64,000 nucleotides of DNA from the NCBI GenBank assembly GCA_946554525.1, contig CAMNSE010000003.1, positions 28,683 through 92,682 on the forward strand. Direction: 5' to 3'. The stretch is from an uncultured Mycoplasma sp. Its GTDB lineage: Bacteria; Bacillota_I; Bacilli_A; RF39; UBA660. This document shows positions 1 through 64,000 of this stretch, piece after piece. The translations under genes and the position numbers were made by a program. A model generated the notes under the pieces. It was not told the DNA's origin. It made no database searches and saw only the letters and a list, made by a program, of their open reading frames with translations. Positions within the stretch are counted from its first letter, which is position 1, and every line of letters begins with the position of its first letter.

Positions 1-33
1 GAAATTGAACTTGTTTCTTTAAAATAAAAAATT

Positions 34-58
34 ATCCCCAAATATTGGGGATTTTTTC
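34..58 (+). terminator. Rho-independent terminator of an upstream off-window gene
   Basis: Inverted repeat ATCCCCAA/TTGGGGAT followed by a T-run. Confidence 0.6.
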
Positions 59-133
59 ATGTCAAATGATTCTTTTCTATTGTATTTTATTTTGATATGT
101 TCTATAATTAATAATAGAATAGGAGGGGCCGTT

Positions 134-970
134 ATGAAAGGAACGAATAAAGTATCCTTAAAAAAAATAATACACATTATTGGCAAAATAATCTCTTGGG
201 TTTTATTTGTGCTTTTAATGATTACCGCGGTCTTTCTTTTGTACTATTATGTAGCAACGAAAGTATATACTAAAAAAGGACATGGATATGAACCTAAATT
301 TTCTATATACACCATCATTAGTCAGTCCATGACCCCAAATATAAAAGTTTACGATGCTGTAGTTGATATTAGAGTAGATGACCCTACTAATATTGAAGTA
401 GGAGATGTTATTACTTTTATTTCTACTAGCTTATTAACGCCTGGAATGACTATTACTCATAGAGTAAAAGCAATTACAACTGATAGTTCAGGGCAAGTTT
501 GCTATGTTACAAAAGGTGATTACAATTCGGTAGAAGATGATTCATGTGCTAAATTTAATAATATATTAGGTAAGGTAATGTTTAAGATTCCTCAAATTGG
601 AAGAGTCCAAAAATTGCTTGCTTCTAAAGCAGGATGGCTACTTTTTATTATGCTGCCAGCATTGTTTATTATTTCTAAAGATATTGTTAAAATGGCAAAA
701 CTTGCAGGAATTAGTGATAAAGCATCAAAAGTAAGTGAAAAGCCAAAACCTGATGAGAAAAAAATTGCCCAAGAAAAATTACGAAAAGAAGAATTAAAGA
801 GAAAGCTATTAAAAGAGGAAGACAGGCAACATTATCAAGAATATTATAAAGATCCAGTTATTCGAACCATTGATAAACGTAAGAATAAAGATACTAATAT
901 TTCTAAAACTAATAATATAAAGCCTAAAGTAAAGAATAAAAAGAATAATAAAAATAAAAAGAAGAGTTAG
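134..970 (+). CDS. sipW: Signal peptidase I, archaeal/ER (SipW-like, S26B) type, with Lys-rich C-terminal tail
   Basis: Motifs SQSMTP, ITHRV and TKGDYNSVEDD. N-terminal and second TM helix. Start moved to ATG 134 behind AGGAGGGG (121-128). Confidence 0.75.
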   Translation: MKGTNKVSLKKIIHIIGKIISWVLFVLLMITAVFLLYYYVATKVYTKKGHGYEPKFSIYTIISQSMTPNIKVYDAVVDIRVDDPTNIEVGDVITFISTSLLTPGMTITHRVKAITTDSSGQVCYVTKGDYNSVEDDSCAKFNNILGKVMFKIPQIGRVQKLLASKAGWLLFIMLPALFIISKDIVKMAKLAGISDKASKVSEKPKPDEKKIAQEKLRKEELKRKLLKEEDRQHYQEYYKDPVIRTIDKRKNKDTNISKTNNIKPKVKNKKNNKNKKKS

Positions 971-974
971 AAAT

Positions 975-2219
975 TTAATTCTTCTTTTGCTTTTTATTAA
1001 ATTCTCTTGCCATTAGTCCTTTCTTTATTAAATTTCCATATACTCTATCATTGATTATTAAATCAAATTCTCCTATAAACTCATAGAAATGAGGTTTAAA
1101 TCCTAATTTGAATTCATTTAGTCCATTATAAGGATTGCTTTCTGTAAAGTTACCTGTAAGACCATTTAAATCTAAAAATTTAAATTCTGATTTATAATAC
1201 TCTATTAAATTATAATGAAGAAAGTAATTGGCATTAAATATGCGATATTTTGGATCTATGCCACTAATGACAATATTAACTCGATTTTGATATTTAATTA
1301 CAAGTGCTCCAGCTAAATAAGATTCTAAATTATTTTTAAGTCCTCTTGATGCAATCTCAATATCATTTTTATATGCTAGTAGCGTTTTATCTGAATTCAT
1401 TTTTTCATTAAGTTTTTTTTCATTTGAATTACTAATTATTTCTTCTGAAATAATAGAATTATGTTCTAACTCTTTATCATAAAGTTTTTTACTATTTATT
1501 AAATATTTTTCATAGTTTATTTTTACTAAAAAGATGTCAGCTTGATTGGTTTTAGAAAACACATTGTAATAATTTTTATAATAGAATTCATTTACTTCTT
1601 TTTTATTTTTTATAAATGGGAGCAAAACATCTAGTTGCTCTCTATCTGCTTTAATGAATTCTAATCCTTTTTTATTAGCTTTTCTGATTTTATTCTTAGT
1701 GTTTTTTGATAAATGATCAAAGCTATATTCTTGTAAATTTATAATACCATTAAAACGTGGTAGAATAGATTCAAAGTGAAGATTATTTTTAAGTTTATTA
1801 TATCCTAGGTCTTTTAAATAATCCCTGATAATAATATTTTGATTATAATTTGTAATCTTAGTTTTAGGGTTTATTTCACCAATAGCTATTTCAGGATTGA
1901 TTTTAATAAAAGCGAGTTTTTTATGGTAATATTCTTTAATTTTTTTAGTGAAAATCTCTAATAGTTCTTGATCAAAATAATCAATTAAAAATCCTTTAGG
2001 AGCATATCCGTATTTATATAAGCCTATTTTTTTAATTAATATTAAACTAGCTGCTTTAATAATTCCTAATTCATCGACTAATCCTAATAATTCATATTCA
2101 TAATTATTTTCAGTCATGAATAGGGCATAAGAGGAAGATTCGTAATATGAACCTATTGGATGACTAGAAGCAAATGCATCAAACTCAGCAATAGATAATT
2201 CTTTTATATTCATGGACAT
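975..2219 (-). CDS. FemAB-family peptidoglycan interpeptide-bridge aminoacyltransferase
   Basis: 414 aa. N-terminus (EFDAF...SYYESSSYALFM...GYAPKGF) and overall size/layout are typical of the FemA/FemB/FemX family. Central coiled-coil-like insert. Confidence 0.65.
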   Translation of the reverse strand: MSMNIKELSIAEFDAFASSHPIGSYYESSSYALFMTENNYEYELLGLVDELGIIKAASLILIKKIGLYKYGYAPKGFLIDYFDQELLEIFTKKIKEYYHKKLAFIKINPEIAIGEINPKTKITNYNQNIIIRDYLKDLGYNKLKNNLHFESILPRFNGIINLQEYSFDHLSKNTKNKIRKANKKGLEFIKADREQLDVLLPFIKNKKEVNEFYYKNYYNVFSKTNQADIFLVKINYEKYLINSKKLYDKELEHNSIISEEIISNSNEKKLNEKMNSDKTLLAYKNDIEIASRGLKNNLESYLAGALVIKYQNRVNIVISGIDPKYRIFNANYFLHYNLIEYYKSEFKFLDLNGLTGNFTESNPYNGLNEFKLGFKPHFYEFIGEFDLIINDRVYGNLIKKGLMAREFNKKQKKN

Positions 2220-2328
2220 CCCCCTTTCTTAAAATAGGTTCATATTATAGCACAAAACTATGGGTTTGTCTAGGTTTTGATTGACTACTTAAAAATTTAT
2301 AGTATAATTAATATTAGGAGGATAAAGA

Positions 2329-2919
2329 ATGAAAAAGAAAGAAAAAACTATTGCTCAAAAGCTTCATATGGATTTTAAAAAGTTATTACTAGGTAGTATT
2401 TTATTAAATATTTTATTTTTAATATTTGGAATTATTATTTATATGAATCCTTATATTGCAGCATCTACAGCTGTTATTATTACAGGTATTTATTTTCTTA
2501 TTTTTGGAGTATTTGCTATTTTAGAATTTTTATCAAGAAAAATGAGTCCAATATTTCAATATAAAGTTTTTAGCGGAGTACTTGTAATTATCATAGGAAT
2601 ATTTATGATGGTAAATCCATTTAAAATTGCTAAAATATTAACTTTTGCTTTAGGAATCTATTTAATTGTTGTTTCTTTAGTAAAAGTAGTAGAGGCTTTC
2701 AAATTAAAAAAGTATGGATATGATGGATGGATACTTATGTTAGTTACTGCTATTTTAATTCTGATATTTGGGGTATTTATTACAATTAACCCAATGGCAG
2801 CGTTAGATATTGTAAAAGCAGCAGGAATCTTTATCATTTTATCTAGTCTTTTAGAGGTTTGTAATCTTGTTATGGTATATGGTAAAGCAAAAGAAATTGT
2901 TAAGCTATTTGAAGCTTAA
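2329..2919 (+). CDS. HdeD/DUF308-family membrane protein
   Basis: 196 aa with six regularly spaced TM helices and repeated G(I/V)xxIxxG pattern. RBS AGGAGG upstream. Confidence 0.55.
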   Translation: MKKKEKTIAQKLHMDFKKLLLGSILLNILFLIFGIIIYMNPYIAASTAVIITGIYFLIFGVFAILEFLSRKMSPIFQYKVFSGVLVIIIGIFMMVNPFKIAKILTFALGIYLIVVSLVKVVEAFKLKKYGYDGWILMLVTAILILIFGVFITINPMAALDIVKAAGIFIILSSLLEVCNLVMVYGKAKEIVKLFEA

Positions 2920-2937
2920 TTTAGAGATAGACAAAAA

Positions 2938-2962
2938 GTAAACCTAGCAGGTTTATTTTTTG
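2938..2962 (+). terminator. Rho-independent terminator
   Basis: AAACCT-AGC-AGGTTT hairpin followed by a T-run. Confidence 0.6.
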
Positions 2963-2997
2963 TTTGTAAAACATAAAATTTTTCAGAGTAATTTTAG

Positions 2998-3026
2998 TTT
3001 ACAAATTTAAAAAAGTTTGTTATACT
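2998..3026 (+). promoter_or_regulatory. Sigma-A-type promoter of the rpsF-ssb-rpsR operon (about 75-nt leader follows)
   Basis: TTTACA, 17 nt spacer, TGT-TATACT (extended -10). The structured leader before the RBS could be the S6:S18 autoregulatory leader, not verified. Confidence 0.45.
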
Positions 3027-3102
3027 AAATCCGAGTATTAAATTACTCCTTGCTTTAAAGTTAATTTAAAGCCGTATTTTAGACCATAAGGAGGTGGAAT
3101 GA

Positions 3103-3393
3103 ATGACTAATTATGAAATTATGTTCATCGTAAAAACTACTATGGAAGCTGATAAAGTAAAAGCTACAGTTTCAGCTATGAAAAAAATCATCACTGATGG
3201 TAAAGGAAAAATAGTAGAAGAAAAAGAAATGGGCGAAAAAAAATTAGCATATCCAATTAAGAAAGAATTAAACGGATACTACTATGTTTTAAAAGTAGAA
3301 GCAACTAGTGATGTTGTAAGCGAATTTGATCGTCGTGCTTCAATTGATGAAACAGTATTAAGACATTTAATTATTAAATTAGATGAGGAGTAA
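3103..3393 (+). CDS. rpsF: 30S ribosomal protein S6
   Basis: MTNYEIMFIV... typical S6 N-terminus. Conserved rpsF-ssb-rpsR synteny. Confidence 0.95.
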   Translation: MTNYEIMFIVKTTMEADKVKATVSAMKKIITDGKGKIVEEKEMGEKKLAYPIKKELNGYYYVLKVEATSDVVSEFDRRASIDETVLRHLIIKLDEE

Positions 3394-3396
3394 AAT

Positions 3397-3882
3397 ATGA
3401 ATAAGGTAATTTTAATCGGAAGACTCGCAAGAGATCCAGAACTAAGAACAACAGGAAGTAATTTAAGCGTTGCAACATTTGCAATTGCAGTGTCACGTCC
3501 ATTTAACCCAACAAATGGGGGACAGCCAGAAGCGGATTTTATAAACTGTGTTGTATGGCGTAAGCAAGCAGAAAACTTAGCTAAATATTGTCATAAGGGA
3601 AGTCAAGTAGCTGTGGAAGGTAGAATTCAAACTAGAAATTATACAGCTCAAGATGGATCAAAAAAATATGTTACAGAAGTTGTTTGCGATAATATTAGCT
3701 TCTTAGGAAGTAAATCTGATAATACAGGTTTTTCTTCTAATGAACCAGCTGGAAATTTTGAATCATCTGGATATACATCAACTCCTGATGTAGCAAATAT
3801 GCCTACAACAGATATAAGCGAGGATCCATTTAAAGATTTTGGTGAAGAAATCACTCTTAGTGATGATGATTTACCATTCTAA
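3397..3882 (+). CDS. ssb: Single-stranded DNA-binding protein
   Basis: OB-fold N-terminus MNKVILIGRLARDPELR and acidic C-terminal tip DDDLPF. Confidence 0.95.
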   Translation: MNKVILIGRLARDPELRTTGSNLSVATFAIAVSRPFNPTNGGQPEADFINCVVWRKQAENLAKYCHKGSQVAVEGRIQTRNYTAQDGSKKYVTEVVCDNISFLGSKSDNTGFSSNEPAGNFESSGYTSTPDVANMPTTDISEDPFKDFGEEITLSDDDLPF

Positions 3883-3902
3883 CTATAAAAGGAGGAAAGA
3901 AA

Positions 3903-4118
3903 ATGGCAGAATTTTATCGTAAGAAAAAGAAAATTTGTCAAATGTGTGCTGGAAAAAGCGTAGATTATAAAGATGTTATGATTATTAATAAATATATTAA
4001 TGATAAAGGCAAAATTATGCCTAGACGTATGACAGGAGCTTGTGCTAAACACCAAAGACATATTGCAAGACAAATAAAATATGCAAGATTTATGGCTTTA
4101 ATACCATTTGTTAAATAA
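3903..4118 (+). CDS. rpsR: 30S ribosomal protein S18
   Basis: 71 aa with ...IDYKDV..L.KYI...GKI.PRR.TG.CAKHQR.IA..IK.AR pattern; synteny. Confidence 0.95.
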   Translation: MAEFYRKKKKICQMCAGKSVDYKDVMIINKYINDKGKIMPRRMTGACAKHQRHIARQIKYARFMALIPFVK

Positions 4119-4119
4119 T

Positions 4120-4140
4120 AAGTACTTCGGTACTTTTTTC
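4120..4140 (+). terminator. Rho-independent terminator after rpsR
   Basis: AAGTAC-TTCG-GTACTT hairpin plus T-run. Confidence 0.75.
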
Positions 4141-4232
4141 TTTGCAAAAAAATAGAAGTTTTGGGAACCTTTGTCGAACGTGTTTAAAATATTTTTATTT
4201 TGTTCTATATTATAGTAGACAAAGGTGATATT

Positions 4233-4565
4233 ATGTTAAAAGTTGATATGAAGTATGAAAAGGGAATTTTATATGTAAGACTAAAGGGTGAGCTTACAAG
4301 GAAAATGTGTTATAAGATTAATAACTATGTAGTTCCTGCTGTACTTAAGCATAAAATTAAATATTTAGTATTTAATTTATTTGAATTAGCTGATATTGAT
4401 GAATCGGGAATGGACTCACTTCTTAATACTAAATGTGCAATTAGATGTAATAAAGGAAAAATTTGCTTGTGTGAAGTAAGTGATGAAATTAGAGAAAAAA
4501 TTAAAAAACTCAGAATACGTGTAGCTTCTAATGAACTTGCTGCTTATAGGTTGATTGAAATCTAA
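4233..4565 (+). CDS. STAS-domain anti-sigma-factor antagonist (SpoIIAA/RsbV-like)
   Basis: About 110 aa with L.V.L.GEL...........FN....IDESGMDSLL pattern, which has the conserved phospho-Ser context (DESG). Stop overlaps the sigma gene start (TAATG). Confidence 0.7.
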   Translation: MLKVDMKYEKGILYVRLKGELTRKMCYKINNYVVPAVLKHKIKYLVFNLFELADIDESGMDSLLNTKCAIRCNKGKICLCEVSDEIREKIKKLRIRVASNELAAYRLIEI

Positions 4566-5206
4566 TGAATACTAATGAACTTATTGATCTGCATATGGGT
4601 CTAATTAAAAAAATAGCAAGTAAATTTTATAATATGGATAAAGAAGATTTAATTCAGGTAGGTGTTATTGGTCTTTTAAAAGCTTATCAAAATTTTAAAG
4701 ATAATGGCATATCTAAGTTTAGTACTTATGCCTATTCTTACATTTTTGGGGAAATGTATCAATTAGCACAACAAAATAGAAATTTAAAAGTAAGTAAAGA
4801 TTTGCTTAAAATTTATAAATGTGTAGAAAAAACTAGATATGAACTTGCGCAAAGAATGAATAGAATTCCTACGAATGAAGAAGTAGCATTGTTCTTAGAA
4901 CTTGATGTAAATACGGTAGATGATGCAGTTGTTAGTGCTCAAGAAATGATGCAATTAGATAACGATAATAGTGAAATGAATCTTCATGAAATCTTGCCTG
5001 ATAATAATAAGCAAGATATTGATTTAAAGCTTGATTTAGATCAAAGTTTTAAGGTTTTAAACCCAGAAGAGCAAGAAATTATAAAATCAAGATATTATGA
5101 AGACTTGACTCAAAGTGAAGTTGCTAAAAAGCTTAATATGACACAAGTAATGGTCTCACGATATGAGAAAAAAAGTTTAGAAAAAATGCGAGTCTTAATG
5201 AGATAA
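4565..5206 (+). CDS. Group-3 sigma-70 family factor (SigF/SigG/SigB-like)
   Basis: Region 2 (DLIQVGVIGLLKAYQNF...FSTYAYSYIFGEM) and region 4.2 HTH (LTQSEVAKKLNMTQVMVSRYEKKSLEKMR). Confidence 0.85.
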   Translation: MNTNELIDLHMGLIKKIASKFYNMDKEDLIQVGVIGLLKAYQNFKDNGISKFSTYAYSYIFGEMYQLAQQNRNLKVSKDLLKIYKCVEKTRYELAQRMNRIPTNEEVALFLELDVNTVDDAVVSAQEMMQLDNDNSEMNLHEILPDNNKQDIDLKLDLDQSFKVLNPEEQEIIKSRYYEDLTQSEVAKKLNMTQVMVSRYEKKSLEKMRVLMR

Positions 5207-5235
5207 AAACTTTAGGTTTCCCTAAAGTTTTTTCT
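5206..5235 (+). terminator. Rho-independent terminator
   Basis: AAAACTTTAGG-TTTC-CCTAAAGTTTT hairpin followed by Ts. Confidence 0.8.
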
Positions 5236-5262
5236 GTGCTAAAATATAATTAGGTGGTTGTT

Positions 5263-6213
5263 ATGTTAAAGGTAGAAGAACTAGGAAAGTATGTAGATGT
5301 TTTAGATATACCAGAAGATTGGTATACTTATTATGATGAAGCTGTAAATAGTTTTGATGAATCTTGGTATAATGCTGAAGAATTAGAAAGCATAATTAGT
5401 TATTATAATTTTGATGAAGAATTTACAGAAAATTTAAGAGATTTATGGTATATAGTGAATTGTGATATTAATTTAATTTTTTTAGTTTACTTATGGTATT
5501 ATATTTTATATAAAGCTAAAATAAGTAAAAGAACTAAGTGGAAATATAATCTAAATTATTTTAGAAATAATGGCTCTTTATATATGCCAGTATTATCAAT
5601 GCTAATGGGTTATAAAATTCATGAAGATAATATGCGTAATTATGATGAAGAGCAAAGAAACATTCAAAAGAAAATAATTAAAGATATATGCACTTTTGAT
5701 GAAGACGTTTACAATATTCCAGGCATGCGTTTTAGTAATATGGAGTGGGGTTCTAGATTTATAAGAGGCCAGATTATCCAAATGGGGATATTACAATATG
5801 AGCTTAAAAAAGAATTCTTAGATGGCAATGATGTTATATTCATACATATACCAAGAGGAGCTAAATTAACTAAAGAAAATGTAGAAGCATCTTTTAAAAA
5901 TAAAGATAAAGTAATTAAACTATTTAATGTATCAAAAGATATTTTATTTGTATGTGAAAGTTGGCTTCTTAGTGAAGAGTTAAGAGATATTTTAGATGAT
6001 GATAGTAATATACTAAATTTTCAAAAGTATTTTAATATAATAGAGCTAAAGGAAAACACTAGTGATTTTGTTAAGTTTATATTTAATGAGCCATTTAATG
6101 TTGATAATTATGAATTATTAAAAGAGGATAATAAATTACAAAAGAAAATTAAAGATAAGCTAATAAAAAATGAAACGTTACATATTGGGTTTGGAATTTT
6201 AAAAGATATTTAA
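5263..6213 (+). CDS. Hypothetical protein
   Basis: Long ORF with RBS AGGTGG before ATG 5263. No motif I can name with confidence. Confidence 0.6.
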   Translation: MLKVEELGKYVDVLDIPEDWYTYYDEAVNSFDESWYNAEELESIISYYNFDEEFTENLRDLWYIVNCDINLIFLVYLWYYILYKAKISKRTKWKYNLNYFRNNGSLYMPVLSMLMGYKIHEDNMRNYDEEQRNIQKKIIKDICTFDEDVYNIPGMRFSNMEWGSRFIRGQIIQMGILQYELKKEFLDGNDVIFIHIPRGAKLTKENVEASFKNKDKVIKLFNVSKDILFVCESWLLSEELRDILDDDSNILNFQKYFNIIELKENTSDFVKFIFNEPFNVDNYELLKEDNKLQKKIKDKLIKNETLHIGFGILKDI

Positions 6214-6247
6214 TGTTAGTATAATTTGTGATATAATAGTATCACAT

Positions 6248-6323
6248 GCTGAAGTAGCTCAGTCGGTAGAGCAACGCACTCGTAATGCGTAGGTCGTAGG
6301 TTCGATTCCTATCTTCAGCACCA
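6248..6323 (+). tRNA. tRNA-Thr (anticodon CGT)
   Basis: Cloverleaf folded by hand: acceptor GCTGAAG/CTTCAGC, D arm GCTC..GAGC, anticodon stem ACGCA/TGCGT with loop CTCGTAA, T arm GTAGG-TTCGATT-CCTAT, encoded CCA. Confidence 0.9.
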
Positions 6324-6370
6324 TAATTGTTAATATTCGCATAATAGCGATAATTTTAGGAGGAATAAAT

Positions 6371-7108
6371 ATGTTAAAAGGAAAAGTTGCAATTATTACA
6401 GGAGGAACTAGGGGGATAGGATTTGAAATAGCAAAAGTTTTTAAAGAGAACCGTGCAGAAGTTATTATCTTGGGATCTAAAGAAGATTCCGTTAATAATG
6501 CTATTTTAAAATTAAAAGAAGAGGGATATGAAGTTTCGGGATATTATCCTAACTTGAATAATTATGAGGAAAGTGAAAGAGTCGTAAAAGAAGTCTTTGA
6601 AAAATATGGACATATTGATATTTTAGTAAATAATGCTGGTATTTCAGCTAACAAAAAAATTGAAGAAACAACTTCTGAGGATTTTGCTAAAATTATGAAT
6701 TTAAATGTTAATGCGATATTTAATATGTCAAAAGCAGTAGTGCCTTATATGAAGAATAATCATGGTGGAGTAATACTTAATACCAGTAGTATGGTAAGTA
6801 TTTATGGTCAACCATCAGGTGTGGGATATCCAGCTTCAAAGTTTGCAGTTAATGGTATTACTAAATCACTTGCAAGAGAGCTAGCGCCATTTAATATTAG
6901 AGTAAATGCCGTAGCTCCAGGTGTTACAAGAACCGATATGATTGCATCTTTACCTGAAGAGCAAATTGCTCCTATCATAAAAACTATTCCAATGGGAAGA
7001 ATTGGAGAGCCTAGAGATATAGCTAATGCATTTTTATTCTTAGCGAGTGATTTGGCAAGTTATATTACAGGAAATATTTTATCTGTAGATGGAGCAGCAA
7101 GAAGCTAA
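6371..7108 (+). CDS. Short-chain dehydrogenase/reductase (FabG-like 3-oxoacyl reductase family)
   Basis: TGGTRGIG cofactor motif, NNAG, catalytic YxxxK (YPASK), C-terminal ITGxxLxVDGG-like end. Confidence 0.85.
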   Translation: MLKGKVAIITGGTRGIGFEIAKVFKENRAEVIILGSKEDSVNNAILKLKEEGYEVSGYYPNLNNYEESERVVKEVFEKYGHIDILVNNAGISANKKIEETTSEDFAKIMNLNVNAIFNMSKAVVPYMKNNHGGVILNTSSMVSIYGQPSGVGYPASKFAVNGITKSLARELAPFNIRVNAVAPGVTRTDMIASLPEEQIAPIIKTIPMGRIGEPRDIANAFLFLASDLASYITGNILSVDGAARS

Positions 7109-7713
7109 TGAAAAATAAGAAAATAACAAGAAAAATCACACAAGGAATGTATGTTCTTACCACTCAAGGCGGTGGATGTATGGTAGATGCTGTTTCTATG
7201 GTTAGTGCGGGAGATAATCCTTTAATTGCTGTTGCGGTGATGAAAAGTAATTATACTAATGAGTTAATGCATAATAATGATACTTTTGCTTTATCAGTTT
7301 TAGGGATGGACGTAAATCCAGATATTATTAAGACATTTGGACTAAATTCAATGCGAGACATTGATAAGTTTTCAAAGGTAAAAACTAGAGCAGTTCATAA
7401 TCTAAATGTTATTGATGATTCCTTAGGATATATGATTTTAGAAAAAGTTGATTTTATTGATACAGGAACTCATACATTATTTATTGGACGTCTTGTTGAA
7501 GCAGATGTTTATAAAGATAGTGAAGCTATGAGCTATGGCTATTATCAAGAACATAAAGAAGATTTATTAAAAGTTGAAACTGAAAAAGGAAAAACAGCTT
7601 GGGTATGTACACTTTGTGGTTATGTATATTATGGAGAAAATTTGCCAGAAGATTTTAAATGTCCTCTTTGCGGAGCAAGCTGGGAATTTTTTGAAAAGAA
7701 AATTAATATGTAA
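7108..7713 (+). CDS. Flavin reductase-like domain fused to a C-terminal rubredoxin
   Basis: C-terminal WVCTLCGYVY...FKCPLCGA (two CxxC pairs). The N-terminal 150 aa resembles the flavin reductase split barrel. Confidence 0.7.
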   Translation: MKNKKITRKITQGMYVLTTQGGGCMVDAVSMVSAGDNPLIAVAVMKSNYTNELMHNNDTFALSVLGMDVNPDIIKTFGLNSMRDIDKFSKVKTRAVHNLNVIDDSLGYMILEKVDFIDTGTHTLFIGRLVEADVYKDSEAMSYGYYQEHKEDLLKVETEKGKTAWVCTLCGYVYYGENLPEDFKCPLCGASWEFFEKKINM

Positions 7714-7849
7714 AATTGAAGTTGTAAGATAAAAGTGTACACAAAAAAAGCGTATGCTTTTATTTTTGATATAATTATTTGTCAAGAAGATATTATATAA
7801 TTGCATTTGGTAATTAATGTGTTATAATGTAGATACGAGGAGGCATATT

Positions 7850-8332
7850 ATGAATAATATAGTAGTAAGTTTTGGATACAATACTGAGCAAAACAGCTAT
7901 GGCTTTACTGCTTGGAACAATATGGGCACTAAATACAATTTTAATATTGAGGGAAATGCTTTAGGAATTTTTTCTAGTAATGGTCACAATTATTTATTAT
8001 CCCAAATAACTAGATCTTTTGGTGATGATTGTATGGTTGGCACTGTTGATGCGAGAGAGATTATAGTAGAAAGCCCAGAAGTTTTGCTTTCTAATAATGA
8101 ACCTACTATGGAAAGCATGACAATTTCTAGAATGCTAAGTACTGCAATGTTCAAAAAAGAATTAGCATCTGGAATTAGTTTAGAACAAACTATAGCTTGT
8201 AAAGAATTAGCAAGATTAGGAATAGACCTTGTTAGGCAAAGTGTTGAATTACCTGAAAAAGTTACAGTTTGTGGAATAGAAAGTGAACATTTTAGATACT
8301 TTCAAGAAAAATATATGGGTAAATCAAAATAA
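7850..8332 (+). CDS. Hypothetical protein
   Basis: ORF with GAGGAGG RBS directly before ATG 7850. Confidence 0.55.
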   Translation: MNNIVVSFGYNTEQNSYGFTAWNNMGTKYNFNIEGNALGIFSSNGHNYLLSQITRSFGDDCMVGTVDAREIIVESPEVLLSNNEPTMESMTISRMLSTAMFKKELASGISLEQTIACKELARLGIDLVRQSVELPEKVTVCGIESEHFRYFQEKYMGKSK

Positions 8333-8341
8333 TCATCTGTT

Positions 8342-8367
8342 GAAATGGTATTTCCATTTCTTTTTTT
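8342..8367 (+). terminator. Rho-independent terminator
   Basis: GAAATGG-loop-CCATTTC followed by T7. Confidence 0.7.
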
Positions 8368-8415
8368 ATGTTTTTGAATAATATACAGTAGGCGTATATA
8401 AGAGGAGTGTATTTC

Positions 8416-8928
8416 ATGTTTATAACAAATACTGTAGATAACTGGCTTACTTTATTTTATAAGCTAAATGATATTATAAAGTTTTTTGGGCATAGAATTA
8501 TTTATGAAACGATTACTAAACTGAATGAAAAAGAAGCAAGTAATATATTAATTACTGCATTTAATGAAGTGGGATTTAATAGAAGTGAGGCGTTAGTGAT
8601 ATTAAATAATATTAAAGGTGTATATTTATATGATTCTATTATTTCTAGTATACAAGAAGTAAGAGATAGATGCGGAATTACAAATATAATATTATTGTTT
8701 AGCGTGAGAAAAATTAAATTACAAGAAAAAGATGAAATATTTTTAGCAAGAGGATTAACTCCATTTATAAGAAATAGCTGTTTTGAACTCTTAAACGATG
8801 ATGAATTTATTTTGTTAGGAGAAGAGAAAATAATTTTATATATTAATAATTTTCATATTAATCCATACATTTTACCTATAAAAAATGATTTAACTTGTAA
8901 AGGCCCTGTGCTTAAAAGAGGTAATTAA
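8416..8928 (+). CDS. Hypothetical protein
   Basis: ORF with AAGAGGAG RBS before ATG 8416. Confidence 0.5.
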   Translation: MFITNTVDNWLTLFYKLNDIIKFFGHRIIYETITKLNEKEASNILITAFNEVGFNRSEALVILNNIKGVYLYDSIISSIQEVRDRCGITNIILLFSVRKIKLQEKDEIFLARGLTPFIRNSCFELLNDDEFILLGEEKIILYINNFHINPYILPIKNDLTCKGPVLKRGN

Positions 8929-8989
8929 CATAGTGCAAGGCTAAAAATGGGGGACTTTATAAACTTGAATCCATTTTTACTAAAAACAA

Positions 8990-9018
8990 TTGATTTTTTG
9001 TTTTCTTTGTAATATAAT
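8990..9018 (+). promoter_or_regulatory. Sigma-A-type promoter of rpsO (84-nt leader follows)
   Basis: TTGATT, 17 nt spacer, TATAAT. Confidence 0.55.
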
Positions 9019-9102
9019 GTTATTGAAGTTTGATCTCAGTTTTAATTTACTCCTTAAATTATTTCTTAGATGAAACCGATTATTAGACGAAGGAGGACTT
9101 TT

Positions 9103-9375
9103 ATGGCAAAAATTACAAAAGAAGAAAAAGCTAAATTAATCAAAGAATTTGGTAAAAACGCAAATGACTGTGGTTCAGCTGAAGTACAAATTGCAATTTT
9201 AACAAAAGATATCGAAAATTTAACTAAGCATATGAGTGAACATAAACATGACTATCATTCAAATCGTGGCCTTTTAATGAAAGTTGGTAAAAGAAAAAAA
9301 TTACTTGCTTACTTAAAAGAAAATGACGTTGTTAGTTATCGTAATGTAATTAGCAAATTAAACTTAAGAAAATAA
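9103..9375 (+). CDS. rpsO: 30S ribosomal protein S15
   Basis: [14 protein letters not shown]....D.GS.EVQIA.LT..I..LT.H...HKHD.HS.RGLL. Start at ATG 9103 after AGGAGG. Confidence 0.95.
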
Positions 9376-9376
9376 G

Positions 9377-9404
9377 GGCACTAATATTTTTAGTGTCTTT
9401 TTTT
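9377..9404 (+). terminator. rpsO terminator / pnp leader hairpin
   Basis: GGCACTAA-loop-TTAGTGTC hairpin followed by T7. It lies inside the over-long ORF-track start of pnp. Confidence 0.6.
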
Positions 9405-9431
9405 ATAAAAATTAAAGAAGGAGTTATAGAA

Positions 9432-11603
9432 ATGAAAAAAGTATTTAAATTAAACTATTTAGGTAGAGATTTAGTAGTAGAGACTGGAGAGTTAGCTAAA
9501 CAAGCTGATGGAGCAGTTTTAGTTCGCTATGGAGATACCGTAGTATTATCTGTATGTGTAATGGGTAAGGAGGTAACTGGTCAAGATTTTTTCCCTTTAC
9601 AAGTTTTATATCAAGAAAAATTATATTCTGTAGGTAAAATTCCGGGAGGATTTATTAAAAGAGAAGCAAGACCTAGTGATGAAGCTACTCTTGCAGCAAG
9701 ACTTATAGATCGTCCAATTCGTCCAATGTTTGATGAAAACTTAAGACAAGAAATTCAAGTTGTAAATACTGTATTATCAGTTGATCCTGATAATTCACCA
9801 GTAATGGCTGCTTTATTTGGTACAAGTCTTTGTCTTGGAATTTCAAAAATTCCATTTGATGGACCAGTTGCTGGAGTTGTGGTAGGTAAAATTGGTAAAG
9901 AACTTATTATTAATCCAACAACAGAACAAATGGAAGAGTCAAGCCTAAATTTAACAGTTGCAGGAACAAAAGATGCTATTTGTATGGTAGAAGCTGGAGC
10001 CGCGGAATTAAGTGAAAAAGAAATGTTAGAAGCTTTAATGTTTGGTCATGAAAATATAGAGCCTTTAGTCGATTTCCAAAATAAAATTATTAAGGAAATA
10101 GGTGAAGAAAAAGTTGAACTTCCAAAAGCAGAGCTTGATCCTGAAATTAAAAATGATGTTTATGAATTTGCAACTAAGGATATGCTTGAGGCTTTAAAAG
10201 TAGATGGAAAACTTGCTAAAGCTAAAGCTGTTGAAGAAGTAAAGACGAGAATTATCGAAAATTTTGCAGAAGTATATAGTGAAGATGAAGACGCTGAAGA
10301 TAAAATGGCACAAGTTGAAAAACTTGCTCATATGTTAGAAGCAGAATTAGTTAGAAAGTTAATTACTGAAAAACATATTCGTCCAGATGGAAGAAAAATA
10401 GATGAAATAAGACCGCTTTCTTGTAGTGTTGATTTACTACCACGTACGCATGGTTCAGCATTATTTACAAGAGGTGAAACACAATCTCTTGCAACTACTA
10501 CACTAGGAGCTATTGGAGAACATCAAGTTCTTGATGGTTTAGGTCTTGAAGATTCAAAACGTTTTATGTTACATTATAACTTCCCAGCTTTCTCTGTTGG
10601 AGAAACAGGAAGATATGGAGCTCCAGGACGCCGTGAAATAGGACATGGTGCCTTAGGTGAACGAGCTCTTCTTCAAGTAATACCTAGTGAAGAAGAATTT
10701 CCATATACAATTCGTGTCGTAAGTGAAATACTAGAAAGTAATGGTTCAAGTAGTCAAGCAACTATTTGTGCAGGATGCTTAAGCTTAATGGCTGCAGGTG
10801 TTCCAATAAAAGCTCCAGTTGCTGGTATAGCAATGGGTCTTATTGAATCACAAGACAAAAAGAAACACACAATTTTAACTGATATTCAAGGGTTAGAAGA
10901 TCATATGGGAGATATGGACTTCAAAGTAGCAGGTACTAAAAAAGGTATATGCGCTCTTCAAATGGATATTAAAATTAAAGGTGTTACAGAAAAAATCTTA
11001 AAAGAAGCTTTAGCTCAAGCTAAAAAAGCAAGAATGCAAATTTTAGATGTAATGGAAGATTGCATTCCAGAGCCTCGTAAGAATTTAAGCAAATATGCTC
11101 CTAAGATGGATACATTTAATATTAATCCAGATAAGATTAAAGATGTTATTGGTCGTGGTGGAGAAATGATTACTAAGATTATTTTAGAATCTAGTAATGT
11201 TAAGACCGTTAATGATAAAGATGCTGTTAAAGTAGATATTGAAGATGATGGAAGAGTAATAATTTATCATATGGATGCGTCTGTTATTCAAAAAACTCGC
11301 AAAATGATTGAAGAAATTGTTCGTGAAGTTGAGGATGATGTTGTTTATTCTGCAAAAGTTGTAAAAGTAGAAGACTTTGGTTGCTTTGTAGAATTATGGC
11401 CTGGATGTGAAGGGTTGGTTCATGTATCAGAACTTGATTATAAACGTGTTGAAAAGCCAAAAGATATCGTAAGTGTAGGAGATAAAATCAATGTTAAATC
11501 TCTAGGATATGATAATCGTGGTAGACTAAATTTATCTAGAAAACTTACTTTACCAAAACCAGAATTTAAAGACAAAAAAGATAAAAAAGAAAAGAAAAAA
11601 TAA
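9432..11603 (+). CDS. pnp: Polyribonucleotide nucleotidyltransferase (PNPase)
   Basis: Two RNase PH domains, then KH (IGRGGEMI) and S1 ([16 protein letters not shown]) domains. Downstream of rpsO. Confidence 0.95.
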
Positions 11604-11645
11604 AAAGAATCTGTGACTAAACAGTCATAGATTCTTTTATTTTTA
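11603..11645. terminator. Bidirectional terminator between convergent pnp and XRE genes
   Basis: 16-bp stem AAAAGAATCTGTGACT/AGTCATAGATTCTTTT (one G:T) flanked by A- and T-runs. Confidence 0.75.
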
Positions 11646-12075
11646 TTTTCTCATCTATTCTTCCTACTAAATAATCACAAGATATGTTAAATGTAGCGGA
11701 ATATTCTTTTAAGAAGGTAGTTAGTATTAAAGTTTCGCCATGTTCATATCTAGATATTACTCCATTGTCGGTATTTAATTTCTTAGCTAGCTTATCTTGA
11801 GTATATTTTCTTTCTTTACGAATCTCTTTTAATCTTTCTCCACATAATTTTTGATTAAATTTTGTTTTTATATTAGGATAATCCTTTGTATCAGTTAACT
11901 CTAAAACATAATCGATTGATACAGAAAACATATTGCAAAACTCTATTAATCTTTTTAAAGGTATAGTATTTATTTCACTTTCCCATATAGCATAGGTAGA
12001 ACGTGATACATGCAACTTTTTGCTTATTTCTAATTGAGATAAGTCATTCTCTAATCTAACTTTTTTTAAATTCAT
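11617..12075 (-). CDS. XRE-family transcriptional regulator with two HTH domains
   Basis: Two copies of the HTH_XRE pattern (LSQLEISKKLHVSRSTYAIWE; YTQDKLAKKLNTDNGVISRYEHG). Start placed at the internal Met (MNLKKVRL). Confidence 0.8.
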   Translation of the reverse strand: MNLKKVRLENDLSQLEISKKLHVSRSTYAIWESEINTIPLKRLIEFCNMFSVSIDYVLELTDTKDYPNIKTKFNQKLCGERLKEIRKERKYTQDKLAKKLNTDNGVISRYEHGETLILTTFLKEYSATFNISCDYLVGRIDEKIKIKESMTV

Positions 12076-12305
12076 ATTAATCACATTCCAATCATTACTT
12101 TGATTGTCACATAATTTTAATAAAATCAAAATTATGTGTTGCAAAATAACATAAAAATGTTGAAATGAATTTCATATTGTTGTATACTTTAGATATAGAA
12201 TCAAAGACTAGCATAGAAAATATATGATAGGTTTTGATATCATTTGTCGAAACTAATGAAAAATATTAGTGGATATGATATAAAGAAATAAAGGATAGGG
12301 ATTGT

Positions 12306-13538
12306 ATGGAATTCGAAACAATAAAGAAAGATAATCGTAAGAAATTGGTAGTAGTAGTTATAGCAATACTTGCTATAGCATCAGTAGTGTTCTTTGTATC
12401 AACAAGAGCCAATTATAAAGCTGAACACAGATTAAACTTAATAAATAAAACTGTTAATTATAGTATAAGTGATTTAAATGTAGTAGCAATAAAGGTACAA
12501 AACTCAAGTGGTGGATATGATACTAGAAATACAGTGCCAACAAGTGGATACACACTAAGTAGTGAATCATATTGTGAAGTAAATGGAAATAGAGATACAA
12601 GTATACAATTAGAATATAAAGATGGTAAAGTAACAATTGGAGTATCTACTAAAGGAACTAAGTGTTATCTATTCTTTGATGCTCAAAAGACCGCATCACA
12701 AACATTACTAGCCAAAAATGAAATGGTAAATGAAAATGGATATAGATATGAAGGAGCTAATCCAAACAACTATATAACATTTAATAATGAATTATGGAGA
12801 ATAATCGGAGTATTTGAAGTAGAGACAACAGCGGGAACAAGAGAACAACTAGTAAAACTAATAAGAAATGAGTCTATAGGAAATATTAGATGGGATACAT
12901 ATGGAAGACTTGGTTCAAATGATTGGACCCAATCAGATCTAAAAACAATATTAAATGGACAATACTATAATGGAGTAGATATAAATTATACATATAGAAA
13001 TCCAAGTAATCCTTATGCAAGTTCTAATCCAACAGTATCTATAACAGGAAAAAACATTAATGATACAGCAAGAAACATGATAGAGAATGTAAAATGGAAT
13101 ATAGGTGGGGCATCAACATATGGCCTAACTGCATCGGCATTTTATACTGTAGAGCGAGGAACAACTGTATATAGTGGAAGACCAACAATATGGAATGGAT
13201 ATATAGGATTAATGTATCCAAGTGACTATGGATATGCAGTAGATAGTGCAAGTTGTGTAAGAACAACAACTTTAAATAATTATTATGATTCAAGTACATG
13301 TAAAACAAACAATTGGTTATTTAATAGTGGGGACCAATGGACCATAACTCCTCATTCTCCGCACAGCGACAACGTCTTTAGTGCGAACTACAGCGGCGGC
13401 GGCGGCTACGTTAGCCACAACTACGCGTTTTATGAGTATGGCGTGCGTCCATCTATATATCTAAAATCTAATGTATCTATAGTAGATAATGGAAAAGATG
13501 GTTCACAATCTAAACCATATGATTTAGTATTAAATTAA
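12306..13538 (+). CDS. N-terminally anchored secreted protein with a C-terminal DUF1566/DUF6273-like domain (W..TP....GVRP motif); paralogue of 50233..51891
   Basis: N-terminal TM helix. About 250 C-terminal aa align by eye to the 50233 CDS (NNELWRIIGVF, VKWNIGG, WNGYIGLMY.SDYGYA, GVRP..YLKSNVSI). Confidence 0.7.
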   Translation: MEFETIKKDNRKKLVVVVIAILAIASVVFFVSTRANYKAEHRLNLINKTVNYSISDLNVVAIKVQNSSGGYDTRNTVPTSGYTLSSESYCEVNGNRDTSIQLEYKDGKVTIGVSTKGTKCYLFFDAQKTASQTLLAKNEMVNENGYRYEGANPNNYITFNNELWRIIGVFEVETTAGTREQLVKLIRNESIGNIRWDTYGRLGSNDWTQSDLKTILNGQYYNGVDINYTYRNPSNPYASSNPTVSITGKNINDTARNMIENVKWNIGGASTYGLTASAFYTVERGTTVYSGRPTIWNGYIGLMYPSDYGYAVDSASCVRTTTLNNYYDSSTCKTNNWLFNSGDQWTITPHSPHSDNVFSANYSGGGGYVSHNYAFYEYGVRPSIYLKSNVSIVDNGKDGSQSKPYDLVLN

Positions 13539-13607
13539 GTATTAATTTCTGCCTATATAGCTTTTCTATTATATTATATATGGGCAGAAATGTTTCAAAT
13601 TTCATAT

Positions 13608-13632
13608 GAGAGAATTTTTTCTCTCTTTTTTG
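13608..13632 (+). terminator. Rho-independent terminator
   Basis: GAGAGAA-TTTT-TTCTCTC followed by T-run. Confidence 0.7.
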
Positions 13633-13701
13633 TTATGTAACTTTTGTAAAGTTACTTTTGTTAACATTATTTATTTGGTATAATTAATATAGGTGGTATA
13701 A

Positions 13702-15783
13702 ATGTTAAGTAAGTTAAATGATAGACAAAGAGAAGCAGCTATGCATAAAGATGGTCCTTGCCTAGTAATAGCTGGGGCGGGTTCTGGTAAAACAAAAGTG
13801 CTTACTACTAGAATAGCTTGTCTTCTAAATGATGGAGTAAGTGACTACAACATTCTTGCTATTACATTTACTAATAAAGCAGCTAAAGAAATGAGAGAAA
13901 GATTAAATTTACTTGTTCCTGATAATCATGTTTTTGTAGGAACATTCCATTCTTTTGGATTGAAACTTTTAAGAGAAAATATTAGCTTACTTGGAATGGA
14001 TAAAAACTTTTCTATTTTAGATGCTGATGATGTATTGAGCTTAATAAAAAGAATTATGAAAGATCTTAATATTGATCCGAAAGAAATAAGTCCTTATTTT
14101 GTTAGAAGTAAAATTAGTTTTATTAAAAACGAATTATTAACTGATAGTGATTTAGATCGTTATTTTAATACTCCTCAGGAAAAAAGAGTTATAGAGATTT
14201 ACCATGAATATAAAAGTATTTTAAAGAAAAATAATTCTGTTGACTTTGATGATTTATTATCTCTTCCTGTGCATCTTTTAAAAGAACATGCAGAAGTATT
14301 AGAAAAGTATCAAGAGCATTTTAAATACATCTTAATTGATGAGTATCAAGATACCAATGAAGTACAATATAAACTTAGTCGGATGCTTGCTAGTAAATAT
14401 AAGAATTTATTTGTCGTGGGGGATGCAAACCAGTCAATTTATGCATTTAGAGGAGCAAATTTTAGAAATATTTTAGACTTTGAGAGTGATTATCCTGATG
14501 CTAAAGTAGTAGTCTTAGATCAAAATTACCGAAGTACTAAAAATATTTTAGACGCGGCTAATTCAGTAATTAAAAATAATAAAGAAAGAAAAGATATGGA
14601 ACTATATAGTACTCTTGGAGATGGAGTAAAAGTAAAATATATGCGTTCTTATGATGAGAAACATGAGATAACTTTAATTGTTGATGAAATAAAAAGATTA
14701 CTACTTGATGGTTATCATTATGAAGATATCGCCGTGTTTTATAGAACTAATGCACAATCACGTATAGTTGAAGAAGTAATATTAAAAGCTAATATGCCTT
14801 ATAAAGTAGTGGGGGCTTATTACTTCTATAATAGAAAAGAAATTAAAGATTTATTATGTTATTTAAGGCTTATTAATAATCCGAATGATGATATAAGTCT
14901 AAGAAGAGTAATTAACACTCCAAAAAGAAAAATTGGAGCTAAATCTATAGAGGAGTTAGATAAAGAAGCTAAGCTTGAGGGTATCTCCATGTTTGATGCT
15001 ATAAATTCTGGAAAAGAGCAAGAATTTAAAAACTTAATAATTGAATTACAAAACGACTTACTTAATTTATCTTTAACAGAATTTATTGATGTAGTCTTAG
15101 ATAAAAGTGGTTTAAAAAAAGAACTAGAAAGCGAAAAGACTTTAGAAGCCGATTTAAGATTAGAGAACTTAATGGAATTTAAAAGTATTACCGCTTCTTT
15201 TGAAGCTAGAACTGGTTCAGTTAACTTAAATGATTTTTTAGAAGAGATAAGTTTAATTGCGGATATATCTGAACATGAGAGTGATAGTGATGCTATAACT
15301 CTAATGACACTTCATAGTGCTAAAGGACTTGAATTCCCTGTCGTGTTTATTATTGGTATGGAAGAAGGAATTTTTCCCCACTCTAATGCTTTTTTAGAAG
15401 GGGATGGAGGTATCGAAGAAGAAAGACGTCTTTGCTATGTAGGATTTACTAGAGCTAAAGAAAGATTATATTTAACTAATGCTAAGAAAAGAATGCTATA
15501 TGGTAAAACAAATCAAAATCCACCTTCAAGATTTTTAGATGAAATTACTAAAGACGTAATGGAGGTTAGTAACTTTAGCATAAAAGAAGAAAAGGTAATT
15601 AATAAAAGTGAAATTTATAATGAGGAGGATACAGATTATAAAAATGGAGATGTTGTAATGCATCTAACTTATGGTAGAGGTGTAGTAATTGATACTGATG
15701 AGAAATTTGTAAGTGTAGCTTTTGCTAGAAACTTTGGCGTAAGAAAATTTTTGAAAAACTATAAAGGTTTAAGGAAAATGTAA
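13702..15783 (+). CDS. pcrA: ATP-dependent DNA helicase PcrA (UvrD family)
   Basis: AGAGSGKT Walker A, DEYQDTN, VGDANQSIYAFRGA, QNYRST, LMTLHSAKGLEFP, YVGFTRAK. Sits upstream of ligA as in Bacillus. Confidence 0.95.
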   Translation: MLSKLNDRQREAAMHKDGPCLVIAGAGSGKTKVLTTRIACLLNDGVSDYNILAITFTNKAAKEMRERLNLLVPDNHVFVGTFHSFGLKLLRENISLLGMDKNFSILDADDVLSLIKRIMKDLNIDPKEISPYFVRSKISFIKNELLTDSDLDRYFNTPQEKRVIEIYHEYKSILKKNNSVDFDDLLSLPVHLLKEHAEVLEKYQEHFKYILIDEYQDTNEVQYKLSRMLASKYKNLFVVGDANQSIYAFRGANFRNILDFESDYPDAKVVVLDQNYRSTKNILDAANSVIKNNKERKDMELYSTLGDGVKVKYMRSYDEKHEITLIVDEIKRLLLDGYHYEDIAVFYRTNAQSRIVEEVILKANMPYKVVGAYYFYNRKEIKDLLCYLRLINNPNDDISLRRVINTPKRKIGAKSIEELDKEAKLEGISMFDAINSGKEQEFKNLIIELQNDLLNLSLTEFIDVVLDKSGLKKELESEKTLEADLRLENLMEFKSITASFEARTGSVNLNDFLEEISLIADISEHESDSDAITLMTLHSAKGLEFPVVFIIGMEEGIFPHSNAFLEGDGGIEEERRLCYVGFTRAKERLYLTNAKKRMLYGKTNQNPPSRFLDEITKDVMEVSNFSIKEEKVINKSEIYNEEDTDYKNGDVVMHLTYGRGVVIDTDEKFVSVAFARNFGVRKFLKNYKGLRKM

Positions 15784-15784
15784 A

Positions 15785-16897
15785 ATGGAAATAAATTATA
15801 AATTTATTAATTCTTTTGCTAAAAATATTTGCGATAGCAAAGAACTAATTATGTTTAGAAAGTCTTTAGAACCTTTTTGTAACTACATGATATCTTTATT
15901 TTATAGTGCGGGATATAGTCCTTTAATAGATCGTGTGCCAGTAGCCAATATTGATATAATTATTAAAGATTTCTTTAGTTTTTATAGTCCTGAAATTTAT
16001 GAAAATATTTTAAATATAAAGTCATTTGATAGAGATAGCCTTATTTATATTTCTAAAAGTGGTGAACAAGAGAATCTAGATTTTTTGATTAAGAGATTAA
16101 AAAAACTTAGAGAGGCTGGAAAGATAAGCAAGAAAGCATATCATGATTTAGAAAATTATCATAGAGCAGAATTTGAAGCTAAAACAGAAGAATCGGGACT
16201 TACACCTGATGGTAAAGTAAAAATAGTTATGACTGGTACAACAGAAGATATATTTATACGTATTCATGAAATGATGCATAAAGTTTTCTGGCAAAGTGTA
16301 AATGCTAGTGATAGAAAAATCGCACATGAATATTTAATAGAAGTAAATTCTCTTATATTAGAGTTATTATTACATGACTATTTAATACAAAATGATGTTC
16401 ATGCTCTGGATGCCGATCGTTATAAAACCAATCGCTTTACAAGCACTTTAGAAATGGCTTATTTATTTAAATTTGAAAGTTTATTATTAGAAATATTAGA
16501 AAATGAAGGAGAAATTACTTCTTTAAATATTGATCAATATATTTCACGGTGTGGTAATGAAGAAAGACAAGAATTTAGAGAGTATAAATTTACTTTTCTT
16601 CAAATAATTGAAAAAAGTGGTTTTCAAATAATTATGCCTGGTCGTTATATTTTTGGCCTTTTTGCAGCATGTTATATAAAAAAGAAAATAGATGATAATA
16701 AAAAAAATATTAATTTATTATATTTAATTGGTAAAAATATATATGAGTGTGATGTAGAAGAGGCTTTAAAAAAATGTGGGTTAGACTTTTTTACTATTGC
16801 TGGTGGGAAAATAGAATATAATATTGAAAAATTAAATGAAATAGGTGACGCTTTAACATCTGAACTTGTTAGTTTGCAAGAAAGAGTGCGTAAGTAA
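15785..16897 (+). CDS. Hypothetical protein with HEXXH motif (possible zinc metallopeptidase)
   Basis: 370-aa ORF starting 1 nt after the pcrA stop. Contains IHEMMHKVF. Confidence 0.45.
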   Translation: MEINYKFINSFAKNICDSKELIMFRKSLEPFCNYMISLFYSAGYSPLIDRVPVANIDIIIKDFFSFYSPEIYENILNIKSFDRDSLIYISKSGEQENLDFLIKRLKKLREAGKISKKAYHDLENYHRAEFEAKTEESGLTPDGKVKIVMTGTTEDIFIRIHEMMHKVFWQSVNASDRKIAHEYLIEVNSLILELLLHDYLIQNDVHALDADRYKTNRFTSTLEMAYLFKFESLLLEILENEGEITSLNIDQYISRCGNEERQEFREYKFTFLQIIEKSGFQIIMPGRYIFGLFAACYIKKKIDDNKKNINLLYLIGKNIYECDVEEALKKCGLDFFTIAGGKIEYNIEKLNEIGDALTSELVSLQERVRK

Positions 16898-16968
16898 GTT
16901 TTAAGGTAGTTCTACTTCAAAAAAATATTAAAACATGTTATAATAAGTATATAAGAAATGGAGGATTT

Positions 16969-19867
<2,899 letters not shown>

Positions 19868-20034
19868 TATTTAAGATAAGATATCTTTTAAGCAAAGAAG
19901 AGCCAAAAATACAAAGATAATGTAGATAGTTTAGCTATTTACATTTTTATTTGTAAAAAAATGTAAAATAATTATAAATTGCCTGAATAAACTATTATAT
20001 GATATAATAGTTAAGATAAATATGAGGTGAAATT

Positions 20035-20529
20035 ATGAAAAAGATAAAAAAGATGTGGCAAGAGAATAGTATTTTATTTGTTTTGCTTTCAATCTTAATT
20101 GTATGTGTTATTGCAATCTTAATTGTAGTGGTGACTTATTTCGTTGGAAATTCTAAATCAAAATATGGAGATAGATTAGATGGAATTGATAAATATCCTT
20201 TTGTAGAGGAGACACAAAATGAAATTGTTTCTAAAATGAAAGAAGATGAAAAAATTCTTGATGTTACATTTAGAAAAAGTGGTAAAACAATTTATGTTAC
20301 AATTTTATTTGATCCCTCTGTTACTTTAGTTCAAGCTCAAAGTAAATCTTTAGAATCTCTTGATTATTATAGTGAAGAGACTCTTGGTTATTATGATATA
20401 CAATTTTTAGTTCAAGCAGAGGCTACCGACAAGTCCGATGGTTATAAAATTATGGGTTCTCATAATGTAAGTGGAACCGGTGGTATTGTTTGGAACAATA
20501 ATACAAAGTTTGAAACAGATAAAGAGTAG
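20035..20529 (+). CDS. Hypothetical membrane-anchored protein
   Basis: N-terminal TM helix; RBS GAGGTG. Confidence 0.55.
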   Translation: MKKIKKMWQENSILFVLLSILIVCVIAILIVVVTYFVGNSKSKYGDRLDGIDKYPFVEETQNEIVSKMKEDEKILDVTFRKSGKTIYVTILFDPSVTLVQAQSKSLESLDYYSEETLGYYDIQFLVQAEATDKSDGYKIMGSHNVSGTGGIVWNNNTKFETDKE

Positions 20530-20539
20530 GTAAAAATTT

Positions 20540-22567
20540 ATGAAAAATAAAAAAAGCAAATGGATTGCCATCATTATTATTTTGGCGGTAGCTATAATAA
20601 GCTTTATTACTTATCAAATACTTCATGATGGTAATAAACTAAGTTCTAGCGAAAGAAAATGGATAAATACTCATATTAATGATATTCAAAATATTAGTGT
20701 TGTAAATGATGTTAATATTTTTGGTAATACGGGTACAGGCGTTTATTATGAGTTTATTCATGACTTGGAAAAAGAATATAAATTACAAATTAATCCTGTA
20801 ACATTTAATAATGGCGAGACTACTTCTGGATTAACGCTTGGAGTTAAAACATCTCTTGGGAAAAATGATACAATTTTTTATACGGATCATTATGTTTTAG
20901 TAAGTAAAAATACTGAAGTAATAACAAGCTATGAAGCATATCAAGGTAAAAAAATAGGGGTTATAAATAGTGAAATTTCATATATTAGTTCTTATTTGAA
21001 AAATGTTAGTAATTTAACTTTATCAGGCTATGAGAATAAAGAAGCTTTATTAAATGCTTTTAGTGAAGGTATAGAAATAGATTATATAATTGTACCATTT
21101 ACTATATATTTAGATGAAATATTAAAAAGTAATTATACAATTATAAGCCATTTAGCAGATGTACATTTATATTATACGATTAGTGAAAGAGAGAATAGCA
21201 CTTTAGCAAAAATAGTAAAAAAGTTTTATAATAGTTGGAAAGCAGAAAACTTAGATGCATATTTTAAAAAATGTGAATTTGATTTGTTTACTTCAAGTTT
21301 AAATATAAGTAAAACTGAAGTTGATAGCATGAGAAGTGTTACTTATAATTATGGATTCATCGATAATAGTCCTTATGAGGTTTTAATGAGTGGTAATTAT
21401 GGTGGAATAATTGCCATGTATTTACATGATTTTAGTGAATTTAGTGGAGTAGAATTTAATTATACGAAGTATCGTAATATAGATAAATTTAAGAAAGCAA
21501 TAAATTCTAATAAAGTAGATTTATATTTTAACTATTATAATTTAAAAGATAATTTATTTACTCTTAGTAGTAGAATTCCAATTTCTTATAGTGTAGTTGT
21601 TAACAAAAAAAATGATTTAGTAGTTCATTCTTTAAATAGTCTTATTGGGAAAACTGTATATGTTGATAAAAATAGCTATTTATATTCTTATATAAGTAAT
21701 ATTAATGGTATTAATACTAAAACATATGAAACAGAAAGGGAATTAAAGAAATTAAATAAGAAAGATGTAATTATTATACTTGATAAAAATATATATAATC
21801 TTTATTCTAGTAATAATCTTTCTAATTATACTGAAAGATATAATAGTAGCTTAAAAGAAAATTATCAATTTAAATCTCGTAATAATAGTGCATTTTATCA
21901 ATTACTATCAAAATATATAATGTGCTTAGATAGTAACAAAATGATATATAATGGAATGTATAATCATAGCCTTACTGTTAAAACAGGAAGTATACTAGGT
22001 ACTATAGCTAAATATATTTTAATGACTCTTGCGGCATTCTTAATTTTATTTATTATTTTTTATAAGAGTAGTAAAAGAATAAAGATTGCTAAAAAAATTA
22101 GAAAAGAAAATAAAATGAAATTTATTGATCAACTTACTTCTTTAAAAAACAGAAATTATCTGAATGAATATATCGATAATTGGAATAATAATACTGTTTA
22201 TCCACAAACAATGATAGTAATTGACTTAAATAACTTGCAATTTATTAATGATACATTAGGTTATGAAGAAGGAGATAAACAAATTACCTCAGCTGCTAAT
22301 ATTTTAATTAAAACGCAACTTGATAATAGCGATATAATGCGTACAGATGGAAATGAATTCTTAATATATTTAGTTGGATATACTCAAAAACAAATTACTA
22401 ATTATATTCATAAACTAAATAAAGAATTTAAGAAATTACCTTATGAATATGGAGCAGAATTTGGCTATTCTATTATTAATGATGATATTAAGACTATTGA
22501 AGATGCTATATTAGAAGCTACTGATGAAATGAAAAAGCAAAAAAAGAAAAATGAAGAGGGAGAATAA
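20540..22567 (+). CDS. Membrane sensor with extracytoplasmic solute-binding-like domains and a degenerate GGDEF domain
   Basis: N-terminal TM, about 470-aa external region, second TM. C-terminal D.LT.LKNRNY...VIDLNNLQFINDTLGYEEGD...RTDGNEFLIYL. Confidence 0.7.
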   Translation: MKNKKSKWIAIIIILAVAIISFITYQILHDGNKLSSSERKWINTHINDIQNISVVNDVNIFGNTGTGVYYEFIHDLEKEYKLQINPVTFNNGETTSGLTLGVKTSLGKNDTIFYTDHYVLVSKNTEVITSYEAYQGKKIGVINSEISYISSYLKNVSNLTLSGYENKEALLNAFSEGIEIDYIIVPFTIYLDEILKSNYTIISHLADVHLYYTISERENSTLAKIVKKFYNSWKAENLDAYFKKCEFDLFTSSLNISKTEVDSMRSVTYNYGFIDNSPYEVLMSGNYGGIIAMYLHDFSEFSGVEFNYTKYRNIDKFKKAINSNKVDLYFNYYNLKDNLFTLSSRIPISYSVVVNKKNDLVVHSLNSLIGKTVYVDKNSYLYSYISNINGINTKTYETERELKKLNKKDVIIILDKNIYNLYSSNNLSNYTERYNSSLKENYQFKSRNNSAFYQLLSKYIMCLDSNKMIYNGMYNHSLTVKTGSILGTIAKYILMTLAAFLILFIIFYKSSKRIKIAKKIRKENKMKFIDQLTSLKNRNYLNEYIDNWNNNTVYPQTMIVIDLNNLQFINDTLGYEEGDKQITSAANILIKTQLDNSDIMRTDGNEFLIYLVGYTQKQITNYIHKLNKEFKKLPYEYGAEFGYSIINDDIKTIEDAILEATDEMKKQKKKNEEGE

Positions 22568-23427
22568 TGAAAGAGAAATTAAAGATAAGCATTCATAATT
22601 TCGTTAAAGTAATTACTAAACCAGAAATGGAAATCCTTCCTGGACATCTTGCTTTTTCTTTTGTTTTATCTATTGTTCCAACACTTACAATTTTAACGTT
22701 TGTAGCTTCTTTTTTTCATTTGTCTTTAGACTTTATTGGTGAATTTATATCAAATGCTTTTAGTAAAGACTTTACAAATTTGCTTTTAGGTACTAGTATG
22801 CAGGTACATATGGATCTTAATTTTATTGTAACTCTTGTAGTAGGTTATGTCTTAGCAAGTAATGGACCTGCCTCTGTAATTGTAAGTTCAAATACAATTT
22901 ATGGCATTAAAAATTCGGGATTTTTGAAAAGAAGATTTAAAGCCTTTATAATGGTCTTACTTATAATATTATTATTTGTATTTTTACTTATATTTGGGGT
23001 TTTTGGAAATAAAATTATAGAGATGTTACAATTAATGGAAATAAGTCAGAAAATAATAACAAATATTACTTTGATAGTTAGTGTTCTTAAAGGACCTATT
23101 TCTTGGTTTATTATTTTCTTATTCGTTAAACTTATTTATACTATGGCACCAGATAAAAAAATCCAAGCACATGAAGTAAATAAGGGAGCTATCTTTACTT
23201 CTATAGGGTTTGTTATTATAACTTATATTTATTCTATTTATACAACTCATTTTGCTAGATATGATGTGTTTTATGGAAACTTAGCAAGTATAGTAGTACT
23301 TATGATTTGGCTTTATTTGTTATCTTATATCTTTACGATTGGACTAGCACTTAATTACCGTGAGGAAGTTATTAGTTTAGAAAAAACTTTAGAGTTAAAT
23401 ATTACAGAAAATAAAAAACTATCTTAG
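22567..23427 (+). CDS. YihY/BrkB-family integral membrane protein
   Basis: 286 aa, six TM helices, family-like N-terminus. Call is by overall resemblance only. Confidence 0.5.
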   Translation: MKEKLKISIHNFVKVITKPEMEILPGHLAFSFVLSIVPTLTILTFVASFFHLSLDFIGEFISNAFSKDFTNLLLGTSMQVHMDLNFIVTLVVGYVLASNGPASVIVSSNTIYGIKNSGFLKRRFKAFIMVLLIILLFVFLLIFGVFGNKIIEMLQLMEISQKIITNITLIVSVLKGPISWFIIFLFVKLIYTMAPDKKIQAHEVNKGAIFTSIGFVIITYIYSIYTTHFARYDVFYGNLASIVVLMIWLYLLSYIFTIGLALNYREEVISLEKTLELNITENKKLS

Positions 23428-23451
23428 TTTAATTGCTAGATAGTTTTTTTA

Positions 23452-25074
23452 TTATGATTCATTATTTTTTATTAAAACAGCATGGATAACTAATCTTTTT
23501 GCTCCGTTATCACTACAAGTTGAAAGAGTTAAGATTTTATCATCTTTATTTATTGGAACATTGAAGTTATGATAACTACGTTTTTTTAACATATCTATGA
23601 AATTTAAAAAATCATTATCGTCTTTAAAATTAACTCTTAAATAATCTGTAGTTTTGGGAACTCTGTAAATTGAGAAAATTCTAAATTGCATGTCATCATA
23701 TAAAGTATTATATGTAATAAGTTGATTTTCAGGATTAGTATACCAACTTTTATTAGCAGCTTTATATAAATTACCAAACATGACTCCTCCATAATAAACA
23801 TTATGTCCATATATAATATTATTTTTGCTTAGGTTCATAGCATCTGCTCGGTAATCCATAAATAGCCAGCCGCTTATACTGTTATTTTTATTAATATCAT
23901 GTGATAAATAATAATCATTATCTACAGTTTGAACAACGGGATACTCAATATTAATATTATTTATTTTGAGTTCCCCAATTACATCTTCATTTACTGATAA
24001 AAGAGCAGCAAGTTTTTCATTAGAAATTAGTTTTATTGAGTCCAGAGGCTTATTATTTTCTTCCGCTTCTTTTATATTCTCTTCTTGTTTCTTTTCAATA
24101 ATTTCAGCTGTATTTGTATCTTCTATTACTTTAGCTAGATTATCTTTTATTTTATTTACATCTTTAAAAGCTATATAATTGGATACTCCTATATATGTAA
24201 CAACAAGTATTACTAAACTAGAAATAATTAAGCCACATACTTTTAAAGTATTAGTTATTGTTTGTTTGAAAATATTTTTATCTAAATAATCTTTTGAGTA
24301 TTCTATGGATAACATTATTTGATATTTCTTTTTGTAATTTTTATTTATTTTTCTTAAATGCTCAGCTATTTTTTCATCTGTTAAGTTTTCATGAATTACA
24401 ATTTTAATATTTCTTTTGTTACATTTTATTAAAATGTTTAATACTTTATCTAGTTCCAAAATATCTAATTTGTTTAAATGCACAATTTTTAAATATTTAT
24501 TTATTTTACAAAAACTTTCTAAGTCTTTTATATCTTCTTGTGATAATGGAAGAATAATTCTAATATTGGTTTTATAATATATATTAGAATAGCGAATCAA
24601 ATTATTAGTTTCCATAAAATTACTAATATATAAAATTTCGCTTCGAGATTCACATGTAATGTTATTTTTGTCTAAAAGTTCAATCATAAATGGTTGAAGA
24701 GAGTAGCAACTAATGCTTTTAATATGTTTAATATTAATAATTTGTTCTATAATATTATAGGTGATAGCTTCATCTTCTTTAAAATAAATGCTTTCTATAC
24801 TAATAGCTTTCTTAAGAATATTTAAAACAATTGGAGCTAAATCCATTTTAGAAATAATGCAATTTTTAACTTGATATTGAATTGATAACTCTTTAATAAA
24901 AGATGATAAGATTTTATTATTTTCTTTAATATATATATCACTAAATATTAGTTCATTATTACTAATTATATTAGTATTAATTAAATCATTATTAATGGTA
25001 CTATTATTAGTTTTATAAGAAAATATAATGTTATTATTTTGAATATTAATTAAAATCTTTTTCACATTAGCCAC
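23452..25074 (-). CDS. srtB: Class B sortase with a long N-terminal cytoplasmic extension
   Basis: C-terminal about 200 aa carry IIYGHN, MFGNL and TLSTC (catalytic Cys), then a single TM (LKVCGLIISSLVILVVTYIGV). The first about 270 aa are an extra Leu/Ile/Asn-rich domain. Confidence 0.8.
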   Translation of the reverse strand: MANVKKILINIQNNNIIFSYKTNNSTINNDLINTNIISNNELIFSDIYIKENNKILSSFIKELSIQYQVKNCIISKMDLAPIVLNILKKAISIESIYFKEDEAITYNIIEQIINIKHIKSISCYSLQPFMIELLDKNNITCESRSEILYISNFMETNNLIRYSNIYYKTNIRIILPLSQEDIKDLESFCKINKYLKIVHLNKLDILELDKVLNILIKCNKRNIKIVIHENLTDEKIAEHLRKINKNYKKKYQIMLSIEYSKDYLDKNIFKQTITNTLKVCGLIISSLVILVVTYIGVSNYIAFKDVNKIKDNLAKVIEDTNTAEIIEKKQEENIKEAEENNKPLDSIKLISNEKLAALLSVNEDVIGELKINNINIEYPVVQTVDNDYYLSHDINKNNSISGWLFMDYRADAMNLSKNNIIYGHNVYYGGVMFGNLYKAANKSWYTNPENQLITYNTLYDDMQFRIFSIYRVPKTTDYLRVNFKDDNDFLNFIDMLKKRSYHNFNVPINKDDKILTLSTCSDNGAKRLVIHAVLIKNNES

Positions 25075-25246
25075 CTATTTTAATTTTAACATAAAATAAA
25101 AAATTTATCTACTATTTGCTTATTTTTACATATTGTTTTGTATAATTTGTCGTAATTTGCTAGAATTTTAAAAAAAACTCTTTTTTTTTTGCATTTTTAT
25201 GATATAATTGAAACATAATAATAGTAAAGTAAAGAGAGGTTTATTT

Positions 25247-25879
25247 ATGAAAAAATTAGTTGTATTATTAAGTTTAGCAGTAATGTTAGTTATGCCATTA
25301 AATGCAAATGCAGCATCATGGAGTGAAGAAAAGGTATTATCTAAAAATTCAATTTATGGAGAATTATCAGCAAGAGAAATGCCTTGGGAAGGAAATGATC
25401 CAACACAACTTGAAGTTTATATTACAAAAGCTAGTGAGTATATTTCTTTAACATTTACTGTTAATAACTTAAAAGATGTAAAGTTTATGGAAGCAGCAAA
25501 TATTACAGTTGTAAATAGTGACTTTAAAGATAATGTATTAACTGTATTATTAAAGACTAAAGATGGTAAAGCAATTACTAAGAAAACGGAAGTTGGTAGT
25601 GCAATGGGTTATCCAATTGATACTGAAAAAGGATGTAGTATTGCCGTTACTCCACAAACATTAGCCTGCGCTAAATTAGATAATATGTATTTTGATAAAA
25701 GTGGTAAAGCTATTACAGAAGAAGAATACAATGAAGTATGTTCAAATATTACAACTGAACCAGGAGACGATGTTCAAACTGGTAGTGTTATTCCTTATGT
25801 TGCAATTGCTGGTGGTCTAATTGCAATTGCTGGGGTTTACTTATATAGTAGAAGAACTAATAAAATGTATAAATTATAA
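25247..25879 (+). CDS. Cell-wall-anchored surface protein (sortase B-type substrate, DVQTG signal)
   Basis: Sec signal peptide (…PLNANA/AS). C-terminal DVQTG, then a hydrophobic stretch, then SRRTNK. Confidence 0.75.
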   Translation: MKKLVVLLSLAVMLVMPLNANAASWSEEKVLSKNSIYGELSAREMPWEGNDPTQLEVYITKASEYISLTFTVNNLKDVKFMEAANITVVNSDFKDNVLTVLLKTKDGKAITKKTEVGSAMGYPIDTEKGCSIAVTPQTLACAKLDNMYFDKSGKAITEEEYNEVCSNITTEPGDDVQTGSVIPYVAIAGGLIAIAGVYLYSRRTNKMYKL

Positions 25880-25885
25880 AAATTT

Positions 25886-25910
25886 AAAGAGCGTATGCTC
25901 TTTTTCTTTT
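25886..25910 (+). terminator. Rho-independent terminator
   Basis: AAAGAGC-GTAT-GCTCTTT followed by Ts. Confidence 0.75.
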
Positions 25911-25988
25911 GGCTAAAAATAGATAAAAAATGTTTGCTAATTTATTTTATTTATGCTATATTTATTAGAAAGAAGGAGTGAAGCGCTA

Positions 25989-27470
25989 ATGCGAGAATTT
26001 ACAGAACAAGAAATGGTTAGAAGAGGAAAATTAGATGTCATTAAAGAACGTGGGATTGATCCATTTGGCCATAAATATAATGTGACAGCTTTTTCATCTG
26101 ACTTAAAAAATAAATACGCAGGGCTTACTCATGAAGAGTTAGAAAACTTAAAATTAGAGGTAAGTGTTGCTGGGCGAATTATGTTTATTAGAAAAATGGG
26201 AAAAGCTAGTTTTTTCTCAATTAAAGATAAGCTTGGTAATATTCAAATCTATATTTCGATTAATGATATTGGAGAAGAAGATTATAGTTTATTTAAAAGC
26301 GCAGATTTAGGAGATATTGTAGGAGTAAAAGGAACTCTTATGATGACTGGTACTGGAGAGTTAACAATTAAATGTAAGGAATATACCCATTTAGTAAAAG
26401 CTTTAAGACCTCTTCCTGAGAAGTTTCATGGTTTAAGCGATGTTGAAGAAAGATATAGAAGACGTTATGTTGATTTAATTATGAATGATGATGCAAGAAG
26501 AGTTGCTTTTGCTAGGCCTAAAATTATTCGCTCTATTCAACACTATCTTGATAATCTTGGATATGTTGAAGTTGAAACTCCTATTTTAGGAACAATTTTA
26601 GGAGGAGCTGCGGCAAGACCTTTTATTACTCATCATAATACTCAAAATATTGATATGTATTTAAGAATTGCAACAGAACTTAATTTAAAAAGACTGCTAG
26701 TAGGTGGTATGGATGCTGTTTATGAAATAGGCAGAATTTTTAGAAATGAAGGAATGGATAAAAAACATAATCCAGAATTTACAACAATCGAACTTTATAA
26801 AGCATTTTCAGATTTAGAAGGTATGATGGATATTACTGAGGGAATAGTAAGTACTTGTGCTTTTAATTTAAATGGAACTTATGAAGTTGATTTTGGAGGT
26901 CATCATATATCACTTGCACCAGGATTTAAAAGAGCTCATATGGTAGATTTAATTAAAGAACAAACAGGAGTTGATTTCTTTTTAGTGGATAGCCTAGAAG
27001 AAGCAAAGCGCCTTGCAGAAGAACATAATATTGAAGTTGAAGAACATTTTGAATTTGGCCATATTGTAAATGCCTTTTTTGAAAAATATGTTGAAGAGAC
27101 TATTATAGAACCAACATTTGTATATGGTCATCCAGTAGAAATCAGTCCACTTGCTAAAAAGAATGCAGAAGATCCTCGATTTACTGAAAGATTTGAACTA
27201 TTTATTATTGGCTGTGAGTATGCAAATGCTTTTACTGAATTAAATGACCCAATTGATCAATATGAAAGATTTGAATCTCAGTTAAAAGAAAAAGAATTAG
27301 GAAATGAAGAAGCTAATGATATGGATATAGACTTTGTTGAAGCATTAGAATATGGTATGCCCCCTGCTGGTGGTATGGGAATGGGAATCGATAGGCTAGT
27401 AATGCTCCTTACTAATAGCGAAACGATACGTGAAGTAATTTTATTCCCAACAATGAAACCTAGAGATTAA
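25989..27470 (+). CDS. lysS: Lysine--tRNA ligase (class II)
   Basis: OB anticodon-binding domain followed by class II motifs (FRNEG, ...[15 protein letters not shown]). Start at ATG 25989 after GAAGGAG. Confidence 0.95.
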
Positions 27471-27500
27471 AAGTTATTCTTAAGAATAACTTTTTCTTTT
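27469..27500 (+). terminator. Rho-independent terminator after lysS
   Basis: Palindrome AAAGTTATTCTTAAGAATAACTTT followed by Ts. Confidence 0.75.
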
Positions 27501-27579
27501 TAAAAAAATTATAAAAAATATAATTTTTAATTTTTATTTATATTGTTTTGTGCTATAATTAAATAGTAGGAGGAGAAAT

Positions 27580-28995
27580 ATGAAGAAAAAAGAAAAAAAA
27601 TATGGTTTGTTAAAATGCGTGCTTGTATTGGTATTAGTAGCAATCATTTTATCTTGGCTAATTCCTAATGGTGGATTTAGTGGTGGATCATTTGTTGAAG
27701 ATGGAATGAAAAGAATAGGATTAAATGATTTAGCTTGGATTGTTCATTATGCAATTTATATTGCTCTTGATAAGATCATTTTATTATTAGCTGTTGGTGG
27801 ATTATATGGGGTATTAAGTAAAATTCCAGCATATGACAGAATAGTTGAGGCACTTGCAAAATGTTTTAGTAAACATAAAAAGTTAACTGTAGTAATATTA
27901 TCAATAATTATTGCAGCGTTAACTAGTTTATTAACTCAAAGCTTTGCACTTATAATCTTTATTCCATTTATTATTGCTATTTTAAGTAGAATGAAACTAG
28001 ATAAAATGACAATACTTGCTACAACTTTTGGTTCTATGTTAGTAGGTGTGTTAGGAGCTACTTATGGAACAGAAGGTCTTCAAGTATTTGACGATGTTCG
28101 TTATATGGGTGGAATTAATAGTGCAAGCGTATTTGTTCGTGCTGGCATATTAGTAATTGGATTAGTATTATTTAATTTCTTTACTTTAAGTCATATGGAT
28201 AAGAAAGCAAAAAAGGCAGAATCAGTAACTTTCTTTGATATTGAAGTAGAAAAAGAAGAAAAGAAAAAATCAATTATTCCATTAGTAATTATGGGTATTA
28301 TTACTTTTGTATTAGTAATTCTTGCATTTACTAATTGGAATGGATTTGGAATTGAAGTTTTTGATAAATTCCATGAATTAATAACAGAAAAAGTAAAAAT
28401 TGGAGAAGATTTCTTTATTTTAAAAGATGTTCTAGGTTCAAGTATGTATGCTCTTGGAACTTGGGATTTATTCTCAATTAGTTCATTTATCTTAATTTTT
28501 ACAATTATAATTGGTTTATGTTATCGTGTTAAATTTAATGATTTTGTTGCTAATTTTGCAAATGGAATTAAAAAAATGGCAAAACCAATTTTAGTAGTAT
28601 TTGGAGCTTTCTCATTATTCGTAGTTGTTTATATGAGTCCATATGTTGCTACTATTGCAAATAAGATTCTTGGATTAACAAAAGAATTTAATATTGCAAC
28701 AACAAGCATAACTGCAATTATTGCAAATATATTCCATACAGATTTAGGATATACTGGATTTACACTAGCATCAGTTTTAACTACAAATTATGAAAGTAGT
28801 ATAAATGTTATTTATACAATATTTACATCTTTATATGGATTTGTACAATTCTTTATTCCAACAAGTATCGTTTTAGGTATTGGTCTAGTATCACTTGATG
28901 TTAAATACAAAGAGTGGCTAAAATATATCTGGAGATTCTTACTTGGAATGTTAGTATGCTTAATTGTTGTCTTCATTTTGATGACACTAATTTAA
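27580..28995 (+). CDS. Polytopic membrane transporter (YfcC / C4-dicarboxylate anaerobic carrier-like)
   Basis: 471 aa with more than 10 TM helices. N-terminus resembles the YfcC family. Family assignment is tentative. Confidence 0.45.
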   Translation: MKKKEKKYGLLKCVLVLVLVAIILSWLIPNGGFSGGSFVEDGMKRIGLNDLAWIVHYAIYIALDKIILLLAVGGLYGVLSKIPAYDRIVEALAKCFSKHKKLTVVILSIIIAALTSLLTQSFALIIFIPFIIAILSRMKLDKMTILATTFGSMLVGVLGATYGTEGLQVFDDVRYMGGINSASVFVRAGILVIGLVLFNFFTLSHMDKKAKKAESVTFFDIEVEKEEKKKSIIPLVIMGIITFVLVILAFTNWNGFGIEVFDKFHELITEKVKIGEDFFILKDVLGSSMYALGTWDLFSISSFILIFTIIIGLCYRVKFNDFVANFANGIKKMAKPILVVFGAFSLFVVVYMSPYVATIANKILGLTKEFNIATTSITAIIANIFHTDLGYTGFTLASVLTTNYESSINVIYTIFTSLYGFVQFFIPTSIVLGIGLVSLDVKYKEWLKYIWRFLLGMLVCLIVVFILMTLI

Positions 28996-29022
28996 GAAGC
29001 TTTTATAAAGCTTCTTTTTTTA
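28994..29022 (+). terminator. Rho-independent terminator
   Basis: AAGAAGCTT-loop-AAGCTTCTT followed by T7. Confidence 0.75.
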
Positions 29023-29041
29023 TATTTATTAAGTGTAATGA

Positions 29042-29070
29042 TTGATTTAGATAAAGAAATATGGTAATAT
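29042..29070 (+). promoter_or_regulatory. Putative sigma-A promoter of module 1
   Basis: TTGATT, 17 nt spacer, TGG-TAATAT (extended -10). Confidence 0.45.
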
Positions 29071-29094
29071 TTTATTATAGAGGATATGGTAGAA

Positions 29095-29862
29095 ATGAAA
29101 TATATAAAGTGTTGTTTTTTAGCTTTTGCTTTATTTTTAATTAATGTGAACTCTGTTTTTGGAGAATGTAGTACAGAAGAGATGAATAAATTAAATAGCT
29201 TAGCAGTTAATGTAAATGTTGATAAGGAAGAAATGATTGGAGTTTTAGATAAAGGAGAATATAGTCCTCCTGATGGTTTAACCAAAGAAGAAGCCGAAAA
29301 TTATGTTGCTACTTATTCTTTTTTTCGAATTTATATTCGAAATATAACTGAAGATTTATATATTAAAGTATATAATCATGTCACCGAAGAAACAAATACT
29401 TATACTTATCAAGATAGCGAAGATGGAACTATTTATTTTGATCGTAAGTATATTAGAAATCTTGGAGAATACACAATCACAATTTATAGTTCAGATAAGA
29501 CGGGATGTGCGGATATAAAACTAAGGTCGATTCCTGTTACAACACCTTGGTTTAATGAATATAGTACATTAAATTTATGTAGTGGAGCTGAAGAGTTTTA
29601 TTTATGCCATAGATTTTTAACTGTGGAAAATGTTGATTTCAGTAAATTCACTGAATTAGTAACAAAATATAAAAATGGTAAAGTAAATAAAGAAGGAGAA
29701 GAAATAGAAGAGACGCCAGAAAAAAAGAAAGATTCTTGGGAAGAGTTTTATAAGAAATATAAAGTCTTTATTATATCTGGTTTAATAGTTTTAGTAATAG
29801 GTGGGGTAAGTACTGGCATTGTGAAAAAGAAGAATAGGAGTAAAAAGAATGCAAAAGAATAA
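29095..29862 (+). CDS. Module 1 gene A: type-I membrane protein (signal peptide, 4 conserved Cys, C-terminal TM anchor)
   Basis: Signal peptide ...NSVFG/EC and C-terminal TM plus KKKNRSKKNAKE. Paralogue of 34275..35021. Its 3' end overlaps the next gene by 14 nt. Confidence 0.75.
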   Translation: MKYIKCCFLAFALFLINVNSVFGECSTEEMNKLNSLAVNVNVDKEEMIGVLDKGEYSPPDGLTKEEAENYVATYSFFRIYIRNITEDLYIKVYNHVTEETNTYTYQDSEDGTIYFDRKYIRNLGEYTITIYSSDKTGCADIKLRSIPVTTPWFNEYSTLNLCSGAEEFYLCHRFLTVENVDFSKFTELVTKYKNGKVNKEGEEIEETPEKKKDSWEEFYKKYKVFIISGLIVLVIGGVSTGIVKKKNRSKKNAKE

Positions 29863-32800
29863 GAAAGTAGTTTTGTTATGTATCACTTTATTTGTATCTC
29901 TATTTAGCTTTAATAATTTTGTTAGTGCCTCTCAAACAAAAGAAACAAAAGAGAGTGGTGTAATTGTAGCTGATAATGAAAAACTTGAAAAAGCCACTAA
30001 AATTAATCAAACTCATACAGATTATAATCTTCACTATTATGGAATGAATATATCTAAAAATGGCAATATTATAACTTCAGATCAAACATCTAATTATTTA
30101 TATGAGCACCATTATAATACTAATAAAACTAATGAAACAAAAAATATATTTTGCTTAGATGCCATAAAGAAAGGAACACAAGAATTATATGCTATTCGTT
30201 TCTTAATGGATGCTGAAAATCATGATTCAGTTAGTGCATATGATGCTGCTATTATGAGTGTTCTTACCGCTGAGGCTACATATACTCACAAAAGTATTGC
30301 AATTAGAGCTATATCATTTTTATGGAATTATAATAAAACAGAAGCTGGATATAATCTTTCACAAGATGTAAAAGATTTAGTTGAGGCTTATAGTGGTCAG
30401 GTGTTTAAATGGATTAATGAAGATCAAGATATACAAGGCCTTTATTTAGAACTATATAAAAAAATAGATAAAACAAGAGATAAAGAATTGCCAAATGTTA
30501 ATATTTCAAATGGTGATATTTATGATTTTGATGGTAATAAAATAGCAAATAATGGCTATCATTTTGATTATAATAAAAATGTAGATGGAATAAGTGAAAA
30601 TAATACAATTATACCAGCCAGAAATTTATTTGCATGGGCTTTAAGAGATGCCCTAAATTATTTGAATAGTAAAGAAAAAGCAAATGTAAAAGAGGGAGTT
30701 ACTTCTTCAAGTGTTGTGAATGTTGAAAAACAAGGAGAGCAAGATTTAGTGTCAGGGGTTATTACACATAATTTTGTACTTAAAGAATTTACAAACGATG
30801 ATAAAGCTTCTTTTATGATTAGTAATTTAAAATATAAGTATACATATAAAGGAGTAGAGTCTGGTGTTCCTGTTGTTGATAGTATTACTATTAAAAATGG
30901 AAGTAATACTACAAAGTTTACAAAAGAGAATTATAATGGAAGTTTTTTAAATGTTAATTTATTAGATAGCAGTAAATTTAATATTCCAGCACTTGATTAT
31001 TCTAAAGAAATTACAATTAGTGTTGGTGTTAAAATCGCAGGATATAAAGCAGTTGAAGGTGCAACTCCAACTAAAGAGACGCTTAAATGTTCTAATGGAA
31101 CGCTAGAATATCAATTCGATTATACATGGCAAGATAGTTCATTGAAAGCTTTTAATAAGTTTGATAATTATGTAGGAATTGTTTGGTATGGAACTTTAGC
31201 TGGTGGAGAGGCTACAGACACAGGTAACCAACGGTTTATAAGTGTAGAAACAAATGCCAATGCTAGTTCTAGTTCACCTAATTCTAATTCTAACAGTAAT
31301 AGAGCTAAAGGTTCTTATACATTTGATTTAGGATGTGATAGTTGTAATACTTTAATTTCGAAATGTAATGGAAATGATAGTGAGGCATGTTCTATGTTAG
31401 CCGAAAGAAGCGATTGTGGATGTGAAGCTTATCAAACTTTATGTAATAAAGGCGACGATGCTATGTGTACTAAATTAGATGAAGATCCAGCTTGCTTACC
31501 AGCTACATGTGGAACAGAAGTCGTAGGAAACTTTCAATGTTGTGATTTAGAAGATAATATTTTATTAGTAGAAACAAAAAATAAAGAAATAAATATAAAT
31601 GGACCTCAAAACGTAGTTAGTTGTTTTGTAAATCAAGTTGATAGCCGTCGTACATCAGGAACAGATGAAGGCATTATAAATGATGAAGCGGGGAATAGCT
31701 ATGTTATGCTAAATAATCGTTATTGTACTGTATCATGTAAAGAAGATTATGTTTTATCAATGCCAAGCAGTAAAAAAGTAAATGCCAGTGGATACTTTAC
31801 ATTTGATATGTCTATTAAAGGTACAAAATCTTGTTATACTAACACCATAGATAAAAATGAAACTTTTATGGATGATGTAAGAGATGCTGAGGCTGCGGTT
31901 AAAGAGGCTTCTGATGTTTATAATGCAGTTATACTTATTAGAAATGCTGCTAAAAGTAGTGAATTTTCTAAAACAAGTGAAACACATACTGGGAGTACCG
32001 ATTATAGTTACAGTTGCACGAAAACAAGAATAGTAACGGGTACAGATTGCTCTGATAGAAGCGACTGTTATCGCAAATGTAAAAATAGTCCTAATCAAAC
32101 TGAATGCGGAGATGCGTGCGATGAAATAAAATGTAAACCAACAACCACTACCGAAACCTATACTGGTACCTGTGATGATGGAACATGTTCAAATACTCCT
32201 ACATCAGGCACTGGATACTCATTTGCTGCATATGGAGGAACATATTATTATGGTGTTAAAAGTATAAGTGGGCCAAATAATCATGGTAGTAGTTCAACAA
32301 GTAGCTCTTGTACTTGGTCTAAAAATTATTATACTACTCCAGCTTTATCTTATAGTAATACTTTCAATAAAAAAAGTTATAATAGGACTTCTAGCTATAC
32401 ACTTACAAGTGCTGAGTCTTATGATGATATTGTATCTGATGCATATAACGTATTAATTGCAGCTAATGAAAGACTAGAAAATATTATAAATGATTATGAA
32501 AAGTGTAGTACATTTACTAATAAATATGAGTATAAACCAGTTATAAATTACAGCTATTATGTTGATAAGGTAAAAACAATAAAAGGAGACATGGGACTTG
32601 TAGATTCTAATTCTAATAAAAAAGATGGTGAAAATGCAGAAGAATGGTATTGTACAACTTCGCTTACTAATGGATATGGACCTGGTAATTGTCGTGGTAT
32701 AAATAATGAATCAACTAGTATGCCAACACGTACAATTAGAGTATTTAAGTGTTCAATTACTTCTAATGATCCTACTTGTATAAATCAAGATGTAGAAATA

Positions 32801-33748
32801 CCGGCTGCTAAGTATGTCTCTAAAATATCTACAGTAAATGCAAGTTATGAGCCAATAAATGACAGATATAATTATTTACCATCTGGTATTGTTGGAGGAA
32901 AAAATGAATATCCTGGATCTTCAATTTTAGCTGGGAACCGTTTATCAGTAGATTTGAATTCTGGCAAAGAAATAAAACAATATGATATTTCAATTAGCAA
33001 TTTAGGGGAATTTTATGATTCTGATTCTGATTCTAAAAAACTTGGGCGCCTAATAGGAGACGATAATGCTGCTTTAAAAGAAAATGAACTACTAAATATA
33101 AACAATAACAATCAAGCTACTTATCATTGCAGTTACTTAGTTAATATGGGTAATATAAAAGAAGGCGACTTAGAATGTGTATTTGATGGATGCGGTGAAC
33201 CGTGCAAATTTGAGTGTGTAGGGTCTGGATGTGAAGATCATTGTCCTGGAGGAAATTGCGATTTTGATTGTTTAGGTAGTGGATGCATTTATAGTAAAGA
33301 AGATGGTCTTTATGTATACGAAAAAGAAATATCTTTAAATAATTTGTTCCCAGTGGGAACCGATTCTTATAACTGGAGTAGTAGTAATCAAAAAGCTAAA
33401 GATACTGTAGCAGAAATTCAAGAAAAAGCCGAGAATGTATATGCTGAAGATCCAATTTTAAAAGTAACTATTGATGGTAGCGCTGCAGCCAAAATAAAAG
33501 CATATAATAAAGAACACCCAAGTTATTCTGATGGCTCTATGTATTTTAGAGATATAGGTGATTATGAAAAAATTGCTGGATATAGTCAATTTATTGATGA
33601 GCTAATTAAAGGAACATATGGCGTGGATATTGATAGTAATAGTGAAGTTTTAACAAAGAGAAATACTAATAATCCAACTCAAAATAATTATTTTAGCATA
33701 TGGGGAAAGTATAGAGGCCAATCAATGCTTGGGCCTTCATGGAAGTAG
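29849..33748 (+). CDS. Module 1 gene B: 1299-aa secreted cysteine-rich giant protein
   Basis: Sec signal peptide (…FVSA/SQ), uninterrupted 3.9-kb ORF, RBS AGGAG. Aligns along its whole length with 35011..38700. No recognisable wall or membrane anchor at the C-terminus. Confidence 0.8.
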   Translation: MQKNKKVVLLCITLFVSLFSFNNFVSASQTKETKESGVIVADNEKLEKATKINQTHTDYNLHYYGMNISKNGNIITSDQTSNYLYEHHYNTNKTNETKNIFCLDAIKKGTQELYAIRFLMDAENHDSVSAYDAAIMSVLTAEATYTHKSIAIRAISFLWNYNKTEAGYNLSQDVKDLVEAYSGQVFKWINEDQDIQGLYLELYKKIDKTRDKELPNVNISNGDIYDFDGNKIANNGYHFDYNKNVDGISENNTIIPARNLFAWALRDALNYLNSKEKANVKEGVTSSSVVNVEKQGEQDLVSGVITHNFVLKEFTNDDKASFMISNLKYKYTYKGVESGVPVVDSITIKNGSNTTKFTKENYNGSFLNVNLLDSSKFNIPALDYSKEITISVGVKIAGYKAVEGATPTKETLKCSNGTLEYQFDYTWQDSSLKAFNKFDNYVGIVWYGTLAGGEATDTGNQRFISVETNANASSSSPNSNSNSNRAKGSYTFDLGCDSCNTLISKCNGNDSEACSMLAERSDCGCEAYQTLCNKGDDAMCTKLDEDPACLPATCGTEVVGNFQCCDLEDNILLVETKNKEININGPQNVVSCFVNQVDSRRTSGTDEGIINDEAGNSYVMLNNRYCTVSCKEDYVLSMPSSKKVNASGYFTFDMSIKGTKSCYTNTIDKNETFMDDVRDAEAAVKEASDVYNAVILIRNAAKSSEFSKTSETHTGSTDYSYSCTKTRIVTGTDCSDRSDCYRKCKNSPNQTECGDACDEIKCKPTTTTETYTGTCDDGTCSNTPTSGTGYSFAAYGGTYYYGVKSISGPNNHGSSSTSSSCTWSKNYYTTPALSYSNTFNKKSYNRTSSYTLTSAESYDDIVSDAYNVLIAANERLENIINDYEKCSTFTNKYEYKPVINYSYYVDKVKTIKGDMGLVDSNSNKKDGENAEEWYCTTSLTNGYGPGNCRGINNESTSMPTRTIRVFKCSITSNDPTCINQDVEIPAAKYVSKISTVNASYEPINDRYNYLPSGIVGGKNEYPGSSILAGNRLSVDLNSGKEIKQYDISISNLGEFYDSDSDSKKLGRLIGDDNAALKENELLNINNNNQATYHCSYLVNMGNIKEGDLECVFDGCGEPCKFECVGSGCEDHCPGGNCDFDCLGSGCIYSKEDGLYVYEKEISLNNLFPVGTDSYNWSSSNQKAKDTVAEIQEKAENVYAEDPILKVTIDGSAAAKIKAYNKEHPSYSDGSMYFRDIGDYEKIAGYSQFIDELIKGTYGVDIDSNSEVLTKRNTNNPTQNNYFSIWGKYRGQSMLGPSWK

Positions 33749-33763
33749 AAAAGGAGAGATTAT

Positions 33764-34165
33764 ATGAGCCAATCTTATTGGGGATATTGGTTAGTGTTAT
33801 TTGGCGTGGGAATTGTAGGCTTAATGATTTCTGTCCAAAATTTAACAACTACTAATACACAAGATTATTATAGCTTAAAAGAAGTAACAGAATCTGCGAT
33901 GCTAGAAGCTATAGACTATGGATACTATAGAGAATATAATGAGCTAAAAATTAATAAAGAAAAATTTATGGAAGTGCTTATTAGAAAAGTAGCAGAAGAC
34001 ATGAATTCTACCGACAAGTATGAAATAGCTTTTTATGGTATTTATGAAGCTCCACCAAAAGTTAGTGTAGAAATTAAAAGTATGAGTGGAACACGATTTG
34101 TTACAGATAGCGGGTATGATACTGTTAACCGCGTAGATGCAATTTTAAAGCAATATGAAGAATAA
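33764..34165 (+). CDS. Module 1 gene C: 133-aa protein with N-terminal hydrophobic helix (pseudopilin-like topology)
   Basis: MSQSYWGYWLVLFGVGIVGLMISV... RBS AAGGAGAG. About two-thirds identical by eye to 38702..39112. Confidence 0.7.
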   Translation: MSQSYWGYWLVLFGVGIVGLMISVQNLTTTNTQDYYSLKEVTESAMLEAIDYGYYREYNELKINKEKFMEVLIRKVAEDMNSTDKYEIAFYGIYEAPPKVSVEIKSMSGTRFVTDSGYDTVNRVDAILKQYEE

Positions 34166-34167
34166 TT

Positions 34168-34207
34168 AAAAAACAAGCAAAAAATAATAAAAAATGCTTG
34201 TTTTTTC
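34168..34207 (+). terminator. Terminator separating module 1 from module 2
   Basis: AAAAACAAGCA...TGCTTGTTTTT stem with an A-rich loop, followed by Ts. Confidence 0.6.
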
Positions 34208-34220
34208 TTATGTAAAATGC

Positions 34221-34249
34221 TTGAAAAAGTATTGTATACATGCTATAAT
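34221..34249 (+). promoter_or_regulatory. Sigma-A promoter of module 2 plus Tad-like core
   Basis: TTGAAA, 17 nt spacer, TGC-TATAAT (extended -10). Confidence 0.6.
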
Positions 34250-34274
34250 TTTGAATATGAGGTGGTTGAGAACT

Positions 34275-35021
34275 ATGAGGAAAATGAGCACATTTGCTTT
34301 AGCTATTTTGACATTCTTATTTGGGACTAATATTGTTAGCGCTCTTTGTGAAGCATCTGAAATGAATAGACTAAATACTTTAGCAGTTAATGTAAGAAGT
34401 GATTTTGAAGAAATAGAAGAAGTAATGGATCCAGATGAGTATGACTTGCCAGATGGTACAGAGACAGAAGAACTGCCAGAATTAAAAAGATTGTTTTTTA
34501 AAGTAAATATTTACAATGTTACTGATGAGCTATATGTTTTAGTTCATAATAATGTAACTAATGAAACTAAAAAGTTTACTTATCAGGATAGTAAAGATGG
34601 AGTAATAAGTTTTATTTGGGATGACTTATATTCGATTGTAAACTATACAATCACTGTATATAGTTCTGATAAAACAAATTGCGTAGACACAAAATTACAT
34701 ACTTTATATCAAACAACACCAAGATTTAATGAATATAGTAGTTTGGCTGCTTGTGATAATGCTGATGACTTCTATTTATGTCATAAGTATATTACTGTTG
34801 AAACAACAGACTTTAGTAACTTTATAGCCAAAGTTGACGAATACAAAAAGGGCAAAGTTAACGAAAAAGGTGAAGAAATAGTCTCACCTAATAAAAAGAA
34901 TGAAAATTTTATAAGTGAATATAAAAATATAATTATTGCTGTTAGTGCAGCAGTAGTTATAGTTGGGGTTATATCTGTGGTAGTAGTAATAATCAGGAGG
35001 AGTGGTAAAAATGAAAAATAG
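34275..35021 (+). CDS. Module 2 gene A: type-I membrane protein, paralogue of 29095..29862
   Basis: Signal peptide ...NIVSA/LCEASEMNRLN matches ...ECSTEEMNKLN of the paralogue. The four Cys are conserved. C-terminal TM plus RRSGKNEK. Start at ATG 34275 after GAGGTGG. Confidence 0.75.
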   Translation: MRKMSTFALAILTFLFGTNIVSALCEASEMNRLNTLAVNVRSDFEEIEEVMDPDEYDLPDGTETEELPELKRLFFKVNIYNVTDELYVLVHNNVTNETKKFTYQDSKDGVISFIWDDLYSIVNYTITVYSSDKTNCVDTKLHTLYQTTPRFNEYSSLAACDNADDFYLCHKYITVETTDFSNFIAKVDEYKKGKVNEKGEEIVSPNKKNENFISEYKNIIIAVSAAVVIVGVISVVVVIIRRSGKNEK

Positions 35022-38000
35022 TTTAAAAAAAGTAAACTTATTATTAATAGCCTTAATGGTATTATTTAGTGGATTAAAATCAGTTTATGCTACAAGAGAA
35101 GAAAGAATAGGTGCTGATAATCAAAAAGTAATAGCTGATAGTGAGAGTACTAAAGGTGTTACTTATACTACTAAAGCAAAGATATCTAGTGCTAGTAGAA
35201 GTTCATATTATAAATTTGGTCTATCTTGGACTGGGACTGACGGAAAAAGTTATAGTAACAATAACATTTCTTATGCAACGTATTATGATAATTATCGTAT
35301 AAAGAAGACATCATTTTACTTATATTGTTTAGATCCAGCAAACTGGTCTGAAAGTGGACTTTATGCAAAACGCTTTTTATTGTCTCCATCAAATAGTTTA
35401 GGAGTTAATTCTTATGATACAGCTCTTATGTATATCCTAACAAGCAATGAATCTTATGCGGCCAAAAGTATTGCTATAAGATCAATTAGTGCTTTATGGG
35501 GATATGAATATGGCAATGATGATTTAGCAACTGATATAGGAAAAAATTCATACCGTTTATATGCTGCATATTTTGGACAAGCATTAAAATGGCTTGAAAA
35601 AGAAGGAATAAGTTCATCTTATAATAGGCTTTTAAATGCCGGTGTGGGTCTTAAATCTATTGATTCCTTAAAGAGTGGTAGTCTTGAAGTTAATAATGTC
35701 ACTTATAGTTATAAATTATATGGCTTTAGTGATTATAGTGGAGGAAATACTGTATCTAAAGCGGAAGAATTATTTAAGGGTGCTTTATCAAAAGCAGCGG
35801 ATTATGCTGAAGCTAATAAAAATGGCTTTGCAAATGTTGGAGAAAATAAAACTCTTGCTCCAGTTAAAACACCTGAAGTCGTAACAAGCGATACTGAAAT
35901 GATTTCATATAGAAAAACTTATGATTTCACTTTAAATAAGTTTACAAATGATGGTAAAGCATTTTTCTCAATTGATAGTTTAAAATTTGATAAAGGTGCA
36001 GCTGCTGTTGGAGCTAGATTTGAGCCTTATGTTATTGCAGTTTCTGTTAATGATAATGTGATTTATGATAGAGCAAAAAATATTGGAACTCTTAATTATA
36101 AAGATAACATTTTAGCTTATCAATCAGTAAAAGATTTAAATATTGATGTTAGTAAAGATGTTAAGATTTCAGTAACAATTGAAATACTAGCATATTATAA
36201 TGTAAGTGGAAATGAAAATCATATTAGTTGTGCAACACAACCAATGGATTATACACTAGCTTATAGTTATAATGATTCTTCTATCCCTAATTCATACAGC
36301 AATTATCTAGGAATAGTTTGGCAAGGTAAGAAAATTTCTTCAAGTGGGAAACCAGTTATATCTCAAAGATTTATTTCTGTTGAAAAATTAAATGATGAAA
36401 ATAGTAATGATGGAAAAAAGACAGTAGAAATGAAGGATAGTGTTAGTTTAATTGAATGTGGAAGCTGTTCAACATTAGCTAGCCTTTGTGAGAAAACTGG
36501 TAATCGCTTTAGTGCTGAATGTACTAAGCTTAAAGAAGCTAATTGTGGATGTACTTATTTAAATACTTTCTGTAGTCTTGGAGATAATGACGCATGTAAT
36601 AAGTACGAAAAAGAGTGTGCATCATCTTGTGAAACTACCGTTTCTAACGAATTCCAATGCTGTGATGAGGCTAATGATATATTACTAATTTCTCAAGAAA
36701 ATAAAAAAGATATTGAAATTAATGGACCATCAAATACAGTTGCATGTTTTGTTAATAAAATAGATGAAATTAAAAATAACAAGAATGATAACACAGGATA
36801 TACTGGTGTTAGTGTAGAAGATGAAGCACATAATAGCTATACGATGCTATCTAATAAATATTGTGCAGTTTCATGTAAAGAAGATTATGCGATGAATCTT
36901 CCATCTTCTAAACTTGTTAATGCCGGAAGATATTTCACATTTAGAATGGGTATTGAAGGCAAAAAAACATGTTATACAAGTACAATTGATAAAAGCTCAT
37001 ATAATACTGATATAAAAAATGCTCAAATAGAACTTATTAATGCTTATAATGATTATGTTATATATAAAGCAGCTCAAGATAAAGCAAACGCTAATGGTAT
37101 TACTTCATCTACACTTGATTGTGCAAGCGGATGCGGAACTCGTACTGGATATAGTTTATCTATTTCTATTTTAGGATTTGAACCTGTTGTAAATAACGAT
37201 GGTACTGTTTCAAGAACAACTAAACAATTAAATAAAACATTTAGCTCAAATGGAACTACGGGAAGTTCACACTATAGTTGTACCACAGCAGCTAATGGCA
37301 AACAAAGCTGTGAATGGGTATGCGATTCTTCTTGTAAAGACGGTAGTAGTAGTGAGATAAAAACTGAGGTTTCACAAGGATTAGAAAAAGCTAAAACTAG
37401 ACTTGCAAATGCTAAAAAAAGTTATGAAAGTATTATTAGTGATTTTAATTCATGTACAAACTTTACAACTGATATAAATTTTGATCCTGAAGTTACTTAT
37501 GATTATCAAGAATTCTATAATAGTAAAGCTGTTATGGAGGAATATAATAAGAAGACTGGTACTACATATCAAGGAGAAAATTATGATGAAGAATGGTATT
37601 GTGATGGTACTGTAAGTGGGTCAAAATATAATTGTAGTATTAGTCCTTATAAGACTCAAACAGGCCATTTAGTAACTAGAGTTTATACAGTATGTACTGA
37701 GGCAGGTTGTAGTAACGATACTAAATATATTTCAACAGCAAACTATGCTAAGAAAACAGAGACTGTAAGTGCAAGCTATAGACCAACAACACTTTACTAT
37801 AATCGTTATCCAAATGGTACAATTTCTACTAATGAAAGTGATAATAATGATGTGGCGCTTGAAAATAGACTTCCTGTATCACTTAATACAAAACGAGGAA
37901 TTTATGAATATAATATCAATATTACTGATTTAGGAGAGTTCTATAAAGAAGAATCTTTAGGAAGACTTGCTGGATCTTCTAATAGAGCAGTTCTTGCTCA

Positions 38001-38700
38001 AAAGAAATTTAATGATCTTACAAATTATATTAATAACAGTATTAATTATAATTGTTCTTACTTAGTTAATATGGGTAAGATTGATGAAGGTATGTTAAAA
38101 TGTGACTTTGGCTCTTGTAAAGATGGCCTTTGTGACTTTGAATGCGTTGGCCCTGGATGTGGACAATATTGCGATAATGGACATTGCGACTATAATTGTA
38201 TAGGAGCTGGATGTATTTATAATGAAGGCGATGGAACAAGCTTATTTGAAAAACAAGTTTCTTTAAATAATTTATTCCCAAATGGTACTGATTCTTATAA
38301 TTGGAATGAAGAAAAAAATAGTAAAGCTGATCAAACTATCGAAATGATTGAAGGAAAAGCAAATACCATTTATGATGAAAAACCAATTTTAAGTATTACC
38401 ATTACTCCAACAACAGCTAAAGCAATAAAAAAATATAATAAAGATAATAAAAATGTTTATACAAATGATACCTTAACTTGTAAAGATATTAATAAACATG
38501 AAAATATTGCTTGCTATAGTAATGTATTATCACAATTAATTGAAGGAACATTTAATGGTATTGATAAAAACGCAATAAATTATGTTGATGAGGCACGTAA
38601 TCCTGAAAATACAAATAGTGGATATTTCACAACATGGAGTAGTGTTTCAGAAAATAATATGTTAGGACCATCTTGGAAAATAGGAAAGGAGCAAAAATAA
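35011..38700 (+). CDS. Module 2 gene B: about 1229-aa secreted cysteine-rich giant protein
   Basis: Sec signal peptide (…SVYA/TR) and AGGAGG RBS. The start overlaps the end of gene A. Cys clusters are conserved with 29849..33748. Confidence 0.8.
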   Translation: MKNSLKKVNLLLIALMVLFSGLKSVYATREERIGADNQKVIADSESTKGVTYTTKAKISSASRSSYYKFGLSWTGTDGKSYSNNNISYATYYDNYRIKKTSFYLYCLDPANWSESGLYAKRFLLSPSNSLGVNSYDTALMYILTSNESYAAKSIAIRSISALWGYEYGNDDLATDIGKNSYRLYAAYFGQALKWLEKEGISSSYNRLLNAGVGLKSIDSLKSGSLEVNNVTYSYKLYGFSDYSGGNTVSKAEELFKGALSKAADYAEANKNGFANVGENKTLAPVKTPEVVTSDTEMISYRKTYDFTLNKFTNDGKAFFSIDSLKFDKGAAAVGARFEPYVIAVSVNDNVIYDRAKNIGTLNYKDNILAYQSVKDLNIDVSKDVKISVTIEILAYYNVSGNENHISCATQPMDYTLAYSYNDSSIPNSYSNYLGIVWQGKKISSSGKPVISQRFISVEKLNDENSNDGKKTVEMKDSVSLIECGSCSTLASLCEKTGNRFSAECTKLKEANCGCTYLNTFCSLGDNDACNKYEKECASSCETTVSNEFQCCDEANDILLISQENKKDIEINGPSNTVACFVNKIDEIKNNKNDNTGYTGVSVEDEAHNSYTMLSNKYCAVSCKEDYAMNLPSSKLVNAGRYFTFRMGIEGKKTCYTSTIDKSSYNTDIKNAQIELINAYNDYVIYKAAQDKANANGITSSTLDCASGCGTRTGYSLSISILGFEPVVNNDGTVSRTTKQLNKTFSSNGTTGSSHYSCTTAANGKQSCEWVCDSSCKDGSSSEIKTEVSQGLEKAKTRLANAKKSYESIISDFNSCTNFTTDINFDPEVTYDYQEFYNSKAVMEEYNKKTGTTYQGENYDEEWYCDGTVSGSKYNCSISPYKTQTGHLVTRVYTVCTEAGCSNDTKYISTANYAKKTETVSASYRPTTLYYNRYPNGTISTNESDNNDVALENRLPVSLNTKRGIYEYNINITDLGEFYKEESLGRLAGSSNRAVLAQKKFNDLTNYINNSINYNCSYLVNMGKIDEGMLKCDFGSCKDGLCDFECVGPGCGQYCDNGHCDYNCIGAGCIYNEGDGTSLFEKQVSLNNLFPNGTDSYNWNEEKNSKADQTIEMIEGKANTIYDEKPILSITITPTTAKAIKKYNKDNKNVYTNDTLTCKDINKHENIACYSNVLSQLIEGTFNGIDKNAINYVDEARNPENTNSGYFTTWSSVSENNMLGPSWKIGKEQK

Positions 38701-38701
38701 T

Positions 38702-39112
38702 ATGAGTCATTCTTATTGGGGCTATTGGCTAATAACTTTTGGAATTGCTATTGTAGGACTTATGGTTAGTGTTCAAGGTATTACAACCACTACAACTCAA
38801 GATTATTATAGTTTGAAAGAAATCACTGAATCAGCTATGTTAGAATCAGTTGACTATGGATATTATAGAGACTATAATGAAGTTAAGATTAATGGTGAAA
38901 AGTTTATGGAAGTATTTATTAGAATGCTTAGTGAAACTATAAGTAATGAAACTTATGAAGTAAACTTTTATGATTTATATGAAGCTCCACCAAAGGTGAG
39001 CGTAGAGATTAAAAGTAATAGTGGAACAAACTTTATCTCAAGTGGCAGTTATGATAGTGTAAATCGCGTGGATGCAATTTTACAAACATATGCTGAGGAA
39101 GTAGAAAGTTAA
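38702..39112 (+). CDS. Module 2 gene C: 136-aa protein with N-terminal hydrophobic helix
   Basis: MSHSYWGYWLITFGIAIVGLMVSV... Starts 1 nt after the giant gene's stop. Confidence 0.7.
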   Translation: MSHSYWGYWLITFGIAIVGLMVSVQGITTTTTQDYYSLKEITESAMLESVDYGYYRDYNEVKINGEKFMEVFIRMLSETISNETYEVNFYDLYEAPPKVSVEIKSNSGTNFISSGSYDSVNRVDAILQTYAEEVES

Positions 39113-39127
39113 TAGGAGGAATAAAAA

Positions 39128-39925
39128 ATGGGAAATATCGGAGCAACATTCAAACGGTTTTTATCTAATAAAAATACTGTTACGATACTAGGAGTGCTAG
39201 CAGGTTTAGCTGTTTTAATCGTTGGATATAATTGGCGAGTAAATCATGCGGTTGAAACTATTAATATACCGTATGCTAAAAAAACTATTACAGCAACAGG
39301 ACCTATTGCTGCTGATAATATTGGTTTTGTTAAGGTTCTTAATGAAACAGTAAAAAATAATAAAAATATTATTACGGATCGAAATAGTTTAATTAGTAAT
39401 AATACTAATTATTGTGTAACATTTGGAACTAGTGTTCCTGAAGGTGCATTTTTCTACAGAGAGCAAGTAGTTAATTGTAAAACAATTCCAAATGATCCTT
39501 TTAAAAATATGCCTGATGGTTATAAACCAGTAGAGTTATCCGTTGATATTCATTCAACATATGGTAATTCAATGTACCCTGGAGATTATATTGATTTATA
39601 TGTTAAAATGCAATCAAGTGATAATAAAGTAATTTTTGGAAAGTTTATATCTAAGATACAAATTGCTGATGTAAGAGATAGTCGTGGTAATAGTGTATTC
39701 TTAACTAGTACTGCTTCTGAACCTTCAACGCTTCTTTTCACAGTAAAGGAAGAATACTTCTTATTACTTAGAAAAGCAATTTATAGTGGTAAAGTAACAC
39801 TTGAACCAGTGCCAGGTAATGCATCATATACTAGTAATCCTGGAGATATGGCTGTAGAAAGTGAATACTTAAGACAACAAATTTTAAATTATACTTCAGA
39901 TATCCCTGATGAAGTAGTTCAATAA
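39128..39925 (+). CDS. cpaB: CpaB/RcpC-like pilus-assembly protein (N-terminal TM, SAF-like and beta-clip-like regions)
   Basis: TM helix VTILGVLAGLAVLIVGY. The segment YKPVELSVDIHSTYGNSMYPGDYIDLYV resembles the CpaB motif (...G.RA.S..V......G.I.PGD.VD...). Position is directly upstream of the TadA-like ATPase. Confidence 0.55.
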   Translation: MGNIGATFKRFLSNKNTVTILGVLAGLAVLIVGYNWRVNHAVETINIPYAKKTITATGPIAADNIGFVKVLNETVKNNKNIITDRNSLISNNTNYCVTFGTSVPEGAFFYREQVVNCKTIPNDPFKNMPDGYKPVELSVDIHSTYGNSMYPGDYIDLYVKMQSSDNKVIFGKFISKIQIADVRDSRGNSVFLTSTASEPSTLLFTVKEEYFLLLRKAIYSGKVTLEPVPGNASYTSNPGDMAVESEYLRQQILNYTSDIPDEVVQ

Positions 39926-39964
39926 ATAATTTATTAAAAGAATAAAGTAAAAGGAGGTGTTATA

Positions 39965-41053
39965 ATGAATGATGCCATATTTTCGCAAATTGATTTTGGC
40001 CCATTAAAAGAATTTATCGATATTGATGATATTACCGATATTTCTTATAGTAATGGAGGACAAGTTTGGTTAAAGTCATTAACTAAAGGTGTCTATCAAG
40101 TTGAGAGACCCGAAATTAATAATGCGCTAGTAGAAAAGTTAGCATTCCAATGTTCTAACGTAATGGGTAAAACATTCAATATGGCACATCCTTTTTTAGA
40201 TGCAGAATCTACAGAGTTACGTCTAAATTTTATTCATGAATCAATAGCTACTAATGGGGTAGCGCTGGTTATTCGTAAAACGCCAGCTAAGATTCGACTA
40301 AATAGGGAAAAGTTATTAAATGAAGAATATGTAAGTGCGGATTTATTAGATTTTCTTCTTAATTGTGTCCAAGGACATGCCAATATTATTGTAAGTGGAG
40401 AAACTGGTTCAGGTAAAACAGAGTTAGTAAAGTATTTAGCTAGTACAACAAAAGAAAATGAAAAAATCATTACAATAGAAGATACGCTTGAGTTACATTT
40501 AGACCGGATATTTCCACATCGTGATATTGTTGCAATGAAGACAAATAATATTGCAAGCTATTCTGATGTTTTAGTTACTTGTATGAGACAGAATCCAATA
40601 TGGATATTACTATCAGAAGTTCGTAGTGCAGAAGCAGTTATGGCAGTACGTAACTCGATATCTTCTGGGCACCATATTATATCTACTATCCACTCAGATA
40701 AAGCAGCATTAATACCAATGCGTATGTATAGTTTGATTGAATCCAATATTGATGTTGAACAATTCTTAACAACAATTCATAGATATGTACAAATTGGTAT
40801 TTATGTAAAGGGATATATGAGCGAGAAATTAGGTAGGTTTCAAAGAGAAATTATGGAAATTGTGGAGTTTTATGTTGATAAAGACAATAAACCTCAAGTA
40901 AATACAATTTATCAAAAAACATTAGATGGAAAATTTACATTAAATAATCCGACACAGAATTTAAGAAATTATTTAGCAATACAAGGAGTTATTTTACCAG
41001 AGGATTTATTTCATTTAAATGATAAAAAAAATGAAGAAATAGAAACTTTATAG
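39965..41053 (+). CDS. tadA: TadA/CpaF/VirB11-family secretion ATPase
   Basis: Walker A GETGSGKTE, IITIEDTLEL (Asp box), RQNPIWILLSEVR (Walker B region), GHHIISTIHS (His box). Confidence 0.8.
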   Translation: MNDAIFSQIDFGPLKEFIDIDDITDISYSNGGQVWLKSLTKGVYQVERPEINNALVEKLAFQCSNVMGKTFNMAHPFLDAESTELRLNFIHESIATNGVALVIRKTPAKIRLNREKLLNEEYVSADLLDFLLNCVQGHANIIVSGETGSGKTELVKYLASTTKENEKIITIEDTLELHLDRIFPHRDIVAMKTNNIASYSDVLVTCMRQNPIWILLSEVRSAEAVMAVRNSISSGHHIISTIHSDKAALIPMRMYSLIESNIDVEQFLTTIHRYVQIGIYVKGYMSEKLGRFQREIMEIVEFYVDKDNKPQVNTIYQKTLDGKFTLNNPTQNLRNYLAIQGVILPEDLFHLNDKKNEEIETL

Positions 41054-41067
41054 AAGGAGGAAACTTT

Positions 41068-41973
41068 ATGGGTATGCTTGAATACTTTATACTCGCATTA
41101 ATTGCAATATTTATTATTATTTACCGCAGAAATGATGGAAAAGACTCTTTTTATAAGTTTGTCAAAAAGCAATTTAACGGTGTTTATGAAAAATATGCGC
41201 CTTATAGTTATAAAACAATAAGTGAAAAAATGAAAGAATTAAAACAAGAATATACACCCAAAGATTATGCTATGCAAGTTGTAGTTATGGGTGGTATGGC
41301 CGGTGTAATTTCTTTCCTTTATTTCTATAATATTATTATAACTGCTATATATGCTGGAATTGCTGTTTTGTTTGTACCTTATTTGTCTTATCTTAGAAGT
41401 AAAAGATTATATAGTGAATATTTATTTGAACAGATTCAAATTTATACAACAAATGTTATTATGGAATTTAATACTACTCAAAGTTTTGTTAAATCATTAG
41501 AAGGAGTAAGAGATTCTGGAATTTTAGAGGATCCTGTACTTGCGGATATTAAAGTGATGATAAATATGTCATATCAAAATGGAACAATTGATGAATCTAT
41601 TGAATATTTCAATGAAAAATATCCTTATTATATGGTTAAAAATATGCATCAACTATTTTTACAAATTACTAAAGAAGGTGCTAAAGATTCTGGAGAAGCG
41701 CTTGAAAATATGAGTATGGATATAGATGCATTAGTAGAAGGCGTTTATCGCGATCAAATGGATCGTAAACAATTTCATAGCAAGTTCTTAACATTTGGGC
41801 TAGCTTTATTTTTCTTAGTTGCAGTTATGCAAGTGTTACTTGGTCGTAAAAGCTATCTTAAACTACTAAATTTATGGTATGTTCAAATTATATTACATGT
41901 GATTATTATTATAAACTGTTATTTTTTAATGACAGGAGAAAAGTATTATAATGATGATGTGGGGGTAGAATAA
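41068..41973 (+). CDS. tadB: TadB-like platform protein (T2SS-F-like topology)
   Basis: N-terminal TM, TM pair, about 130-aa soluble helical domain, two C-terminal TMs. Immediately follows the ATPase. Confidence 0.55.
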   Translation: MGMLEYFILALIAIFIIIYRRNDGKDSFYKFVKKQFNGVYEKYAPYSYKTISEKMKELKQEYTPKDYAMQVVVMGGMAGVISFLYFYNIIITAIYAGIAVLFVPYLSYLRSKRLYSEYLFEQIQIYTTNVIMEFNTTQSFVKSLEGVRDSGILEDPVLADIKVMINMSYQNGTIDESIEYFNEKYPYYMVKNMHQLFLQITKEGAKDSGEALENMSMDIDALVEGVYRDQMDRKQFHSKFLTFGLALFFLVAVMQVLLGRKSYLKLLNLWYVQIILHVIIIINCYFLMTGEKYYNDDVGVE

Positions 41974-42761
41974 TGCAAATAGAAATGGTTATTATTGCAT
42001 TTATTATCTTCTATATTTTTACGAAAAGTGGCAAAATCAGCATTTCGAAATTAATTGCAGATAATGAAATGTATTTAAGAAAATTAAAAGAAAATGATTA
42101 TGATTTTTATGTAAAAGCAAAATATGGTGATAGTATAAATCCAGATTTACTCTTTAATAAAAGAATTCAAAATGCTATTATTGTTACATCAGTTGCTTTT
42201 ATACTTATGATATCTAAGATGTCATATGTTAATGCAATTATATGTATTGTTATTGGATTTGCGTTCTTTAAATTGGATTATTTAAATTTAAAGAAGTACT
42301 ATAAAGCTCATTTACATGAAATTGATACTATGCTGCCATATTATTTAAAAGGATTAGAGATTTTAATTCAGCATTATACGGTTCCCGTAGCAATAGGTAA
42401 ATCTTTAGAGGATGCACCTGAGATTTTTAAAGATGGACTAAGACAATTAATCAATGAAATTAATGCTGGTAATGATACAATAGAACCTTATATGGAATTT
42501 GCAAGAAAGTATCCAGTAAGAGACTCTATGCGTATGATGAGACTTTTATATCGTTTAAGTTTAGGAAGACAAGAAAGAAAACAAGAGCAATTAATTGCAT
42601 TTTCTAAAACGATTTCTAGTCTACAACAAAAAGCTAGAGATACAAAATATAAAAATCGATTAGATAAAATGGAAAGTAAAACAATGAGTATGTTAATTAC
42701 AACCGGAGTAGGGGTTATGATACTTCTAGTATTCGCAGTTTTACTTATGATGCAGGTATAG
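41973..42761 (+). CDS. tadC: TadC-like platform protein
   Basis: Same TM / soluble-domain / TM architecture as TadB. Start overlaps the tadB-like stop (TAATG). Confidence 0.55.
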   Translation: MQIEMVIIAFIIFYIFTKSGKISISKLIADNEMYLRKLKENDYDFYVKAKYGDSINPDLLFNKRIQNAIIVTSVAFILMISKMSYVNAIICIVIGFAFFKLDYLNLKKYYKAHLHEIDTMLPYYLKGLEILIQHYTVPVAIGKSLEDAPEIFKDGLRQLINEINAGNDTIEPYMEFARKYPVRDSMRMMRLLYRLSLGRQERKQEQLIAFSKTISSLQQKARDTKYKNRLDKMESKTMSMLITTGVGVMILLVFAVLLMMQV

Positions 42762-42791
42762 ACATTATTTTACACATAATAATGGAAAAAC

Positions 42792-42820
42792 TTGACAATA
42801 AATAAAAGTTAAGATAAAAT
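42792..42820 (+). promoter_or_regulatory. Near-consensus sigma-A promoter of the 121-aa gene
   Basis: TTGACA, 17 nt spacer, TAAAAT. Confidence 0.6.
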
Positions 42821-42852
42821 TAATATATATAGAAGAAAGCGAGGAATTTTAT

Positions 42853-43218
42853 ATGTTAATAATGGCACCTTCAGTATGTTCGACTTTAGCTCCAATTTGG
42901 CAAATTATAGGTTGGGTACTATGGGTATTTAAAATCGTTATTCCAATAGTTATTATTATTTTTGGTATGATTGATTTAGGAAAAGCTGTAGTAGCTAGTA
43001 AAGATGATGAAATTAAAAAATCAATTAAATCTTTAGCAATGCGTGCTGTTGCCGGAATAGTAATATTCTTTATTCCAACATTAGTAGGAGCAATATTCGG
43101 TTTAGTTAGTGAATTTGCTAGTGATGAAATGCAAGAAGAATATGGAAAATGTAAAGCTTGTATTGTAAACCCAGGCAAGGATGCTTGCAAGGGTCATGTT
43201 GAAGCAGCTAATAGCTAA
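42853..43218 (+). CDS. Small two-TM protein with Cys-rich C-terminal tail (VirB2/TrbC-like topology; candidate filament subunit)
   Basis: Two long hydrophobic helices separated by a charged loop (KAVVASKDDEIKKSIK), with tail GKCKACIVNPGKDACKG. Has its own RBS (GCGAGGA), promoter and terminator. Confidence 0.6.
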   Translation: MLIMAPSVCSTLAPIWQIIGWVLWVFKIVIPIVIIIFGMIDLGKAVVASKDDEIKKSIKSLAMRAVAGIVIFFIPTLVGAIFGLVSEFASDEMQEEYGKCKACIVNPGKDACKGHVEAANS

Positions 43219-43250
43219 AAAATTCCAAAAAATTGGAATTTTTTTATTTT
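43217..43250 (+). terminator. Rho-independent terminator closing the locus
   Basis: AATTCC-loop-GGAATT followed by T7. Confidence 0.7.
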
Positions 43251-43265
43251 TGCGAATAAAATGTA

Positions 43266-43294
43266 TTGACTTTTAGTATAATAATATATATAAT
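43266..43294 (+). promoter_or_regulatory. Consensus sigma-A promoter of tRNA-Asn
   Basis: TTGACT, 17 nt spacer, TATAAT, 11 nt before the tRNA 5' end. Confidence 0.65.
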
Positions 43295-43305
43295 TTAGTA
43301 GTACT

Positions 43306-43381
43306 GCTCGTTTAGCTCAGTCGGTAGAGCGCACGGCTGTTAACCGTTAGGTCGTAGGTTCGAGTCCTACAACGAGCGCCA
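43306..43381 (+). tRNA. tRNA-Asn (anticodon GTT)
   Basis: Acceptor GCTCGTT/AACGAGC, D arm GCTC..GAGC, anticodon loop CTGTTAA, T arm GTAGG-TTCGAGT-CCTAC, encoded CCA. Confidence 0.88.
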
Positions 43382-43391
43382 TTATGAAATT

Positions 43392-43426
43392 AACAAACTT
43401 ATGGATTTTAAGTTTGTTTTTTATTT
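43392..43426 (+). terminator. Rho-independent terminator after tRNA-Asn
   Basis: AACAAACTT-loop-AAGTTTGTT followed by Ts. Confidence 0.7.
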
Positions 43427-43514
43427 TAAAAAAATTAAAAAGATAAAATTATATAATAAATATTGAGTTGTTTTATAAATTGTGTTAATATAATTATATA
43501 AGGAGGATATATTT

Positions 43515-44060
43515 ATGTGGTGGATTATTTTAGCAGTTGTAGTTGTTTTGTTACTTTGGATAGTGGGAACTTATAACTCACTTATTAGTTTTAGAAATAG
43601 AGTAAAGGACGCTTGGAGTCAAATTGATGTTCAATTAAAAAGAAGATTTGATTTAATTCCTAATTTAGTAGAGACAGTAAAAGGATATACAAAGCATGAA
43701 AGCGAAACTTTAGAAAATGTAATTAAAGCTCGTAATAGTTATGTTAGTGCTACACTTCCAGAAGATCAAATGAAAGCTGATGGTGAACTAACTCAGGCTG
43801 TAAGCAAATTATTTGCTTTAGCTGAAAGTTATCCTGATTTAAAAGCAAATGAAAACTTTAAAGAACTACAAGAAGAATTACAACAAACTGAAAATAAAAT
43901 TGCTATGTCTAGACAATTCTATAATGACATTGTAATGCAATATAATAATAAAGTTGAAATGGTACCGTCTAATATTGTAGCTGGGTTATTTAAGTTTAAA
44001 AAAGAAACATTCTTTGAAGCTCTTGAAGCTGAAAAAGAAAATGTTAAAGTTAAATTTTAA
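43515..44060 (+). CDS. lemA: LemA family protein
   Basis: N-terminal TM then YN.L......[28 protein letters not shown]..... typical LemA. Confidence 0.9.
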
Positions 44061-44085
44061 GACTTACTATTGTAAGTCTTTTTTA
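44059..44085 (+). terminator. Hairpin/terminator between lemA and the DUF2207 gene
   Basis: AAGACTTAC-TATT-GTAAGTCTT followed by T4. Confidence 0.55.
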
Positions 44086-44103
44086 AGAAATTAGGTGGAT
44101 GGT

Positions 44104-46008
44104 ATGAAAAAGATATTATTTGGATTATTTTTATTTCTAATAATGCCTATTTGGGTAAGCGCCGCTAATTATGATATCACAGACTTTTTAGTTAAATCTC
44201 AGATTCTAGAAAATGGAGACTTAGAAGTAAGTGAACTAATTGTATTAAAAGGAGATTTTAATGGCTATGAAAGAGATTTACAATATGCAAATAGTAATTT
44301 AAATAATGATACATTTCTAAATAATAGATTATATAATGCAAGTGATATAACTAATGTTAAAATAGCAGCTAAAAAAGTAAGTGAAGTTGATTTTAATACT
44401 TTTACTGATCAAGATTTTCAGCTATTTGAAAGAGTTCCTAGTGCAATAAACGGGTATGTTGGTAAATATGTAGAATCTAGTATATATAATGGATATAGAT
44501 ATCGTATGTATTATCCTTCTCAAGATGAGACAGTTGCCTTTAATATTACTTATACAGTAAAAGATGCGGTTGTCATGCATGAAGATGTAGCAGAATTATA
44601 TTGGACATTTATTCCTGATGGATTTGAAGATGAATTAAAGCATATTGAAATTGAAGTGTATTTACCAAATTATGATAATAGTGATAATTTTCGTTTATGG
44701 GCGCATGGTAATTTAGGCGGTGTAGTAAATAAAATAGATAATAATGGAGTAAAAGCTAAAATAAATAGTGTTTTACCAGGAGAGTCAGTTGATATTAGAT
44801 TAACATTTGACAAATCTTTAATTACAAATATAAATGTGAAGAAAAGTTACACTGTGGCAATGGATAAAATTGTAGAGGTAGAAACTAAAAGGGCTGATGT
44901 AGCAAATAATCTTAGAAACGAATTACTTAGAAAATATAATTTTGTAAAATATGGGACTATAATACTTTATATAAGCATTGTTATTATAGGTGTATTCATT
45001 TATTTTAAGTATGGCAAAAGCCCTAAGTCGGGGTATTATTCAAAATATAATAGAGAGTTTATTGATGATTACAATGTAGAGGTTATTGATTATTTAATGA
45101 AAAGGAACATAACTTCTAATGCGATGAGTGCTTCAATTATGAATCTTATTTATAAAAAGAATATTAGTGCTGAAGAAATGAGCGAAGAAAGCAAAAAGAC
45201 AAAAGATTATAAATTTACTTTAGAAAATATGGAAGGAATTAATGAATCAGAAAAAATATTAATTGAATTTCTATTTGATAAAGTAGGGAAAAAATCATTA
45301 AATGAAGAAAATAAGAAAACTTTTACAACTAAAGATTTGAAGTCTTATGCAAAAGGCACTAAAACTTGCGATAAATTTATTGCTAGTTATACAAAATGGA
45401 AAAATAATGTGCTAAATATTGCTAAAAAAGAAGAATTTTATCAGAAAAGCTTTGTTCCGTTAGTATATGGTATTATAGCTGTCATTATATCTTTTATTAT
45501 ATTTGCTTGCGGAATTAATAATGGTGTAGATTTTATTCCTACTTACTTTTTATTATTTATAGCTATAGGGTTTTTAATGTATTGTATATTTATAGATAAA
45601 AAAACAATTAAGGGGAGTCTACACTATGATAAATGGAAAGCATTTAAAAATTTCTTAAATGATTTTGGATCTTTTGAGTTGAAAGAACTTCCAGAAATCG
45701 TATTATGGGAAAGGTATTTAGTTTATGCGACTATTTTTGGGCTGGCTGATAAAGTCCAAAAGAGTATGAATGTCCATATTAAAGAAATGGATTTAGAAAA
45801 TTATGATTATTATCCATCATTTGTTTATATTAATATGGGCCATGCTATAAATACAAGTGTTAATAATGCTTTATCTAGTGCGTATACTCATCAAGCCGCA
45901 AATTATTCTAATAGTCATTCAAGTTTTTCATCAGGCGGAGGCTTTGGTGGAGGATTCTCTTCCGGAGGCGGCTTTGGTGGAGGCGGAGGCGGAGGCCGAG
46001 GCTTTTAA
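44104..46008 (+). CDS. DUF2207-family membrane protein with Gly-rich C-terminal tail
   Basis: Signal peptide, large external domain, several TMs, tail SSGGGFGGGFSSGGGFGGGGGGGRGF. Classic partner of lemA. Confidence 0.8.
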   Translation: MKKILFGLFLFLIMPIWVSAANYDITDFLVKSQILENGDLEVSELIVLKGDFNGYERDLQYANSNLNNDTFLNNRLYNASDITNVKIAAKKVSEVDFNTFTDQDFQLFERVPSAINGYVGKYVESSIYNGYRYRMYYPSQDETVAFNITYTVKDAVVMHEDVAELYWTFIPDGFEDELKHIEIEVYLPNYDNSDNFRLWAHGNLGGVVNKIDNNGVKAKINSVLPGESVDIRLTFDKSLITNINVKKSYTVAMDKIVEVETKRADVANNLRNELLRKYNFVKYGTIILYISIVIIGVFIYFKYGKSPKSGYYSKYNREFIDDYNVEVIDYLMKRNITSNAMSASIMNLIYKKNISAEEMSEESKKTKDYKFTLENMEGINESEKILIEFLFDKVGKKSLNEENKKTFTTKDLKSYAKGTKTCDKFIASYTKWKNNVLNIAKKEEFYQKSFVPLVYGIIAVIISFIIFACGINNGVDFIPTYFLLFIAIGFLMYCIFIDKKTIKGSLHYDKWKAFKNFLNDFGSFELKELPEIVLWERYLVYATIFGLADKVQKSMNVHIKEMDLENYDYYPSFVYINMGHAINTSVNNALSSAYTHQAANYSNSHSSFSSGGGFGGGFSSGGGFGGGGGGGRGF

Positions 46009-46019
46009 AAATACATATT

Positions 46020-46052
46020 AAAACATCTAACAAAAATTAGATGTTTTTTAAT
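46020..46052. terminator. Bidirectional terminator between convergent genes
   Basis: AAAACATCTA-loop-TAGATGTTTT flanked by A/T runs. Confidence 0.7.
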
Positions 46053-46987
46053 TCTGTATAAATGGCTTGATTAAATTTATGCTCACTACTTTTAATTTCT
46101 TCATCAACTAATTTTAACTGTTCAGTTGTAACTAAAAAATATTTATGATATAAATGGTTTTTACCATCACTACTAACGGGATCATCCCAAGTAAGATCTA
46201 AATGTTTCCACGTATTACCAATTTTTACAGCATTCCATACATGTCCACTTTGATTTTCAATTTCGCCAGTAGTAGATACTTTAAAATTTTCATATCCCAT
46301 TCTACTTAAGAATATTGCCATTAAATCAGTATATCCATTACATGTAGCTAAGTGATTAAATAGAGCTTCATATGCAAGGAAACTTTTGCTTGCGTTTATT
46401 TCTTCTTTTTTTCTTAAATCATAACTTGTATGATTAATAATATAATCATGAACAGCTTTGATATCCGAATTTTCCTCATCTTTTTTTGCATCTTTTAAAA
46501 TTGTTGGAAGCAATTTATCTAATTCTTCATTAATCTTTTTTATTTCTTCATCACTATACCAATATTCTACTTCTAAGTTTATTTCACCTACATCACTGAA
46601 TTTAGCTTTTATTCCTTTAGTAGAATTAAAAGGATGAACAAAGTTATTAATATGTGTTAATTCTTTGCTATCAGGGCTTGTAAAGCTATTCATATCGTCA
46701 ATACAATTTTTATATTCTTTTGGACAATAAAAGGTAAATGTTTTGGTACCACTATTTATAACTGTATAAATAATATTTAATAAGTCTTGTTTTCCGTAGG
46801 GTTTAAAATTTTTAGTATCTTCTATATAGCTAAAACTTTTTTCACGATAATAAGAATTATAATTTTCTATTTTATTTTCTCTGTATCCATTTAATATATT
46901 TACAAGACCATTTGAAATTTCATTAACGTTTAAAAGAGTCACTAATATACAAATAAAACAAATAATAGGAACAATTATTTTTTTCAA
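46037..46987 (-). CDS. Transglutaminase-like cysteine protease-fold protein, membrane anchored
   Basis: N-terminal TM. Motifs CNGYTDLMAIFL (Cys), GHVWNAV (His) and DLTWDD (Asp). Confidence 0.75.
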   Translation of the reverse strand: MKKIIVPIICFICILVTLLNVNEISNGLVNILNGYRENKIENYNSYYREKSFSYIEDTKNFKPYGKQDLLNIIYTVINSGTKTFTFYCPKEYKNCIDDMNSFTSPDSKELTHINNFVHPFNSTKGIKAKFSDVGEINLEVEYWYSDEEIKKINEELDKLLPTILKDAKKDEENSDIKAVHDYIINHTSYDLRKKEEINASKSFLAYEALFNHLATCNGYTDLMAIFLSRMGYENFKVSTTGEIENQSGHVWNAVKIGNTWKHLDLTWDDPVSSDGKNHLYHKYFLVTTEQLKLVDEEIKSSEHKFNQAIYTELKNI

Positions 46988-47044
46988 TTTGGCAACACCC
47001 CTTGCTTATGGGCTTATTATAGCAAAAAAAAATGAAAAATGCAA

Positions 47045-47308
47045 TTACTTCATATTTTTCACTTTATTTGATAATCTAGACTTTTGTCTATCAGCAGTAT
47101 TACTTTTAATTAGTCCCTTGCTAACAGCTTGATCTAAATATTTTTGTACATCTTTAAATAAAGCATTAGCTTTTTCTTTATCACCGCTTGTTATTGCTTT
47201 TTCAGTATCCTTAATTAAGTTTTTAACACGAGCTTTAAGTTCATGATTATTTTCAGTTTTCTTTGCAATAACTTTAATAGCTTTTTTAGAACTTTTAATA
47301 TTTGCCAT
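47045..47308 (-). CDS. rpsT: 30S ribosomal protein S20
   Basis: MANIKSSKKAIK... typical S20. Start placed at the internal Met rather than the ORF-track start. Confidence 0.92.
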   Translation of the reverse strand: MANIKSSKKAIKVIAKKTENNHELKARVKNLIKDTEKAITSGDKEKANALFKDVQKYLDQAVSKGLIKSNTADRQKSRLSNKVKNMK

Positions 47309-47442
47309 TTTCCGGAAACACTCCTTCCTTGCTTTTCTTATCCATTTTATCAAAGAATTGCTTATTTTTCAAGTAATTTAAGCAATAATTTGTATTAATA
47401 TGATTTTGTGCTATAATATTATATTAAAAAAGGGCGGGTTTT

Positions 47443-49365
47443 ATGAATATAGTAAGTAGGCTAAATATTAGAAAACACTTTATAAATGATGAAGAATATA
47501 AAAATTTTAGTGATACTTTATCTTTTCATATGAACGAAATTTTATCTATTTATAGCTTTTTAGGGCTTAGCGAAGAAGAATGGATAAAGATAATTGAAAG
47601 CAAAGTAAATGAAAAAACAGCAATTCTTATGAGAAATTTGATACAAGAAATTAAAAATAGTTTATCTTTATATATAAAAAATGAAATAGATTTATTAAGG
47701 CCTAGAATCATAAGTAATTTATTAATTAAAAACGTAAATGAATTTGAAAGTATGAAAGATATTTTTGCACACTTTAAAAAAGATCTTGATGCTTTTCATA
47801 TCATTATAAGCTTACCATTTTATGAATTGTTAAGAAACGAGCCAATCTTTAAAATGTTATTTAATGAACGAAATATTAGTTATCATGATTTTACAATACT
47901 TATTACTGATAAGTGTAATCTTTATTATGAATTCCTTGTATTTAATAGGGATATTTTATGGACTATACAACAAGTAGATAATATTCTAAGTCTAATAAAT
48001 AAAAAAATAACTAAACTTACTTTAAATGAAAAGATAACTATTAAATTTATTTTGGACTTTTATGATTATATTTTAAAAATAGCTGAGTATTTAAAAAAGT
48101 GTAATATTAATATGACTAAAAATGATATTATGAAAACATTATTTAATTTCTCAAGTGGTGAATTAGATAGCTTAAAGAAAGAGTTAATTTCATTTGATGA
48201 AGCTAAACCTATGCCAGATTTTTTAAGCAAGATATATAGAAAATTTGCTAATTTAAAAGATTTATATGAAAGATTTCCATTAAAAGATGGACAGAGGGAG
48301 GAACAAAGAAAAATAGAGATTGATTCAATTATTGAAGAACATTTATCTTTAGAGAGAAAGAGAAATCTTTTTGGCTATTTAAATGGTGAATTATCGAGAG
48401 AAGAGTCTAATATTTATAGTATTACTAGATTTATTAAAAGGTATTATTTAGGAGAGTCAAAAACCAAAACTGATTTTTATGAAAAATTTCCATTAAAAGA
48501 TGGTAAGAATAGTGATGATAGAAAAAAAGAGGTAGATAATCTTATTAATACTCTTCTTACAAAAGAAGATAAAGGACTTCTGGAAGATTGTATTGCACAT
48601 AGATTAACTGATAAAAAGAAGAAAAATAGAGTAAAAGGAATTATAATGCGCTTAAAGCGCCATTATTTAGGTGAAGCAAAACGTAATCCAATAAAAACTT
48701 TTTATGATAGATTTCCATTAAAAAAAGGAAATACTAATAATATGCGTAAAGAAAAAGTAGATAGTTTGATTAATGAGATATTAACTGAAGAAGAAAAGGC
48801 AATTTTAAATAGTTTTATAGCTAAAAAATTAAAAAGCGATGATGATAAAAAGAAAGCAAAAGCTATTATTGAACGATTAAAATATCATTATAAAAAGAGT
48901 GAAAATGATAAGTTATATGAAAATCCTTCATTAAAACCAGACAAAATAGAAAAGATAAGCCTCCTTATCAAAATGGCATTAGAAAATGAAGAGAGAGATG
49001 TTCTTTTAGAATATCCAAATAGTGAGGAACAAGGCATAGTTATGTATATATTTAATAAATTAAAAAAATATTCTTTTGGTAGTGGAGAAATAAAAAAAGT
49101 TATTTTATGGATTCTAAATTATTGTAATTGGCAAGTAAATGTTAGTGAAGAAAAATTTGATTTATTATTTGGTAAGTTAAAGTTAATAGAATTTAAGTAT
49201 AAACTAAGTAAAGAACATGCTAATTTTGAAGATGTTTCTTTAGAAATTTTATTAGATATATTTGGCCGTAATACTATATTTACTTTTGAATCTTTAATAA
49301 ATGAATATATCGTAATTTTAACTGATTATTTAAAACAAAAAGAAGATATACGCACTAGATGCTAG
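47443..49365 (+). CDS. Hypothetical 640-aa protein with three tandem repeats of about 72 aa
   Basis: Long ORF. Repeat unit is (F/L)Y(E/D)(K/R)FPLK.G......K.E.D.LI...L..E.........L........I..RLK.HY. Confidence 0.6.
   Translation: MNIVSRLNIRKHFINDEEYKNFSDTLSFHMNEILSIYSFLGLSEEEWIKIIESKVNEKTAILMRNLIQEIKNSLSLYIKNEIDLLRPRIISNLLIKNVNEFESMKDIFAHFKKDLDAFHIIISLPFYELLRNEPIFKMLFNERNISYHDFTILITDKCNLYYEFLVFNRDILWTIQQVDNILSLINKKITKLTLNEKITIKFILDFYDYILKIAEYLKKCNINMTKNDIMKTLFNFSSGELDSLKKELISFDEAKPMPDFLSKIYRKFANLKDLYERFPLKDGQREEQRKIEIDSIIEEHLSLERKRNLFGYLNGELSREESNIYSITRFIKRYYLGESKTKTDFYEKFPLKDGKNSDDRKKEVDNLINTLLTKEDKGLLEDCIAHRLTDKKKKNRVKGIIMRLKRHYLGEAKRNPIKTFYDRFPLKKGNTNNMRKEKVDSLINEILTEEEKAILNSFIAKKLKSDDDKKKAKAIIERLKYHYKKSENDKLYENPSLKPDKIEKISLLIKMALENEERDVLLEYPNSEEQGIVMYIFNKLKKYSFGSGEIKKVILWILNYCNWQVNVSEEKFDLLFGKLKLIEFKYKLSKEHANFEDVSLEILLDIFGRNTIFTFESLINEYIVILTDYLKQKEDIRTRC
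48260..48900 (+). repeat. Three in-frame tandem coding repeats (period about 212-227 nt)
   Basis: Recurrent TATGA(A/T)A(G/A)ATTTCCATTAAAA(G/A)A(T/A)GG at about 48266, 48478 and 48705. Confidence 0.7.
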
Positions 49366-49381
49366 TATATCTTCTTTTTTG
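49341..49381 (+). terminator. Rho-independent terminator
   Basis: AGAAGATATA...TATATCTTCT stem spanning the stop codon, followed by T6. Confidence 0.65.
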
Positions 49382-49409
49382 TTTGCCATAATATAAATGG
49401 TGTTATAAT

Positions 49410-50135
49410 ATGAAAAAAATATTTATGGATTCTTCTAAAATTTTAAAAGATAAAGGAATAAAAATAAATGAGAAAAATCATATGGGTTTTAGTGTTAATC
49501 ATTTTAAAGTAGATTATACAAGTGAAAAGTTAGTAAAGAAAGTTAAAGGGGATTACTATACAATTTTATTTGATTATGTTTCTTTAAAAAAACGTGAGAA
49601 AGCAATAAAAAAAGAAGTTATGAAAATCCTTAAAACATTAATTAAAGATAATACGCCCAAACCTCTAATTATAGGTCTTGGTAATTCTAGTATATTATGT
49701 GATTCCTTAGGTGTTCATACGACAAATAAAGTAATGGCAACAAATCATTTTACTGACTTTTTAAGTTTACCAAAAGTAGCAATATTTAATCCAGAAGTAA
49801 CTGAAAAAACAGGAATATCTTCATTTAGCTTAATTGAAATGGTAGTAAAAAAGTTAAAGCCAACAGTTATTATTATGATTGATTCATTAGCTACTAATAA
49901 TGAAGCGTATATCAATAATTGTATTGAAATAAACAATACAGGTATTATTCCTGGAAGTGCCATTAAAGATAATAAAAAAATAGATAGTAGTACTTTTAAT
50001 ATTCCTCTTATTGCTATAGGAGTTCCACTAATATATGAAAAGGGGAAAAACTTATATACAACACCTAGTGTTCATGAAATTATAAATTCTACTTCAAGTA
50101 TTATTGCTGATGCTCTAAATGATCTCTTTTTTTAA
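49410..50135 (+). CDS. gpr: GPR (germination protease, peptidase A25) family endopeptidase, short form
   Basis: IIGLGNSSILCDSLG, IIMIDSLAT, NNTGIIPGSAI, IPLIAIGVPL match GPR blocks. Sits near rpsT and spoIIP as in Bacillus. Confidence 0.7.
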   Translation: MKKIFMDSSKILKDKGIKINEKNHMGFSVNHFKVDYTSEKLVKKVKGDYYTILFDYVSLKKREKAIKKEVMKILKTLIKDNTPKPLIIGLGNSSILCDSLGVHTTNKVMATNHFTDFLSLPKVAIFNPEVTEKTGISSFSLIEMVVKKLKPTVIIMIDSLATNNEAYINNCIEINNTGIIPGSAIKDNKKIDSSTFNIPLIAIGVPLIYEKGKNLYTTPSVHEIINSTSSIIADALNDLFF

Positions 50136-50232
50136 AAAATAATTGATTAATATCAAAATATATTATATACTTATAAGTATAGCAGAGTATTTATAAGATA
50201 AATGATTTGTAAGTATGTTAAGGAGTAGAGGT

Positions 50233-51891
50233 ATGAATAAGAAAAGAATATTTATTATAGTAGGAATTATTGCTTTAGTTTTAGTAGGTGGTATATCACT
50301 TACATTTGCATATTTTTCAGTAGCAGATAAACAAACAGAAGCTAACCGTTTTAATAGTGGGTGTCTTTCTATTTCCCTAGAAAATGATAGTGATGCGATA
50401 GGACTAACTAATACTTATCCTATAACAGATATAGAAGGATTAGAGACAAAGCCGTATACTTTTACGATTACTAATAATTGTTCTACTAGTACGAGTTATC
50501 AAGTGAATTTAGAAAGCTTAAACCAAGCATCTAATACTTTAGCAGCTAATTATATAAAAGTTTCGTTATCACATGATACGATGGGAAATAAAATATCATT
50601 ATTAAGTAACTTAGATATAGCATCAAAAAGTATAACAGGATCTTATCAATCTAATAAATTATATACAGGAGTAATAAATGGTAATTCTTCAAAAACATTT
50701 AATTTAAGATTATGGGTAGATCATTCTACAACTATAGAACAAGCGAATAAAACATATTCATCAAAAATAAATGTTGTAGCTAATCCTGATATAGTAGTAG
50801 ATACTACACCTGATGTTACATTTACGAGTAGTGGTACAACACTAACAGGTACAACTACAGCAACAAATGTTAAATATTGTGTATCTGATGATAATATATG
50901 CACACCATCAACCTCAGTTACAGTATCAAATAACCGATTTAATATTACATTACCAGAAAAAACAACTAAACAATTAGTTTGTGCAACATTAAATAATACT
51001 AAAACGGTTTGTAGTGATGGCATAAAAACTAAGAAAACAGCAGTAGAAACATTAATTGCTAAAAATGAAATGGTACATGAAACATTTACAAATGATAGTG
51101 GAACATTAGTAGATACTGGATATAGATATGAAGGAAAAACCCAAAATAATTATGTTAGATTTAATAATGAGTTATGGAGAATAATTGGAGTATTTGATGT
51201 AGAAACAACACTAGGGAAAACAGAATCATTAATAAAACTTGTAAGAAATGAAGGTATAGGTTATATCAAATGGGATACTTTAGGCTCAAATGATTGGACA
51301 GATTCCGATATAAAAATGATATTAAATGGTCAATATTATAATGGAGAAGACATAAACTATACATATAGAAAAAGCAGTGATGGAATTGTATCGATAGCTG
51401 GAAAAAGCATAAATGATATAGCAAGAGAAATGATAGAAAGTGTAAAATGGAATATAGGAGGAGTTTCAGCACAAGAACAAATAGCATCAAAATATTATAT
51501 AGAAGAAAGAGGGACAATAGGAGGAAAGTCTAACCCAAGCGTAATAACATGGAATGGACATATAGGATTAATGTATGCAAGTGACTATGGATATGCAGCA
51601 GATAGTACTAACTGTGCAAGAACAACAACCTTAAATAAATATGGTGATACAAGCTCATGCAAAACGAATAACTGGTTATCTAATGGTTACTCACAATTGA
51701 CATTAACGTCTAATTCCTCTGACCTTTATTTCACTTTTTATGTATACTCGAATGGTAGCATTTACAGGTCTGGCAATGTGACTAGCAGTTACGGTGTGCG
51801 CCCAGCTTTATATCTAAAGTCTAATGTATCAATTATTAATAATGGCAAAGATGGTTCATTCGCAAACCCATATGATTTAGAGTTAGGTTAA
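50233..51891 (+). CDS. Secreted protein with SipW-type (AYF) signal peptide and C-terminal DUF1566/DUF6273-like domain; paralogue of 12306..13538
   Basis: N-terminus KKRIFIIVGIIALVLVGGISLTFAYFSVADKQ (TasA/camelysin-like signal). C-terminal half aligns to the 12306 CDS. AGGAG RBS before ATG 50233. Confidence 0.75.
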   Translation: MNKKRIFIIVGIIALVLVGGISLTFAYFSVADKQTEANRFNSGCLSISLENDSDAIGLTNTYPITDIEGLETKPYTFTITNNCSTSTSYQVNLESLNQASNTLAANYIKVSLSHDTMGNKISLLSNLDIASKSITGSYQSNKLYTGVINGNSSKTFNLRLWVDHSTTIEQANKTYSSKINVVANPDIVVDTTPDVTFTSSGTTLTGTTTATNVKYCVSDDNICTPSTSVTVSNNRFNITLPEKTTKQLVCATLNNTKTVCSDGIKTKKTAVETLIAKNEMVHETFTNDSGTLVDTGYRYEGKTQNNYVRFNNELWRIIGVFDVETTLGKTESLIKLVRNEGIGYIKWDTLGSNDWTDSDIKMILNGQYYNGEDINYTYRKSSDGIVSIAGKSINDIAREMIESVKWNIGGVSAQEQIASKYYIEERGTIGGKSNPSVITWNGHIGLMYASDYGYAADSTNCARTTTLNKYGDTSSCKTNNWLSNGYSQLTLTSNSSDLYFTFYVYSNGSIYRSGNVTSSYGVRPALYLKSNVSIINNGKDGSFANPYDLELG

Positions 51892-51973
51892 GAGTAAGAA
51901 ATATCTTATTCTTTTTTCTTTGGTTCGACATAATTAGTATATAGTTTAAGATATAATTATATTGGTGGAAATA

Positions 51974-52882
51974 ATGGGAAGATTTATTACAAAGAAGAAA
52001 ATAAAAGTATATAAGTATCAAATATATATCGGGGTAGTTTTGATATTTATATTGTTTATTATATTAATTAATATAATTATGAATTTTATATTAAATAAAA
52101 ATTTTATGAATATTTTAGTATCTAATTCTTTTGGGAATACAATTAGTGATTATAAAATGCTTAGTAATAAAAAAGATTTATTTTATCGAAATATTTATGG
52201 TTTTAAAATAAATGATTCTAGTCCTGTTTTTAAACCTAATATTAGTAATATTGTAGATAGTGAACCACTTATTTATTTATATAATACATATCAAACTGAT
52301 AAATATAAAAAAGATTATTATAATAGTTATAGCATTAATCCTTATGTTACTAATGCAAGTTTTATATTACAAGAATATTTAAAGATAAATGGAATAAATG
52401 CTATAGTAGAGGATAAAAGTGTTGCTAAAACACTAAAAGAAAATAATATAAGTTATAGTAATTCTTATAAAGGGAGTAGAATATTATTAGAAGAGTCTTT
52501 TAAAGAATACCCAAGCTTAAATTATTTTTTTGATATAGGAATATTTAATAATGGTAGTAATAATACGACTGTTAAAATAAATAATGAAGAGTATGCGACT
52601 ATTTTATTTGTAGTAGGGTGTCTTAATTCTAATTATGAAGAAAATAAAAGATTAGCTACTAGCCTAAATGATAGATTAAATAGTTATCAAGGTTTAAGTT
52701 TAGGGGTATCTCTTAGATGTGGAGATGGATATCATGGAGTATACAATGAAGACTTTCATAATAATACGCTTTTAATTCATGTTGGATCTTCATCTAATAC
52801 TATAGATGAGGTTGATCGAACACTTAGAGTGCTTGCTCGTATAATAAAGGAGGAAATAGATGGAAAAGAAGAAAAAAGCTAA
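51974..52882 (+). CDS. spoIIP: Stage II sporulation protein P
   Basis: N-terminal TM. EPLIYLYNTYQTDKY block (compare I.IYHTH..E.Y) and a C-terminal amidase-like region. Synteny with gpr. Confidence 0.7.
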   Translation: MGRFITKKKIKVYKYQIYIGVVLIFILFIILINIIMNFILNKNFMNILVSNSFGNTISDYKMLSNKKDLFYRNIYGFKINDSSPVFKPNISNIVDSEPLIYLYNTYQTDKYKKDYYNSYSINPYVTNASFILQEYLKINGINAIVEDKSVAKTLKENNISYSNSYKGSRILLEESFKEYPSLNYFFDIGIFNNGSNNTTVKINNEEYATILFVVGCLNSNYEENKRLATSLNDRLNSYQGLSLGVSLRCGDGYHGVYNEDFHNNTLLIHVGSSSNTIDEVDRTLRVLARIIKEEIDGKEEKS

Positions 52883-53189
52883 TTGGTTTTTAAGAATATT
52901 ATTTTGTTTTGCTATTATGTATGTTGCCATTTTAATAGCGTTTGAGTCAGGCTATTATGAAAATAAAATGAGTAATAAAGCAACCCTTACTAAAGAAGCA
53001 ATGGAGCAATTTGAAGCGGATGTTGCAAATGGTGAAGTAGTGGATATTAAAGAATATTTAAATCATGAAAAAGAAGATTATTCTAATAGTGTTACTAAAA
53101 TAGGTAATAAATTATCAAATGGATTAAGTGATGTTATGACAAAAGGAATATCAGGCGTTTTTAATGTTTTAAAAGGATTATTTTGGTAA
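52860..53189 (+). CDS. Small membrane protein (occupies the position of yqxA after spoIIP)
   Basis: 109 aa with one TM. Overlaps the spoIIP 3' end. Confidence 0.5.
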   Translation: MEKKKKANWFLRILFCFAIMYVAILIAFESGYYENKMSNKATLTKEAMEQFEADVANGEVVDIKEYLNHEKEDYSNSVTKIGNKLSNGLSDVMTKGISGVFNVLKGLFW

Positions 53190-53239
53190 GTTGACAATAA
53201 TTTTAAAAGGGGATAAAATATTTGTTGGGTGAAGATTAT

Positions 53240-54166
53240 ATGCCTGAGAAACTATTTAATAAAATTATAAAAGAGATATGTAGTGAAGAAGGAATTACTT
53301 ATGAGCTATTATCTTTTAATTGGATTATAAAACTCGAAAAGGATAATAAAGTAAGATATATTACTGGGAAAAAATTTGATATTAATGGCGAAGCTAGTGG
53401 GCATATTGCTAGTGATAAATATGCAACATTCGAAGTGTTAAAATCTTTTGGGATACCAGTAATAGAACATAAGATGATTTTTAATCCTAAAACAAGAGAA
53501 AATTGGGTTCAAGAAAATATAGATGATGTAATAGAAAATACTAGTGAGAAACAGGTAGTTATTAAGCCGAACAATGGAAGTGAAGGATATAGAGTTTTAG
53601 TAGTTAGTGATAAAAATACTTTAAAAAAAGAAATTGAAAATTTATTTCAAAGAGAAGATTCTATAAGCATATGTCCATTTTATTCTATATTAAGGGAATA
53701 CCGGGCGTATTATTTAAATGAAAATATTGTATTAATATATGAAAAAGAAAAGCCATATGTTATAGGAGATGGATTTTCTTCCCTAAAAGAATTAATAGAA
53801 AAAAGAGGAGTTCCAAATAAGAAAATAGTAAATGAAAATCTAAAATTATTAGATTTAGAAATGATACCTAAGAAAGAGGAATTTGTAGAATTATCTTGGA
53901 AATTTAATTTAAGTGGTGGTGCAACCAGTAAAATTCTAGATAAAGGAAACCTTTATAAAAAAATAGAAAATTTAGCCCTAAAAGTTGGACATGCTTTAAA
54001 TATGAAGTTTGCAACGATCGATATTATCGAAACTGGGGATCATGAGCTTTGGGTATTAGAAGTTAATAGTGGAATTTCTTGTGATGAATTTTTAAAACAA
54101 AATAAAAATGCTTATCAAGTAATTAAAAAAATGTATAAAGATGCGATTAATGAAATGTTTCATTAA
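53240..54166 (+). CDS. ATP-grasp family ligase (RimK/D-Asp-ligase-like)
   Basis: VVIKPNNGSEGYRV, ...YRAYYLN..., ...EVNSG... typical ATP-grasp blocks. Confidence 0.6.
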   Translation: MPEKLFNKIIKEICSEEGITYELLSFNWIIKLEKDNKVRYITGKKFDINGEASGHIASDKYATFEVLKSFGIPVIEHKMIFNPKTRENWVQENIDDVIENTSEKQVVIKPNNGSEGYRVLVVSDKNTLKKEIENLFQREDSISICPFYSILREYRAYYLNENIVLIYEKEKPYVIGDGFSSLKELIEKRGVPNKKIVNENLKLLDLEMIPKKEEFVELSWKFNLSGGATSKILDKGNLYKKIENLALKVGHALNMKFATIDIIETGDHELWVLEVNSGISCDEFLKQNKNAYQVIKKMYKDAINEMFH

Positions 54167-54185
54167 TCGCATCTTTTGTTTTATT
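54143..54185 (+). terminator. Rho-independent terminator overlapping the CDS end
   Basis: GCGATTAATGAAA-TGT-TTCATTAATCGC followed by a T-rich tract. Confidence 0.6.
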
Positions 54186-54380
54186 ATGTCTTGAAATTGC
54201 AAATTTCTGACCAAAAATAAAATAAAAAAAGGAAATAAGGGTTATGGTGGTAATATATATTAGTGAAGGTGATATTTTAATTTAGAATTGATGAATATAA
54301 AAATTGCTAGACAATGTCTAGCAAATTGAATTAAAGTCATTAAAAATTAGAAATTCAATGATAGAAAAATGGTGAAATAA

Positions 54381-55283
54381 ATGAATAAATTAGAAACAAC
54401 AGAAAATGAGAGTATTGAAAATTTGATTTATGAAATAAGAGGGAAACAGGTAATGCTTGATAGTGATTTAGCTAGACTATATAAATGTGCTAATGGTACA
54501 AAAACAATAAATTTAGCAGTTAAAAGACACATTAATAGATTTCCAGAAAGGTTTATGTTTCGACTAACTAAAGAAGAATATTATGATATTCTAAGGTTTC
54601 AATTTGAAACCTTAGAATTAGAACAAGGAAAATACTCAAAGTATTTACCATATGTATTTACTGAACAAGGTACCGCCATGCTTGCAACAATTCTTAGAAC
54701 CGAAGTTGCAGAAGAAATAAGTATAAGAATAATGGATGCTTTTGTTGTTATGAGACATTACATTAGTGAAAATTTATTAGAACAAAGATACATTAACAGG
54801 CAGGTAATGAAAAATACAGAAGATATAAGATTATTACAAGCATCTTTTCATAAATTTGAAGAGAAAAAGAAAGTTAATGAAATATATTTCAATGGACAAA
54901 TATATGATGCATACTTTAAAATCCAAGAAATTTTTCATGAAGCTAAAAAACAAATTGTAATAGTTGACAGCTATGCAGATAATACGTTATTAGATATTAT
55001 TAAAAGATTAAAAATAAATGTAATTATTATAACTAAAAAAGATAGCTTATTAATAAATCAAGATATATTAAAATATAATAAACAGTATCATAACTTAGAA
55101 GTTATTTATAATAATACATTTCATGATAGATATTTTATATTAGATAATGATATTATTTACCACTGTGGAGCAAGTGTAAATAGAATCGGATATAAAACAT
55201 TTTCTATTAATTTAATCAGTGATAAAACTGTATGCGAAATGTTAAAAGCTAAAATAAATGAAATAATTAAAGCGTGTTATTAA
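54381..55283 (+). CDS. ORF6N (KilA-N-related) DNA-binding domain protein with uncharacterised C-terminal domain
   Basis: IYEIRGKQVMLDSDLARLY......IN.AVKRH..RFPERFMF.LT..E, ...PYVFTEQGTAMLATILR.... Confidence 0.7.
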   Translation: MNKLETTENESIENLIYEIRGKQVMLDSDLARLYKCANGTKTINLAVKRHINRFPERFMFRLTKEEYYDILRFQFETLELEQGKYSKYLPYVFTEQGTAMLATILRTEVAEEISIRIMDAFVVMRHYISENLLEQRYINRQVMKNTEDIRLLQASFHKFEEKKKVNEIYFNGQIYDAYFKIQEIFHEAKKQIVIVDSYADNTLLDIIKRLKINVIIITKKDSLLINQDILKYNKQYHNLEVIYNNTFHDRYFILDNDIIYHCGASVNRIGYKTFSINLISDKTVCEMLKAKINEIIKACY

Positions 55284-55474
55284 AAAAATTACCAACTGAA
55301 GAAGATTTAAATTTTCACATTGATATAAAATAATAAAATTTGAATTCAGAATTAACTGGATTCTTTTTTTGACATAATTTTTATAACTTATTATGTATAA
55401 TAAAGTTAACTAAGTAAAAAAAGATAGTTTTTTTTGTTATTTCTTAGTATAATTATAGTGAGGTGGAATCTTTT

Positions 55475-56554
55475 ATGAAAATAGTTGTTAGTGCTGGAGG
55501 AACAGGTGGACATATTTATCCTGCTTTAGCTGTAATAGAAAAACTAAAAAAAGAAGATAAAAATCTTGAAGTATTATATATTGGTACTAAAAATAGAATG
55601 GAAAGTGAAATTATTCCAGATAGAGGAATTGAATATGTAGGAATTGATATATATGGACTTTCTAAAAATATATTTAAAGATATTAAAAATGTATTTTTAA
55701 TTCATAAGAGTTATAAGGAATGTGAAAGAATAATTAAGAAATTTAATCCTGATATTGTTTTAGGCTTTGGTGGATATGTTACTTATCCTGTATTAAAAGC
55801 TGCAAAAAAATTAAATATTAAAACTTTTTTACATGAACAAAATAGTATTGTTGGAAAAACAAATAAAGTCCTTGGAAAGAATGCAGATTTAGTAGCTGTA
55901 TCATTTTTAAGCACAATGGAGTCTTTTTCTTCTGCTAAAAAAGTTATATATTCAGGAAATCCTTGTGGAGAAAACGCTCTTACTACAAAAATAATTAAAA
56001 AAAGTGATGTAGGACTTATTGATAATAAAAAATTAGTTATTGTTGTAGCGGGTTCTTTAGGAAGTAGTACAATGAATGAGAAACTAAAAGAATTTTTACG
56101 TTTATCAAGAAAAAGTAATTATCAAGTATTATATGTTACGGGTAAAAAATATTATGAAGAATTTATGAAAGGAACGCGTTTTAGCAGCAATATAAAAGTA
56201 GTGCCTTATTTAGATAATTTAGCAGGATTGATGCGAAGTAGTGATTTAATTGTTACACGTGCTGGAGCGTCTACTATGAGTGAAATTCTAGCTTTAAGTC
56301 TGCCTGCTATATTTATTCCAAGTCCATATGTTGCAGGTAATCATCAATATTATAATGCTTTAGAAATAGTTAAAAATAATGCTGGTTTAATGATTGAAGA
56401 AAATGATCTTAATGGAAGTCTTTTATTTGAAACTGTTACTAATTTATTAGAAGATAAAAAAGCATATGAAATTATGAAAATGAACTTAAAAAATTTAGGA
56501 AAAACTGACAGTAGTGAAGTAATTGTTAGTGAAATAAAGGAGTTAGTTAAATGA
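55475..56554 (+). CDS. murG: UDP-N-acetylglucosamine--N-acetylmuramyl-(pentapeptide) pyrophosphoryl-undecaprenol GlcNAc transferase
   Basis: MKIVVSAGGTGGHIYPALAV, ...HEQN.., ...RAGASTMSEI... Start at ATG 55475 after GAGGTGG. Confidence 0.93.
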   Translation: MKIVVSAGGTGGHIYPALAVIEKLKKEDKNLEVLYIGTKNRMESEIIPDRGIEYVGIDIYGLSKNIFKDIKNVFLIHKSYKECERIIKKFNPDIVLGFGGYVTYPVLKAAKKLNIKTFLHEQNSIVGKTNKVLGKNADLVAVSFLSTMESFSSAKKVIYSGNPCGENALTTKIIKKSDVGLIDNKKLVIVVAGSLGSSTMNEKLKEFLRLSRKSNYQVLYVTGKKYYEEFMKGTRFSSNIKVVPYLDNLAGLMRSSDLIVTRAGASTMSEILALSLPAIFIPSPYVAGNHQYYNALEIVKNNAGLMIEENDLNGSLLFETVTNLLEDKKAYEIMKMNLKNLGKTDSSEVIVSEIKELVK

Positions 56555-57426
56555 AAATAGAAAACATTATTGTTCGCTCTGATGCATCTTTAAAACCATA
56601 TAATACATATCGTATTAATGGCAAAAGTAAGTATTTTATTGAAGCAAAAAATATAGATGAACTTATAAAAGTATTAAAGCATTTAAAAAATGAACATATA
56701 TCTTATTTTATTATTGGAAATGGTTCAAATATTGTTATTGATGATTATTTTGATGGGGCCATCATTAAGTTAACAGGCCTAAATGAAATAAAAGTCCATG
56801 ATAATAAAGTTGTGTGTGGTGCTGGAGCAATGATGGCAAGTCTTGCTACATCTTCAATTAATGCAAATTTAGAAGGACTAGAATGGGCAATTAATATTCC
56901 AGGAACTGTCGGTGGAAGTATAGTTGGAAATGCAGGTGCTTATAATTCTTGTATGTTTGATAATTTAATAAGTATTAAAATATTAGATGAAAATTTAGAA
57001 ATTAAAGAAGTTATGGCTGATAGTATTTCACATGAGTATCGTAATACTTCTTTAAAGCAACAGGATGTGATTGTTTTAGAAGGTACTTTTAAGTTAACGC
57101 CGGGCAGTAGGGAAGAACTACTTAAAGTTGTTGAAGATAGAAGAGAGCGAAGAATGGCAAGCCAGCCTTTAGAACTTCCTAGTGCTGGTAGTGTATTTCG
57201 CAATCCAGAAGGAGACTATGCAGGTAGATTAATTGAAGATGTGGGCTTAAAAGGTAAAACAGTAGGGGGAGCTAGTGTTAGTGAAAAACATGCTAACTTT
57301 ATTGTAAATAATGGTGGAGCTACTAGCGAGGACATTAGAAATCTGATAAAATTAGTACATGATGCTGTTTTAGAAAAACATGGTATAGATTTAGTATTAG
57401 AGCAAGAGATTATTGATTGGAAGTAG
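56551..57426 (+). CDS. murB: UDP-N-acetylenolpyruvoylglucosamine reductase
   Basis: FAD-binding GNGSNIV, PGTVGG, SAGSVFRNP, SEKHANFIVN. Confidence 0.93.
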   Translation: MKIENIIVRSDASLKPYNTYRINGKSKYFIEAKNIDELIKVLKHLKNEHISYFIIGNGSNIVIDDYFDGAIIKLTGLNEIKVHDNKVVCGAGAMMASLATSSINANLEGLEWAINIPGTVGGSIVGNAGAYNSCMFDNLISIKILDENLEIKEVMADSISHEYRNTSLKQQDVIVLEGTFKLTPGSREELLKVVEDRRERRMASQPLELPSAGSVFRNPEGDYAGRLIEDVGLKGKTVGGASVSEKHANFIVNNGGATSEDIRNLIKLVHDAVLEKHGIDLVLEQEIIDWK

Positions 57427-57429
57427 AAT

Positions 57430-58164
57430 ATGAGCGAGGTAAAAAAAGTAAAGAAAAAACATTTGAATTTAAAAGGAGTTATTTTAGTTCTATTAATTGT
57501 TTATTTAATAGGAATGTTTTTATATACTATTTTTACCATGTCTATTAAAAATATTTATATTAAAGGAACTAAGTTACTAAGTGATAATGAAATTATTGAG
57601 GTTGCAGGAATTAAGAAGTATCCATCAATATTTAAAATAAGCAAAAAAAGTTTATCTAAGAAAATAAAAACTTTAGAGCTAGTAAAAAATGTATCTATTA
57701 CTAAAAAGTTAAATGGTAAACTTATTATTGAAATAGAAGAAGCCTATCCTTTATTTTATAATCGTAATAATGATCGGGTTGTTTTATCAAATGGAGCTGA
57801 AGTCGAAAATAAAACTGAATATATAGGAATACCTTCACTTGTGAACTACACACCTAGTGATATTTTGAAAAGATTCATTAATTCATTTAGTAATATTGAT
57901 ACAGATATTATCGCTATGATTAATGAGATTGTATATGATCCTGATATATCGGAGGATATTACGATTGATAAAGAACGCTTTTTACTTCGAATGAATGATG
58001 GAAATTTAGCTTATGTCAATATTCTTAATATGAAAAGATTAAATGATTATAGTACGATATTTGCTGCGATTAATGAAAAAGGCACTGTTTATTTAGATAG
58101 TTATTCTGAAGGTAATGGAAATATATTATTTACAGCTTTTTCTGATAATAAGAAGGACAATTAA
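57430..58164 (+). CDS. ftsQ: Cell division protein FtsQ/DivIB
   Basis: N-terminal TM followed by a POTRA-like I.NIYI.G...LS..EI. Position after murB. Confidence 0.75.
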   Translation: MSEVKKVKKKHLNLKGVILVLLIVYLIGMFLYTIFTMSIKNIYIKGTKLLSDNEIIEVAGIKKYPSIFKISKKSLSKKIKTLELVKNVSITKKLNGKLIIEIEEAYPLFYNRNNDRVVLSNGAEVENKTEYIGIPSLVNYTPSDILKRFINSFSNIDTDIIAMINEIVYDPDISEDITIDKERFLLRMNDGNLAYVNILNMKRLNDYSTIFAAINEKGTVYLDSYSEGNGNILFTAFSDNKKDN

Positions 58165-58165
58165 A

Positions 58166-58777
58166 ATGGAAGAAAAAATTAATTATCAAAAAAAACTATT
58201 AGAATTAATAGAAACTTTAGACTATAAACCCACTTTATTATTACATAGTTGCTGTGGACCTTGCTCTACGCAAGTAATTGATTTTTTAAAAGATTATTTT
58301 GAAATTACTATTTATTATTATAATCCTAATATTGAACCTATAGAAGAATATATCCATAGGAAAGAAGAGCAAATCCGTTTTATTAAAGAATATAAGGATG
58401 CCAAAATTTCTTTTTTAGATTGTGATTACGCTAATCATGATTTTGAAGATAATATAAAAGGATTAGAAAATGAAAAAGAGGGCGGAGCTAGATGTCATAA
58501 GTGCTATTATATTCGAATGAAGAAATGTGCTTTAGTTGCAAGTGAAAAAAAATATGAATATTTTGGAACTACTCTAACTGTTAGTCCTTATAAAAATAGT
58601 CAAATAATAAATAGAATTGGTCTTGAAATACAAAAAGAATGTAATATTAAGTATTTAGTAGGGGATTTTAAAAAAAATGATGGATACAAAAAAAGCATTT
58701 TGTTTAGTAAAGAGTATAATTTATATCGCCAAGATTATTGTGGATGCTTGTATGCAAAAGAATATAGTCATGAATAA
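58166..58777 (+). CDS. queH: Epoxyqueuosine reductase QueH (DUF208)
   Basis: LLLHSCCGPCS, YYYNPNI.P..EY..R, ...DYCGC... Start at internal ATG 58166. Confidence 0.8.
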   Translation: MEEKINYQKKLLELIETLDYKPTLLLHSCCGPCSTQVIDFLKDYFEITIYYYNPNIEPIEEYIHRKEEQIRFIKEYKDAKISFLDCDYANHDFEDNIKGLENEKEGGARCHKCYYIRMKKCALVASEKKYEYFGTTLTVSPYKNSQIINRIGLEIQKECNIKYLVGDFKKNDGYKKSILFSKEYNLYRQDYCGCLYAKEYSHE

Positions 58778-58801
58778 AAAAGGAGGAAAATATCCTCTTT
58801 T

Positions 58802-60007
58802 TTAAACTTCTAGTTCTTCATCACTAGAAACATCAATTGTTTTTAATATTTCTTCCATACTAGTTAGACCTTCGACTACTTTTTCAAGTCCATCTTCAAA
58901 CATTGTAGTCATATCTGATTTTGATTTATAAACTAAATCTTTTAATTCATGCCTAGATACATTAGTTGTAATTGCTTCTCTAATACTTTCATTAATTGAT
59001 AATACTTCATGAATTGCAATTCTACCTTTAAATCCATGATTACAATATTTACATCCAACAGGGGAATAAATCTCATTTACCATAATTCCTAAATGCTTTT
59101 TTAATAATTTTTTTTCATAAGGCGTTGTTGGCCTAGCTTCTCTACATTTTGTACATAATTTTTTTACTAATTTTTGAGAAATAATTCCTGTTAGGGCACT
59201 ACCAAGTAAGTAACGTTCAACTTCCATATCAATTAAACGCTCAATAGTTGTTAAAGAGTTATTAGTATGAACTGTAGATAATACTAAATGTCCTGTAATA
59301 CTAGCACGTACGGCAATACGGGCAGTTTCATTGTCACGAATTTCACCAACCATTATAATATCTGGGTCTTGTCTTAAAATACTTCTTAAGGTATGTGAGA
59401 AAGTTAGCCCTATATCGCTTAATACTTGAACTTGATTAATATTTTCTATTTTCATTTCTACAGGGTCTTCTACAGTAATAATATTTCTTTCTTTAGTATT
59501 TAACTTTTGTAACATGGCATAAACTGTTGTAGATTTACCGGTTCCTGTAGCACCTGTAACTAATATTAAACCATTTGGATTAGACATCATTTTGTCTATT
59601 TTTTTAAGATTATTATTTGAGAATCCTAGGCTTTCTAAGCCCTTTAGACTCATAGAATAATCAAGTATACGAATTACAATTTTTTCACCATCTACAACTG
59701 GTAGGGAAGAAACACGTAAATCTAGGGTCATATTGCTAATGGCATTTTTAATAGCTCCATCTTGAGGAAGCCTATTTTCGGTGATGTTCATACCACTAAT
59801 TATTTTAATTCTAGTAGTAACATTTTTTTTAAGAGCATTAGGAATTTCTGTGTAATCTCTAAGCTCGCCATCAATTCTAATTCTTACCAGTAAAGCATCA
59901 GGCGTAGGATCAAAATGAATATCACTAGCTTTTTTATTTATGGCATCAACGATTATTTCATTAATAATATCTACAATAGAGACTGATTCATAGTTAAAAG
60001 TTTTCAT
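58802..60007 (-). CDS. GspE/PilB/ComGA-family type IV filament assembly ATPase (orphan)
   Basis: ASDIHFDP, Walker A GATGTGKSTT, ITVEDPVE, RQDPDIIMVGEIRD, GHLVLSTVHTN, tetracysteine C..C...C..C. Start at ATG 60007 after GGTGG. Confidence 0.85.
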   Translation of the reverse strand: MKTFNYESVSIVDIINEIIVDAINKKASDIHFDPTPDALLVRIRIDGELRDYTEIPNALKKNVTTRIKIISGMNITENRLPQDGAIKNAISNMTLDLRVSSLPVVDGEKIVIRILDYSMSLKGLESLGFSNNNLKKIDKMMSNPNGLILVTGATGTGKSTTVYAMLQKLNTKERNIITVEDPVEMKIENINQVQVLSDIGLTFSHTLRSILRQDPDIIMVGEIRDNETARIAVRASITGHLVLSTVHTNNSLTTIERLIDMEVERYLLGSALTGIISQKLVKKLCTKCREARPTTPYEKKLLKKHLGIMVNEIYSPVGCKYCNHGFKGRIAIHEVLSINESIREAITTNVSRHELKDLVYKSKSDMTTMFEDGLEKVVEGLTSMEEILKTIDVSSDEELEV

Positions 60008-60093
60008 ATAACCACCTATTCTAAAAACATTATACACTAATAGTAGATTTTAAACAAGAACAAAGTTTTTTTAATATCTAATATATAAAAAAA

Positions 60094-60122
60094 TTGACTT
60101 CGGATAGGGGGTATGCTATTAT
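60094..60122 (+). promoter_or_regulatory. Putative sigma-A promoter of the 625-aa surface protein gene
   Basis: TTGACT, 17 nt spacer, TGC-TATTAT (extended -10). Confidence 0.5.
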
Positions 60123-60146
60123 AAATATATAAGATAGGAGACTAGT

Positions 60147-62024
60147 ATGAAGAAGTTATTTAAAGTGTTTTTAAGCATTGTACTAAGCGTAGTTGCAATT
60201 AGTAATGCTGATGCAAAAACAATAAGTACTGATGATCTTGCAAAAGAGTTGGAATTGAAGGTATCTCAAGTAAATGAAAAAAGTACTTGCTATAATTCAA
60301 AGGTTGTAAAAAATAGCAATAATATTACTATTCAATATGAAGTTAAAGATAAAAATAATTCACTCTGTCTTAATCCTGATGGATGGAATTTTAAGTTAGA
60401 AAATAATGATAATGTTTTATCAATGAAAAGCTCTTATGATAGTAAAAAGCAAAATGTTACATTAAATTATCAAGAATTAATTAAACAAGATATTTTATGG
60501 TTTGATGTAATTCTTAATATTTTAGATTATAAAGAAACATTTAGTAGTTTAGATCAAAATAAGAGTACCATAGATAGCTTATTATCATATAGTAAACGAA
60601 GTTATTATATGATAACTGATAGCGTTTTAAAAGATACTAAAATAAAAGAAGCCGTTGAAACATATCAGGAAGCATTAAATATGTATGAAAAAGCTAAAGG
60701 ATATTTAGATGGCGCACTAAAGAATTTTAAAGCTGAAGATATTAGCGGTAAGAATGAATATACATATACTTCTACAAGTAGCACTCAAGTATGTACAGAT
60801 GGATTAATGGCTGGAGTTTGTAGTACAGGATTTGATTATGTAAATCCGACTTGTCATGAAAATATAACTAAATGTAAAAGAGAATGTACAACAGATGAGT
60901 GTAGAAATAATTGTAATGATTTGTATCCTGATAAAGATTGTGTAGCAACCAAAAACACATATGAATTATGTACTATTCCATGTTCATCTGATAATAAGCC
61001 GGTTTGTAAAGATGGATTAATGGCCGGAGTTTGTAGTAGCATTGAATTTGTTAATCCAACTTGTCACGAACAAATAACAGCATGTAAAAGAGAATGTACA
61101 ACAGATGAATGTAGAAATGGCTGTAATGATAAATATCCTGATAAAGATTGTGTTAAAACAGAGACAGTTTATAAACCATGCATAAAATCTTGTTCTACTG
61201 ATAATGTTCAAGTATGTACAGATGGATTAATGGTGGGAGTTTGTAGTAGCATTGAATTCGTTAATCCAACTTGTCATGAACAAATAACAGCATGTAAAAG
61301 AGAATGTACAACAGATGAATGTAGAAATAGCTGTAATGATAAATATCCTGATAAAGATTGTGTTAAAACAGAAACAGTTTATAAACCATGCATAAAATCT
61401 TGTACATCAAGTAGTAGTAATACTGGTAAATGTACAAACACAGTTTTAACAGGTAAAAAGTATTCTTTCCAACCTACCGACTATAAACGTTATGATTTAA
61501 TAAAAGGAACTGTTAGTGTTCAAAAAGATGATAGATCATTTTACGGAATAAGTAGTATTACTGGTCCATTAAATTATGGTAATAGTGGTACAAGTAATGC
61601 ATGTACATGGACAGCAAATTATACTTTTGATTTTAAACTATCTTATACTAAGAGTTTTAATCAAACAAGTTTTGGAAATGAGTCTAAAATTTATAAGTTA
61701 AAATCTTCAGATGATTTTAAAACGATAGTAAATGACGCACTTGTAGTATATCAAAAAGCTGAAGATAATTTAAATAAAAGTTTAAATCAAAATCCTTTCT
61801 ATTATTTAGAAGAATTTAGTTATAAGCTTTCTAATAACAGTTCAAATGGTAGTACCGATAATGGAAATAATAGTGCTAATAATGAAGATAAAAAAGATCC
61901 AAATAATAAAGATGATATTGACAATCCTCAAACAGGAATTATTATTCCGATAGGAATAATAATTATTGGTTTAGGAACATTATTTGTGATTAGGTATAAA
62001 AAGAATAAAATCCATAAAATTTAA
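60147..62024 (+). CDS. Sortase-anchored cysteine-rich repeat surface protein (NPQTG), partial paralogue of the giant proteins
   Basis: Signal peptide (…SNADA/KT) and three 70-71-aa repeats with 10 Cys each. The block YGISSITGPLNYGNSGTSNACTW matches YGVKSISGPNNHGSSSTSSSCTW of 29849..33748. C-terminus is NPQTG, then a TM, then RYKKNK. Confidence 0.8.
   Translation: MKKLFKVFLSIVLSVVAISNADAKTISTDDLAKELELKVSQVNEKSTCYNSKVVKNSNNITIQYEVKDKNNSLCLNPDGWNFKLENNDNVLSMKSSYDSKKQNVTLNYQELIKQDILWFDVILNILDYKETFSSLDQNKSTIDSLLSYSKRSYYMITDSVLKDTKIKEAVETYQEALNMYEKAKGYLDGALKNFKAEDISGKNEYTYTSTSSTQVCTDGLMAGVCSTGFDYVNPTCHENITKCKRECTTDECRNNCNDLYPDKDCVATKNTYELCTIPCSSDNKPVCKDGLMAGVCSSIEFVNPTCHEQITACKRECTTDECRNGCNDKYPDKDCVKTETVYKPCIKSCSTDNVQVCTDGLMVGVCSSIEFVNPTCHEQITACKRECTTDECRNSCNDKYPDKDCVKTETVYKPCIKSCTSSSSNTGKCTNTVLTGKKYSFQPTDYKRYDLIKGTVSVQKDDRSFYGISSITGPLNYGNSGTSNACTWTANYTFDFKLSYTKSFNQTSFGNESKIYKLKSSDDFKTIVNDALVVYQKAEDNLNKSLNQNPFYYLEEFSYKLSNNSSNGSTDNGNNSANNEDKKDPNNKDDIDNPQTGIIIPIGIIIIGLGTLFVIRYKKNKIHKI
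60789..61415 (+). repeat. Three in-frame tandem repeats (213/210/about 205 nt); copies 2 and 3 nearly identical at nucleotide level
   Basis: Copy 2 (61002..61211) and copy 3 (61212..) differ at only a handful of positions by eye. Copy 1 (60789..61001) is more diverged. Confidence 0.85.
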
Positions 62025-62052
62025 ACGCAAAATTTTGCGTTTTTATTTTTTT
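62023..62052 (+). terminator. Rho-independent terminator
   Basis: Palindrome AAACGCAAAATTTTGCGTTT followed by a T-run. Confidence 0.8.
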
Positions 62053-62091
62053 TGAAAGGTATTTATGGTATAGTATGTTTAGGTGGTTTTT

Positions 62092-62841
62092 ATGGAAAAA
62101 TTAAAATATACTATATGGGTGAATAAAGAAAGATATACAAATGTAACTGGTGGAATAAGACTTTTTAGAGAAAATCCAAATCATTATTTAGAAATATCTT
62201 TTGCAGGGAATTTAGATTTATATTTTACTTTATTTGATCTTGAAGATGGTACAACATTTTTAATTGGTAAAGATGACTATGAAGTTTATCAGTTATTTGA
62301 CGAGTTGTATAGTAAAGTTTTAAATGGTAGATGTTATGATGAAGTAGAGGATGATTTGAAATCTATAAGAATGTTGGAATTAGAAGAATCAGATATAGAC
62401 TATCATGAGAAGTTTAAAGAAAAAATGGAAAGAAGAGAAGAGCGTAGGCAAATGAATTTGTCTCAAGCAAAGATGTCTGGGCTAGTAGATAATGGTTTGA
62501 TTATATGGCGAAGCGATGATTATCCTAAAGATATGGCACCATATTTTGTAATTCGTAAGCTACAAAATGCCTATGAATTAGAATTTGGAGTACCACATGT
62601 TTGTAGAGATTTAAGTTTTGAGGAAAAGATGGCAATTAATGATTATAAACATAAAGTTTGGGTTAGTGTAAGGCTTCGTAATAGTGGCTCAAGGTATGAA
62701 CCATTTAATCTATGTTTTATGGATTTATATAATAAACTTTGTAATCTTAATCCAGAATATCATCAAATTCATATTGAAGAATGGTTAATTGATGAAGAAT
62801 TAAAAAAAGGAGAGTCTTTAGAAAGAATATTAAGAAGATAA
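62092..62841 (+). CDS. Hypothetical protein
   Basis: ORF with AGGTGG RBS before ATG 62092. No signal peptide or recognisable motif. Confidence 0.55.
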   Translation: MEKLKYTIWVNKERYTNVTGGIRLFRENPNHYLEISFAGNLDLYFTLFDLEDGTTFLIGKDDYEVYQLFDELYSKVLNGRCYDEVEDDLKSIRMLELEESDIDYHEKFKEKMERREERRQMNLSQAKMSGLVDNGLIIWRSDDYPKDMAPYFVIRKLQNAYELEFGVPHVCRDLSFEEKMAINDYKHKVWVSVRLRNSGSRYEPFNLCFMDLYNKLCNLNPEYHQIHIEEWLIDEELKKGESLERILRR

Positions 62842-62859
62842 ATTGGAAGTGTTGATAAT

Positions 62860-64000
62860 ATGTTTAAAAATATAAAAATAGAAACTTTAGATCATTTTGG
62901 TCGAGGAATTAGTCATATCGATAATAAGGTAATATTTGTTAAAAATGCTTTACCAGAAGAGATAGTAGATGTTGATATAATTACATCAAAAAAGAATTAT
63001 AGTGAAGCAAAAGTTAAAAAATATGTAAAAGAAAGTAATGATAGAACCAAAAGTATTTGTCCATATTTTAATGAATGTGGGGGATGTGATCTTTTATGTT
63101 TAAATTATGATAAAACACTAGAATTTAAACAAAAGAAAGCAATAGAAGTTTTAAATAAAAATCATTTATCATATAATGGCGAAGTAAAGATAATTAGGAA
63201 TTCGAATCCTATTAACTATCGTAATAAAATTAGTTTAAAAATTAAAGATGGTCATATTGGCTATTTTGAAGATAATACTCATAATTTAATAGAGATTAAT
63301 TCATGCTCAATTGCTAAAAAAGAAATTAATGAAGTTATAGAAAACATTTCTTTATTAAATTTAAAAAATGGCTTATTAACAATTAGATGTAATACAAATA
63401 ATGAAATTTTACTAATTATAAAAAGTGAAGAAAAAAACTATAATATTGAGCTGGAGAAGCTTAAGAAAATAGTTAAATTAGTGGGTATAGTTTATAATGA
63501 TAAATTAATATATGGCGAAGATTTCTTTTATGAACGTTTATATGGAATGTTATTTAAAGTAAGTTTCAATTCTTTTTTTCAAGTGAATCATTTTATTACA
63601 GAGGAATTATTTAAATTAATTGAAAAAAATATAGATAGTAATAGTACTGTACTTGATTTATATAGCGGCGTTGGAACTTTAGGACTTGTTGCAAGCAAAA
63701 AAGCAAAAGAAGTAATTAGTGTAGAAATTATTTCTAATGCTGTTAAAAATGGAATTATAAATGCTAAATTAAATAATTCTAATAATATTAAATTCTTGCT
63801 TGGGGATGTTTCTCATACTGTAAAAAAGATTAATAAACAATTTAATACTTTAATTTTAGATCCTCCAAGAAAAGGATTAGATAAAAAAACATTAGAGTTT
63901 ATTAAAGAAAGTCAAATTAATAAAATAATTTATGTATCATGTGATATGTTTACTTTAATGAGGGACTTAAAATATTTGGAAGATCTTTATGAAATAAAAG
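62860..64000 (+). CDS. rlmD: 23S rRNA (uracil-5-)-methyltransferase RlmD/RumA family (3' end outside window)
   Basis: Absent from the ORF track because it runs off the window. N-terminal TRAM-like domain, Fe-S Cys cluster CPYFNECGGCDLL, SAM motif LDLYSGVGTLG, LDPPRKG. Confidence 0.8.
   Translation, partial: MFKNIKIETLDHFGRGISHIDNKVIFVKNALPEEIVDVDIITSKKNYSEAKVKKYVKESNDRTKSICPYFNECGGCDLLCLNYDKTLEFKQKKAIEVLNKNHLSYNGEVKIIRNSNPINYRNKISLKIKDGHIGYFEDNTHNLIEINSCSIAKKEINEVIENISLLNLKNGLLTIRCNTNNEILLIIKSEEKNYNIELEKLKKIVKLVGIVYNDKLIYGEDFFYERLYGMLFKVSFNSFFQVNHFITEELFKLIEKNIDSNSTVLDLYSGVGTLGLVASKKAKEVISVEIISNAVKNGIINAKLNNSNNIKFLLGDVSHTVKKINKQFNTLILDPPRKGLDKKTLEFIKESQINKIIYVSCDMFTLMRDLKYLEDLYEIK

Follow-up and report, generated by a model that had tools for sequence, protein, structure and literature searches.

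A probable retroelement-written variable region in a chromosomal surface-protein gene with no diversity-generating retroelement beside it

Known targets of diversity-generating retroelements and the gene described here

Diversity-generating retroelements (DGRs) are a known system of targeted mutation, and their prototype is the one of Bordetella phage BPP-1, with Mtd, bAvd, Brt, a template repeat (TR) paired with a variable region (VR), and an IMH. DGR targets containing the domain DUF6273 have been described in human-gut phages, i.e., tentaclins and Mtd-P1-like targets (PMC10743442), those of Faecalibacterium prophages (PMC11792537) and those of a hotspot in Toutatisvirus (bioRxiv 10.1101/2024.10.15.618418), and this literature describes DUF6273 as a C-lectin-like DGR target domain in which the VR is C-terminal. 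The same domain forms the N-terminal part of the IgA peptidase of Thomasclavelia ramosa (PMC12402451).

The gene analysed here is located at 12306..13538 (forward strand) of the window, by which we mean the whole stretch of DNA that was analysed (64 kb). It codes for a protein of 410 aa in which a membrane anchor is followed by a beta-sandwich and then by a C-terminal domain resembling DUF6273. The AlphaFold model (overall pLDDT 82.8) has a helix at residues 11-36, the beta-sandwich at 58-126 and the C-terminal domain at 145-410, the latter with pLDDT mostly >90. The helix (12336..12413, forward strand), assigned by DSSP in the model and corresponding to the hydrophobic KKLVVVVIAILAIASVVFFVS, is a predicted transmembrane or signal-anchor helix, and on the model the product is predicted to be a membrane-anchored surface protein. 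The C-terminal domain (12738..13535, forward strand) is putatively ligand-binding. Close to its end is the VR, recognised by its codon signature and collinear with the VRs and TRs of relatives, which runs from ACT CCT to CGT CCA over 35 codons (residues 348-382; 13347..13451, forward strand). It is modelled as a beta-hairpin (strands 356-361 and 368-373) inside the confidently predicted C-terminal domain, and this hairpin, at the surface of the domain in the model, is presumably the ligand-binding site. An identical protein (P0001) is present in a public protein collection, where the family has >7,700 matches; its own cluster contains 1 member and zero strain variants.

The original prediction had assigned this region to a C-type-lectin or DUF1566 fold and had proposed that a structure prediction would tell. 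The DUF1566 part did not hold, as the domain is DUF6273-like instead; the literature calls DUF6273 C-lectin-like. In Pfam, DUF6273 (PF19789) matches the target protein with E = 0.04 and 14.2 bits and a paralogue in the same window with 18.3 bits, both under the gathering threshold of 23.5 bits, while 19 out of 70 family members match it at E < 0.01 (best 1.7e-4). Foldseek against BFVD retrieved many DUF6273 phage proteins (E 1.4e-7 to 1.5e-5, probability 1.00), and against the PDB the only solved structure to match significantly by fold was 9qa6, the IgA peptidase of T. ramosa (E = 4e-6, 309 columns). Classical C-type lectins gave weak and partial fold matches, Mtd was absent among the fold matches of the model, and a sequence profile search of the PDB with the target protein gave zero matches. 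Judged from profile and model together, the C-terminal domain appears to be a divergent relative of DUF6273, sub-threshold by the Pfam criterion.

Like the gut-phage DUF6273 targets, the window protein has its VR at the C-terminal end of a C-lectin-like domain, on a (modelled) surface beta-hairpin, with an AAC/AAY-templated codon signature; in the phage systems, moreover, targets can be situated kilobases away from the TR, or persist where the DGR is absent. The window protein differs from them in being chromosomal and in having an N-terminal transmembrane anchor in place of a role in a phage tail or capsid; IMG/VR yielded no relatives of it, and its similarity to DUF6273 stays under the gathering score. 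With BPP-1, the relatives of the gene have a parts list in common (C-terminal VR, bAvd, an RT, i.e., reverse transcriptase, with the motif [I/L]GxxxSQ, an adenine-specific TR and a GC-rich 3' end of the VR), whereas the window itself holds zero parts of the cassette and has no GC-rich hairpin close behind its VR. Cellular DGRs with remote or multiple targets, such as the cyanobacterial ones (PMC7517822; PMC8144416), have VR paralogues scattered over the chromosome away from the RT, as in the window; their TRs matching the remote VRs are known, whereas for the window VR no TR was found and action in trans is only a candidate. The T. ramosa IgA peptidase resembles the window protein in its DUF6273 fold and in its location at the surface of a gut Firmicute of low G+C, but its DUF6273 is fused to an M64 peptidase, it is not known as DGR-diversified, and there is no detectable sequence similarity between the two.

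The gene is located on the chromosome, among the housekeeping genes S15, pnp and pcrA, and the remaining window looks like ordinary chromosome. Divergent from it is a regulator with two HTH_3 (XRE) domains (11617..12075, reverse strand; Pfam HTH_3 twice, E = 1e-23), already recognised in the original prediction. Homologues 47% identical to this regulator occupy the same position beside the target in two metagenomic loci, one with a DGR (L121) and one on a contig without RT (L124), and by sequence the two-HTH regulator appears to be a conserved neighbour of the subfamily of the window target. Just past the stop codon of the target there is an inverted repeat with 15-nt arms, 93% complementary (ATTTCTGCCTATATA / TATATGGGCAGAAAT; 13545..13591, forward strand), a probable terminator. 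The next ORF starts at 13702, and the 163 nt up to pcrA leave too little space for any remnant of a cassette 3' of the target gene.

Composition of the variable region and its counterparts in relatives

Most of the VR coincides with a patch of 93 nt (13359-13451) whose G+C is 54/93 (58.1%), ca. 5 SD over the mean of the 93-nt stretches across the window (27.7%, SD 5.9%). Of its 31 codons, 18 are of the form NNC, 17 of them within the first 22. Our recount agrees here with the original prediction (54/93 and 17/22), which had also placed the patch properly at the C-terminus. In ORF 12306-13538 it lies between the conserved motifs QWTITP and GVRPSIYLKSN. Another stretch of the window, 45914-46006, coding for a Gly-rich tail, shares the top G+C value with the patch.

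Third-position C is found in 18/31 codons of the patch vs. 22/380 in the remaining ORF (Fisher p = 1e-12). When the peptide of the patch was recoded with the codon usage of the window (20,000 draws), the G+C was 0.366 +/- 0.020, with a maximum of 0.452, vs. 0.581 observed (z = 10.7), and NNC codons were expected at 0.08 vs. 0.58 observed. The same test on a control segment just upstream gave z = -1.7. Because the recoded peptide stays far lower, the excess of G+C must come from synonymous codon choice and not from amino-acid content. The peptide of the VR, PHSDNVFSANYSGGGGYVSHNYAFYEYGVRP, contains one Glu and zero K, Q, M or W. The signature of AAY-templated codons is thus present in the window VR: the third position fixed, the first two varied, and few K/E/Q/M/W.

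A patch of this kind might in principle be due to local selection on the mRNA or the protein, for example for a structural RNA or for a signal in codon usage or translational pausing, and not to templated mutagenesis. Nothing specific favours this explanation, although an island this GC-rich inside an AT-rich gene might form a stable fold. In alignments of homologues the flanks QWT(L/I)TP and GVRPS(I/L)YLKSN are conserved and the ca. 30 residues between them are hypervariable while retaining the NNC pattern, a behaviour contrary to the one expected from a conserved RNA or protein element. Besides, relatives possess explicit TR templates (see below). We consider local selection the least probable of all the explanations, to the point of being negligible.

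Among relatives we have examined 83 loci, 80 of them further loci from metagenomes (mostly human gut). One of the 83 is L121, from a gut metagenome in ENA, with a target homologue 51% identical to the window protein and the same divergent two-HTH regulator upstream. Behind this target come bAvd (PF22296), an RT carrying the motifs IGNLTSQ and YMDD, a TR of 92 nt and a second target paralogue, and the VR of the homologue has the same position as the window patch. An RT was found beside the target in 16 out of the 83 loci, mostly with Avd. TR/VR pairs are present in six loci (L121, L127, L133, L136, L138, and L169), and in the four clean pairs the differences fall almost all on adenines of the template: 20 adenine and 1 other in both L136 and L127, 13 and 1 in L169, and 13 and 2 in L138. 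Two near-identical strains with a linked RT (L135 and L152) have 20/93 differences in the VR, all of them at codon positions 1-2, with 24/490 in the flanks.

The limits of the TR/VR homology in the relatives are also those of the window patch. It starts at ACN CCN (Thr-Pro) and finishes at a GC-rich end, ...CGT CCA (Arg-Pro), the identity ending with GGTGCCCGTCCA in L121, GGCGTGTGGCCAG in L169, and GCTGTGTCCCCCGCC in L127. The equivalent 3' boundary of the window VR is GGCGTGCGTCCA (13439..13451, forward strand), which is IMH-like by sequence; the GC-rich boundary to which the original prediction had drawn attention is therefore located where the TR/VR homology stops in relatives. Codon by codon, the window VR matches the scaffold of the family TRs (ACN CCN .. 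TCN .. GTN TTY .. GGC .. GTN .. GCG .. TAT GGC .. CGT CCA), and its NNC codons fall where the TRs of the relatives have AAC/AAT. Against these heterologous TRs, identity was 24/30 in the non-A columns vs. 17/28 in the A columns, which is only a trend and not significant (p = 0.15). Applying a threshold of G+C >= 0.45 and NNC >= 0.35 to the 90 unique VR-equivalent regions of the relatives, 57 had the signature, 19 were intermediate and 14 were at background.

Taken at its most probable, the history of the patch would be as follows. The RT of a DGR would have copied a TR rich in AAC/AAT into cDNA, misincorporating at the adenines of the template, and the cDNA would have replaced the target segment 13347-13451 by mutagenic retrohoming. 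The third-position C would be fixed and the first two positions random because the adenines of the AAC/AAT template were miscopied; the constant G+C-rich codons would have been inherited from the template, and the sharp 3' boundary at the GC-rich end would result from the mutagenic retrohoming. That the patch is the VR of a DGR target and was written by a DGR is in our opinion highly probable. The core of the original prediction, that a surface protein with no local RT bears a DGR VR signature at its C-terminus, is thus strongly supported by the cassettes of the relatives and their adenine-specific TR/VR differences. The signature, its homology with the bona fide VRs of relatives and the lack of a cassette in the window are observed; that retrohoming wrote the VR of this window in particular, and what that VR is at present, is what we infer.

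An alternative is that a GC-rich segment without any DGR history reached this place by horizontal transfer or gene conversion, coming for example from a donor of higher G+C. The family is certainly mosaic, as illustrated by two loci (L142 and L149) that share a tract of 900 nt with 1 difference within flanks only 65-80% identical, and gene conversion between paralogues, which does occur, could carry a VR written elsewhere into the window gene. However, the excess of G+C is not evenly spread, but concentrated at the third-position C of codons in which the first two positions vary; the boundaries of the patch are the TR/VR limits of the relatives; its constant codons agree with the TR scaffold of the family; and a similar patch is found at a similar place in 57/90 of the relatives' regions. 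A DGR-free donor would not produce these features, and had the conversion come from a DGR-linked paralogue, the patch would still be a DGR product. We regard an origin without DGR as very improbable.

The window contains a second gene of the target family, on the forward strand (50233..51891, 552 aa, P0043), whose N-terminal part is different and includes a SipW/TasA-like signal peptide. Its VR-equivalent segment (51706..51804, forward strand; 96 nt plus a Pro codon) has a weaker signature. In 51706-51801 the G+C is 0.417 vs. 0.289 expected by recoding (z = 6.1), and NNC codons represent 0.31 vs. 0.08 expected. The flanks and the GGTGTGCGCCCA boundary are retained. All this is in agreement with the original prediction, which had described a paralogue with kept flanks and boundary and fewer C-ending codons. 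On sequence grounds, the weaker signature need not reflect decay and may have another cause (cf. L138, with its AAT-rich TR).

A frozen region or one served in trans

The absence of a cassette from the window, claimed in the original prediction, was borne out. With the RT and Avd of L121 as queries, tblastn detected neither in the 64 kb (best E ca. 1), and an A-degenerate scan of the window for a TR gave a best value of 79/102, in an A-rich background (55 +/- 6). Likewise, blastn with the L121 TR against the window gave zero matches, and the TR-flank motif TTAAGGYTAYGGCT was no more frequent in it than by chance. The search for a matching TR was extended to the viral contigs of IMG/VR and to JGI metagenomes by pattern scans in which each base of the VR or an A was allowed and the third-position C was fixed, and the cognate TR was not found there either. 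These patterns missed even the VR itself, from which it follows that the source strain is absent from the IMG/VR and JGI sets. As the cognate TR was not found in the window, the viral contigs or the JGI metagenomes, the adenine-specificity of the window VR is something that we infer.

There are two ways in which a DGR-written VR could come to stand alone. Our best guess, which we hold at about an even chance, is that the window VR is now a frozen orphan: the local Avd-RT-TR cassette of this target would have been lost, leaving a VR that no longer changes. If a DGR origin is taken for granted, the orphan becomes slightly the favoured reading. The other is that the VR is the live remote target of a cassette elsewhere in the genome, with a TR of 102 nt, that rewrites 13347-13451 in trans; such a cassette might be carried by a prophage or adjoin a third paralogue, and would recognise the GC-rich 3' boundary. 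We give this somewhat over a third of our confidence, and not much more once the DGR origin is conceded. The original prediction had stated that any DGR would act in trans; this survives as one live option, but not as the sole one, since the orphan is at least as likely.

In favour of the orphan are the lack of RT, Avd and TR in the window, the short distance of 163 nt between the target and pcrA, and the mosaic make-up of the family, whose paralogues recombine with each other. Phage target genes have also been reported to persist without a DGR (bioRxiv 10.1101/2024.10.15.618418). The S15-pnp-target arrangement of the window is also found in four of the metagenomic loci (L169, L178, L187, and L189). 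L169 has a clean TR 300 nt past the VR, after which the contig ends, while in L189, 80% identical to L169, neither an RT nor a TR lies within 10 kb. Moreover, L189 and L192 have 0/93 differences in their VRs and 9/490 in the flanks. Since L169 keeps its TR, L189 is without one, and the VRs of L189 and L192 are identical, the loss of a once-local cassette is favoured, and the local TR of L169 at the syntenic site suggests that the cognate TR of the window lineage was local too and has since been lost, which speaks against a live remote target. However, the static pair L189/L192 is weak evidence for an orphan, because the VRs of L138, L139, and L140 are static between strains even beside an RT.

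Against the orphan, and in support of a live remote target, is the fact that the window VR keeps its signature undecayed, with NNC at 0.53-0.58, as in fresh copies of a TR. Judged by its codons, this would mean that the VR was written recently relative to synonymous drift, and nothing more. The fraction of NNC was considered as a decay clock and rejected, as L138, with an AAT-rich TR, has a clean TR-matched VR with an NNC of only 0.32.

VRs that carry the signature in the apparent absence of an RT are frequent among the relatives. When at least 5 kb of flank was available at both sides, 7 had an RT nearby and 4/11 did not, and with at least 3 kb at both sides the numbers were 11 with and 9/20 without. 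In L149 the VR was not templated by the TR adjoining it, from which it differs by 17-18 non-adenine mismatches, and this VR has 19 differences, all of them at codon positions 1-2, from its near-identical counterpart in L142, which has no RT, right beside the 900 nt that differ only once. These two observations indicate that within the target family VRs have also been written by TRs that are not their neighbours. Remote targets are, in addition, a recognised configuration of DGRs (PMC8144416, PMC7517822), and a DUF6273 target 17.5 kb away from its TR has been reported (bioRxiv 10.1101/2024.10.15.618418). What weakens the case for a live remote target in the window is that the cognate TR was not found in collections from which the strain itself is absent, and that the VR of the target gene (VR1) and that of the paralogue cannot share a single TR because their lengths differ (102 vs. 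96 nt).

If the VR is indeed a frozen orphan, the cassette might hypothetically have been deleted through recombination between target paralogues. One concrete case of such a deletion, by recombination of the first with the second target, was looked for by comparing L142 with L149, and L142 turned out to be a mosaic and not the simple chimera predicted.

Significance for the family

The individual elements of this picture, i.e., the DGR, the DUF6273 target and the remote or orphan VR, had already been described, so the gain is incremental. What differs here is the setting, with a gene that is chromosomal, a product that is membrane-anchored, a very large and mostly unannotated family, a conserved two-HTH neighbour and no relatives in IMG/VR. 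In a very AT-rich genome, a DGR VR can be recognised from the raw sequence by its island of third-position C, even with the retroelement absent. The case also points to a very large family, with over 7,700 members detected and most of them unannotated, in which chromosomal genes of low-G+C gut Firmicutes encode surface proteins targeted by DGRs. Contig-based surveys of DGRs require RT and VR together, which makes remote targets a known blind spot (PMC8144416), and the ca. 40% of the signature-bearing VRs of the relatives that have no RT nearby are missed by surveys that need both on one contig.

We could go one step further and speculate, although we think it unlikely, that the target family turns hypermutation on or off by acquiring or losing the Avd-RT-TR cassette, situated between two freely recombining target paralogues. 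If this were true, RT-less genes like that of the window would be successful variants deliberately frozen, or would be kept variable by a distant TR, and many genomes would mix live, remote and frozen VRs under the conserved two-HTH regulator.

GC-rich stretches of the window

The second gene of the target family in the window, a paralogue at 50233-51891 (+), carries in segment 51706-51804 the codon signature typical of diversity-generating retroelement (DGR) variable regions (VRs), i.e., raised G+C together with codons ending in C. The signature is significant here (z = 6.1), yet weaker than in the VR of the target gene, and the VR-equivalent is 96 nt long vs. 102 nt in the target gene. This segment is either an older VR or the product of a template repeat (TR) richer in AAT, as in the metagenome locus L138. 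The sole other stretch of the window that matches the VR in G+C is found at 45914-46006, at the end of ORF 44095-46008. It codes for a Gly-rich tail, SSGGGFGGGFSSGGGFGGGGGGGRGF, and this amino acid content, rather than a DGR-like pattern, accounts for its high G+C.

Neighbors of the target genes and of the template repeats

Divergent from the target gene we found a regulator of the XRE type with two HTH_3 domains (11617-12075, minus strand). Homologues with 47% identity occupy the equivalent position beside the target, also on the minus strand, in L121 (9249-9731), a locus with a DGR cassette, and in L124 (4088-4543), a 13-kb contig without reverse transcriptase (RT). The regulator looks like a conserved partner of the target subfamily, and it possibly controls target expression.

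Several relatives have in common a motif, TTAAGG(C/T)TA(C)GGCT, located 20-45 nt downstream of the TR (L121, about 13365-13385; L169, 3300-3320; also L136 and L127), which may belong to a spacer of the DGR RNA that serves priming. When sought in the window, it gave no occurrence above chance.

Variation and exchange among variable regions

Some VR-equivalents lack the GC and codon signature altogether, such as L153 10619-10714 and its counterparts in L158, L160, and L164 (also L154 and L159), with G+C of 0.31-0.33. Among these strains 5-6 of the 96 positions differ, against 0-1 in 490 nt of the flanks, and the changes fall at codon positions 1-2 (GTA/GCG/GGG, TTT/GTT, GAT/TAT, GAT/AAT, TAT/CAT). 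Either AAT-templated diversification without a GC trace or swapping between tandem paralogues might explain such changes.

Two loci have target copies on each side of one Avd-RT cassette with identical 93-nt VRs ca. 3.5 kb apart (L134, 3879-3971 and 7424-7516; L141, 4027-4119 and 7575-7667). The identity may stem from a conversion event of very recent date, or from the assembly.

In L149, the TR adjoining the RT (about 5263-5355) shows 17-18 non-adenine mismatches to the adjacent upstream VR (3174-3266) and is therefore not its template. Unlike this TR, the VR of L142 (10613-10705) shares the scaffold of the L149 VR, the two differing only at codon positions 1-2. Along ca. 900 nt (L142 9666-10555, L149 about 2240-3170) this gene pair has a single difference; identity is 65-79% at the 5' end and ca. 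80% just 3' of the VR. Among paralogues of the target family, gene conversion or mosaicism is frequent.

Follow-up and report, generated by a model that had tools for sequence, protein, structure and literature searches.

The window analysed here, a single stretch of DNA 64,000 nucleotides long, carries two consecutive three-gene modules (A, B, C and their paralogues A′, B′, C′), followed by genes for a CpaB-like protein, a secretion ATPase, two polytopic membrane proteins (TM1 and TM2) and a small protein of 121 aa (S121):

29095–29862 (alternative start 29086), + strand: A, from ORF calls
29849–33748, + strand: B, 1299 aa, from ORF calls
33764–34165, + strand: C, 133 aa; Pfam PF17424 (DUF5411), E = 3.9e-51
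34172–34207, + strand: weak terminator-like hairpin between the modules, read by eye
34221–34249, + strand: sigma-70-type promoter-like site 5′ of A′, TTGAAA-17-TATAAT with TG; consensus match only
34275–35021, + strand: A′, paralogue of A
35002–38700 (alternative start 35011), + strand: B′, 1232/1229 aa, paralogue of B
38702–39112, + strand: C′, DUF5411 paralogue of C; Pfam E = 1.4e-48
39128–39925, + strand: CpaB/RcpC-like bitopic protein of SAF type; TIGR03177, E = 1.3e-4
39965–41053, + strand: predicted secretion ATPase of the CpaF/TadA-FlaI-VirB11 clade, 362 aa; T2SSE, E = 5e-27
41068–41973, + strand: TM1, polytopic membrane protein, TadB/T2SSF-like by transitive homology
41973–42761, + strand: TM2, second polytopic membrane protein, in the TadC position; hhalign to a Priestia gene
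42792–42820, + strand: promoter-like site 5′ of S121, TTGACA-17-TAAAAT; consensus match only
42853–43218, + strand: S121, two-TM hairpin protein of 121 aa; PF18895, E = 5e-4
43306–43381: tRNA-Asn, beyond the 121-aa gene

Every gene position, overlap and gap reported in a preliminary description of this DNA was re-found in the ORF calls. The 3′ end of A overlaps the start of B by 14 nt (4 nt in both relatives with gene calls), and the genes running from C′ through the CpaB-like protein, the ATPase and TM1 to TM2 are spaced by 15, 39, 14 and −1 nt. The longest ORF for A′ begins at 34194; the promoter-like site and the RBS favour the start at 34275. Paralogue identity is 47% for A/A′, 33% and 40% for the N-terminal and C-terminal parts of B/B′, and 70% for C/C′, in line with the earlier estimates of about half, 35–45% and two-thirds. 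The duplication is no assembly artefact, because the close relative L167 has an identical two-module layout, and both copies have been kept intact as claimed: all reading frames are intact in the window, as is every gene lying wholly on the contig in L167.

Module 1 had been credited with its own promoter and terminator. Promoter-like sites are no commoner in the region than in shuffles (98 vs 93.8), and the terminator is a weak hairpin 3′ of C, with an 8-bp stem, a 15-nt A-rich loop and a short T run, that a terminator scan did not call. Module 1 may plausibly be transcribed on its own. The sites 5′ of A′ (11/12 consensus match plus TG) and 5′ of the 121-aa gene (11/12) are both good; for the latter gene, to which a separate promoter had been ascribed, the site is a consensus match in a region where such sites occur at shuffle frequency. 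The window also holds sporulation genes, for a Gpr-type germination protease and SpoIIP, and Cse60 lies near the locus in one relative.

Distribution and missing Tad parts

The order A-B-C-CpaB-like-ATPase-TM1-TM2-S121 is kept in 82 genome or metagenome loci and, from a further 80 loci, in every longer one with the machine within reach. In the proposed survey of co-occurrence between A-B-C and the ATPase-platform genes, all related loci of sufficient length had both, in the same strict order. More than 100 loci with the A-to-S121 order come from uncultured small-genome gut Bacilli, where they are chromosomal and syntenic; an upstream LysRS-DcuC pair is common to many near-clade loci, and the GC content of the locus is native. 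A literature search found no experimental work on any member of the window's clade.

In far-clade loci, the interval from TM2 to S121 contains two Flp-like pilins (MKEATGELN followed by a hydrophobic helix), two pseudopilin-like proteins and a TadZ-like protein, whereas the near-clade loci inspected have no Flp-like pilins, pseudopilin-like proteins or TadZ at the locus. The window itself lacks canonical Tad parts, as had been stated, with neither a Flp-like ORF nor an A24-peptidase (prepilin peptidase) motif found in it. 'Minimal', the term first applied to the machine, describes a lineage-specific state: far relatives keep the Flp-like pilins, pseudopilin-like proteins and TadZ-like protein in the locus. 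VirB4, VirD4, relaxase and SpoIIIA-type genes were not found among the window ORFs scanned. The preliminary description had let its proposal depend on three points, and the outcome on each agrees with it: no VirB4, VirD4, relaxase or SpoIIIA-type genes among the window ORFs scanned, no known adhesin family matched by the giant proteins, and co-occurrence of modules and core across genomes.

Protein families and rates of change

A has a Sec signal peptide, an extracellular domain of ~150 aa with 4 Cys that are invariant in the alignment, and a C-terminal part composed of a Lys/Glu-rich linker, a TM helix and a basic tail, the architecture of the type-I membrane protein it was first taken for. 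B likewise has a Sec signal peptide and contains 44 Cys (41 in B′), and it is true of both giants, as claimed, that they carry neither LPxTG nor a C-terminal TM segment. Neither A nor B belongs to a family in Pfam or NCBIfam, and the AlphaFold2 model of B′ (mean pLDDT 74.8) gave no fold match. The B family comprises only 215 sequence clusters, and B′ is slightly nearer than B to single-copy orthologues in other species. Across 43 B sequences, 33 columns are invariant, 15 of them Cys, and the G, P and W of a GPSWK motif conserved at the C-terminus are invariant or nearly so.

C combines an N-terminal hydrophobic helix, bearing a conserved SYWGYWL motif, with a small alpha/beta domain. Its N-terminus reads MKE[ST]YWGY in the far clade and MQSSYWGY in the pilin-less clade; the far-clade leader (M-K/R-E-[AS]...G) has the form seen in far-clade pilins, and hhalign sets the N-termini in register, weakly (E = 0.017). 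The protein earlier labelled 'mini-pilin-like' is a DUF5411 member with an hhalign probability of 2.8% against the pseudopilin-like family and, with a moderately confident AlphaFold2 model (pLDDT 68.7), neither a pilin nor any other significant match in Foldseek. C looks like a pilus-type substrate and is not demonstrably a pilin. In many species it is fused C-terminally to a Peptidase_M15 cell-wall peptidase, which places the globular part of C outside the membrane and ties the apparatus to wall remodelling.

S121 was correctly described as a two-TM protein, a hairpin, but its likeness to VirB2/T4SS pilins had been missed. With conserved Cys near both termini, it matches PF18895 over the whole profile, and 18 of the 22 family members match it at E ≤ 0.01 (best 1.3e-5); the family appears VirB2/T4SS_pilin-like consistently, with the S121 score below the Pfam threshold. 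VirB2-type pilins are normally built by VirB4-type machines. S121 paralogues form arrays of 2–3 in far-clade loci, and the VirB2-like pilins of Patescibacteria likewise occur in arrays (PMC12102498).

The CpaB-like protein aligns with a Priestia plasmid protein bearing Pfam SAF and RcpC (hhalign 99.5%, E = 4.5e-22), an alignment that marks it as a true SAF/RcpC homologue. The ATPase has intact Walker A, Asp box, Walker B and His box, retrieves CpaF (4.8e-17), then FlaI and VirB11, as top PDB matches, and on these similarities is placed in the CpaF/FlaI/VirB11 clade; it matches no SpoIIIAA-type family. TM1 and TM2 have no detectable similarity to each other and do not match T2SSF directly; TM1 has no direct Pfam or PDB match, TM2 has no Pfam family, and tblastn of both in plasmids found nothing. 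By hhalign, TM1 aligns with a Priestia protein whose annotation reads 'T2SS F family' (94.5%, E = 8e-8), which itself scores E = 3.4e-5 and 24.2 bits against PF00482 (cutoff 25.2), and TM2 with the Priestia gene at the equivalent position (96.6%, E = 5e-10). These alignments indicate that TM1 and TM2 have homologues in a pair of plasmid genes, the first of which carries the T2SSF annotation. The Tad-like character first given to the core is upheld by the ATPase, whose best solved relative is CpaF, and by the SAF/RcpC homology.

Identity to near-clade species is 93% for the ATPase, 84% for LysRS (lysyl-tRNA synthetase) and 29–33% for B. Against a close relative, synonymous-only codon differences stand at 17–21%, and amino-acid-changing codons at 1.4% in the ATPase vs 21% in B. 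A and B diverge at 10–15 times the ATPase rate, B being the fastest-evolving gene at the locus. Such rates indicate extreme purifying selection on the machine, with fast change in A and B. That rapid divergence, and the five far-clade locus genes absent from the near-clade locus, might suggest a decaying remnant that builds nothing after loss of its pilin, pseudopilin and TadZ genes, A and B being fast because unconstrained. Such decay is hardly credible and is already contradicted, because the conservation data oppose it: frames are intact in the window and in L167, full-length homologous matches extend across >40 near-clade loci, the ATPase is better conserved than LysRS with 1.4% amino-acid-changing vs 21% synonymous-only codons, and B keeps its invariant columns and its GPSWK residues.

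Related modules in described systems

According to the preliminary description, these elements are not combined in any described system. This does not stand: the core module is not unprecedented, since a computational study of 2022 had already pointed to an operon in Clostridia in which DUF5411, CpaF and PilC/GspF accompany a large invasin-like protein (PMC9523054), and similar gene orders lie behind other large adhesins on plasmids. Miller et al. (2022) predicted this 'secretion-related operon' in Roseburia, Ruminococcus and Eubacterium (PMC9523054). The Roseburia-type operon shares with the window DUF5411, a CpaF-type ATPase, a PilC/GspF-type protein, a large surface protein and an origin in gut Bacillota; compared by description, its large protein is internalin-like, unlike the Cys-rich B, and its description mentions neither an A-type partner nor a duplication nor a VirB2-like gene (PMC9523054).

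On the Priestia koreensis plasmid NZ_CP061869, a collinear module (large protein, DUF5411, SAF, ParA-like, CpaF/VirB11, T2SSF-family, TM, small N-TM) is homologous to the window's C, CpaB-like protein, ATPase, TM1 and TM2, and its large protein, of 993 aa, is SLH plus Ig-like. E. faecium pZB18 has the same type of order, with a SpaA-like 1209-aa protein upstream of DUF5411, and B. anthracis pXO1 has a similar, partly annotated one. The large proteins of all three belong to families other than B, and the plasmid ATPases, of ~475–485 aa with an N-terminal extension, are only 29–34% identical to that of the window. Unlike the chromosomal window locus, the pZB18 module adjoins VirD4 and other transfer genes, with a TrbC/VirB2 gene a few genes 3′ of the ATPase. 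By these comparisons, the locus is a variant of a gene module also present on Gram-positive conjugative plasmids.

Genes 34–40 of pLS20, inside a T4SS operon, follow the window's order (adhesin, small N-TM, VirB11/CpaF-type ATPase, two membrane proteins, small N-TM). Only the ATPase (gene 37, 'putative VirB11') is clearly homologous, at 31%; genes 36, 38 and 39 reach weak hhalign probabilities of 40%, 4.6% and 34% against their window counterparts. The thioester adhesin of this block, Tie, was shown experimentally to be required for efficient mating in liquid and is described as linking donor and recipient cells by a covalent bond (PMC8557374). B is unlike Tie in having no Pfam TED match and an Arg at the motif position where the thioester domain has Gln. 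With an Ig-like protein in Priestia, a SpaA-like one in pZB18, Tie in pLS20 and an internalin-like one in Roseburia, the position upstream of DUF5411 is, by analogy, an 'adhesin slot'.

With Tad/Flp systems (Caulobacter Cpa, Aggregatibacter Tad), of which Gram-positive examples include Bifidobacterium and Bulleidia (PMC12786226), the window shares a CpaF-clade ATPase followed by two polytopic membrane proteins of ~260–300 aa and a CpaB/RcpC-type SAF protein; the far-clade relatives also share short Flp-like pilins, larger pseudopilin-like proteins and a TadZ-like protein. The window differs in lacking a Flp pilin, the G/XXXXEY motif, TadV and TadZ, in the short form of its ATPase (362 aa), in TM1 and TM2 reaching no T2SSF model directly, and in extras found in no described Tad locus, namely DUF5411, the VirB2-like two-TM protein and the modules of A plus giant B.

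These plasmid relatives invite the view that the locus is a domesticated mating-contact module, derived from or exchanged with a conjugative-plasmid adhesin and 'VirB11' block, and serving bacterial aggregation or contact-dependent exchange and not host adhesion. The nearest annotated plasmid relatives of the ATPase are indeed 'CpaF/VirB11 family' genes (Priestia, Enterococcus, Bacillus pLS20-type, pXO1-type) in the same or a similar order, S121 is T4SS-pilin-like, a TrbC/VirB2 gene lies near the pZB18 ATPase, and the far-clade arrays of S121 recall those of Patescibacteria (PMC12102498). We regard this origin as rather improbable, however, given a chromosomal locus of native GC that is syntenic across species, the low identity of the plasmid ATPases, the weak similarity of pLS20 genes 36, 38 and 39, and the absence of transfer genes (VirB4, VirD4, relaxase or any other) from the window ORFs scanned.

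Spore coats and endospore appendages typically contain extracellular proteins very rich in Cys, and the Gpr-type protease and SpoIIP genes in the window, with Cse60 nearby in a relative, could likewise suggest that the machine lays down the Cys-rich proteins as spore-surface or appendage components. Such a role is highly improbable: the best promoter-like sites (A′ and S121) are of sigma-70/SigA type, the ATPase matches no SpoIIIAA-type family, related modules belong to plasmid conjugation operons, and B has a Sec signal, whereas spore coat proteins are synthesised in the cytoplasm of the mother cell.

Proposed function

It is quite possible that the locus encodes a Tad-derived envelope machine displaying a giant Cys-rich adhesin through the wall. 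Adhesin display would be its most likely function. The machine, type IVc-filament-like, would be native to uncultured, spore-forming, wall-bearing gut Bacilli. A hexameric ATPase of the CpaF/VirB11 clade would drive the platform proteins TM1 and TM2 and the CpaB/RcpC-type SAF protein, and these components would jointly build a short fibre or pseudopilus, rooted in the membrane, whose subunits may be the small, N-terminally anchored DUF5411 proteins (C, C′) and perhaps also the VirB2-like S121. Sec-exported B or B′, for which A or A′ would be the co-translated membrane partner, would be carried or pushed across the thick wall by this fibre and kept on the cell surface. The two modules would supply two adhesins, alternative or co-displayed. 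B may be an adhesin, judging by its place in the locus, its size, its signal peptide and how fast it changes; its location would be the cell surface, where A and B may interact. In PilY1/PilC tip proteins and the modular pilins of Streptococcus sanguinis, an adhesin of ~1000 aa, either a non-pilin or linked to a pilin, is presented by minor pilins on a type IV filament; the likeness of the window proteins to PilY1/PilC-type tip proteins is one of concept, with no sequence or fold similarity detected.

The same parts could instead form a short piston of C (and S121) that drives Sec-exported B or B′ out across the wall, to be released into the medium or delivered to another cell, in the manner of a T2SS pseudopilus in a monoderm. 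B indeed carries a Sec signal but lacks a recognisable anchor, the near-clade locus has no genes for long-filament pilins while its motor is still 93% conserved, the C-M15 peptidase fusions point to passage through peptidoglycan, and Miller et al. gave the related operon the label 'secretion-related' (PMC9523054). Release is nevertheless unlikely: a membrane-anchored A that is translationally coupled to B fits retention better, and the equivalent slot of pLS20 is occupied by Tie, a covalent donor-recipient adhesion protein (PMC8557374).

Organization, conservation and rates of change

The window encodes murG/murB, FemAB, a sortase and sporulation genes (a Gpr-type protease and SpoIIP) at a GC content of 27.7%; from this gene content, the host is a low-GC, wall-bearing Bacillota with sporulation genes. 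The 14-kb block is arranged as the preliminary description had it, with all genes on the plus strand between a DcuC-type transporter gene and tRNA-Asn. Two modules of three genes (A, B, C and their paralogues A', B', C') are followed by four core genes and a small membrane protein gene:

27580-28995: DcuC-type transporter, 5' boundary of the block
29095-29862, plus strand: A, membrane protein (longest open reading frame from 29086)
29849-33748, plus strand: B, giant Cys-rich protein of 1299 aa, its start overlapping the end of A by 14 nt
33764-34165, plus strand: C, DUF5411 protein of 133 aa
34275-35021, plus strand: A' (longest open reading frame from 34194)
35002/35011-38700, plus strand: B', 1232/1229 aa
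38702-39112, plus strand: C', 136 aa
39128-39925, plus strand: CpaB-like protein
39965-41053, plus strand: ATPase, 362 aa
41068-41973, plus strand: TM1, polytopic membrane protein
41973-42761, plus strand: TM2, polytopic membrane protein
42853-43218, plus strand: S121, two-TM protein of 121 aa
43306-43381: tRNA-Asn, 3' boundary of the block

The tight spacing reported for C', the CpaB-like gene, the ATPase gene, TM1 and TM2 (15, 39, 14 and -1 nt) was recovered exactly, as was the divergence of the two modules: by BLASTP, A and A' are 47% and C and C' 70% identical, and B and B' share 33% identity over the N-terminal 720 aa and 40% over the C-terminal 450 aa. The transcription signals hold in part. 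Promoter-like sites are not enriched (98 versus 93.8 in shuffled sequence); good matches do precede A' (TTGAAA-17-TATAAT with a TG) and the S121 gene. The terminator placed after C exists as an 8-bp stem with a 15-nt loop; it was not called by the scan and is weaker than claimed.

A survey of whether modules and core occur together bore out the proposed association. All window proteins were searched by tblastn against 82 fetched loci, comprising a near group that includes the window's own lineage (L001-L044) and a far group of more distant relatives (L045-L082), and the order A-B-C-CpaB-like-ATPase-TM1-TM2-S121 proved essentially universal. LysRS and DcuC genes lie upstream in many near loci, matching the window; the conserved order and this common flank thus mark the locus as chromosomal and vertically inherited. 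Its GC content (29.7%) is native. An origin from a phage or mobile element was dropped on account of the native GC, the chromosomal synteny and the absence of an integrase. Relatives of C occur in metagenome-assembled genomes (MAGs), chiefly gut-derived, that are named uncultured Bacilli, 'Mycoplasma sp. CAG:776', 'Tenericutes' and Candidatus Onthocola, with a close relative present in 236 species-representative genomes; relatives of TM1 likewise come chiefly from the gut.

A single module is the commonest state, and several lineages carry additional copies of module genes:

L035, L051: A-B-A-B-C arrangement
L069: additional A and C upstream of a complete A-B-C module
L031: C-C arrangement
L167: two full modules, matching its close relative, the window

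Single-copy orthologues are slightly nearer to module 2 (B' 33% versus B 29%; C' 70% versus C 65%), and module 2 is probably the original copy.

The components of the locus change at strikingly different rates, both across the two groups and between the window and L167.

Median amino-acid identity to the window (near group L001-L044; far group L045-L082)
ATPase: near 93%, far 79%
LysRS: near 84%, not found in far-group loci
TM2: near 82%, far 67%
TM1: near 80%, far 69%
S121: near 73%, far 50%
C / C': near 65-70%, far 53-54%
CpaB-like: near 55%, far 44%
DcuC: near 55%, not found in far-group loci
A / A': near 40-41%, far 31%
B / B': near 29-33%, far 24-26%

Amino-acid-changing codons, window versus L167
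ATPase: 1.4%
CpaB-like: 3.8%
C': 5.1%
TM1: 6.0%
DcuC: 7.6%
C: 8.3%
A': 14.9%
B': 15.5%
A: 18.0%
B: 21.1%

Codons that differ only synonymously between the window and L167 make up 14-21% in most genes and 28% in C. The ATPase is under tighter constraint than an aminoacyl-tRNA synthetase (93% versus 84%), and A and B diverge 10- to 15-fold faster than it does. Despite this fast change, the A and B frames are intact, and B retains 33 invariant columns, 15 of them Cys. This pattern fits a working machine with an exposed, diversifying cargo, and not decay; the idea that the locus is a decaying remnant, to which the rapid divergence of A and B might lend some color, is contradicted by the conservation data and hardly deserves credence. 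The locus probably provides this clade of uncultured gut Bacilli ('Mycoplasma sp. CAG' and 'Tenericutes' MAGs) with its principal exposed and quickly changing surface determinant, which as such would bear on colonization, IgA recognition and phage attack.

A Tad-like core and its putative pilin-type partners

The ATPase matches the Pfam T2SSE family (E=5e-27), and its nearest PDB relatives are CpaF (4.8e-17), FlaI (1.6e-14) and VirB11 (3e-14), with PilT, PilB and GspE ranking lower. Its NCBIfam matches (VirB11, conjugation-associated TadA, TrbB) all fall far under the equivalog cutoffs, which makes it a divergent member of the CpaF/VirB11 clade. The Walker A, Asp box, Walker B and His box are all intact. 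The locus thereby has a secretion ATPase of the TadA/CpaF clade, as Tad/Flp systems do; the CpaF ATPase of those systems carries an N-terminal extension, whereas the 362-aa window protein does not. The second Tad/Flp hallmark, a CpaB/RcpC-type SAF-domain protein, is also present. Direct matches of the CpaB-like protein are modest (TIGR03177, E=1.3e-4; RcpC, E=0.04), and its family profile aligns with a protein from a Priestia plasmid at 99.5% hhalign probability (E=4.5e-22), which in turn matches Pfam SAF above cutoff and RcpC at E=1.7e-4. Several far-group loci carry a tandem pair of CpaB-like genes, 37-45% identical to the window's (L047-L049, L054, L059, L060, L062, L063, L076, L085, L128, L160).

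TM1 and TM2 have no direct match in Pfam, NCBIfam or PDB sequences and none by tblastn against plasmids, and hhalign detects no similarity between the two of the kind sought as TadB/TadC paralogy. Both connect to the same Priestia plasmid at the profile level: TM1 aligns with a protein annotated by NCBI as 'type II secretion system F family' (94.5%, E=8e-8), itself just below the PF00482 cutoff (E=3.4e-5; 24.2 bits, cutoff 25.2), and TM2 with the product of the adjacent gene (96.6%, E=5e-10). The TM1 family is large: grouping at 90% identity leaves at least 8000 clusters, and every one listed is annotated 'hypothetical'. The matches listed in a profile homologue search were all close relatives without annotation, and none led on to T2SSF. 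Searched against PDB sequences, profiles of the CpaB-like protein, C, TM1, TM2 and the TadZ-like protein described below gave nothing significant. By position, size, topology and transitive homology, TM1 and TM2 are likely, though not proven, to be TadB and TadC.

The window has no open reading frame for a Flp-type prepilin with a G/XXXXEY site, and the intergenic gaps are too small to hold one. Nor does any of its open reading frames of at least 120 aa show the G-x-GD-x-K-type motif of a prepilin peptidase (TadV/A24), and Pfam gave none among those scanned with it; a TadZ/CpaE ParA-like protein is likewise absent from the window. A stretch of the source contig beyond the window, read for pilin and peptidase genes, yielded only FemAB, Tex and genes of no known function.

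In near-group loci, the window included, S121 directly follows TM2, and no further pilin-like open reading frame is present in the window; in the far group, five extra genes intervene. Two encode proteins of 75-95 aa in which an invariant MKEATGELN leads into a hydrophobic helix of 20 residues and a tail that contains Cys; they have no EY motif and by analogy may be called Flp-like pilins. Two more encode 150-180-aa proteins beginning MREAIGGTW... (pseudopilin-like, again by analogy), and the fifth encodes a 320-350-aa protein with a degenerate P-loop at the position expected of TadZ, named TadZ-like on the same footing. None of the five has a Pfam or PDB match. By hhalign, the TadZ-like protein aligns with the Priestia ParA-like protein over the P-loop only, at 0.8% probability, and homology was not confirmed for this pair, nor for the pseudopilin-like family and its Priestia counterpart.

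With the pilin motif as seed, a metagenome scan recovered 476 loci, and where enough flank was available the cluster usually lies directly after TM2. Some are 'orphan' clusters of Flp-like, pseudopilin-like and TadZ-like genes, with or without S121, that have no ATPase or TM1/TM2 gene in the available 8-10 kb upstream (L089, L106-L108, L110, L132, L134, L144 and L126/L129); hence, in some genomes, the pilin genes are unlinked to those of the machine. S121 copies in the orphan clusters, where present, are far-group-like. The L126/L129 cluster lies ~4 kb downstream of a LemA gene whose product is 66% identical to the window LemA. Far-group loci also carry two to three S121 paralogues in a row.

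The DUF5411 protein, S121 and the giant Cys-rich proteins

C and C' belong to Pfam DUF5411 (PF17424; E=3.9e-51 and 1.4e-48), a highly conserved family with an N-terminal SYWGYWL motif, and the DUF5411 gene stands directly upstream of the SAF/ATPase/two-TM block, the position that it also takes in Priestia. The leader of C covaries with the pilin genes: it reads MKE[ST]YWGY in the far group, where genes of the MKEATGELN/MREAIGG type are in the locus, and MQSSYWGY in the pilin-less near group (MSQS at 33764 and MSHS at 38702 in the window). The far-group form follows the pattern M-K/R-E-[AS]...G found in the pilins themselves. This covariation suggests that C is a past or present substrate of the processing and assembly route used by the pilins. 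Profile comparison of C with the pseudopilin-like family aligns residues 1-33 only, in register (E=0.017, probability 2.8%). An AlphaFold2 model of C (pLDDT 68.7) has an N-terminal helix, three more helices and a three-stranded sheet, and a Foldseek search of it against the PDB gave nothing significant and no pilin fold.

In numerous species, a Gly/Thr/Pro-rich linker joins the C-terminus of C to a Peptidase_M15 (D-Ala-D-Ala peptidase-type) domain. The resulting proteins, 483-495 aa long, are encoded in L003 (6430-7917), L002 (8369-9820) and other loci in which about 1 kb separates C from the CpaB-like gene. The fusion places the globular part of C outside the membrane and connects the system with remodelling of the peptidoglycan.

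S121 matches PF18895 (T4SS_pilin, VirB2-like) over the full profile length at E=5e-4, with 20.5 bits against a cutoff of 26.6, and 18 of its 22 orthologues match at E<=0.01. It has conserved Cys near both termini and a basic loop between its two helices; hhalign found nothing in common between it and gene 45 of plasmid pLS20. A, which belongs to no known family, is a type-I membrane protein in which four Cys are invariant. In L045 (18168-19712), one protein of 514 aa unites an A-like N-terminal domain, a two-TM hairpin like that of S121 and a long tail rich in Cys, a fusion that hints that A and S121 act together.

The giants B and B' contain 44 and 41 Cys, respectively, and match no Pfam or NCBIfam family. 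Word-indexed homologue searching with B found 5 proteins, and an exhaustive HMMER search with residues 480-1299 against 1.84 billion representatives returned 215 clusters only, nearly all of 1000-1400 aa. An AlphaFold2 model of B' built from 43 sequences (mean pLDDT 74.8) starts with a beta region at the N-terminus and continues through a helical domain and a beta-sandwich region to a helical segment rich in Cys. Another beta region follows, then a beta insertion between two helices of 33-34 residues, a beta-rich region, a Cys-rich stretch of low confidence and, at the C-terminus, an alpha/beta domain. Foldseek searches of this model against the PDB and BFVD gave no E-value lower than 0.02, with no thioester domain (TED) structure among the matches. 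Within residues ~100-160 of B, the Cys of a [YF]CLD motif and the Arg of an AIRA motif are both invariant; the two motifs resemble the Cys/Gln motif pair of thioester-domain adhesins, with the Arg at the position of the Gln. B was rejected as a TED adhesin on the combined grounds of the missing Pfam family, Arg in place of this Gln, and the Foldseek result. Lipoprotein anchoring of B was also dropped, as was LPXTG anchoring: a regular-expression search found no LPxTG in B or B', and neither has a C-terminal TM segment. Both proteins end in ...GPSWK, in which G and P are invariant and W nearly so; this motif could serve in docking or sorting. With 1200-1300 aa and no relatives in sequence or fold, the B family is a target for structural work.

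Plasmid counterparts and a proposed function

The preliminary description knew of no described system that combines these elements, a claim that is not supported: modules of the DUF5411 type have been flagged computationally and are present on well-known plasmids. An uncharacterized 'secretion-related' operon of CpaF, PilC/GspF, DUF5411 and an internalin-like protein was predicted in Roseburia, Ruminococcus and Eubacterium (Miller et al. 2022, PMC9523054). By tblastn, the ATPase finds 1955 plasmid records, every one at <60% identity, the best being 'CpaF/VirB11 family' genes on Bacillota plasmids. On a Priestia koreensis plasmid the order is SLH protein, Ig-like 993-aa protein, DUF5411, SAF, ParA-like, CpaF/VirB11, T2SSF family, TM protein and DUF4320, and the module opens with a prepilin peptidase candidate spotted by eye and without a Pfam match. 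E. faecium pZB18 carries a SpaA-like 1209-aa protein and small proteins, one of them weakly DUF5411 (E=0.006), followed by CpaF/VirB11, two TM proteins, further small proteins, TrbC/VirB2 and VirD4. A similar block is found on pXO1. In the pLS20-type order, the thioester adhesin Tie (34), 35 and 36 (with an N-terminal TM) precede a 'putative VirB11' (37), two TM proteins (38, 39) and a small N-terminal-TM protein (40); here the ATPase alone is clearly homologous to that of the window, while genes 36, 38 and 39 give weak collinear alignments. Single-helix proteins of 47-50 aa, annotated as hypothetical and resembling candidate Flp-type pilins, are encoded next to the plasmid 'VirB11' blocks on pZB18 (L084, 7960-8112) and on a pLS20-type plasmid (L166, 9086-9399, gene duplicated).

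A large secreted protein immediately upstream of DUF5411, the place of B and B' in the window, recurs in these settings, whereas the family that fills the slot differs per lineage (Ig-like, SpaA-like, thioester or internalin-like). As judged from sequence, these modules share one plan, in which the gene for a large surface protein particular to the lineage directly precedes DUF5411 and a Tad-like core; in the window locus this plan takes its chromosomal form, in one Bacilli clade and with a cargo family of its own. The system is real and uncharacterized and includes protein families without known relatives, and its core falls into the known Tad/type IV filament superfamily.

Starting from the observed gene content, linkage, homologies and rates of change, the reading that we tentatively prefer is that a Tad-derived platform builds a fibre that carries or pushes B through the wall for display as an adhesin. 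The ATPase, TM1, TM2 and CpaB-like protein would form the assembly platform, which would extrude a short fibre or pseudopilus made of C and perhaps S121. Sec-exported B, with A as its co-translated membrane partner, would be moved across the wall by this fibre and presented on its outside, and the wall-peptidase fusions would help the passage. A secretion piston that releases B, which would accord with the want of a C-terminal TM segment in the giants and would leave less of a role for the membrane protein A encoded beside them, is unlikely.

The preliminary description had named orthology of the core to spoIIIA or to a conjugative T4SS, with all other parts nearby, as a finding that would overturn it; no SpoIIIA, VirB4 or VirD4 domains were found among the open reading frames scanned. 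Descent from a mating-contact module since domesticated would agree with the VirB2-like match of S121 and the plasmid blocks; a VirB4, VirD4 or relaxase domain is absent from the locus and the flanking open reading frames scanned, the other window open reading frames being housekeeping by eye, and we consider this reading quite doubtful. A sporulation-linked role, compatible with the sporulation genes of the window, appears very improbable. The SpoIIIA feeding-tube operon was rejected as an identity for the locus, whose proteins gave no Spore_III_AA/SpoIIIA family among Pfam and NCBIfam matches at E<=0.1.

The preferred adhesin-presentation reading would supply a candidate function for the DUF5411, TM1, TM2, S121, A and B families, and it links the locus to the block of 'VirB11' and membrane-protein genes beside an adhesin gene on plasmids of the pLS20, pXO1 and pZB18 type. 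According to a 2025 review, VirB11 is absent from Gram-positive T4SSs (PMC12857230), which leaves these plasmid blocks unexplained; read as a Tad-like adhesin-presentation module, the block would resolve the discrepancy. A more far-reaching proposal, unlikely as a whole, is that the near clade runs a Tad-derived motor stripped of Flp pilins, pseudopilins, TadZ and perhaps prepilin processing, using the DUF5411 and VirB2-like proteins only as a Tad/T4SS-pilin hybrid. This device would thread or present giant novel-fold, disulfide- or metal-knotted proteins through the Gram-positive wall and would be near-essential in genome-reduced gut Bacilli, and the pLS20/pXO1-type 'VirB11' blocks would be adhesin presenters of the same sort and not T4SS energizers.

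Several genes elsewhere in the window were also noted:

58802-60037, minus strand: second secretion ATPase, 411 aa (T2SSE, E=2.4e-124, whole profile covered)
50215-51891 and 12306-13538: two proteins with weak DUF6273 matches
23452-25074, minus strand: sortase, 540 aa, with a long N-terminal extension
20540-22567: membrane GGDEF protein
49410-50135: Gpr-type germination protease
51962-52882: SpoIIP
975-2219, minus strand: FemAB

The 411-aa ATPase gene stands alone, the next downstream gene being oppositely oriented; its product may be part of a competence or type IVa pilus system encoded elsewhere, and such a system could also provide a prepilin peptidase. The N-terminus of the 50215-51891 protein (…LTFAYFSVADKQ…) appears to resemble SipW-dependent signal peptides of the TasA/camelysin type. 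In the left flank of a relative, two further genes for ~400-aa proteins with no Pfam family on record lie near FemAB. From these context genes, the 'Mycoplasma-like' MAG lineage encodes peptidoglycan-synthesis and sporulation genes.

Follow-up and report, generated by a model that had tools for sequence, protein, structure and literature searches.

Positions 60147..62024 of the window (the whole stretch of DNA that was analysed, 64,000 nucleotides long) hold an open reading frame for a 625-aa protein, which comes with a promoter-like site, a ribosome-binding site and a terminator-like hairpin of its own. The first-pass annotation had described the product as an ordered series of parts (a signal peptide, an N-domain, three tandem repeats with 10 Cys each, a cassette, an Asn/Ser stalk and an NPQTG sorting signal), and this order is borne out by the layout given here.

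60094..60122, + strand: promoter-like site, TTGACT, 17-nt spacer and TGc-TATTAT (extended -10), with 10/12 hexamer positions matched and the TG present; a consensus match only
60136..60140, + strand: ribosome-binding site AGGAG, 6 nt upstream of the ATG, read from the sequence
60147..62024, + strand: gene for the 625-aa protein
60147..60215, + strand: signal peptide, aa 1-23, ending ...SNADA before KT, conserved in all family members
60216..60626, + strand: N-domain, aa 24-160 (predicted helix, four strands, helix), where the phmmer matches P0006 and P0008-P0013 fall
60627..60788, + strand: predicted ascending helix, aa 164-192, and short beta-hairpin linker, aa 195-210 (AF2 pLDDT 76-82)
60789..61001, + strand: Cys-rich repeat 1, aa 215-285, 71 aa, 10 Cys
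61002..61211, + strand: Cys-rich repeat 2, aa 286-355, 70 aa, 10 Cys
61212..61421, + strand: Cys-rich repeat 3, aa 356-425, 70 aa, 10 Cys
61422..61706, + strand: beta-rich cassette, aa 426-520, 2 Cys, common to giant B and P0006 by BLASTP and shuffle test
61707..61826, + strand: predicted descending helix, aa 523-547, and linker; in the giants, the helix at the start of their conserved C-terminal half aligns here
61827..61922, + strand: low-complexity stalk rich in Asn, Ser and Asp, aa 561-592, which presumably crosses the wall
61923..62024, + strand: sorting signal, NPQTG with Asp at P5, 18 hydrophobic residues, the tail RYKKNKIHKI and the stop codon
62023..62042, + strand: terminator-like hairpin of 8 bp with a T-run behind it

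(The promoter spacer contains a run of five G residues at 60107-60111.) These features support 60147..62024 as a real gene, with a surface protein of the sortase type as its product. We also considered whether the gene is linked in function to its neighbour, an orphan ATPase of the PilB/GspE type, and rejected this, because in two congeneric species the ATPase is present and the gene is not; the ATPase is placed directly next to rumA in the first species and next to a homolog of the 252-aa neighbour in the second.

The signal peptide has a Lys-rich start, a hydrophobic core and an Ala-x-Ala site at aa 21-23, and it contains no lipobox Cys. Sorting signals are rare in this genome: only three open reading frames carry one (NPQTG, NPKTG and VPPTG), and the second NPxTG protein (668 aa, NPKTG) is unrelated to the 625-aa protein. 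A candidate for the anchoring enzyme is encoded 35 kb upstream:

23452..25074, - strand: class-B-type sortase, 540 aa (Pfam Sortase 51.6 bits, over the cut-off)

The catalytic domain of this sortase (aa 310-529) is placed behind an N-terminal extension of ~280 aa and one membrane helix, and its His, Cys and Arg motifs (YGHN, LSTC and KRL) are visible. Its best NCBIfam model, TIGR03064 srtB, scores 151.6 bits and falls 2 bits short of the 153.75 that is set as its equivalog cut-off. The motifs of class B sortases are NPXTG/NPQTN, and an Asp at P5 aids the B. anthracis enzyme (PMC11987632). The genome also has the peptidoglycan genes murG and murB together with FtsQ.

It is the N-domain, modelled by AF2 with pLDDT 76-92 for about aa 30-130, that connects the protein with its relatives. 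A word-indexed protein search returned one ortholog (P0006), and an exhaustive, library-wide phmmer search matched 8 proteins, none of them at the Cys repeats, with N-domain E-values from 7e-116 to 4e-4; compared pairwise with P0008, the E-value is 6e-17. The members P0006 and P0008-P0013 have in common the signal peptide, the N-domain, a low-complexity stalk and an invariant NPxTG, and within the N-domain the residues Cys48, Asp115 and Trp118 are invariant in the family alignment. Other searches found little: a JGI metagenome scan with P0001 and a GTDB genome scan with P0006 gave no relative, the ESM Atlas gave no usable match to the whole protein or the N-domain, Pfam, NCBIfam and PHROGs gave nothing over threshold for the 625-aa protein or either giant, and a PDB sequence search with the 625-aa protein gave noise only, on the membrane tail. 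By these alignments, the 625-aa protein belongs to a separate, sparse family with a conserved N-domain and NPxTG and a variable middle; we propose that this family is small and patchily spread in uncultured small-genome gut Bacilli.

The middle of the protein leads to a different set of relatives, two large, Cys-rich secreted proteins that are encoded next to a Tad-like ATPase and that end without a sorting signal:

29849..33748, + strand: giant B, 1299 aa, secreted, with a signal peptide
31880..32497, + strand: homologous module in giant B, aa 678-883 (helix, Cys-run, cassette, helix)
35002..38700: giant B', secreted

When composition-adjusted BLASTP is used, residues 427-547 of the 625-aa protein align with residues 778-881 of giant B at 36% identity (E 3e-10), and the reverse query extends the match to 165 aa (residues 383-547 against 744-881; 33%, E 7e-14). 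In a shuffle test the cassette and giant B give a Smith-Waterman score of 186 versus 45 +/- 6, a z of 23.8. P0006 aligns with giant B over 244 aa (E 2e-20) that comprise the helix, the Cys-run, the cassette and the second helix, and by way of this ortholog the first hairpin helix region can be aligned with giant B 678-720. Across the three sequences, 34 columns are invariant at the cassette, and a divergent cassette is present in the family member P0008 (z 4.8). Thus the homology to the middle of giant B that had been noticed at first reading withstands formal alignment. It could be argued instead that the resemblance is one of composition and that the repeats are a known domain, given that Cys, Ser, Thr and Asn abound in the two proteins and that the repeat unit alone, compared with the Cys-run of giant B or of P0006, is not significant (shuffle z 1.1-1.9). 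Against this stand the adjusted E-values of 3e-10 to 2e-20, the shuffle z, the invariant columns and the lack of any Pfam, NCBIfam, PHROG or PDB match to the repeats, which leave such a reading next to no probability; for the cassette, the BLASTP E-values and the shuffle z refute it. The proposed correspondence between repeat and Cys-run rests on the position in the module and a common Cys framework.

Outside this module of 165-244 aa, the 625-aa protein aligns nowhere with the giants, and it lacks both their N-terminal block (about 1-700) and their C-terminal block (about 870-1299). It had been introduced as a third member of the giants' family; with no collinear giant blocks, it has to be assigned to the N-domain and NPxTG family instead. 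Giants B and B' are collinear except in the centre, and the homology to the 625-aa protein sits exactly there. Between the conserved blocks of the giants examined, the central region ranges from 41 to 211 aa with 0-10 Cys; it consists of a helical hairpin and an insert, the length of which varies widely. The B'-type centre recurs in the giants of two other genomes (E 3e-11 and 4e-5), whereas the B-type module was found in none of the giants examined from nine other genomes and in none of 400 other genomes of the family; in the searches run, its carriers are the 625-aa protein, a 93%-identical variant of it, P0006, giant B and a 92% variant of giant B. The only paralog in the same genome is giant B. 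The idea that the cassette is the exchangeable core of the giants therefore stands as far as the centre varies between genomes, and falls for giant B', in which a different, shorter Cys-rich variant had been reported at that position and no version of the cassette is detectable (hhalign probability 0.3%, shuffle z 0.3).

This distribution, confined to wall-anchored proteins and a giant that ends without a sorting signal, would fit a role of the 625-aa protein as a docking partner that holds the anchorless giant B at the surface through like-with-like contact between the two modules. We consider this distinctly unlikely: no matching partner exists for giant B', each giant is already preceded by a small protein that could hold it by a membrane helix at its C-terminus, and the two copies of the module are only 36% identical.

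What the module might look like was approached by structure prediction. The AF2 model of the whole protein is poor (pLDDT 53, with the repeats below 40), and fold searches with it yielded only generic hairpins and small alpha/beta sandwiches; for the N-domain taken from this model, the best Z of 5.0 is not informative. The structural matches span residues 157..551 on alpha-hairpins, and the model pairs helix 164-192 with helix 523-547, which we read as the geometry of an antiparallel two-helix hairpin. Among the many hairpins matched is enterococcal PrgA (Z 5.9, with a predicted model), which, like other surface proteins with a coiled-coil stalk and a distal head, combines an antiparallel helical hairpin, a globular insert at the tip and attachment to the wall. 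A role in mating-pair aggregation or surface exclusion, as for PrgA/PrgB, might also be suggested by a species of the same genus that has, at the same chromosomal spot, VirB4-like conjugation genes and another Cys-repeat NPQTG protein. The PrgA match is, however, of a kind that any long helices would give, neither PrgA nor PrgB is similar in sequence, and no conjugation gene adjoins the 625-aa gene within the window, so that a conjugation-related function appears unlikely.

The tip of the predicted hairpin begins with the Cys repeats. At 60786-61403, Tandem Repeats Finder detects 2.9 copies with a period of 210 nt, and each of the three tandem units of 70-71 aa contains exactly 10 Cys, with a C-X3-C ... 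C-X3-C spacing in 3/3. No match over threshold to the 70-aa unit is found in Pfam, NCBIfam, PHROGs or PDB sequences (the best curated-domain score, DUF723 at 18.4 bits, is below its cut-off of 20.9), and judged by sequence the 10-Cys repeat is new, without a relative among 1.8 billion representative proteins. The first-pass annotation had suggested predicting the structure of a single repeat. For repeat 2 alone, AF2 gives a model with pLDDT 71, in which a beta-hairpin is followed by two helices over the C-X3-C-X4-C-X3-C core (a helix-turn-helix of pLDDT 78-87) and then by a strand; searches with this model gave no clear fold match (Foldseek best E 1.4, VIA best Z 3.2).

Repeats 2 and 3 had been called almost identical at the nucleotide level. 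They are indeed similar, and near-identity is too strong a term: 191/210 nt agree (91%), with 184/192 (96%) over the first 192 nt and a longest exact run of 51 nt, and of the codons that differ 4 are synonymous and 9 non-synonymous. Insight into their history comes from P0014, a 93%-identical strain variant, which also has three repeats. The repeats match position for position and are closer between the strains (66/70 and 64/70 residues) than repeats 2 and 3 are within the window's protein (61/70); therefore the repeats had been triplicated before the strains separated, and the argument for a recent duplication is weak. The parts differ between the two proteins to very unequal degrees: 24% in repeat 1 (17/71 residues), 6% in repeat 2, 9% in repeat 3, 7% in the N-domain, 2% in the cassette (2/95 residues) and 0% in the second helix and stalk, which makes repeat 1 the fastest-changing part. 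In addition, two repeat columns, 32 and 41, are altered in all three copies between the window's protein and P0014, versus 0.08 expected (P about 0.002), and the identical Glu-to-Ala change is present in 3/3 repeats. The latter is the one hint in favour of the ongoing homogenisation that had also been put forward.

Could the array be there chiefly as a switch, in which 210-nt repeats recombine and thereby vary the length and antigenicity of the protein from cell to cell? The 51-nt run, the 96% identity over 192 nt, the single, non-repeated Cys-run in P0006 and the shared Glu-to-Ala change, which suggests some exchange between copies, all point in that direction. Yet both sequences compared (the window's protein and P0014) have three copies that match position for position, with no copy-number polymorphism seen between the two, and 4 synonymous differences have already accumulated between repeats 2 and 3; we therefore think that switching by repeat number is improbable.

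The interpretation that we favour, and hold with some confidence, is that of a wall-anchored protein of a small family, whose hairpin-plus-tip module is exchanged with giant B and serves as an adhesin-like head. The 625-aa protein would be exported by the Sec system and then attached covalently to peptidoglycan through its NPQTG by the class-B-type sortase. Its middle would form the antiparallel two-helix hairpin, with the three Cys repeats and the ~100-aa cassette at the tip. This whole module and the insert in the centre of giant B are homologous. Because that site is, across the giant family, a conserved helical hairpin with inserts that vary greatly between genomes, the module appears to have been exchanged between two otherwise unrelated scaffolds. 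Transfer from the small-protein family to giant B is the more likely direction, to judge from a sample that comprises the giants of nine further genomes, a set of 400 genomes and a single ortholog. The repeats, which would have arisen by triplication of an ancestral single Cys-run, would serve as a rigid extension, stabilised by disulfides or metal. DsbA, DsbB, VKOR, Thioredoxin_4 and DsbD/CcdA were all not found in the 93.6%-complete genome, which leaves the formation of disulfides without an explanation. The head itself would be an exposed binding head, for which an adhesin role is the most likely, and its outermost parts (repeat 1 and the two repeat columns) would diversify fastest. The protein is a real, if orphan, surface protein that is probably used for binding.

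A bolder version, which we regard as rather doubtful, would make the hairpin a universal socket on otherwise unrelated scaffolds, both short wall-anchored ones and giant ones tied to a Tad-like machine. Cys-rich heads would then pass from socket to socket and grow by tandem duplication, so that one specificity is shown at different distances from the cell, or so that a wall-anchored copy captures a giant via the shared head.

Bacilli with small genomes that have not been cultured are common inhabitants of the guts of animals and humans. In the reading that we favour, the head of a giant surface protein that is hard to study is also carried by a wall-anchored protein that is small and tractable. 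The gene further documents the exchange of a module at a hairpin tip, and exported proteins of very high Cys content in a genome in which the search for known disulfide-forming enzymes found none. No general principle is altered by this, since modular, fast-evolving, sortase-anchored adhesins are already well known.

Among known systems, the substrates of class B sortases (S. aureus IsdC with NPQTN, B. anthracis IsdC with NPKTG and the (S/P)PxTG proteins of C. difficile) have the same signal peptide, C-terminal motif, hydrophobic stretch and basic tail; they also share with the 625-aa protein a genome that encodes a sortase, a class-B-type candidate in the present one, and, in the B. anthracis case, the Asp at P5. 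Unlike these substrates, the 625-aa protein has no NEAT or haem-uptake domain, no isd genes alongside and passenger domains without a known match, and the N-terminal extension of ~280 aa sets the sortase apart from class B systems. The likeness to the giants lies in the module of giant B, the richness in Cys and export; the 625-aa protein differs from them in its sorting signal and in an N-domain that has relatives of its own. The repeats themselves recall the alpha-hairpinins and twin-CX3C proteins (such as luffin P1, the Ara h 1 leader peptide and the small Tim proteins), which have the same C-X3-C ... C-X3-C spacing as the repeats and their predicted helix-turn-helix. Luffin P1 can be superimposed on the repeat model over 41/43 residues with an rmsd of 3.4 A, at a Z of 2.9, which is at noise level, and with no sequence homology. 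In contrast to the alpha-hairpinins, each repeat carries six further Cys in its flanking strands, and the repeats are bacterial, arranged in tandem and anchored to the wall.

The region 60147..62024 (+) contains one ORF, encoding a 625-aa surface protein. The features of the gene and its product are as follows.

60094-60122, + strand: putative promoter-like sequence TTGACT / 17 nt / TGc-TATTAT, upstream of the gene
6 nt 5' of the ATG: ribosome-binding-type sequence AGGAG
62023-62042: 8-bp hairpin and T-run, after the stop codon
aa 1-23: typical signal peptide
aa 215-285: repeat 1, exactly 10 Cys
aa 286-355: repeat 2, exactly 10 Cys
aa 356-425: repeat 3, exactly 10 Cys
C-terminus: NPQTG, then 18 hydrophobic residues, then a basic tail

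Because a promoter-like site and an AGGAG precede the ORF and a hairpin with a T-run follows it, the gene looks like a self-contained transcription unit. (A G5 run lies within the 17-nt promoter spacer, at 60107-60111.) With 34 Cys residues (5.4%), the protein ranks second for Cys-richness among the 849 ORFs of at least 150 aa in the genome.

Tandem Repeats Finder reports a 210-nt period with 2.9 copies in the gene. At the DNA level repeats 2 and 3 are 91% identical over the whole unit (191/210) and 96% identical over the first 192 nt (184/192), with a longest identical stretch of 51 nt and with 4 synonymous and 9 non-synonymous codon differences; repeat 1 is 77% identical to either. The repeats have no match in Pfam, NCBIfam, PHROG, or the PDB sequences, and an exhaustive search of 1.84 billion representative proteins returned no matching protein. 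When a single repeat is modelled alone (pLDDT 71), it forms a beta-hairpin, two helices over a C-X3-C-X4-C-X3-C core, and a last strand; this pLDDT 71 model has no match among solved structures (Foldseek best E 1.4; best Z 3.2). The repeat is undescribed.

The 90% cluster of the protein holds one other sequence, the strain variant P0014, which is also 625 aa long, is 93% identical, and has three repeats; no copy-number variation is seen between the two sequences compared. The differences lie in repeat 1 (17/71 residues), repeat 2 (4/70), repeat 3 (6/70), the N-domain (10/137), and the cassette, a beta-rich block of about 100 aa that follows the repeats (2/95); the second helix and stalk are unchanged (0/72). 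Since identity by repeat position between the strains (66/70 and 64/70) exceeds that between repeats 2 and 3 within the protein (61/70), the triplication must be older than the strain split. Two repeat columns have changed in all three repeats, versus 0.08 expected (P about 0.002). In particular, column 32 goes from Glu to Ala in all three, which is compatible with exchange among the copies as well as with parallel selection, and column 41 is different in every copy of both strains; each immediately precedes a Cys of the CX3C motifs.

The cassette connects this protein to giant B, a secreted protein of 1299 aa encoded at 29849..33748. In BLASTP, residues 427-547 match giant B 778-881 (36% identity, E 3e-10), and when giant B is the query the match extends over 165 aa and reaches into repeat 3 (E 7e-14). 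A merely compositional likeness is ruled out by a shuffle test (z 23.8). A single ortholog turned up, P0006, a 599-aa protein from a public run assembly; its match to giant B extends over 244 aa (E 2e-20) and spans a module of helix, Cys-run, cassette, and helix. Nothing was detected between the 625-aa protein and giant B', the paralog of giant B encoded at 35002..38700 (BLASTP; profile probability 0.3%; shuffle z 0.3). Because the cassette is 55% identical to that of P0006 and 39% identical to that of giant B, its exchange must be old. Within this limited sample, transfer into giant B seems the simpler direction, since the module occurs in two to three members of the small family versus one giant lineage.

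The whole-protein model has a pLDDT of 53, with confident parts in the N-domain, helix 164-192, parts of the cassette, and helix 523-547. Structural matches over 157..551 are to two-helix hairpins (ROP variants, MexA/AcrA hairpins, F-BAR arms, and PrgA; Z 5.5-7.0), which shows that the two helices pair antiparallel in the model, and the repeats and cassette would be located at the hairpin tip. The matches themselves are generic and without functional meaning.

Giants B and B' are paralogs that stay collinear, at 33-40% identity, everywhere but in the centre, and the module is located exactly there. Of 300 other genomes sampled from the same taxonomic family, 20 encode homologs of the giants, and the giant genes of nine of these were compared with giant B, its 92% strain variant, and giant B' (centres at window positions 31855-32485 and 36991-37434 and at loci L107, L109, and L111-L114). 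In six of the nine genomes, and in all three giants of the window lineage, it was possible to locate both of the conserved blocks that flank the centre; the stretch separating them there is 41 to 211 aa long and contains 0 to 10 Cys. Short centres (41 aa) consist of two helices only; long centres carry an insert between the helices, and at least three unrelated insert types occupy this one structural site. Giants from two further genomes have the B'-type centre as well (E 3e-11, 4e-5); the B-type centre is absent from the giants of all nine other genomes examined, and a cassette profile has no match in 400 other genomes of the taxonomic family. At their centre the giants have a helical hairpin whose tip can be replaced.

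An exhaustive search with the 625-aa protein yields eight proteins in total. P0006 and the other family members, P0008-P0013, share a signal peptide, an N-domain of about 140 aa with invariant Cys48, Asp115, and Trp118, a low-complexity stalk, and an invariant N-P-x-T-G. The middles vary, with a small domain bearing a 'PNT.YY' motif in most; that of P0006 is a hairpin module with a single Cys-run and that of P0008 a divergent cassette (z 4.8). A family profile run on 401 genomes finds full-length members in only two, the genome of the window and a congeneric one; one further genome has N-domain matches only. Given its own N-domain/NPxTG family, the protein, which the first-pass annotation had called a third family member, is not a third giant; it belongs to a different scaffold family and shares one module with one giant. 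The underlying observation of an anchored Cys-repeat protein resembling giant B is confirmed, its interpretation is supported in part, and the idea of a variable, exchangeable core is fair for the giants.

A genome-wide scan finds a sorting-signal tail in only three ORFs (NPQTG, here; NPKTG; and VPPTG), and the VPPTG ORF adjoins a small sortase on another contig. A class-B-type sortase gene also lies in the window.

23452..25074, - strand: class-B-type sortase, 540 aa, C-terminal catalytic domain

The best model for its C-terminal domain is class B sortase (151.6 bits versus a cut-off of 153.75), and it carries the His, Cys, and Arg motifs. About 280 Ile/Asn/Lys-rich residues, presumably cytoplasmic, precede the membrane helix and catalytic domain, an extension that is unusual among sortases. 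The window also encodes murG, murB, and ftsQ. This genome has its relatives among MAGs of uncultured gut Bacilli, and a published survey predicts that the RF39 order retains peptidoglycan and srtA/B sortases, with srtA/B lost from RFN20 and ML615J-28 (PMC10868615). The only other NPxTG protein of the genome (NPKTG; 668 aa, contig C4:36523-38526, +) contains a tandem pair of nearly identical segments, about 115 aa long and each starting DKPSISIKKSSNEKEVQ, a further case of recent internal duplication in a surface protein. Genome G192 encodes an unrelated surface protein of 579 aa (L005:232-1971, +) that has in common with the 625-aa protein only the stalk end and signal (DDPIDNPQTG), indicating that acidic residues before NPQTG are conserved across passengers in this bacterial family.

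The gene for the 625-aa protein faces that of an orphan PilB/GspE-type (T2SSE-type) ATPase and has a second neighbour.

62083-62841, + strand: 252-aa protein, no family match

In two same-genus species the ATPase is present without the gene, so that the gene is accessory cargo at a variable spot; adjacency is accordingly not evidence of a function shared with the ATPase. In the first species the ATPase lies directly beside rumA. In the second it adjoins a 39%-identical homolog of the 252-aa protein; next come VirB4-like conjugation genes and a Cys-repeat protein of another kind, 416 aa long, with NPQTG at its end. This exported protein (genome G138, L105:2479-3729, -) has about eight tandem Cys-containing repeats of about 30 aa each and ends in VDNPQTG and a membrane tail; the VirB4-like (594 aa) and 196-aa conjugation-type genes beside it have counterparts at 79-91% identity on contig C1 of the window's genome.

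No DsbA, DsbB, VKOR, Thioredoxin_4, or DsbD/CcdA family genes were found in the 93.6%-complete genome; the 34 exported Cys may oxidise spontaneously, bind metal, or be handled by an unknown enzyme. (Other Cys-rich exported proteins are a 185-aa signal-peptide protein on contig C11, with 7% Cys, and giant B, with 44 Cys.) The architecture, surface location, and pattern of variation suggest that the protein functions as a binding head.

NPXTG/NPQTN motifs are the recognition sequences of class B sortases, and an Asp at P5 is favoured by the enzyme of B. anthracis (PMC11987632); the signal described here also has Asp in that position. The Cys spacing of the repeats is reminiscent of alpha-hairpinins and twin-CX3C proteins, a resemblance only. 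Taken as a whole, this is a modular sortase-anchored surface protein of a well-known kind, with an undescribed Cys-rich repeat and a head module held in common with a giant secreted protein.
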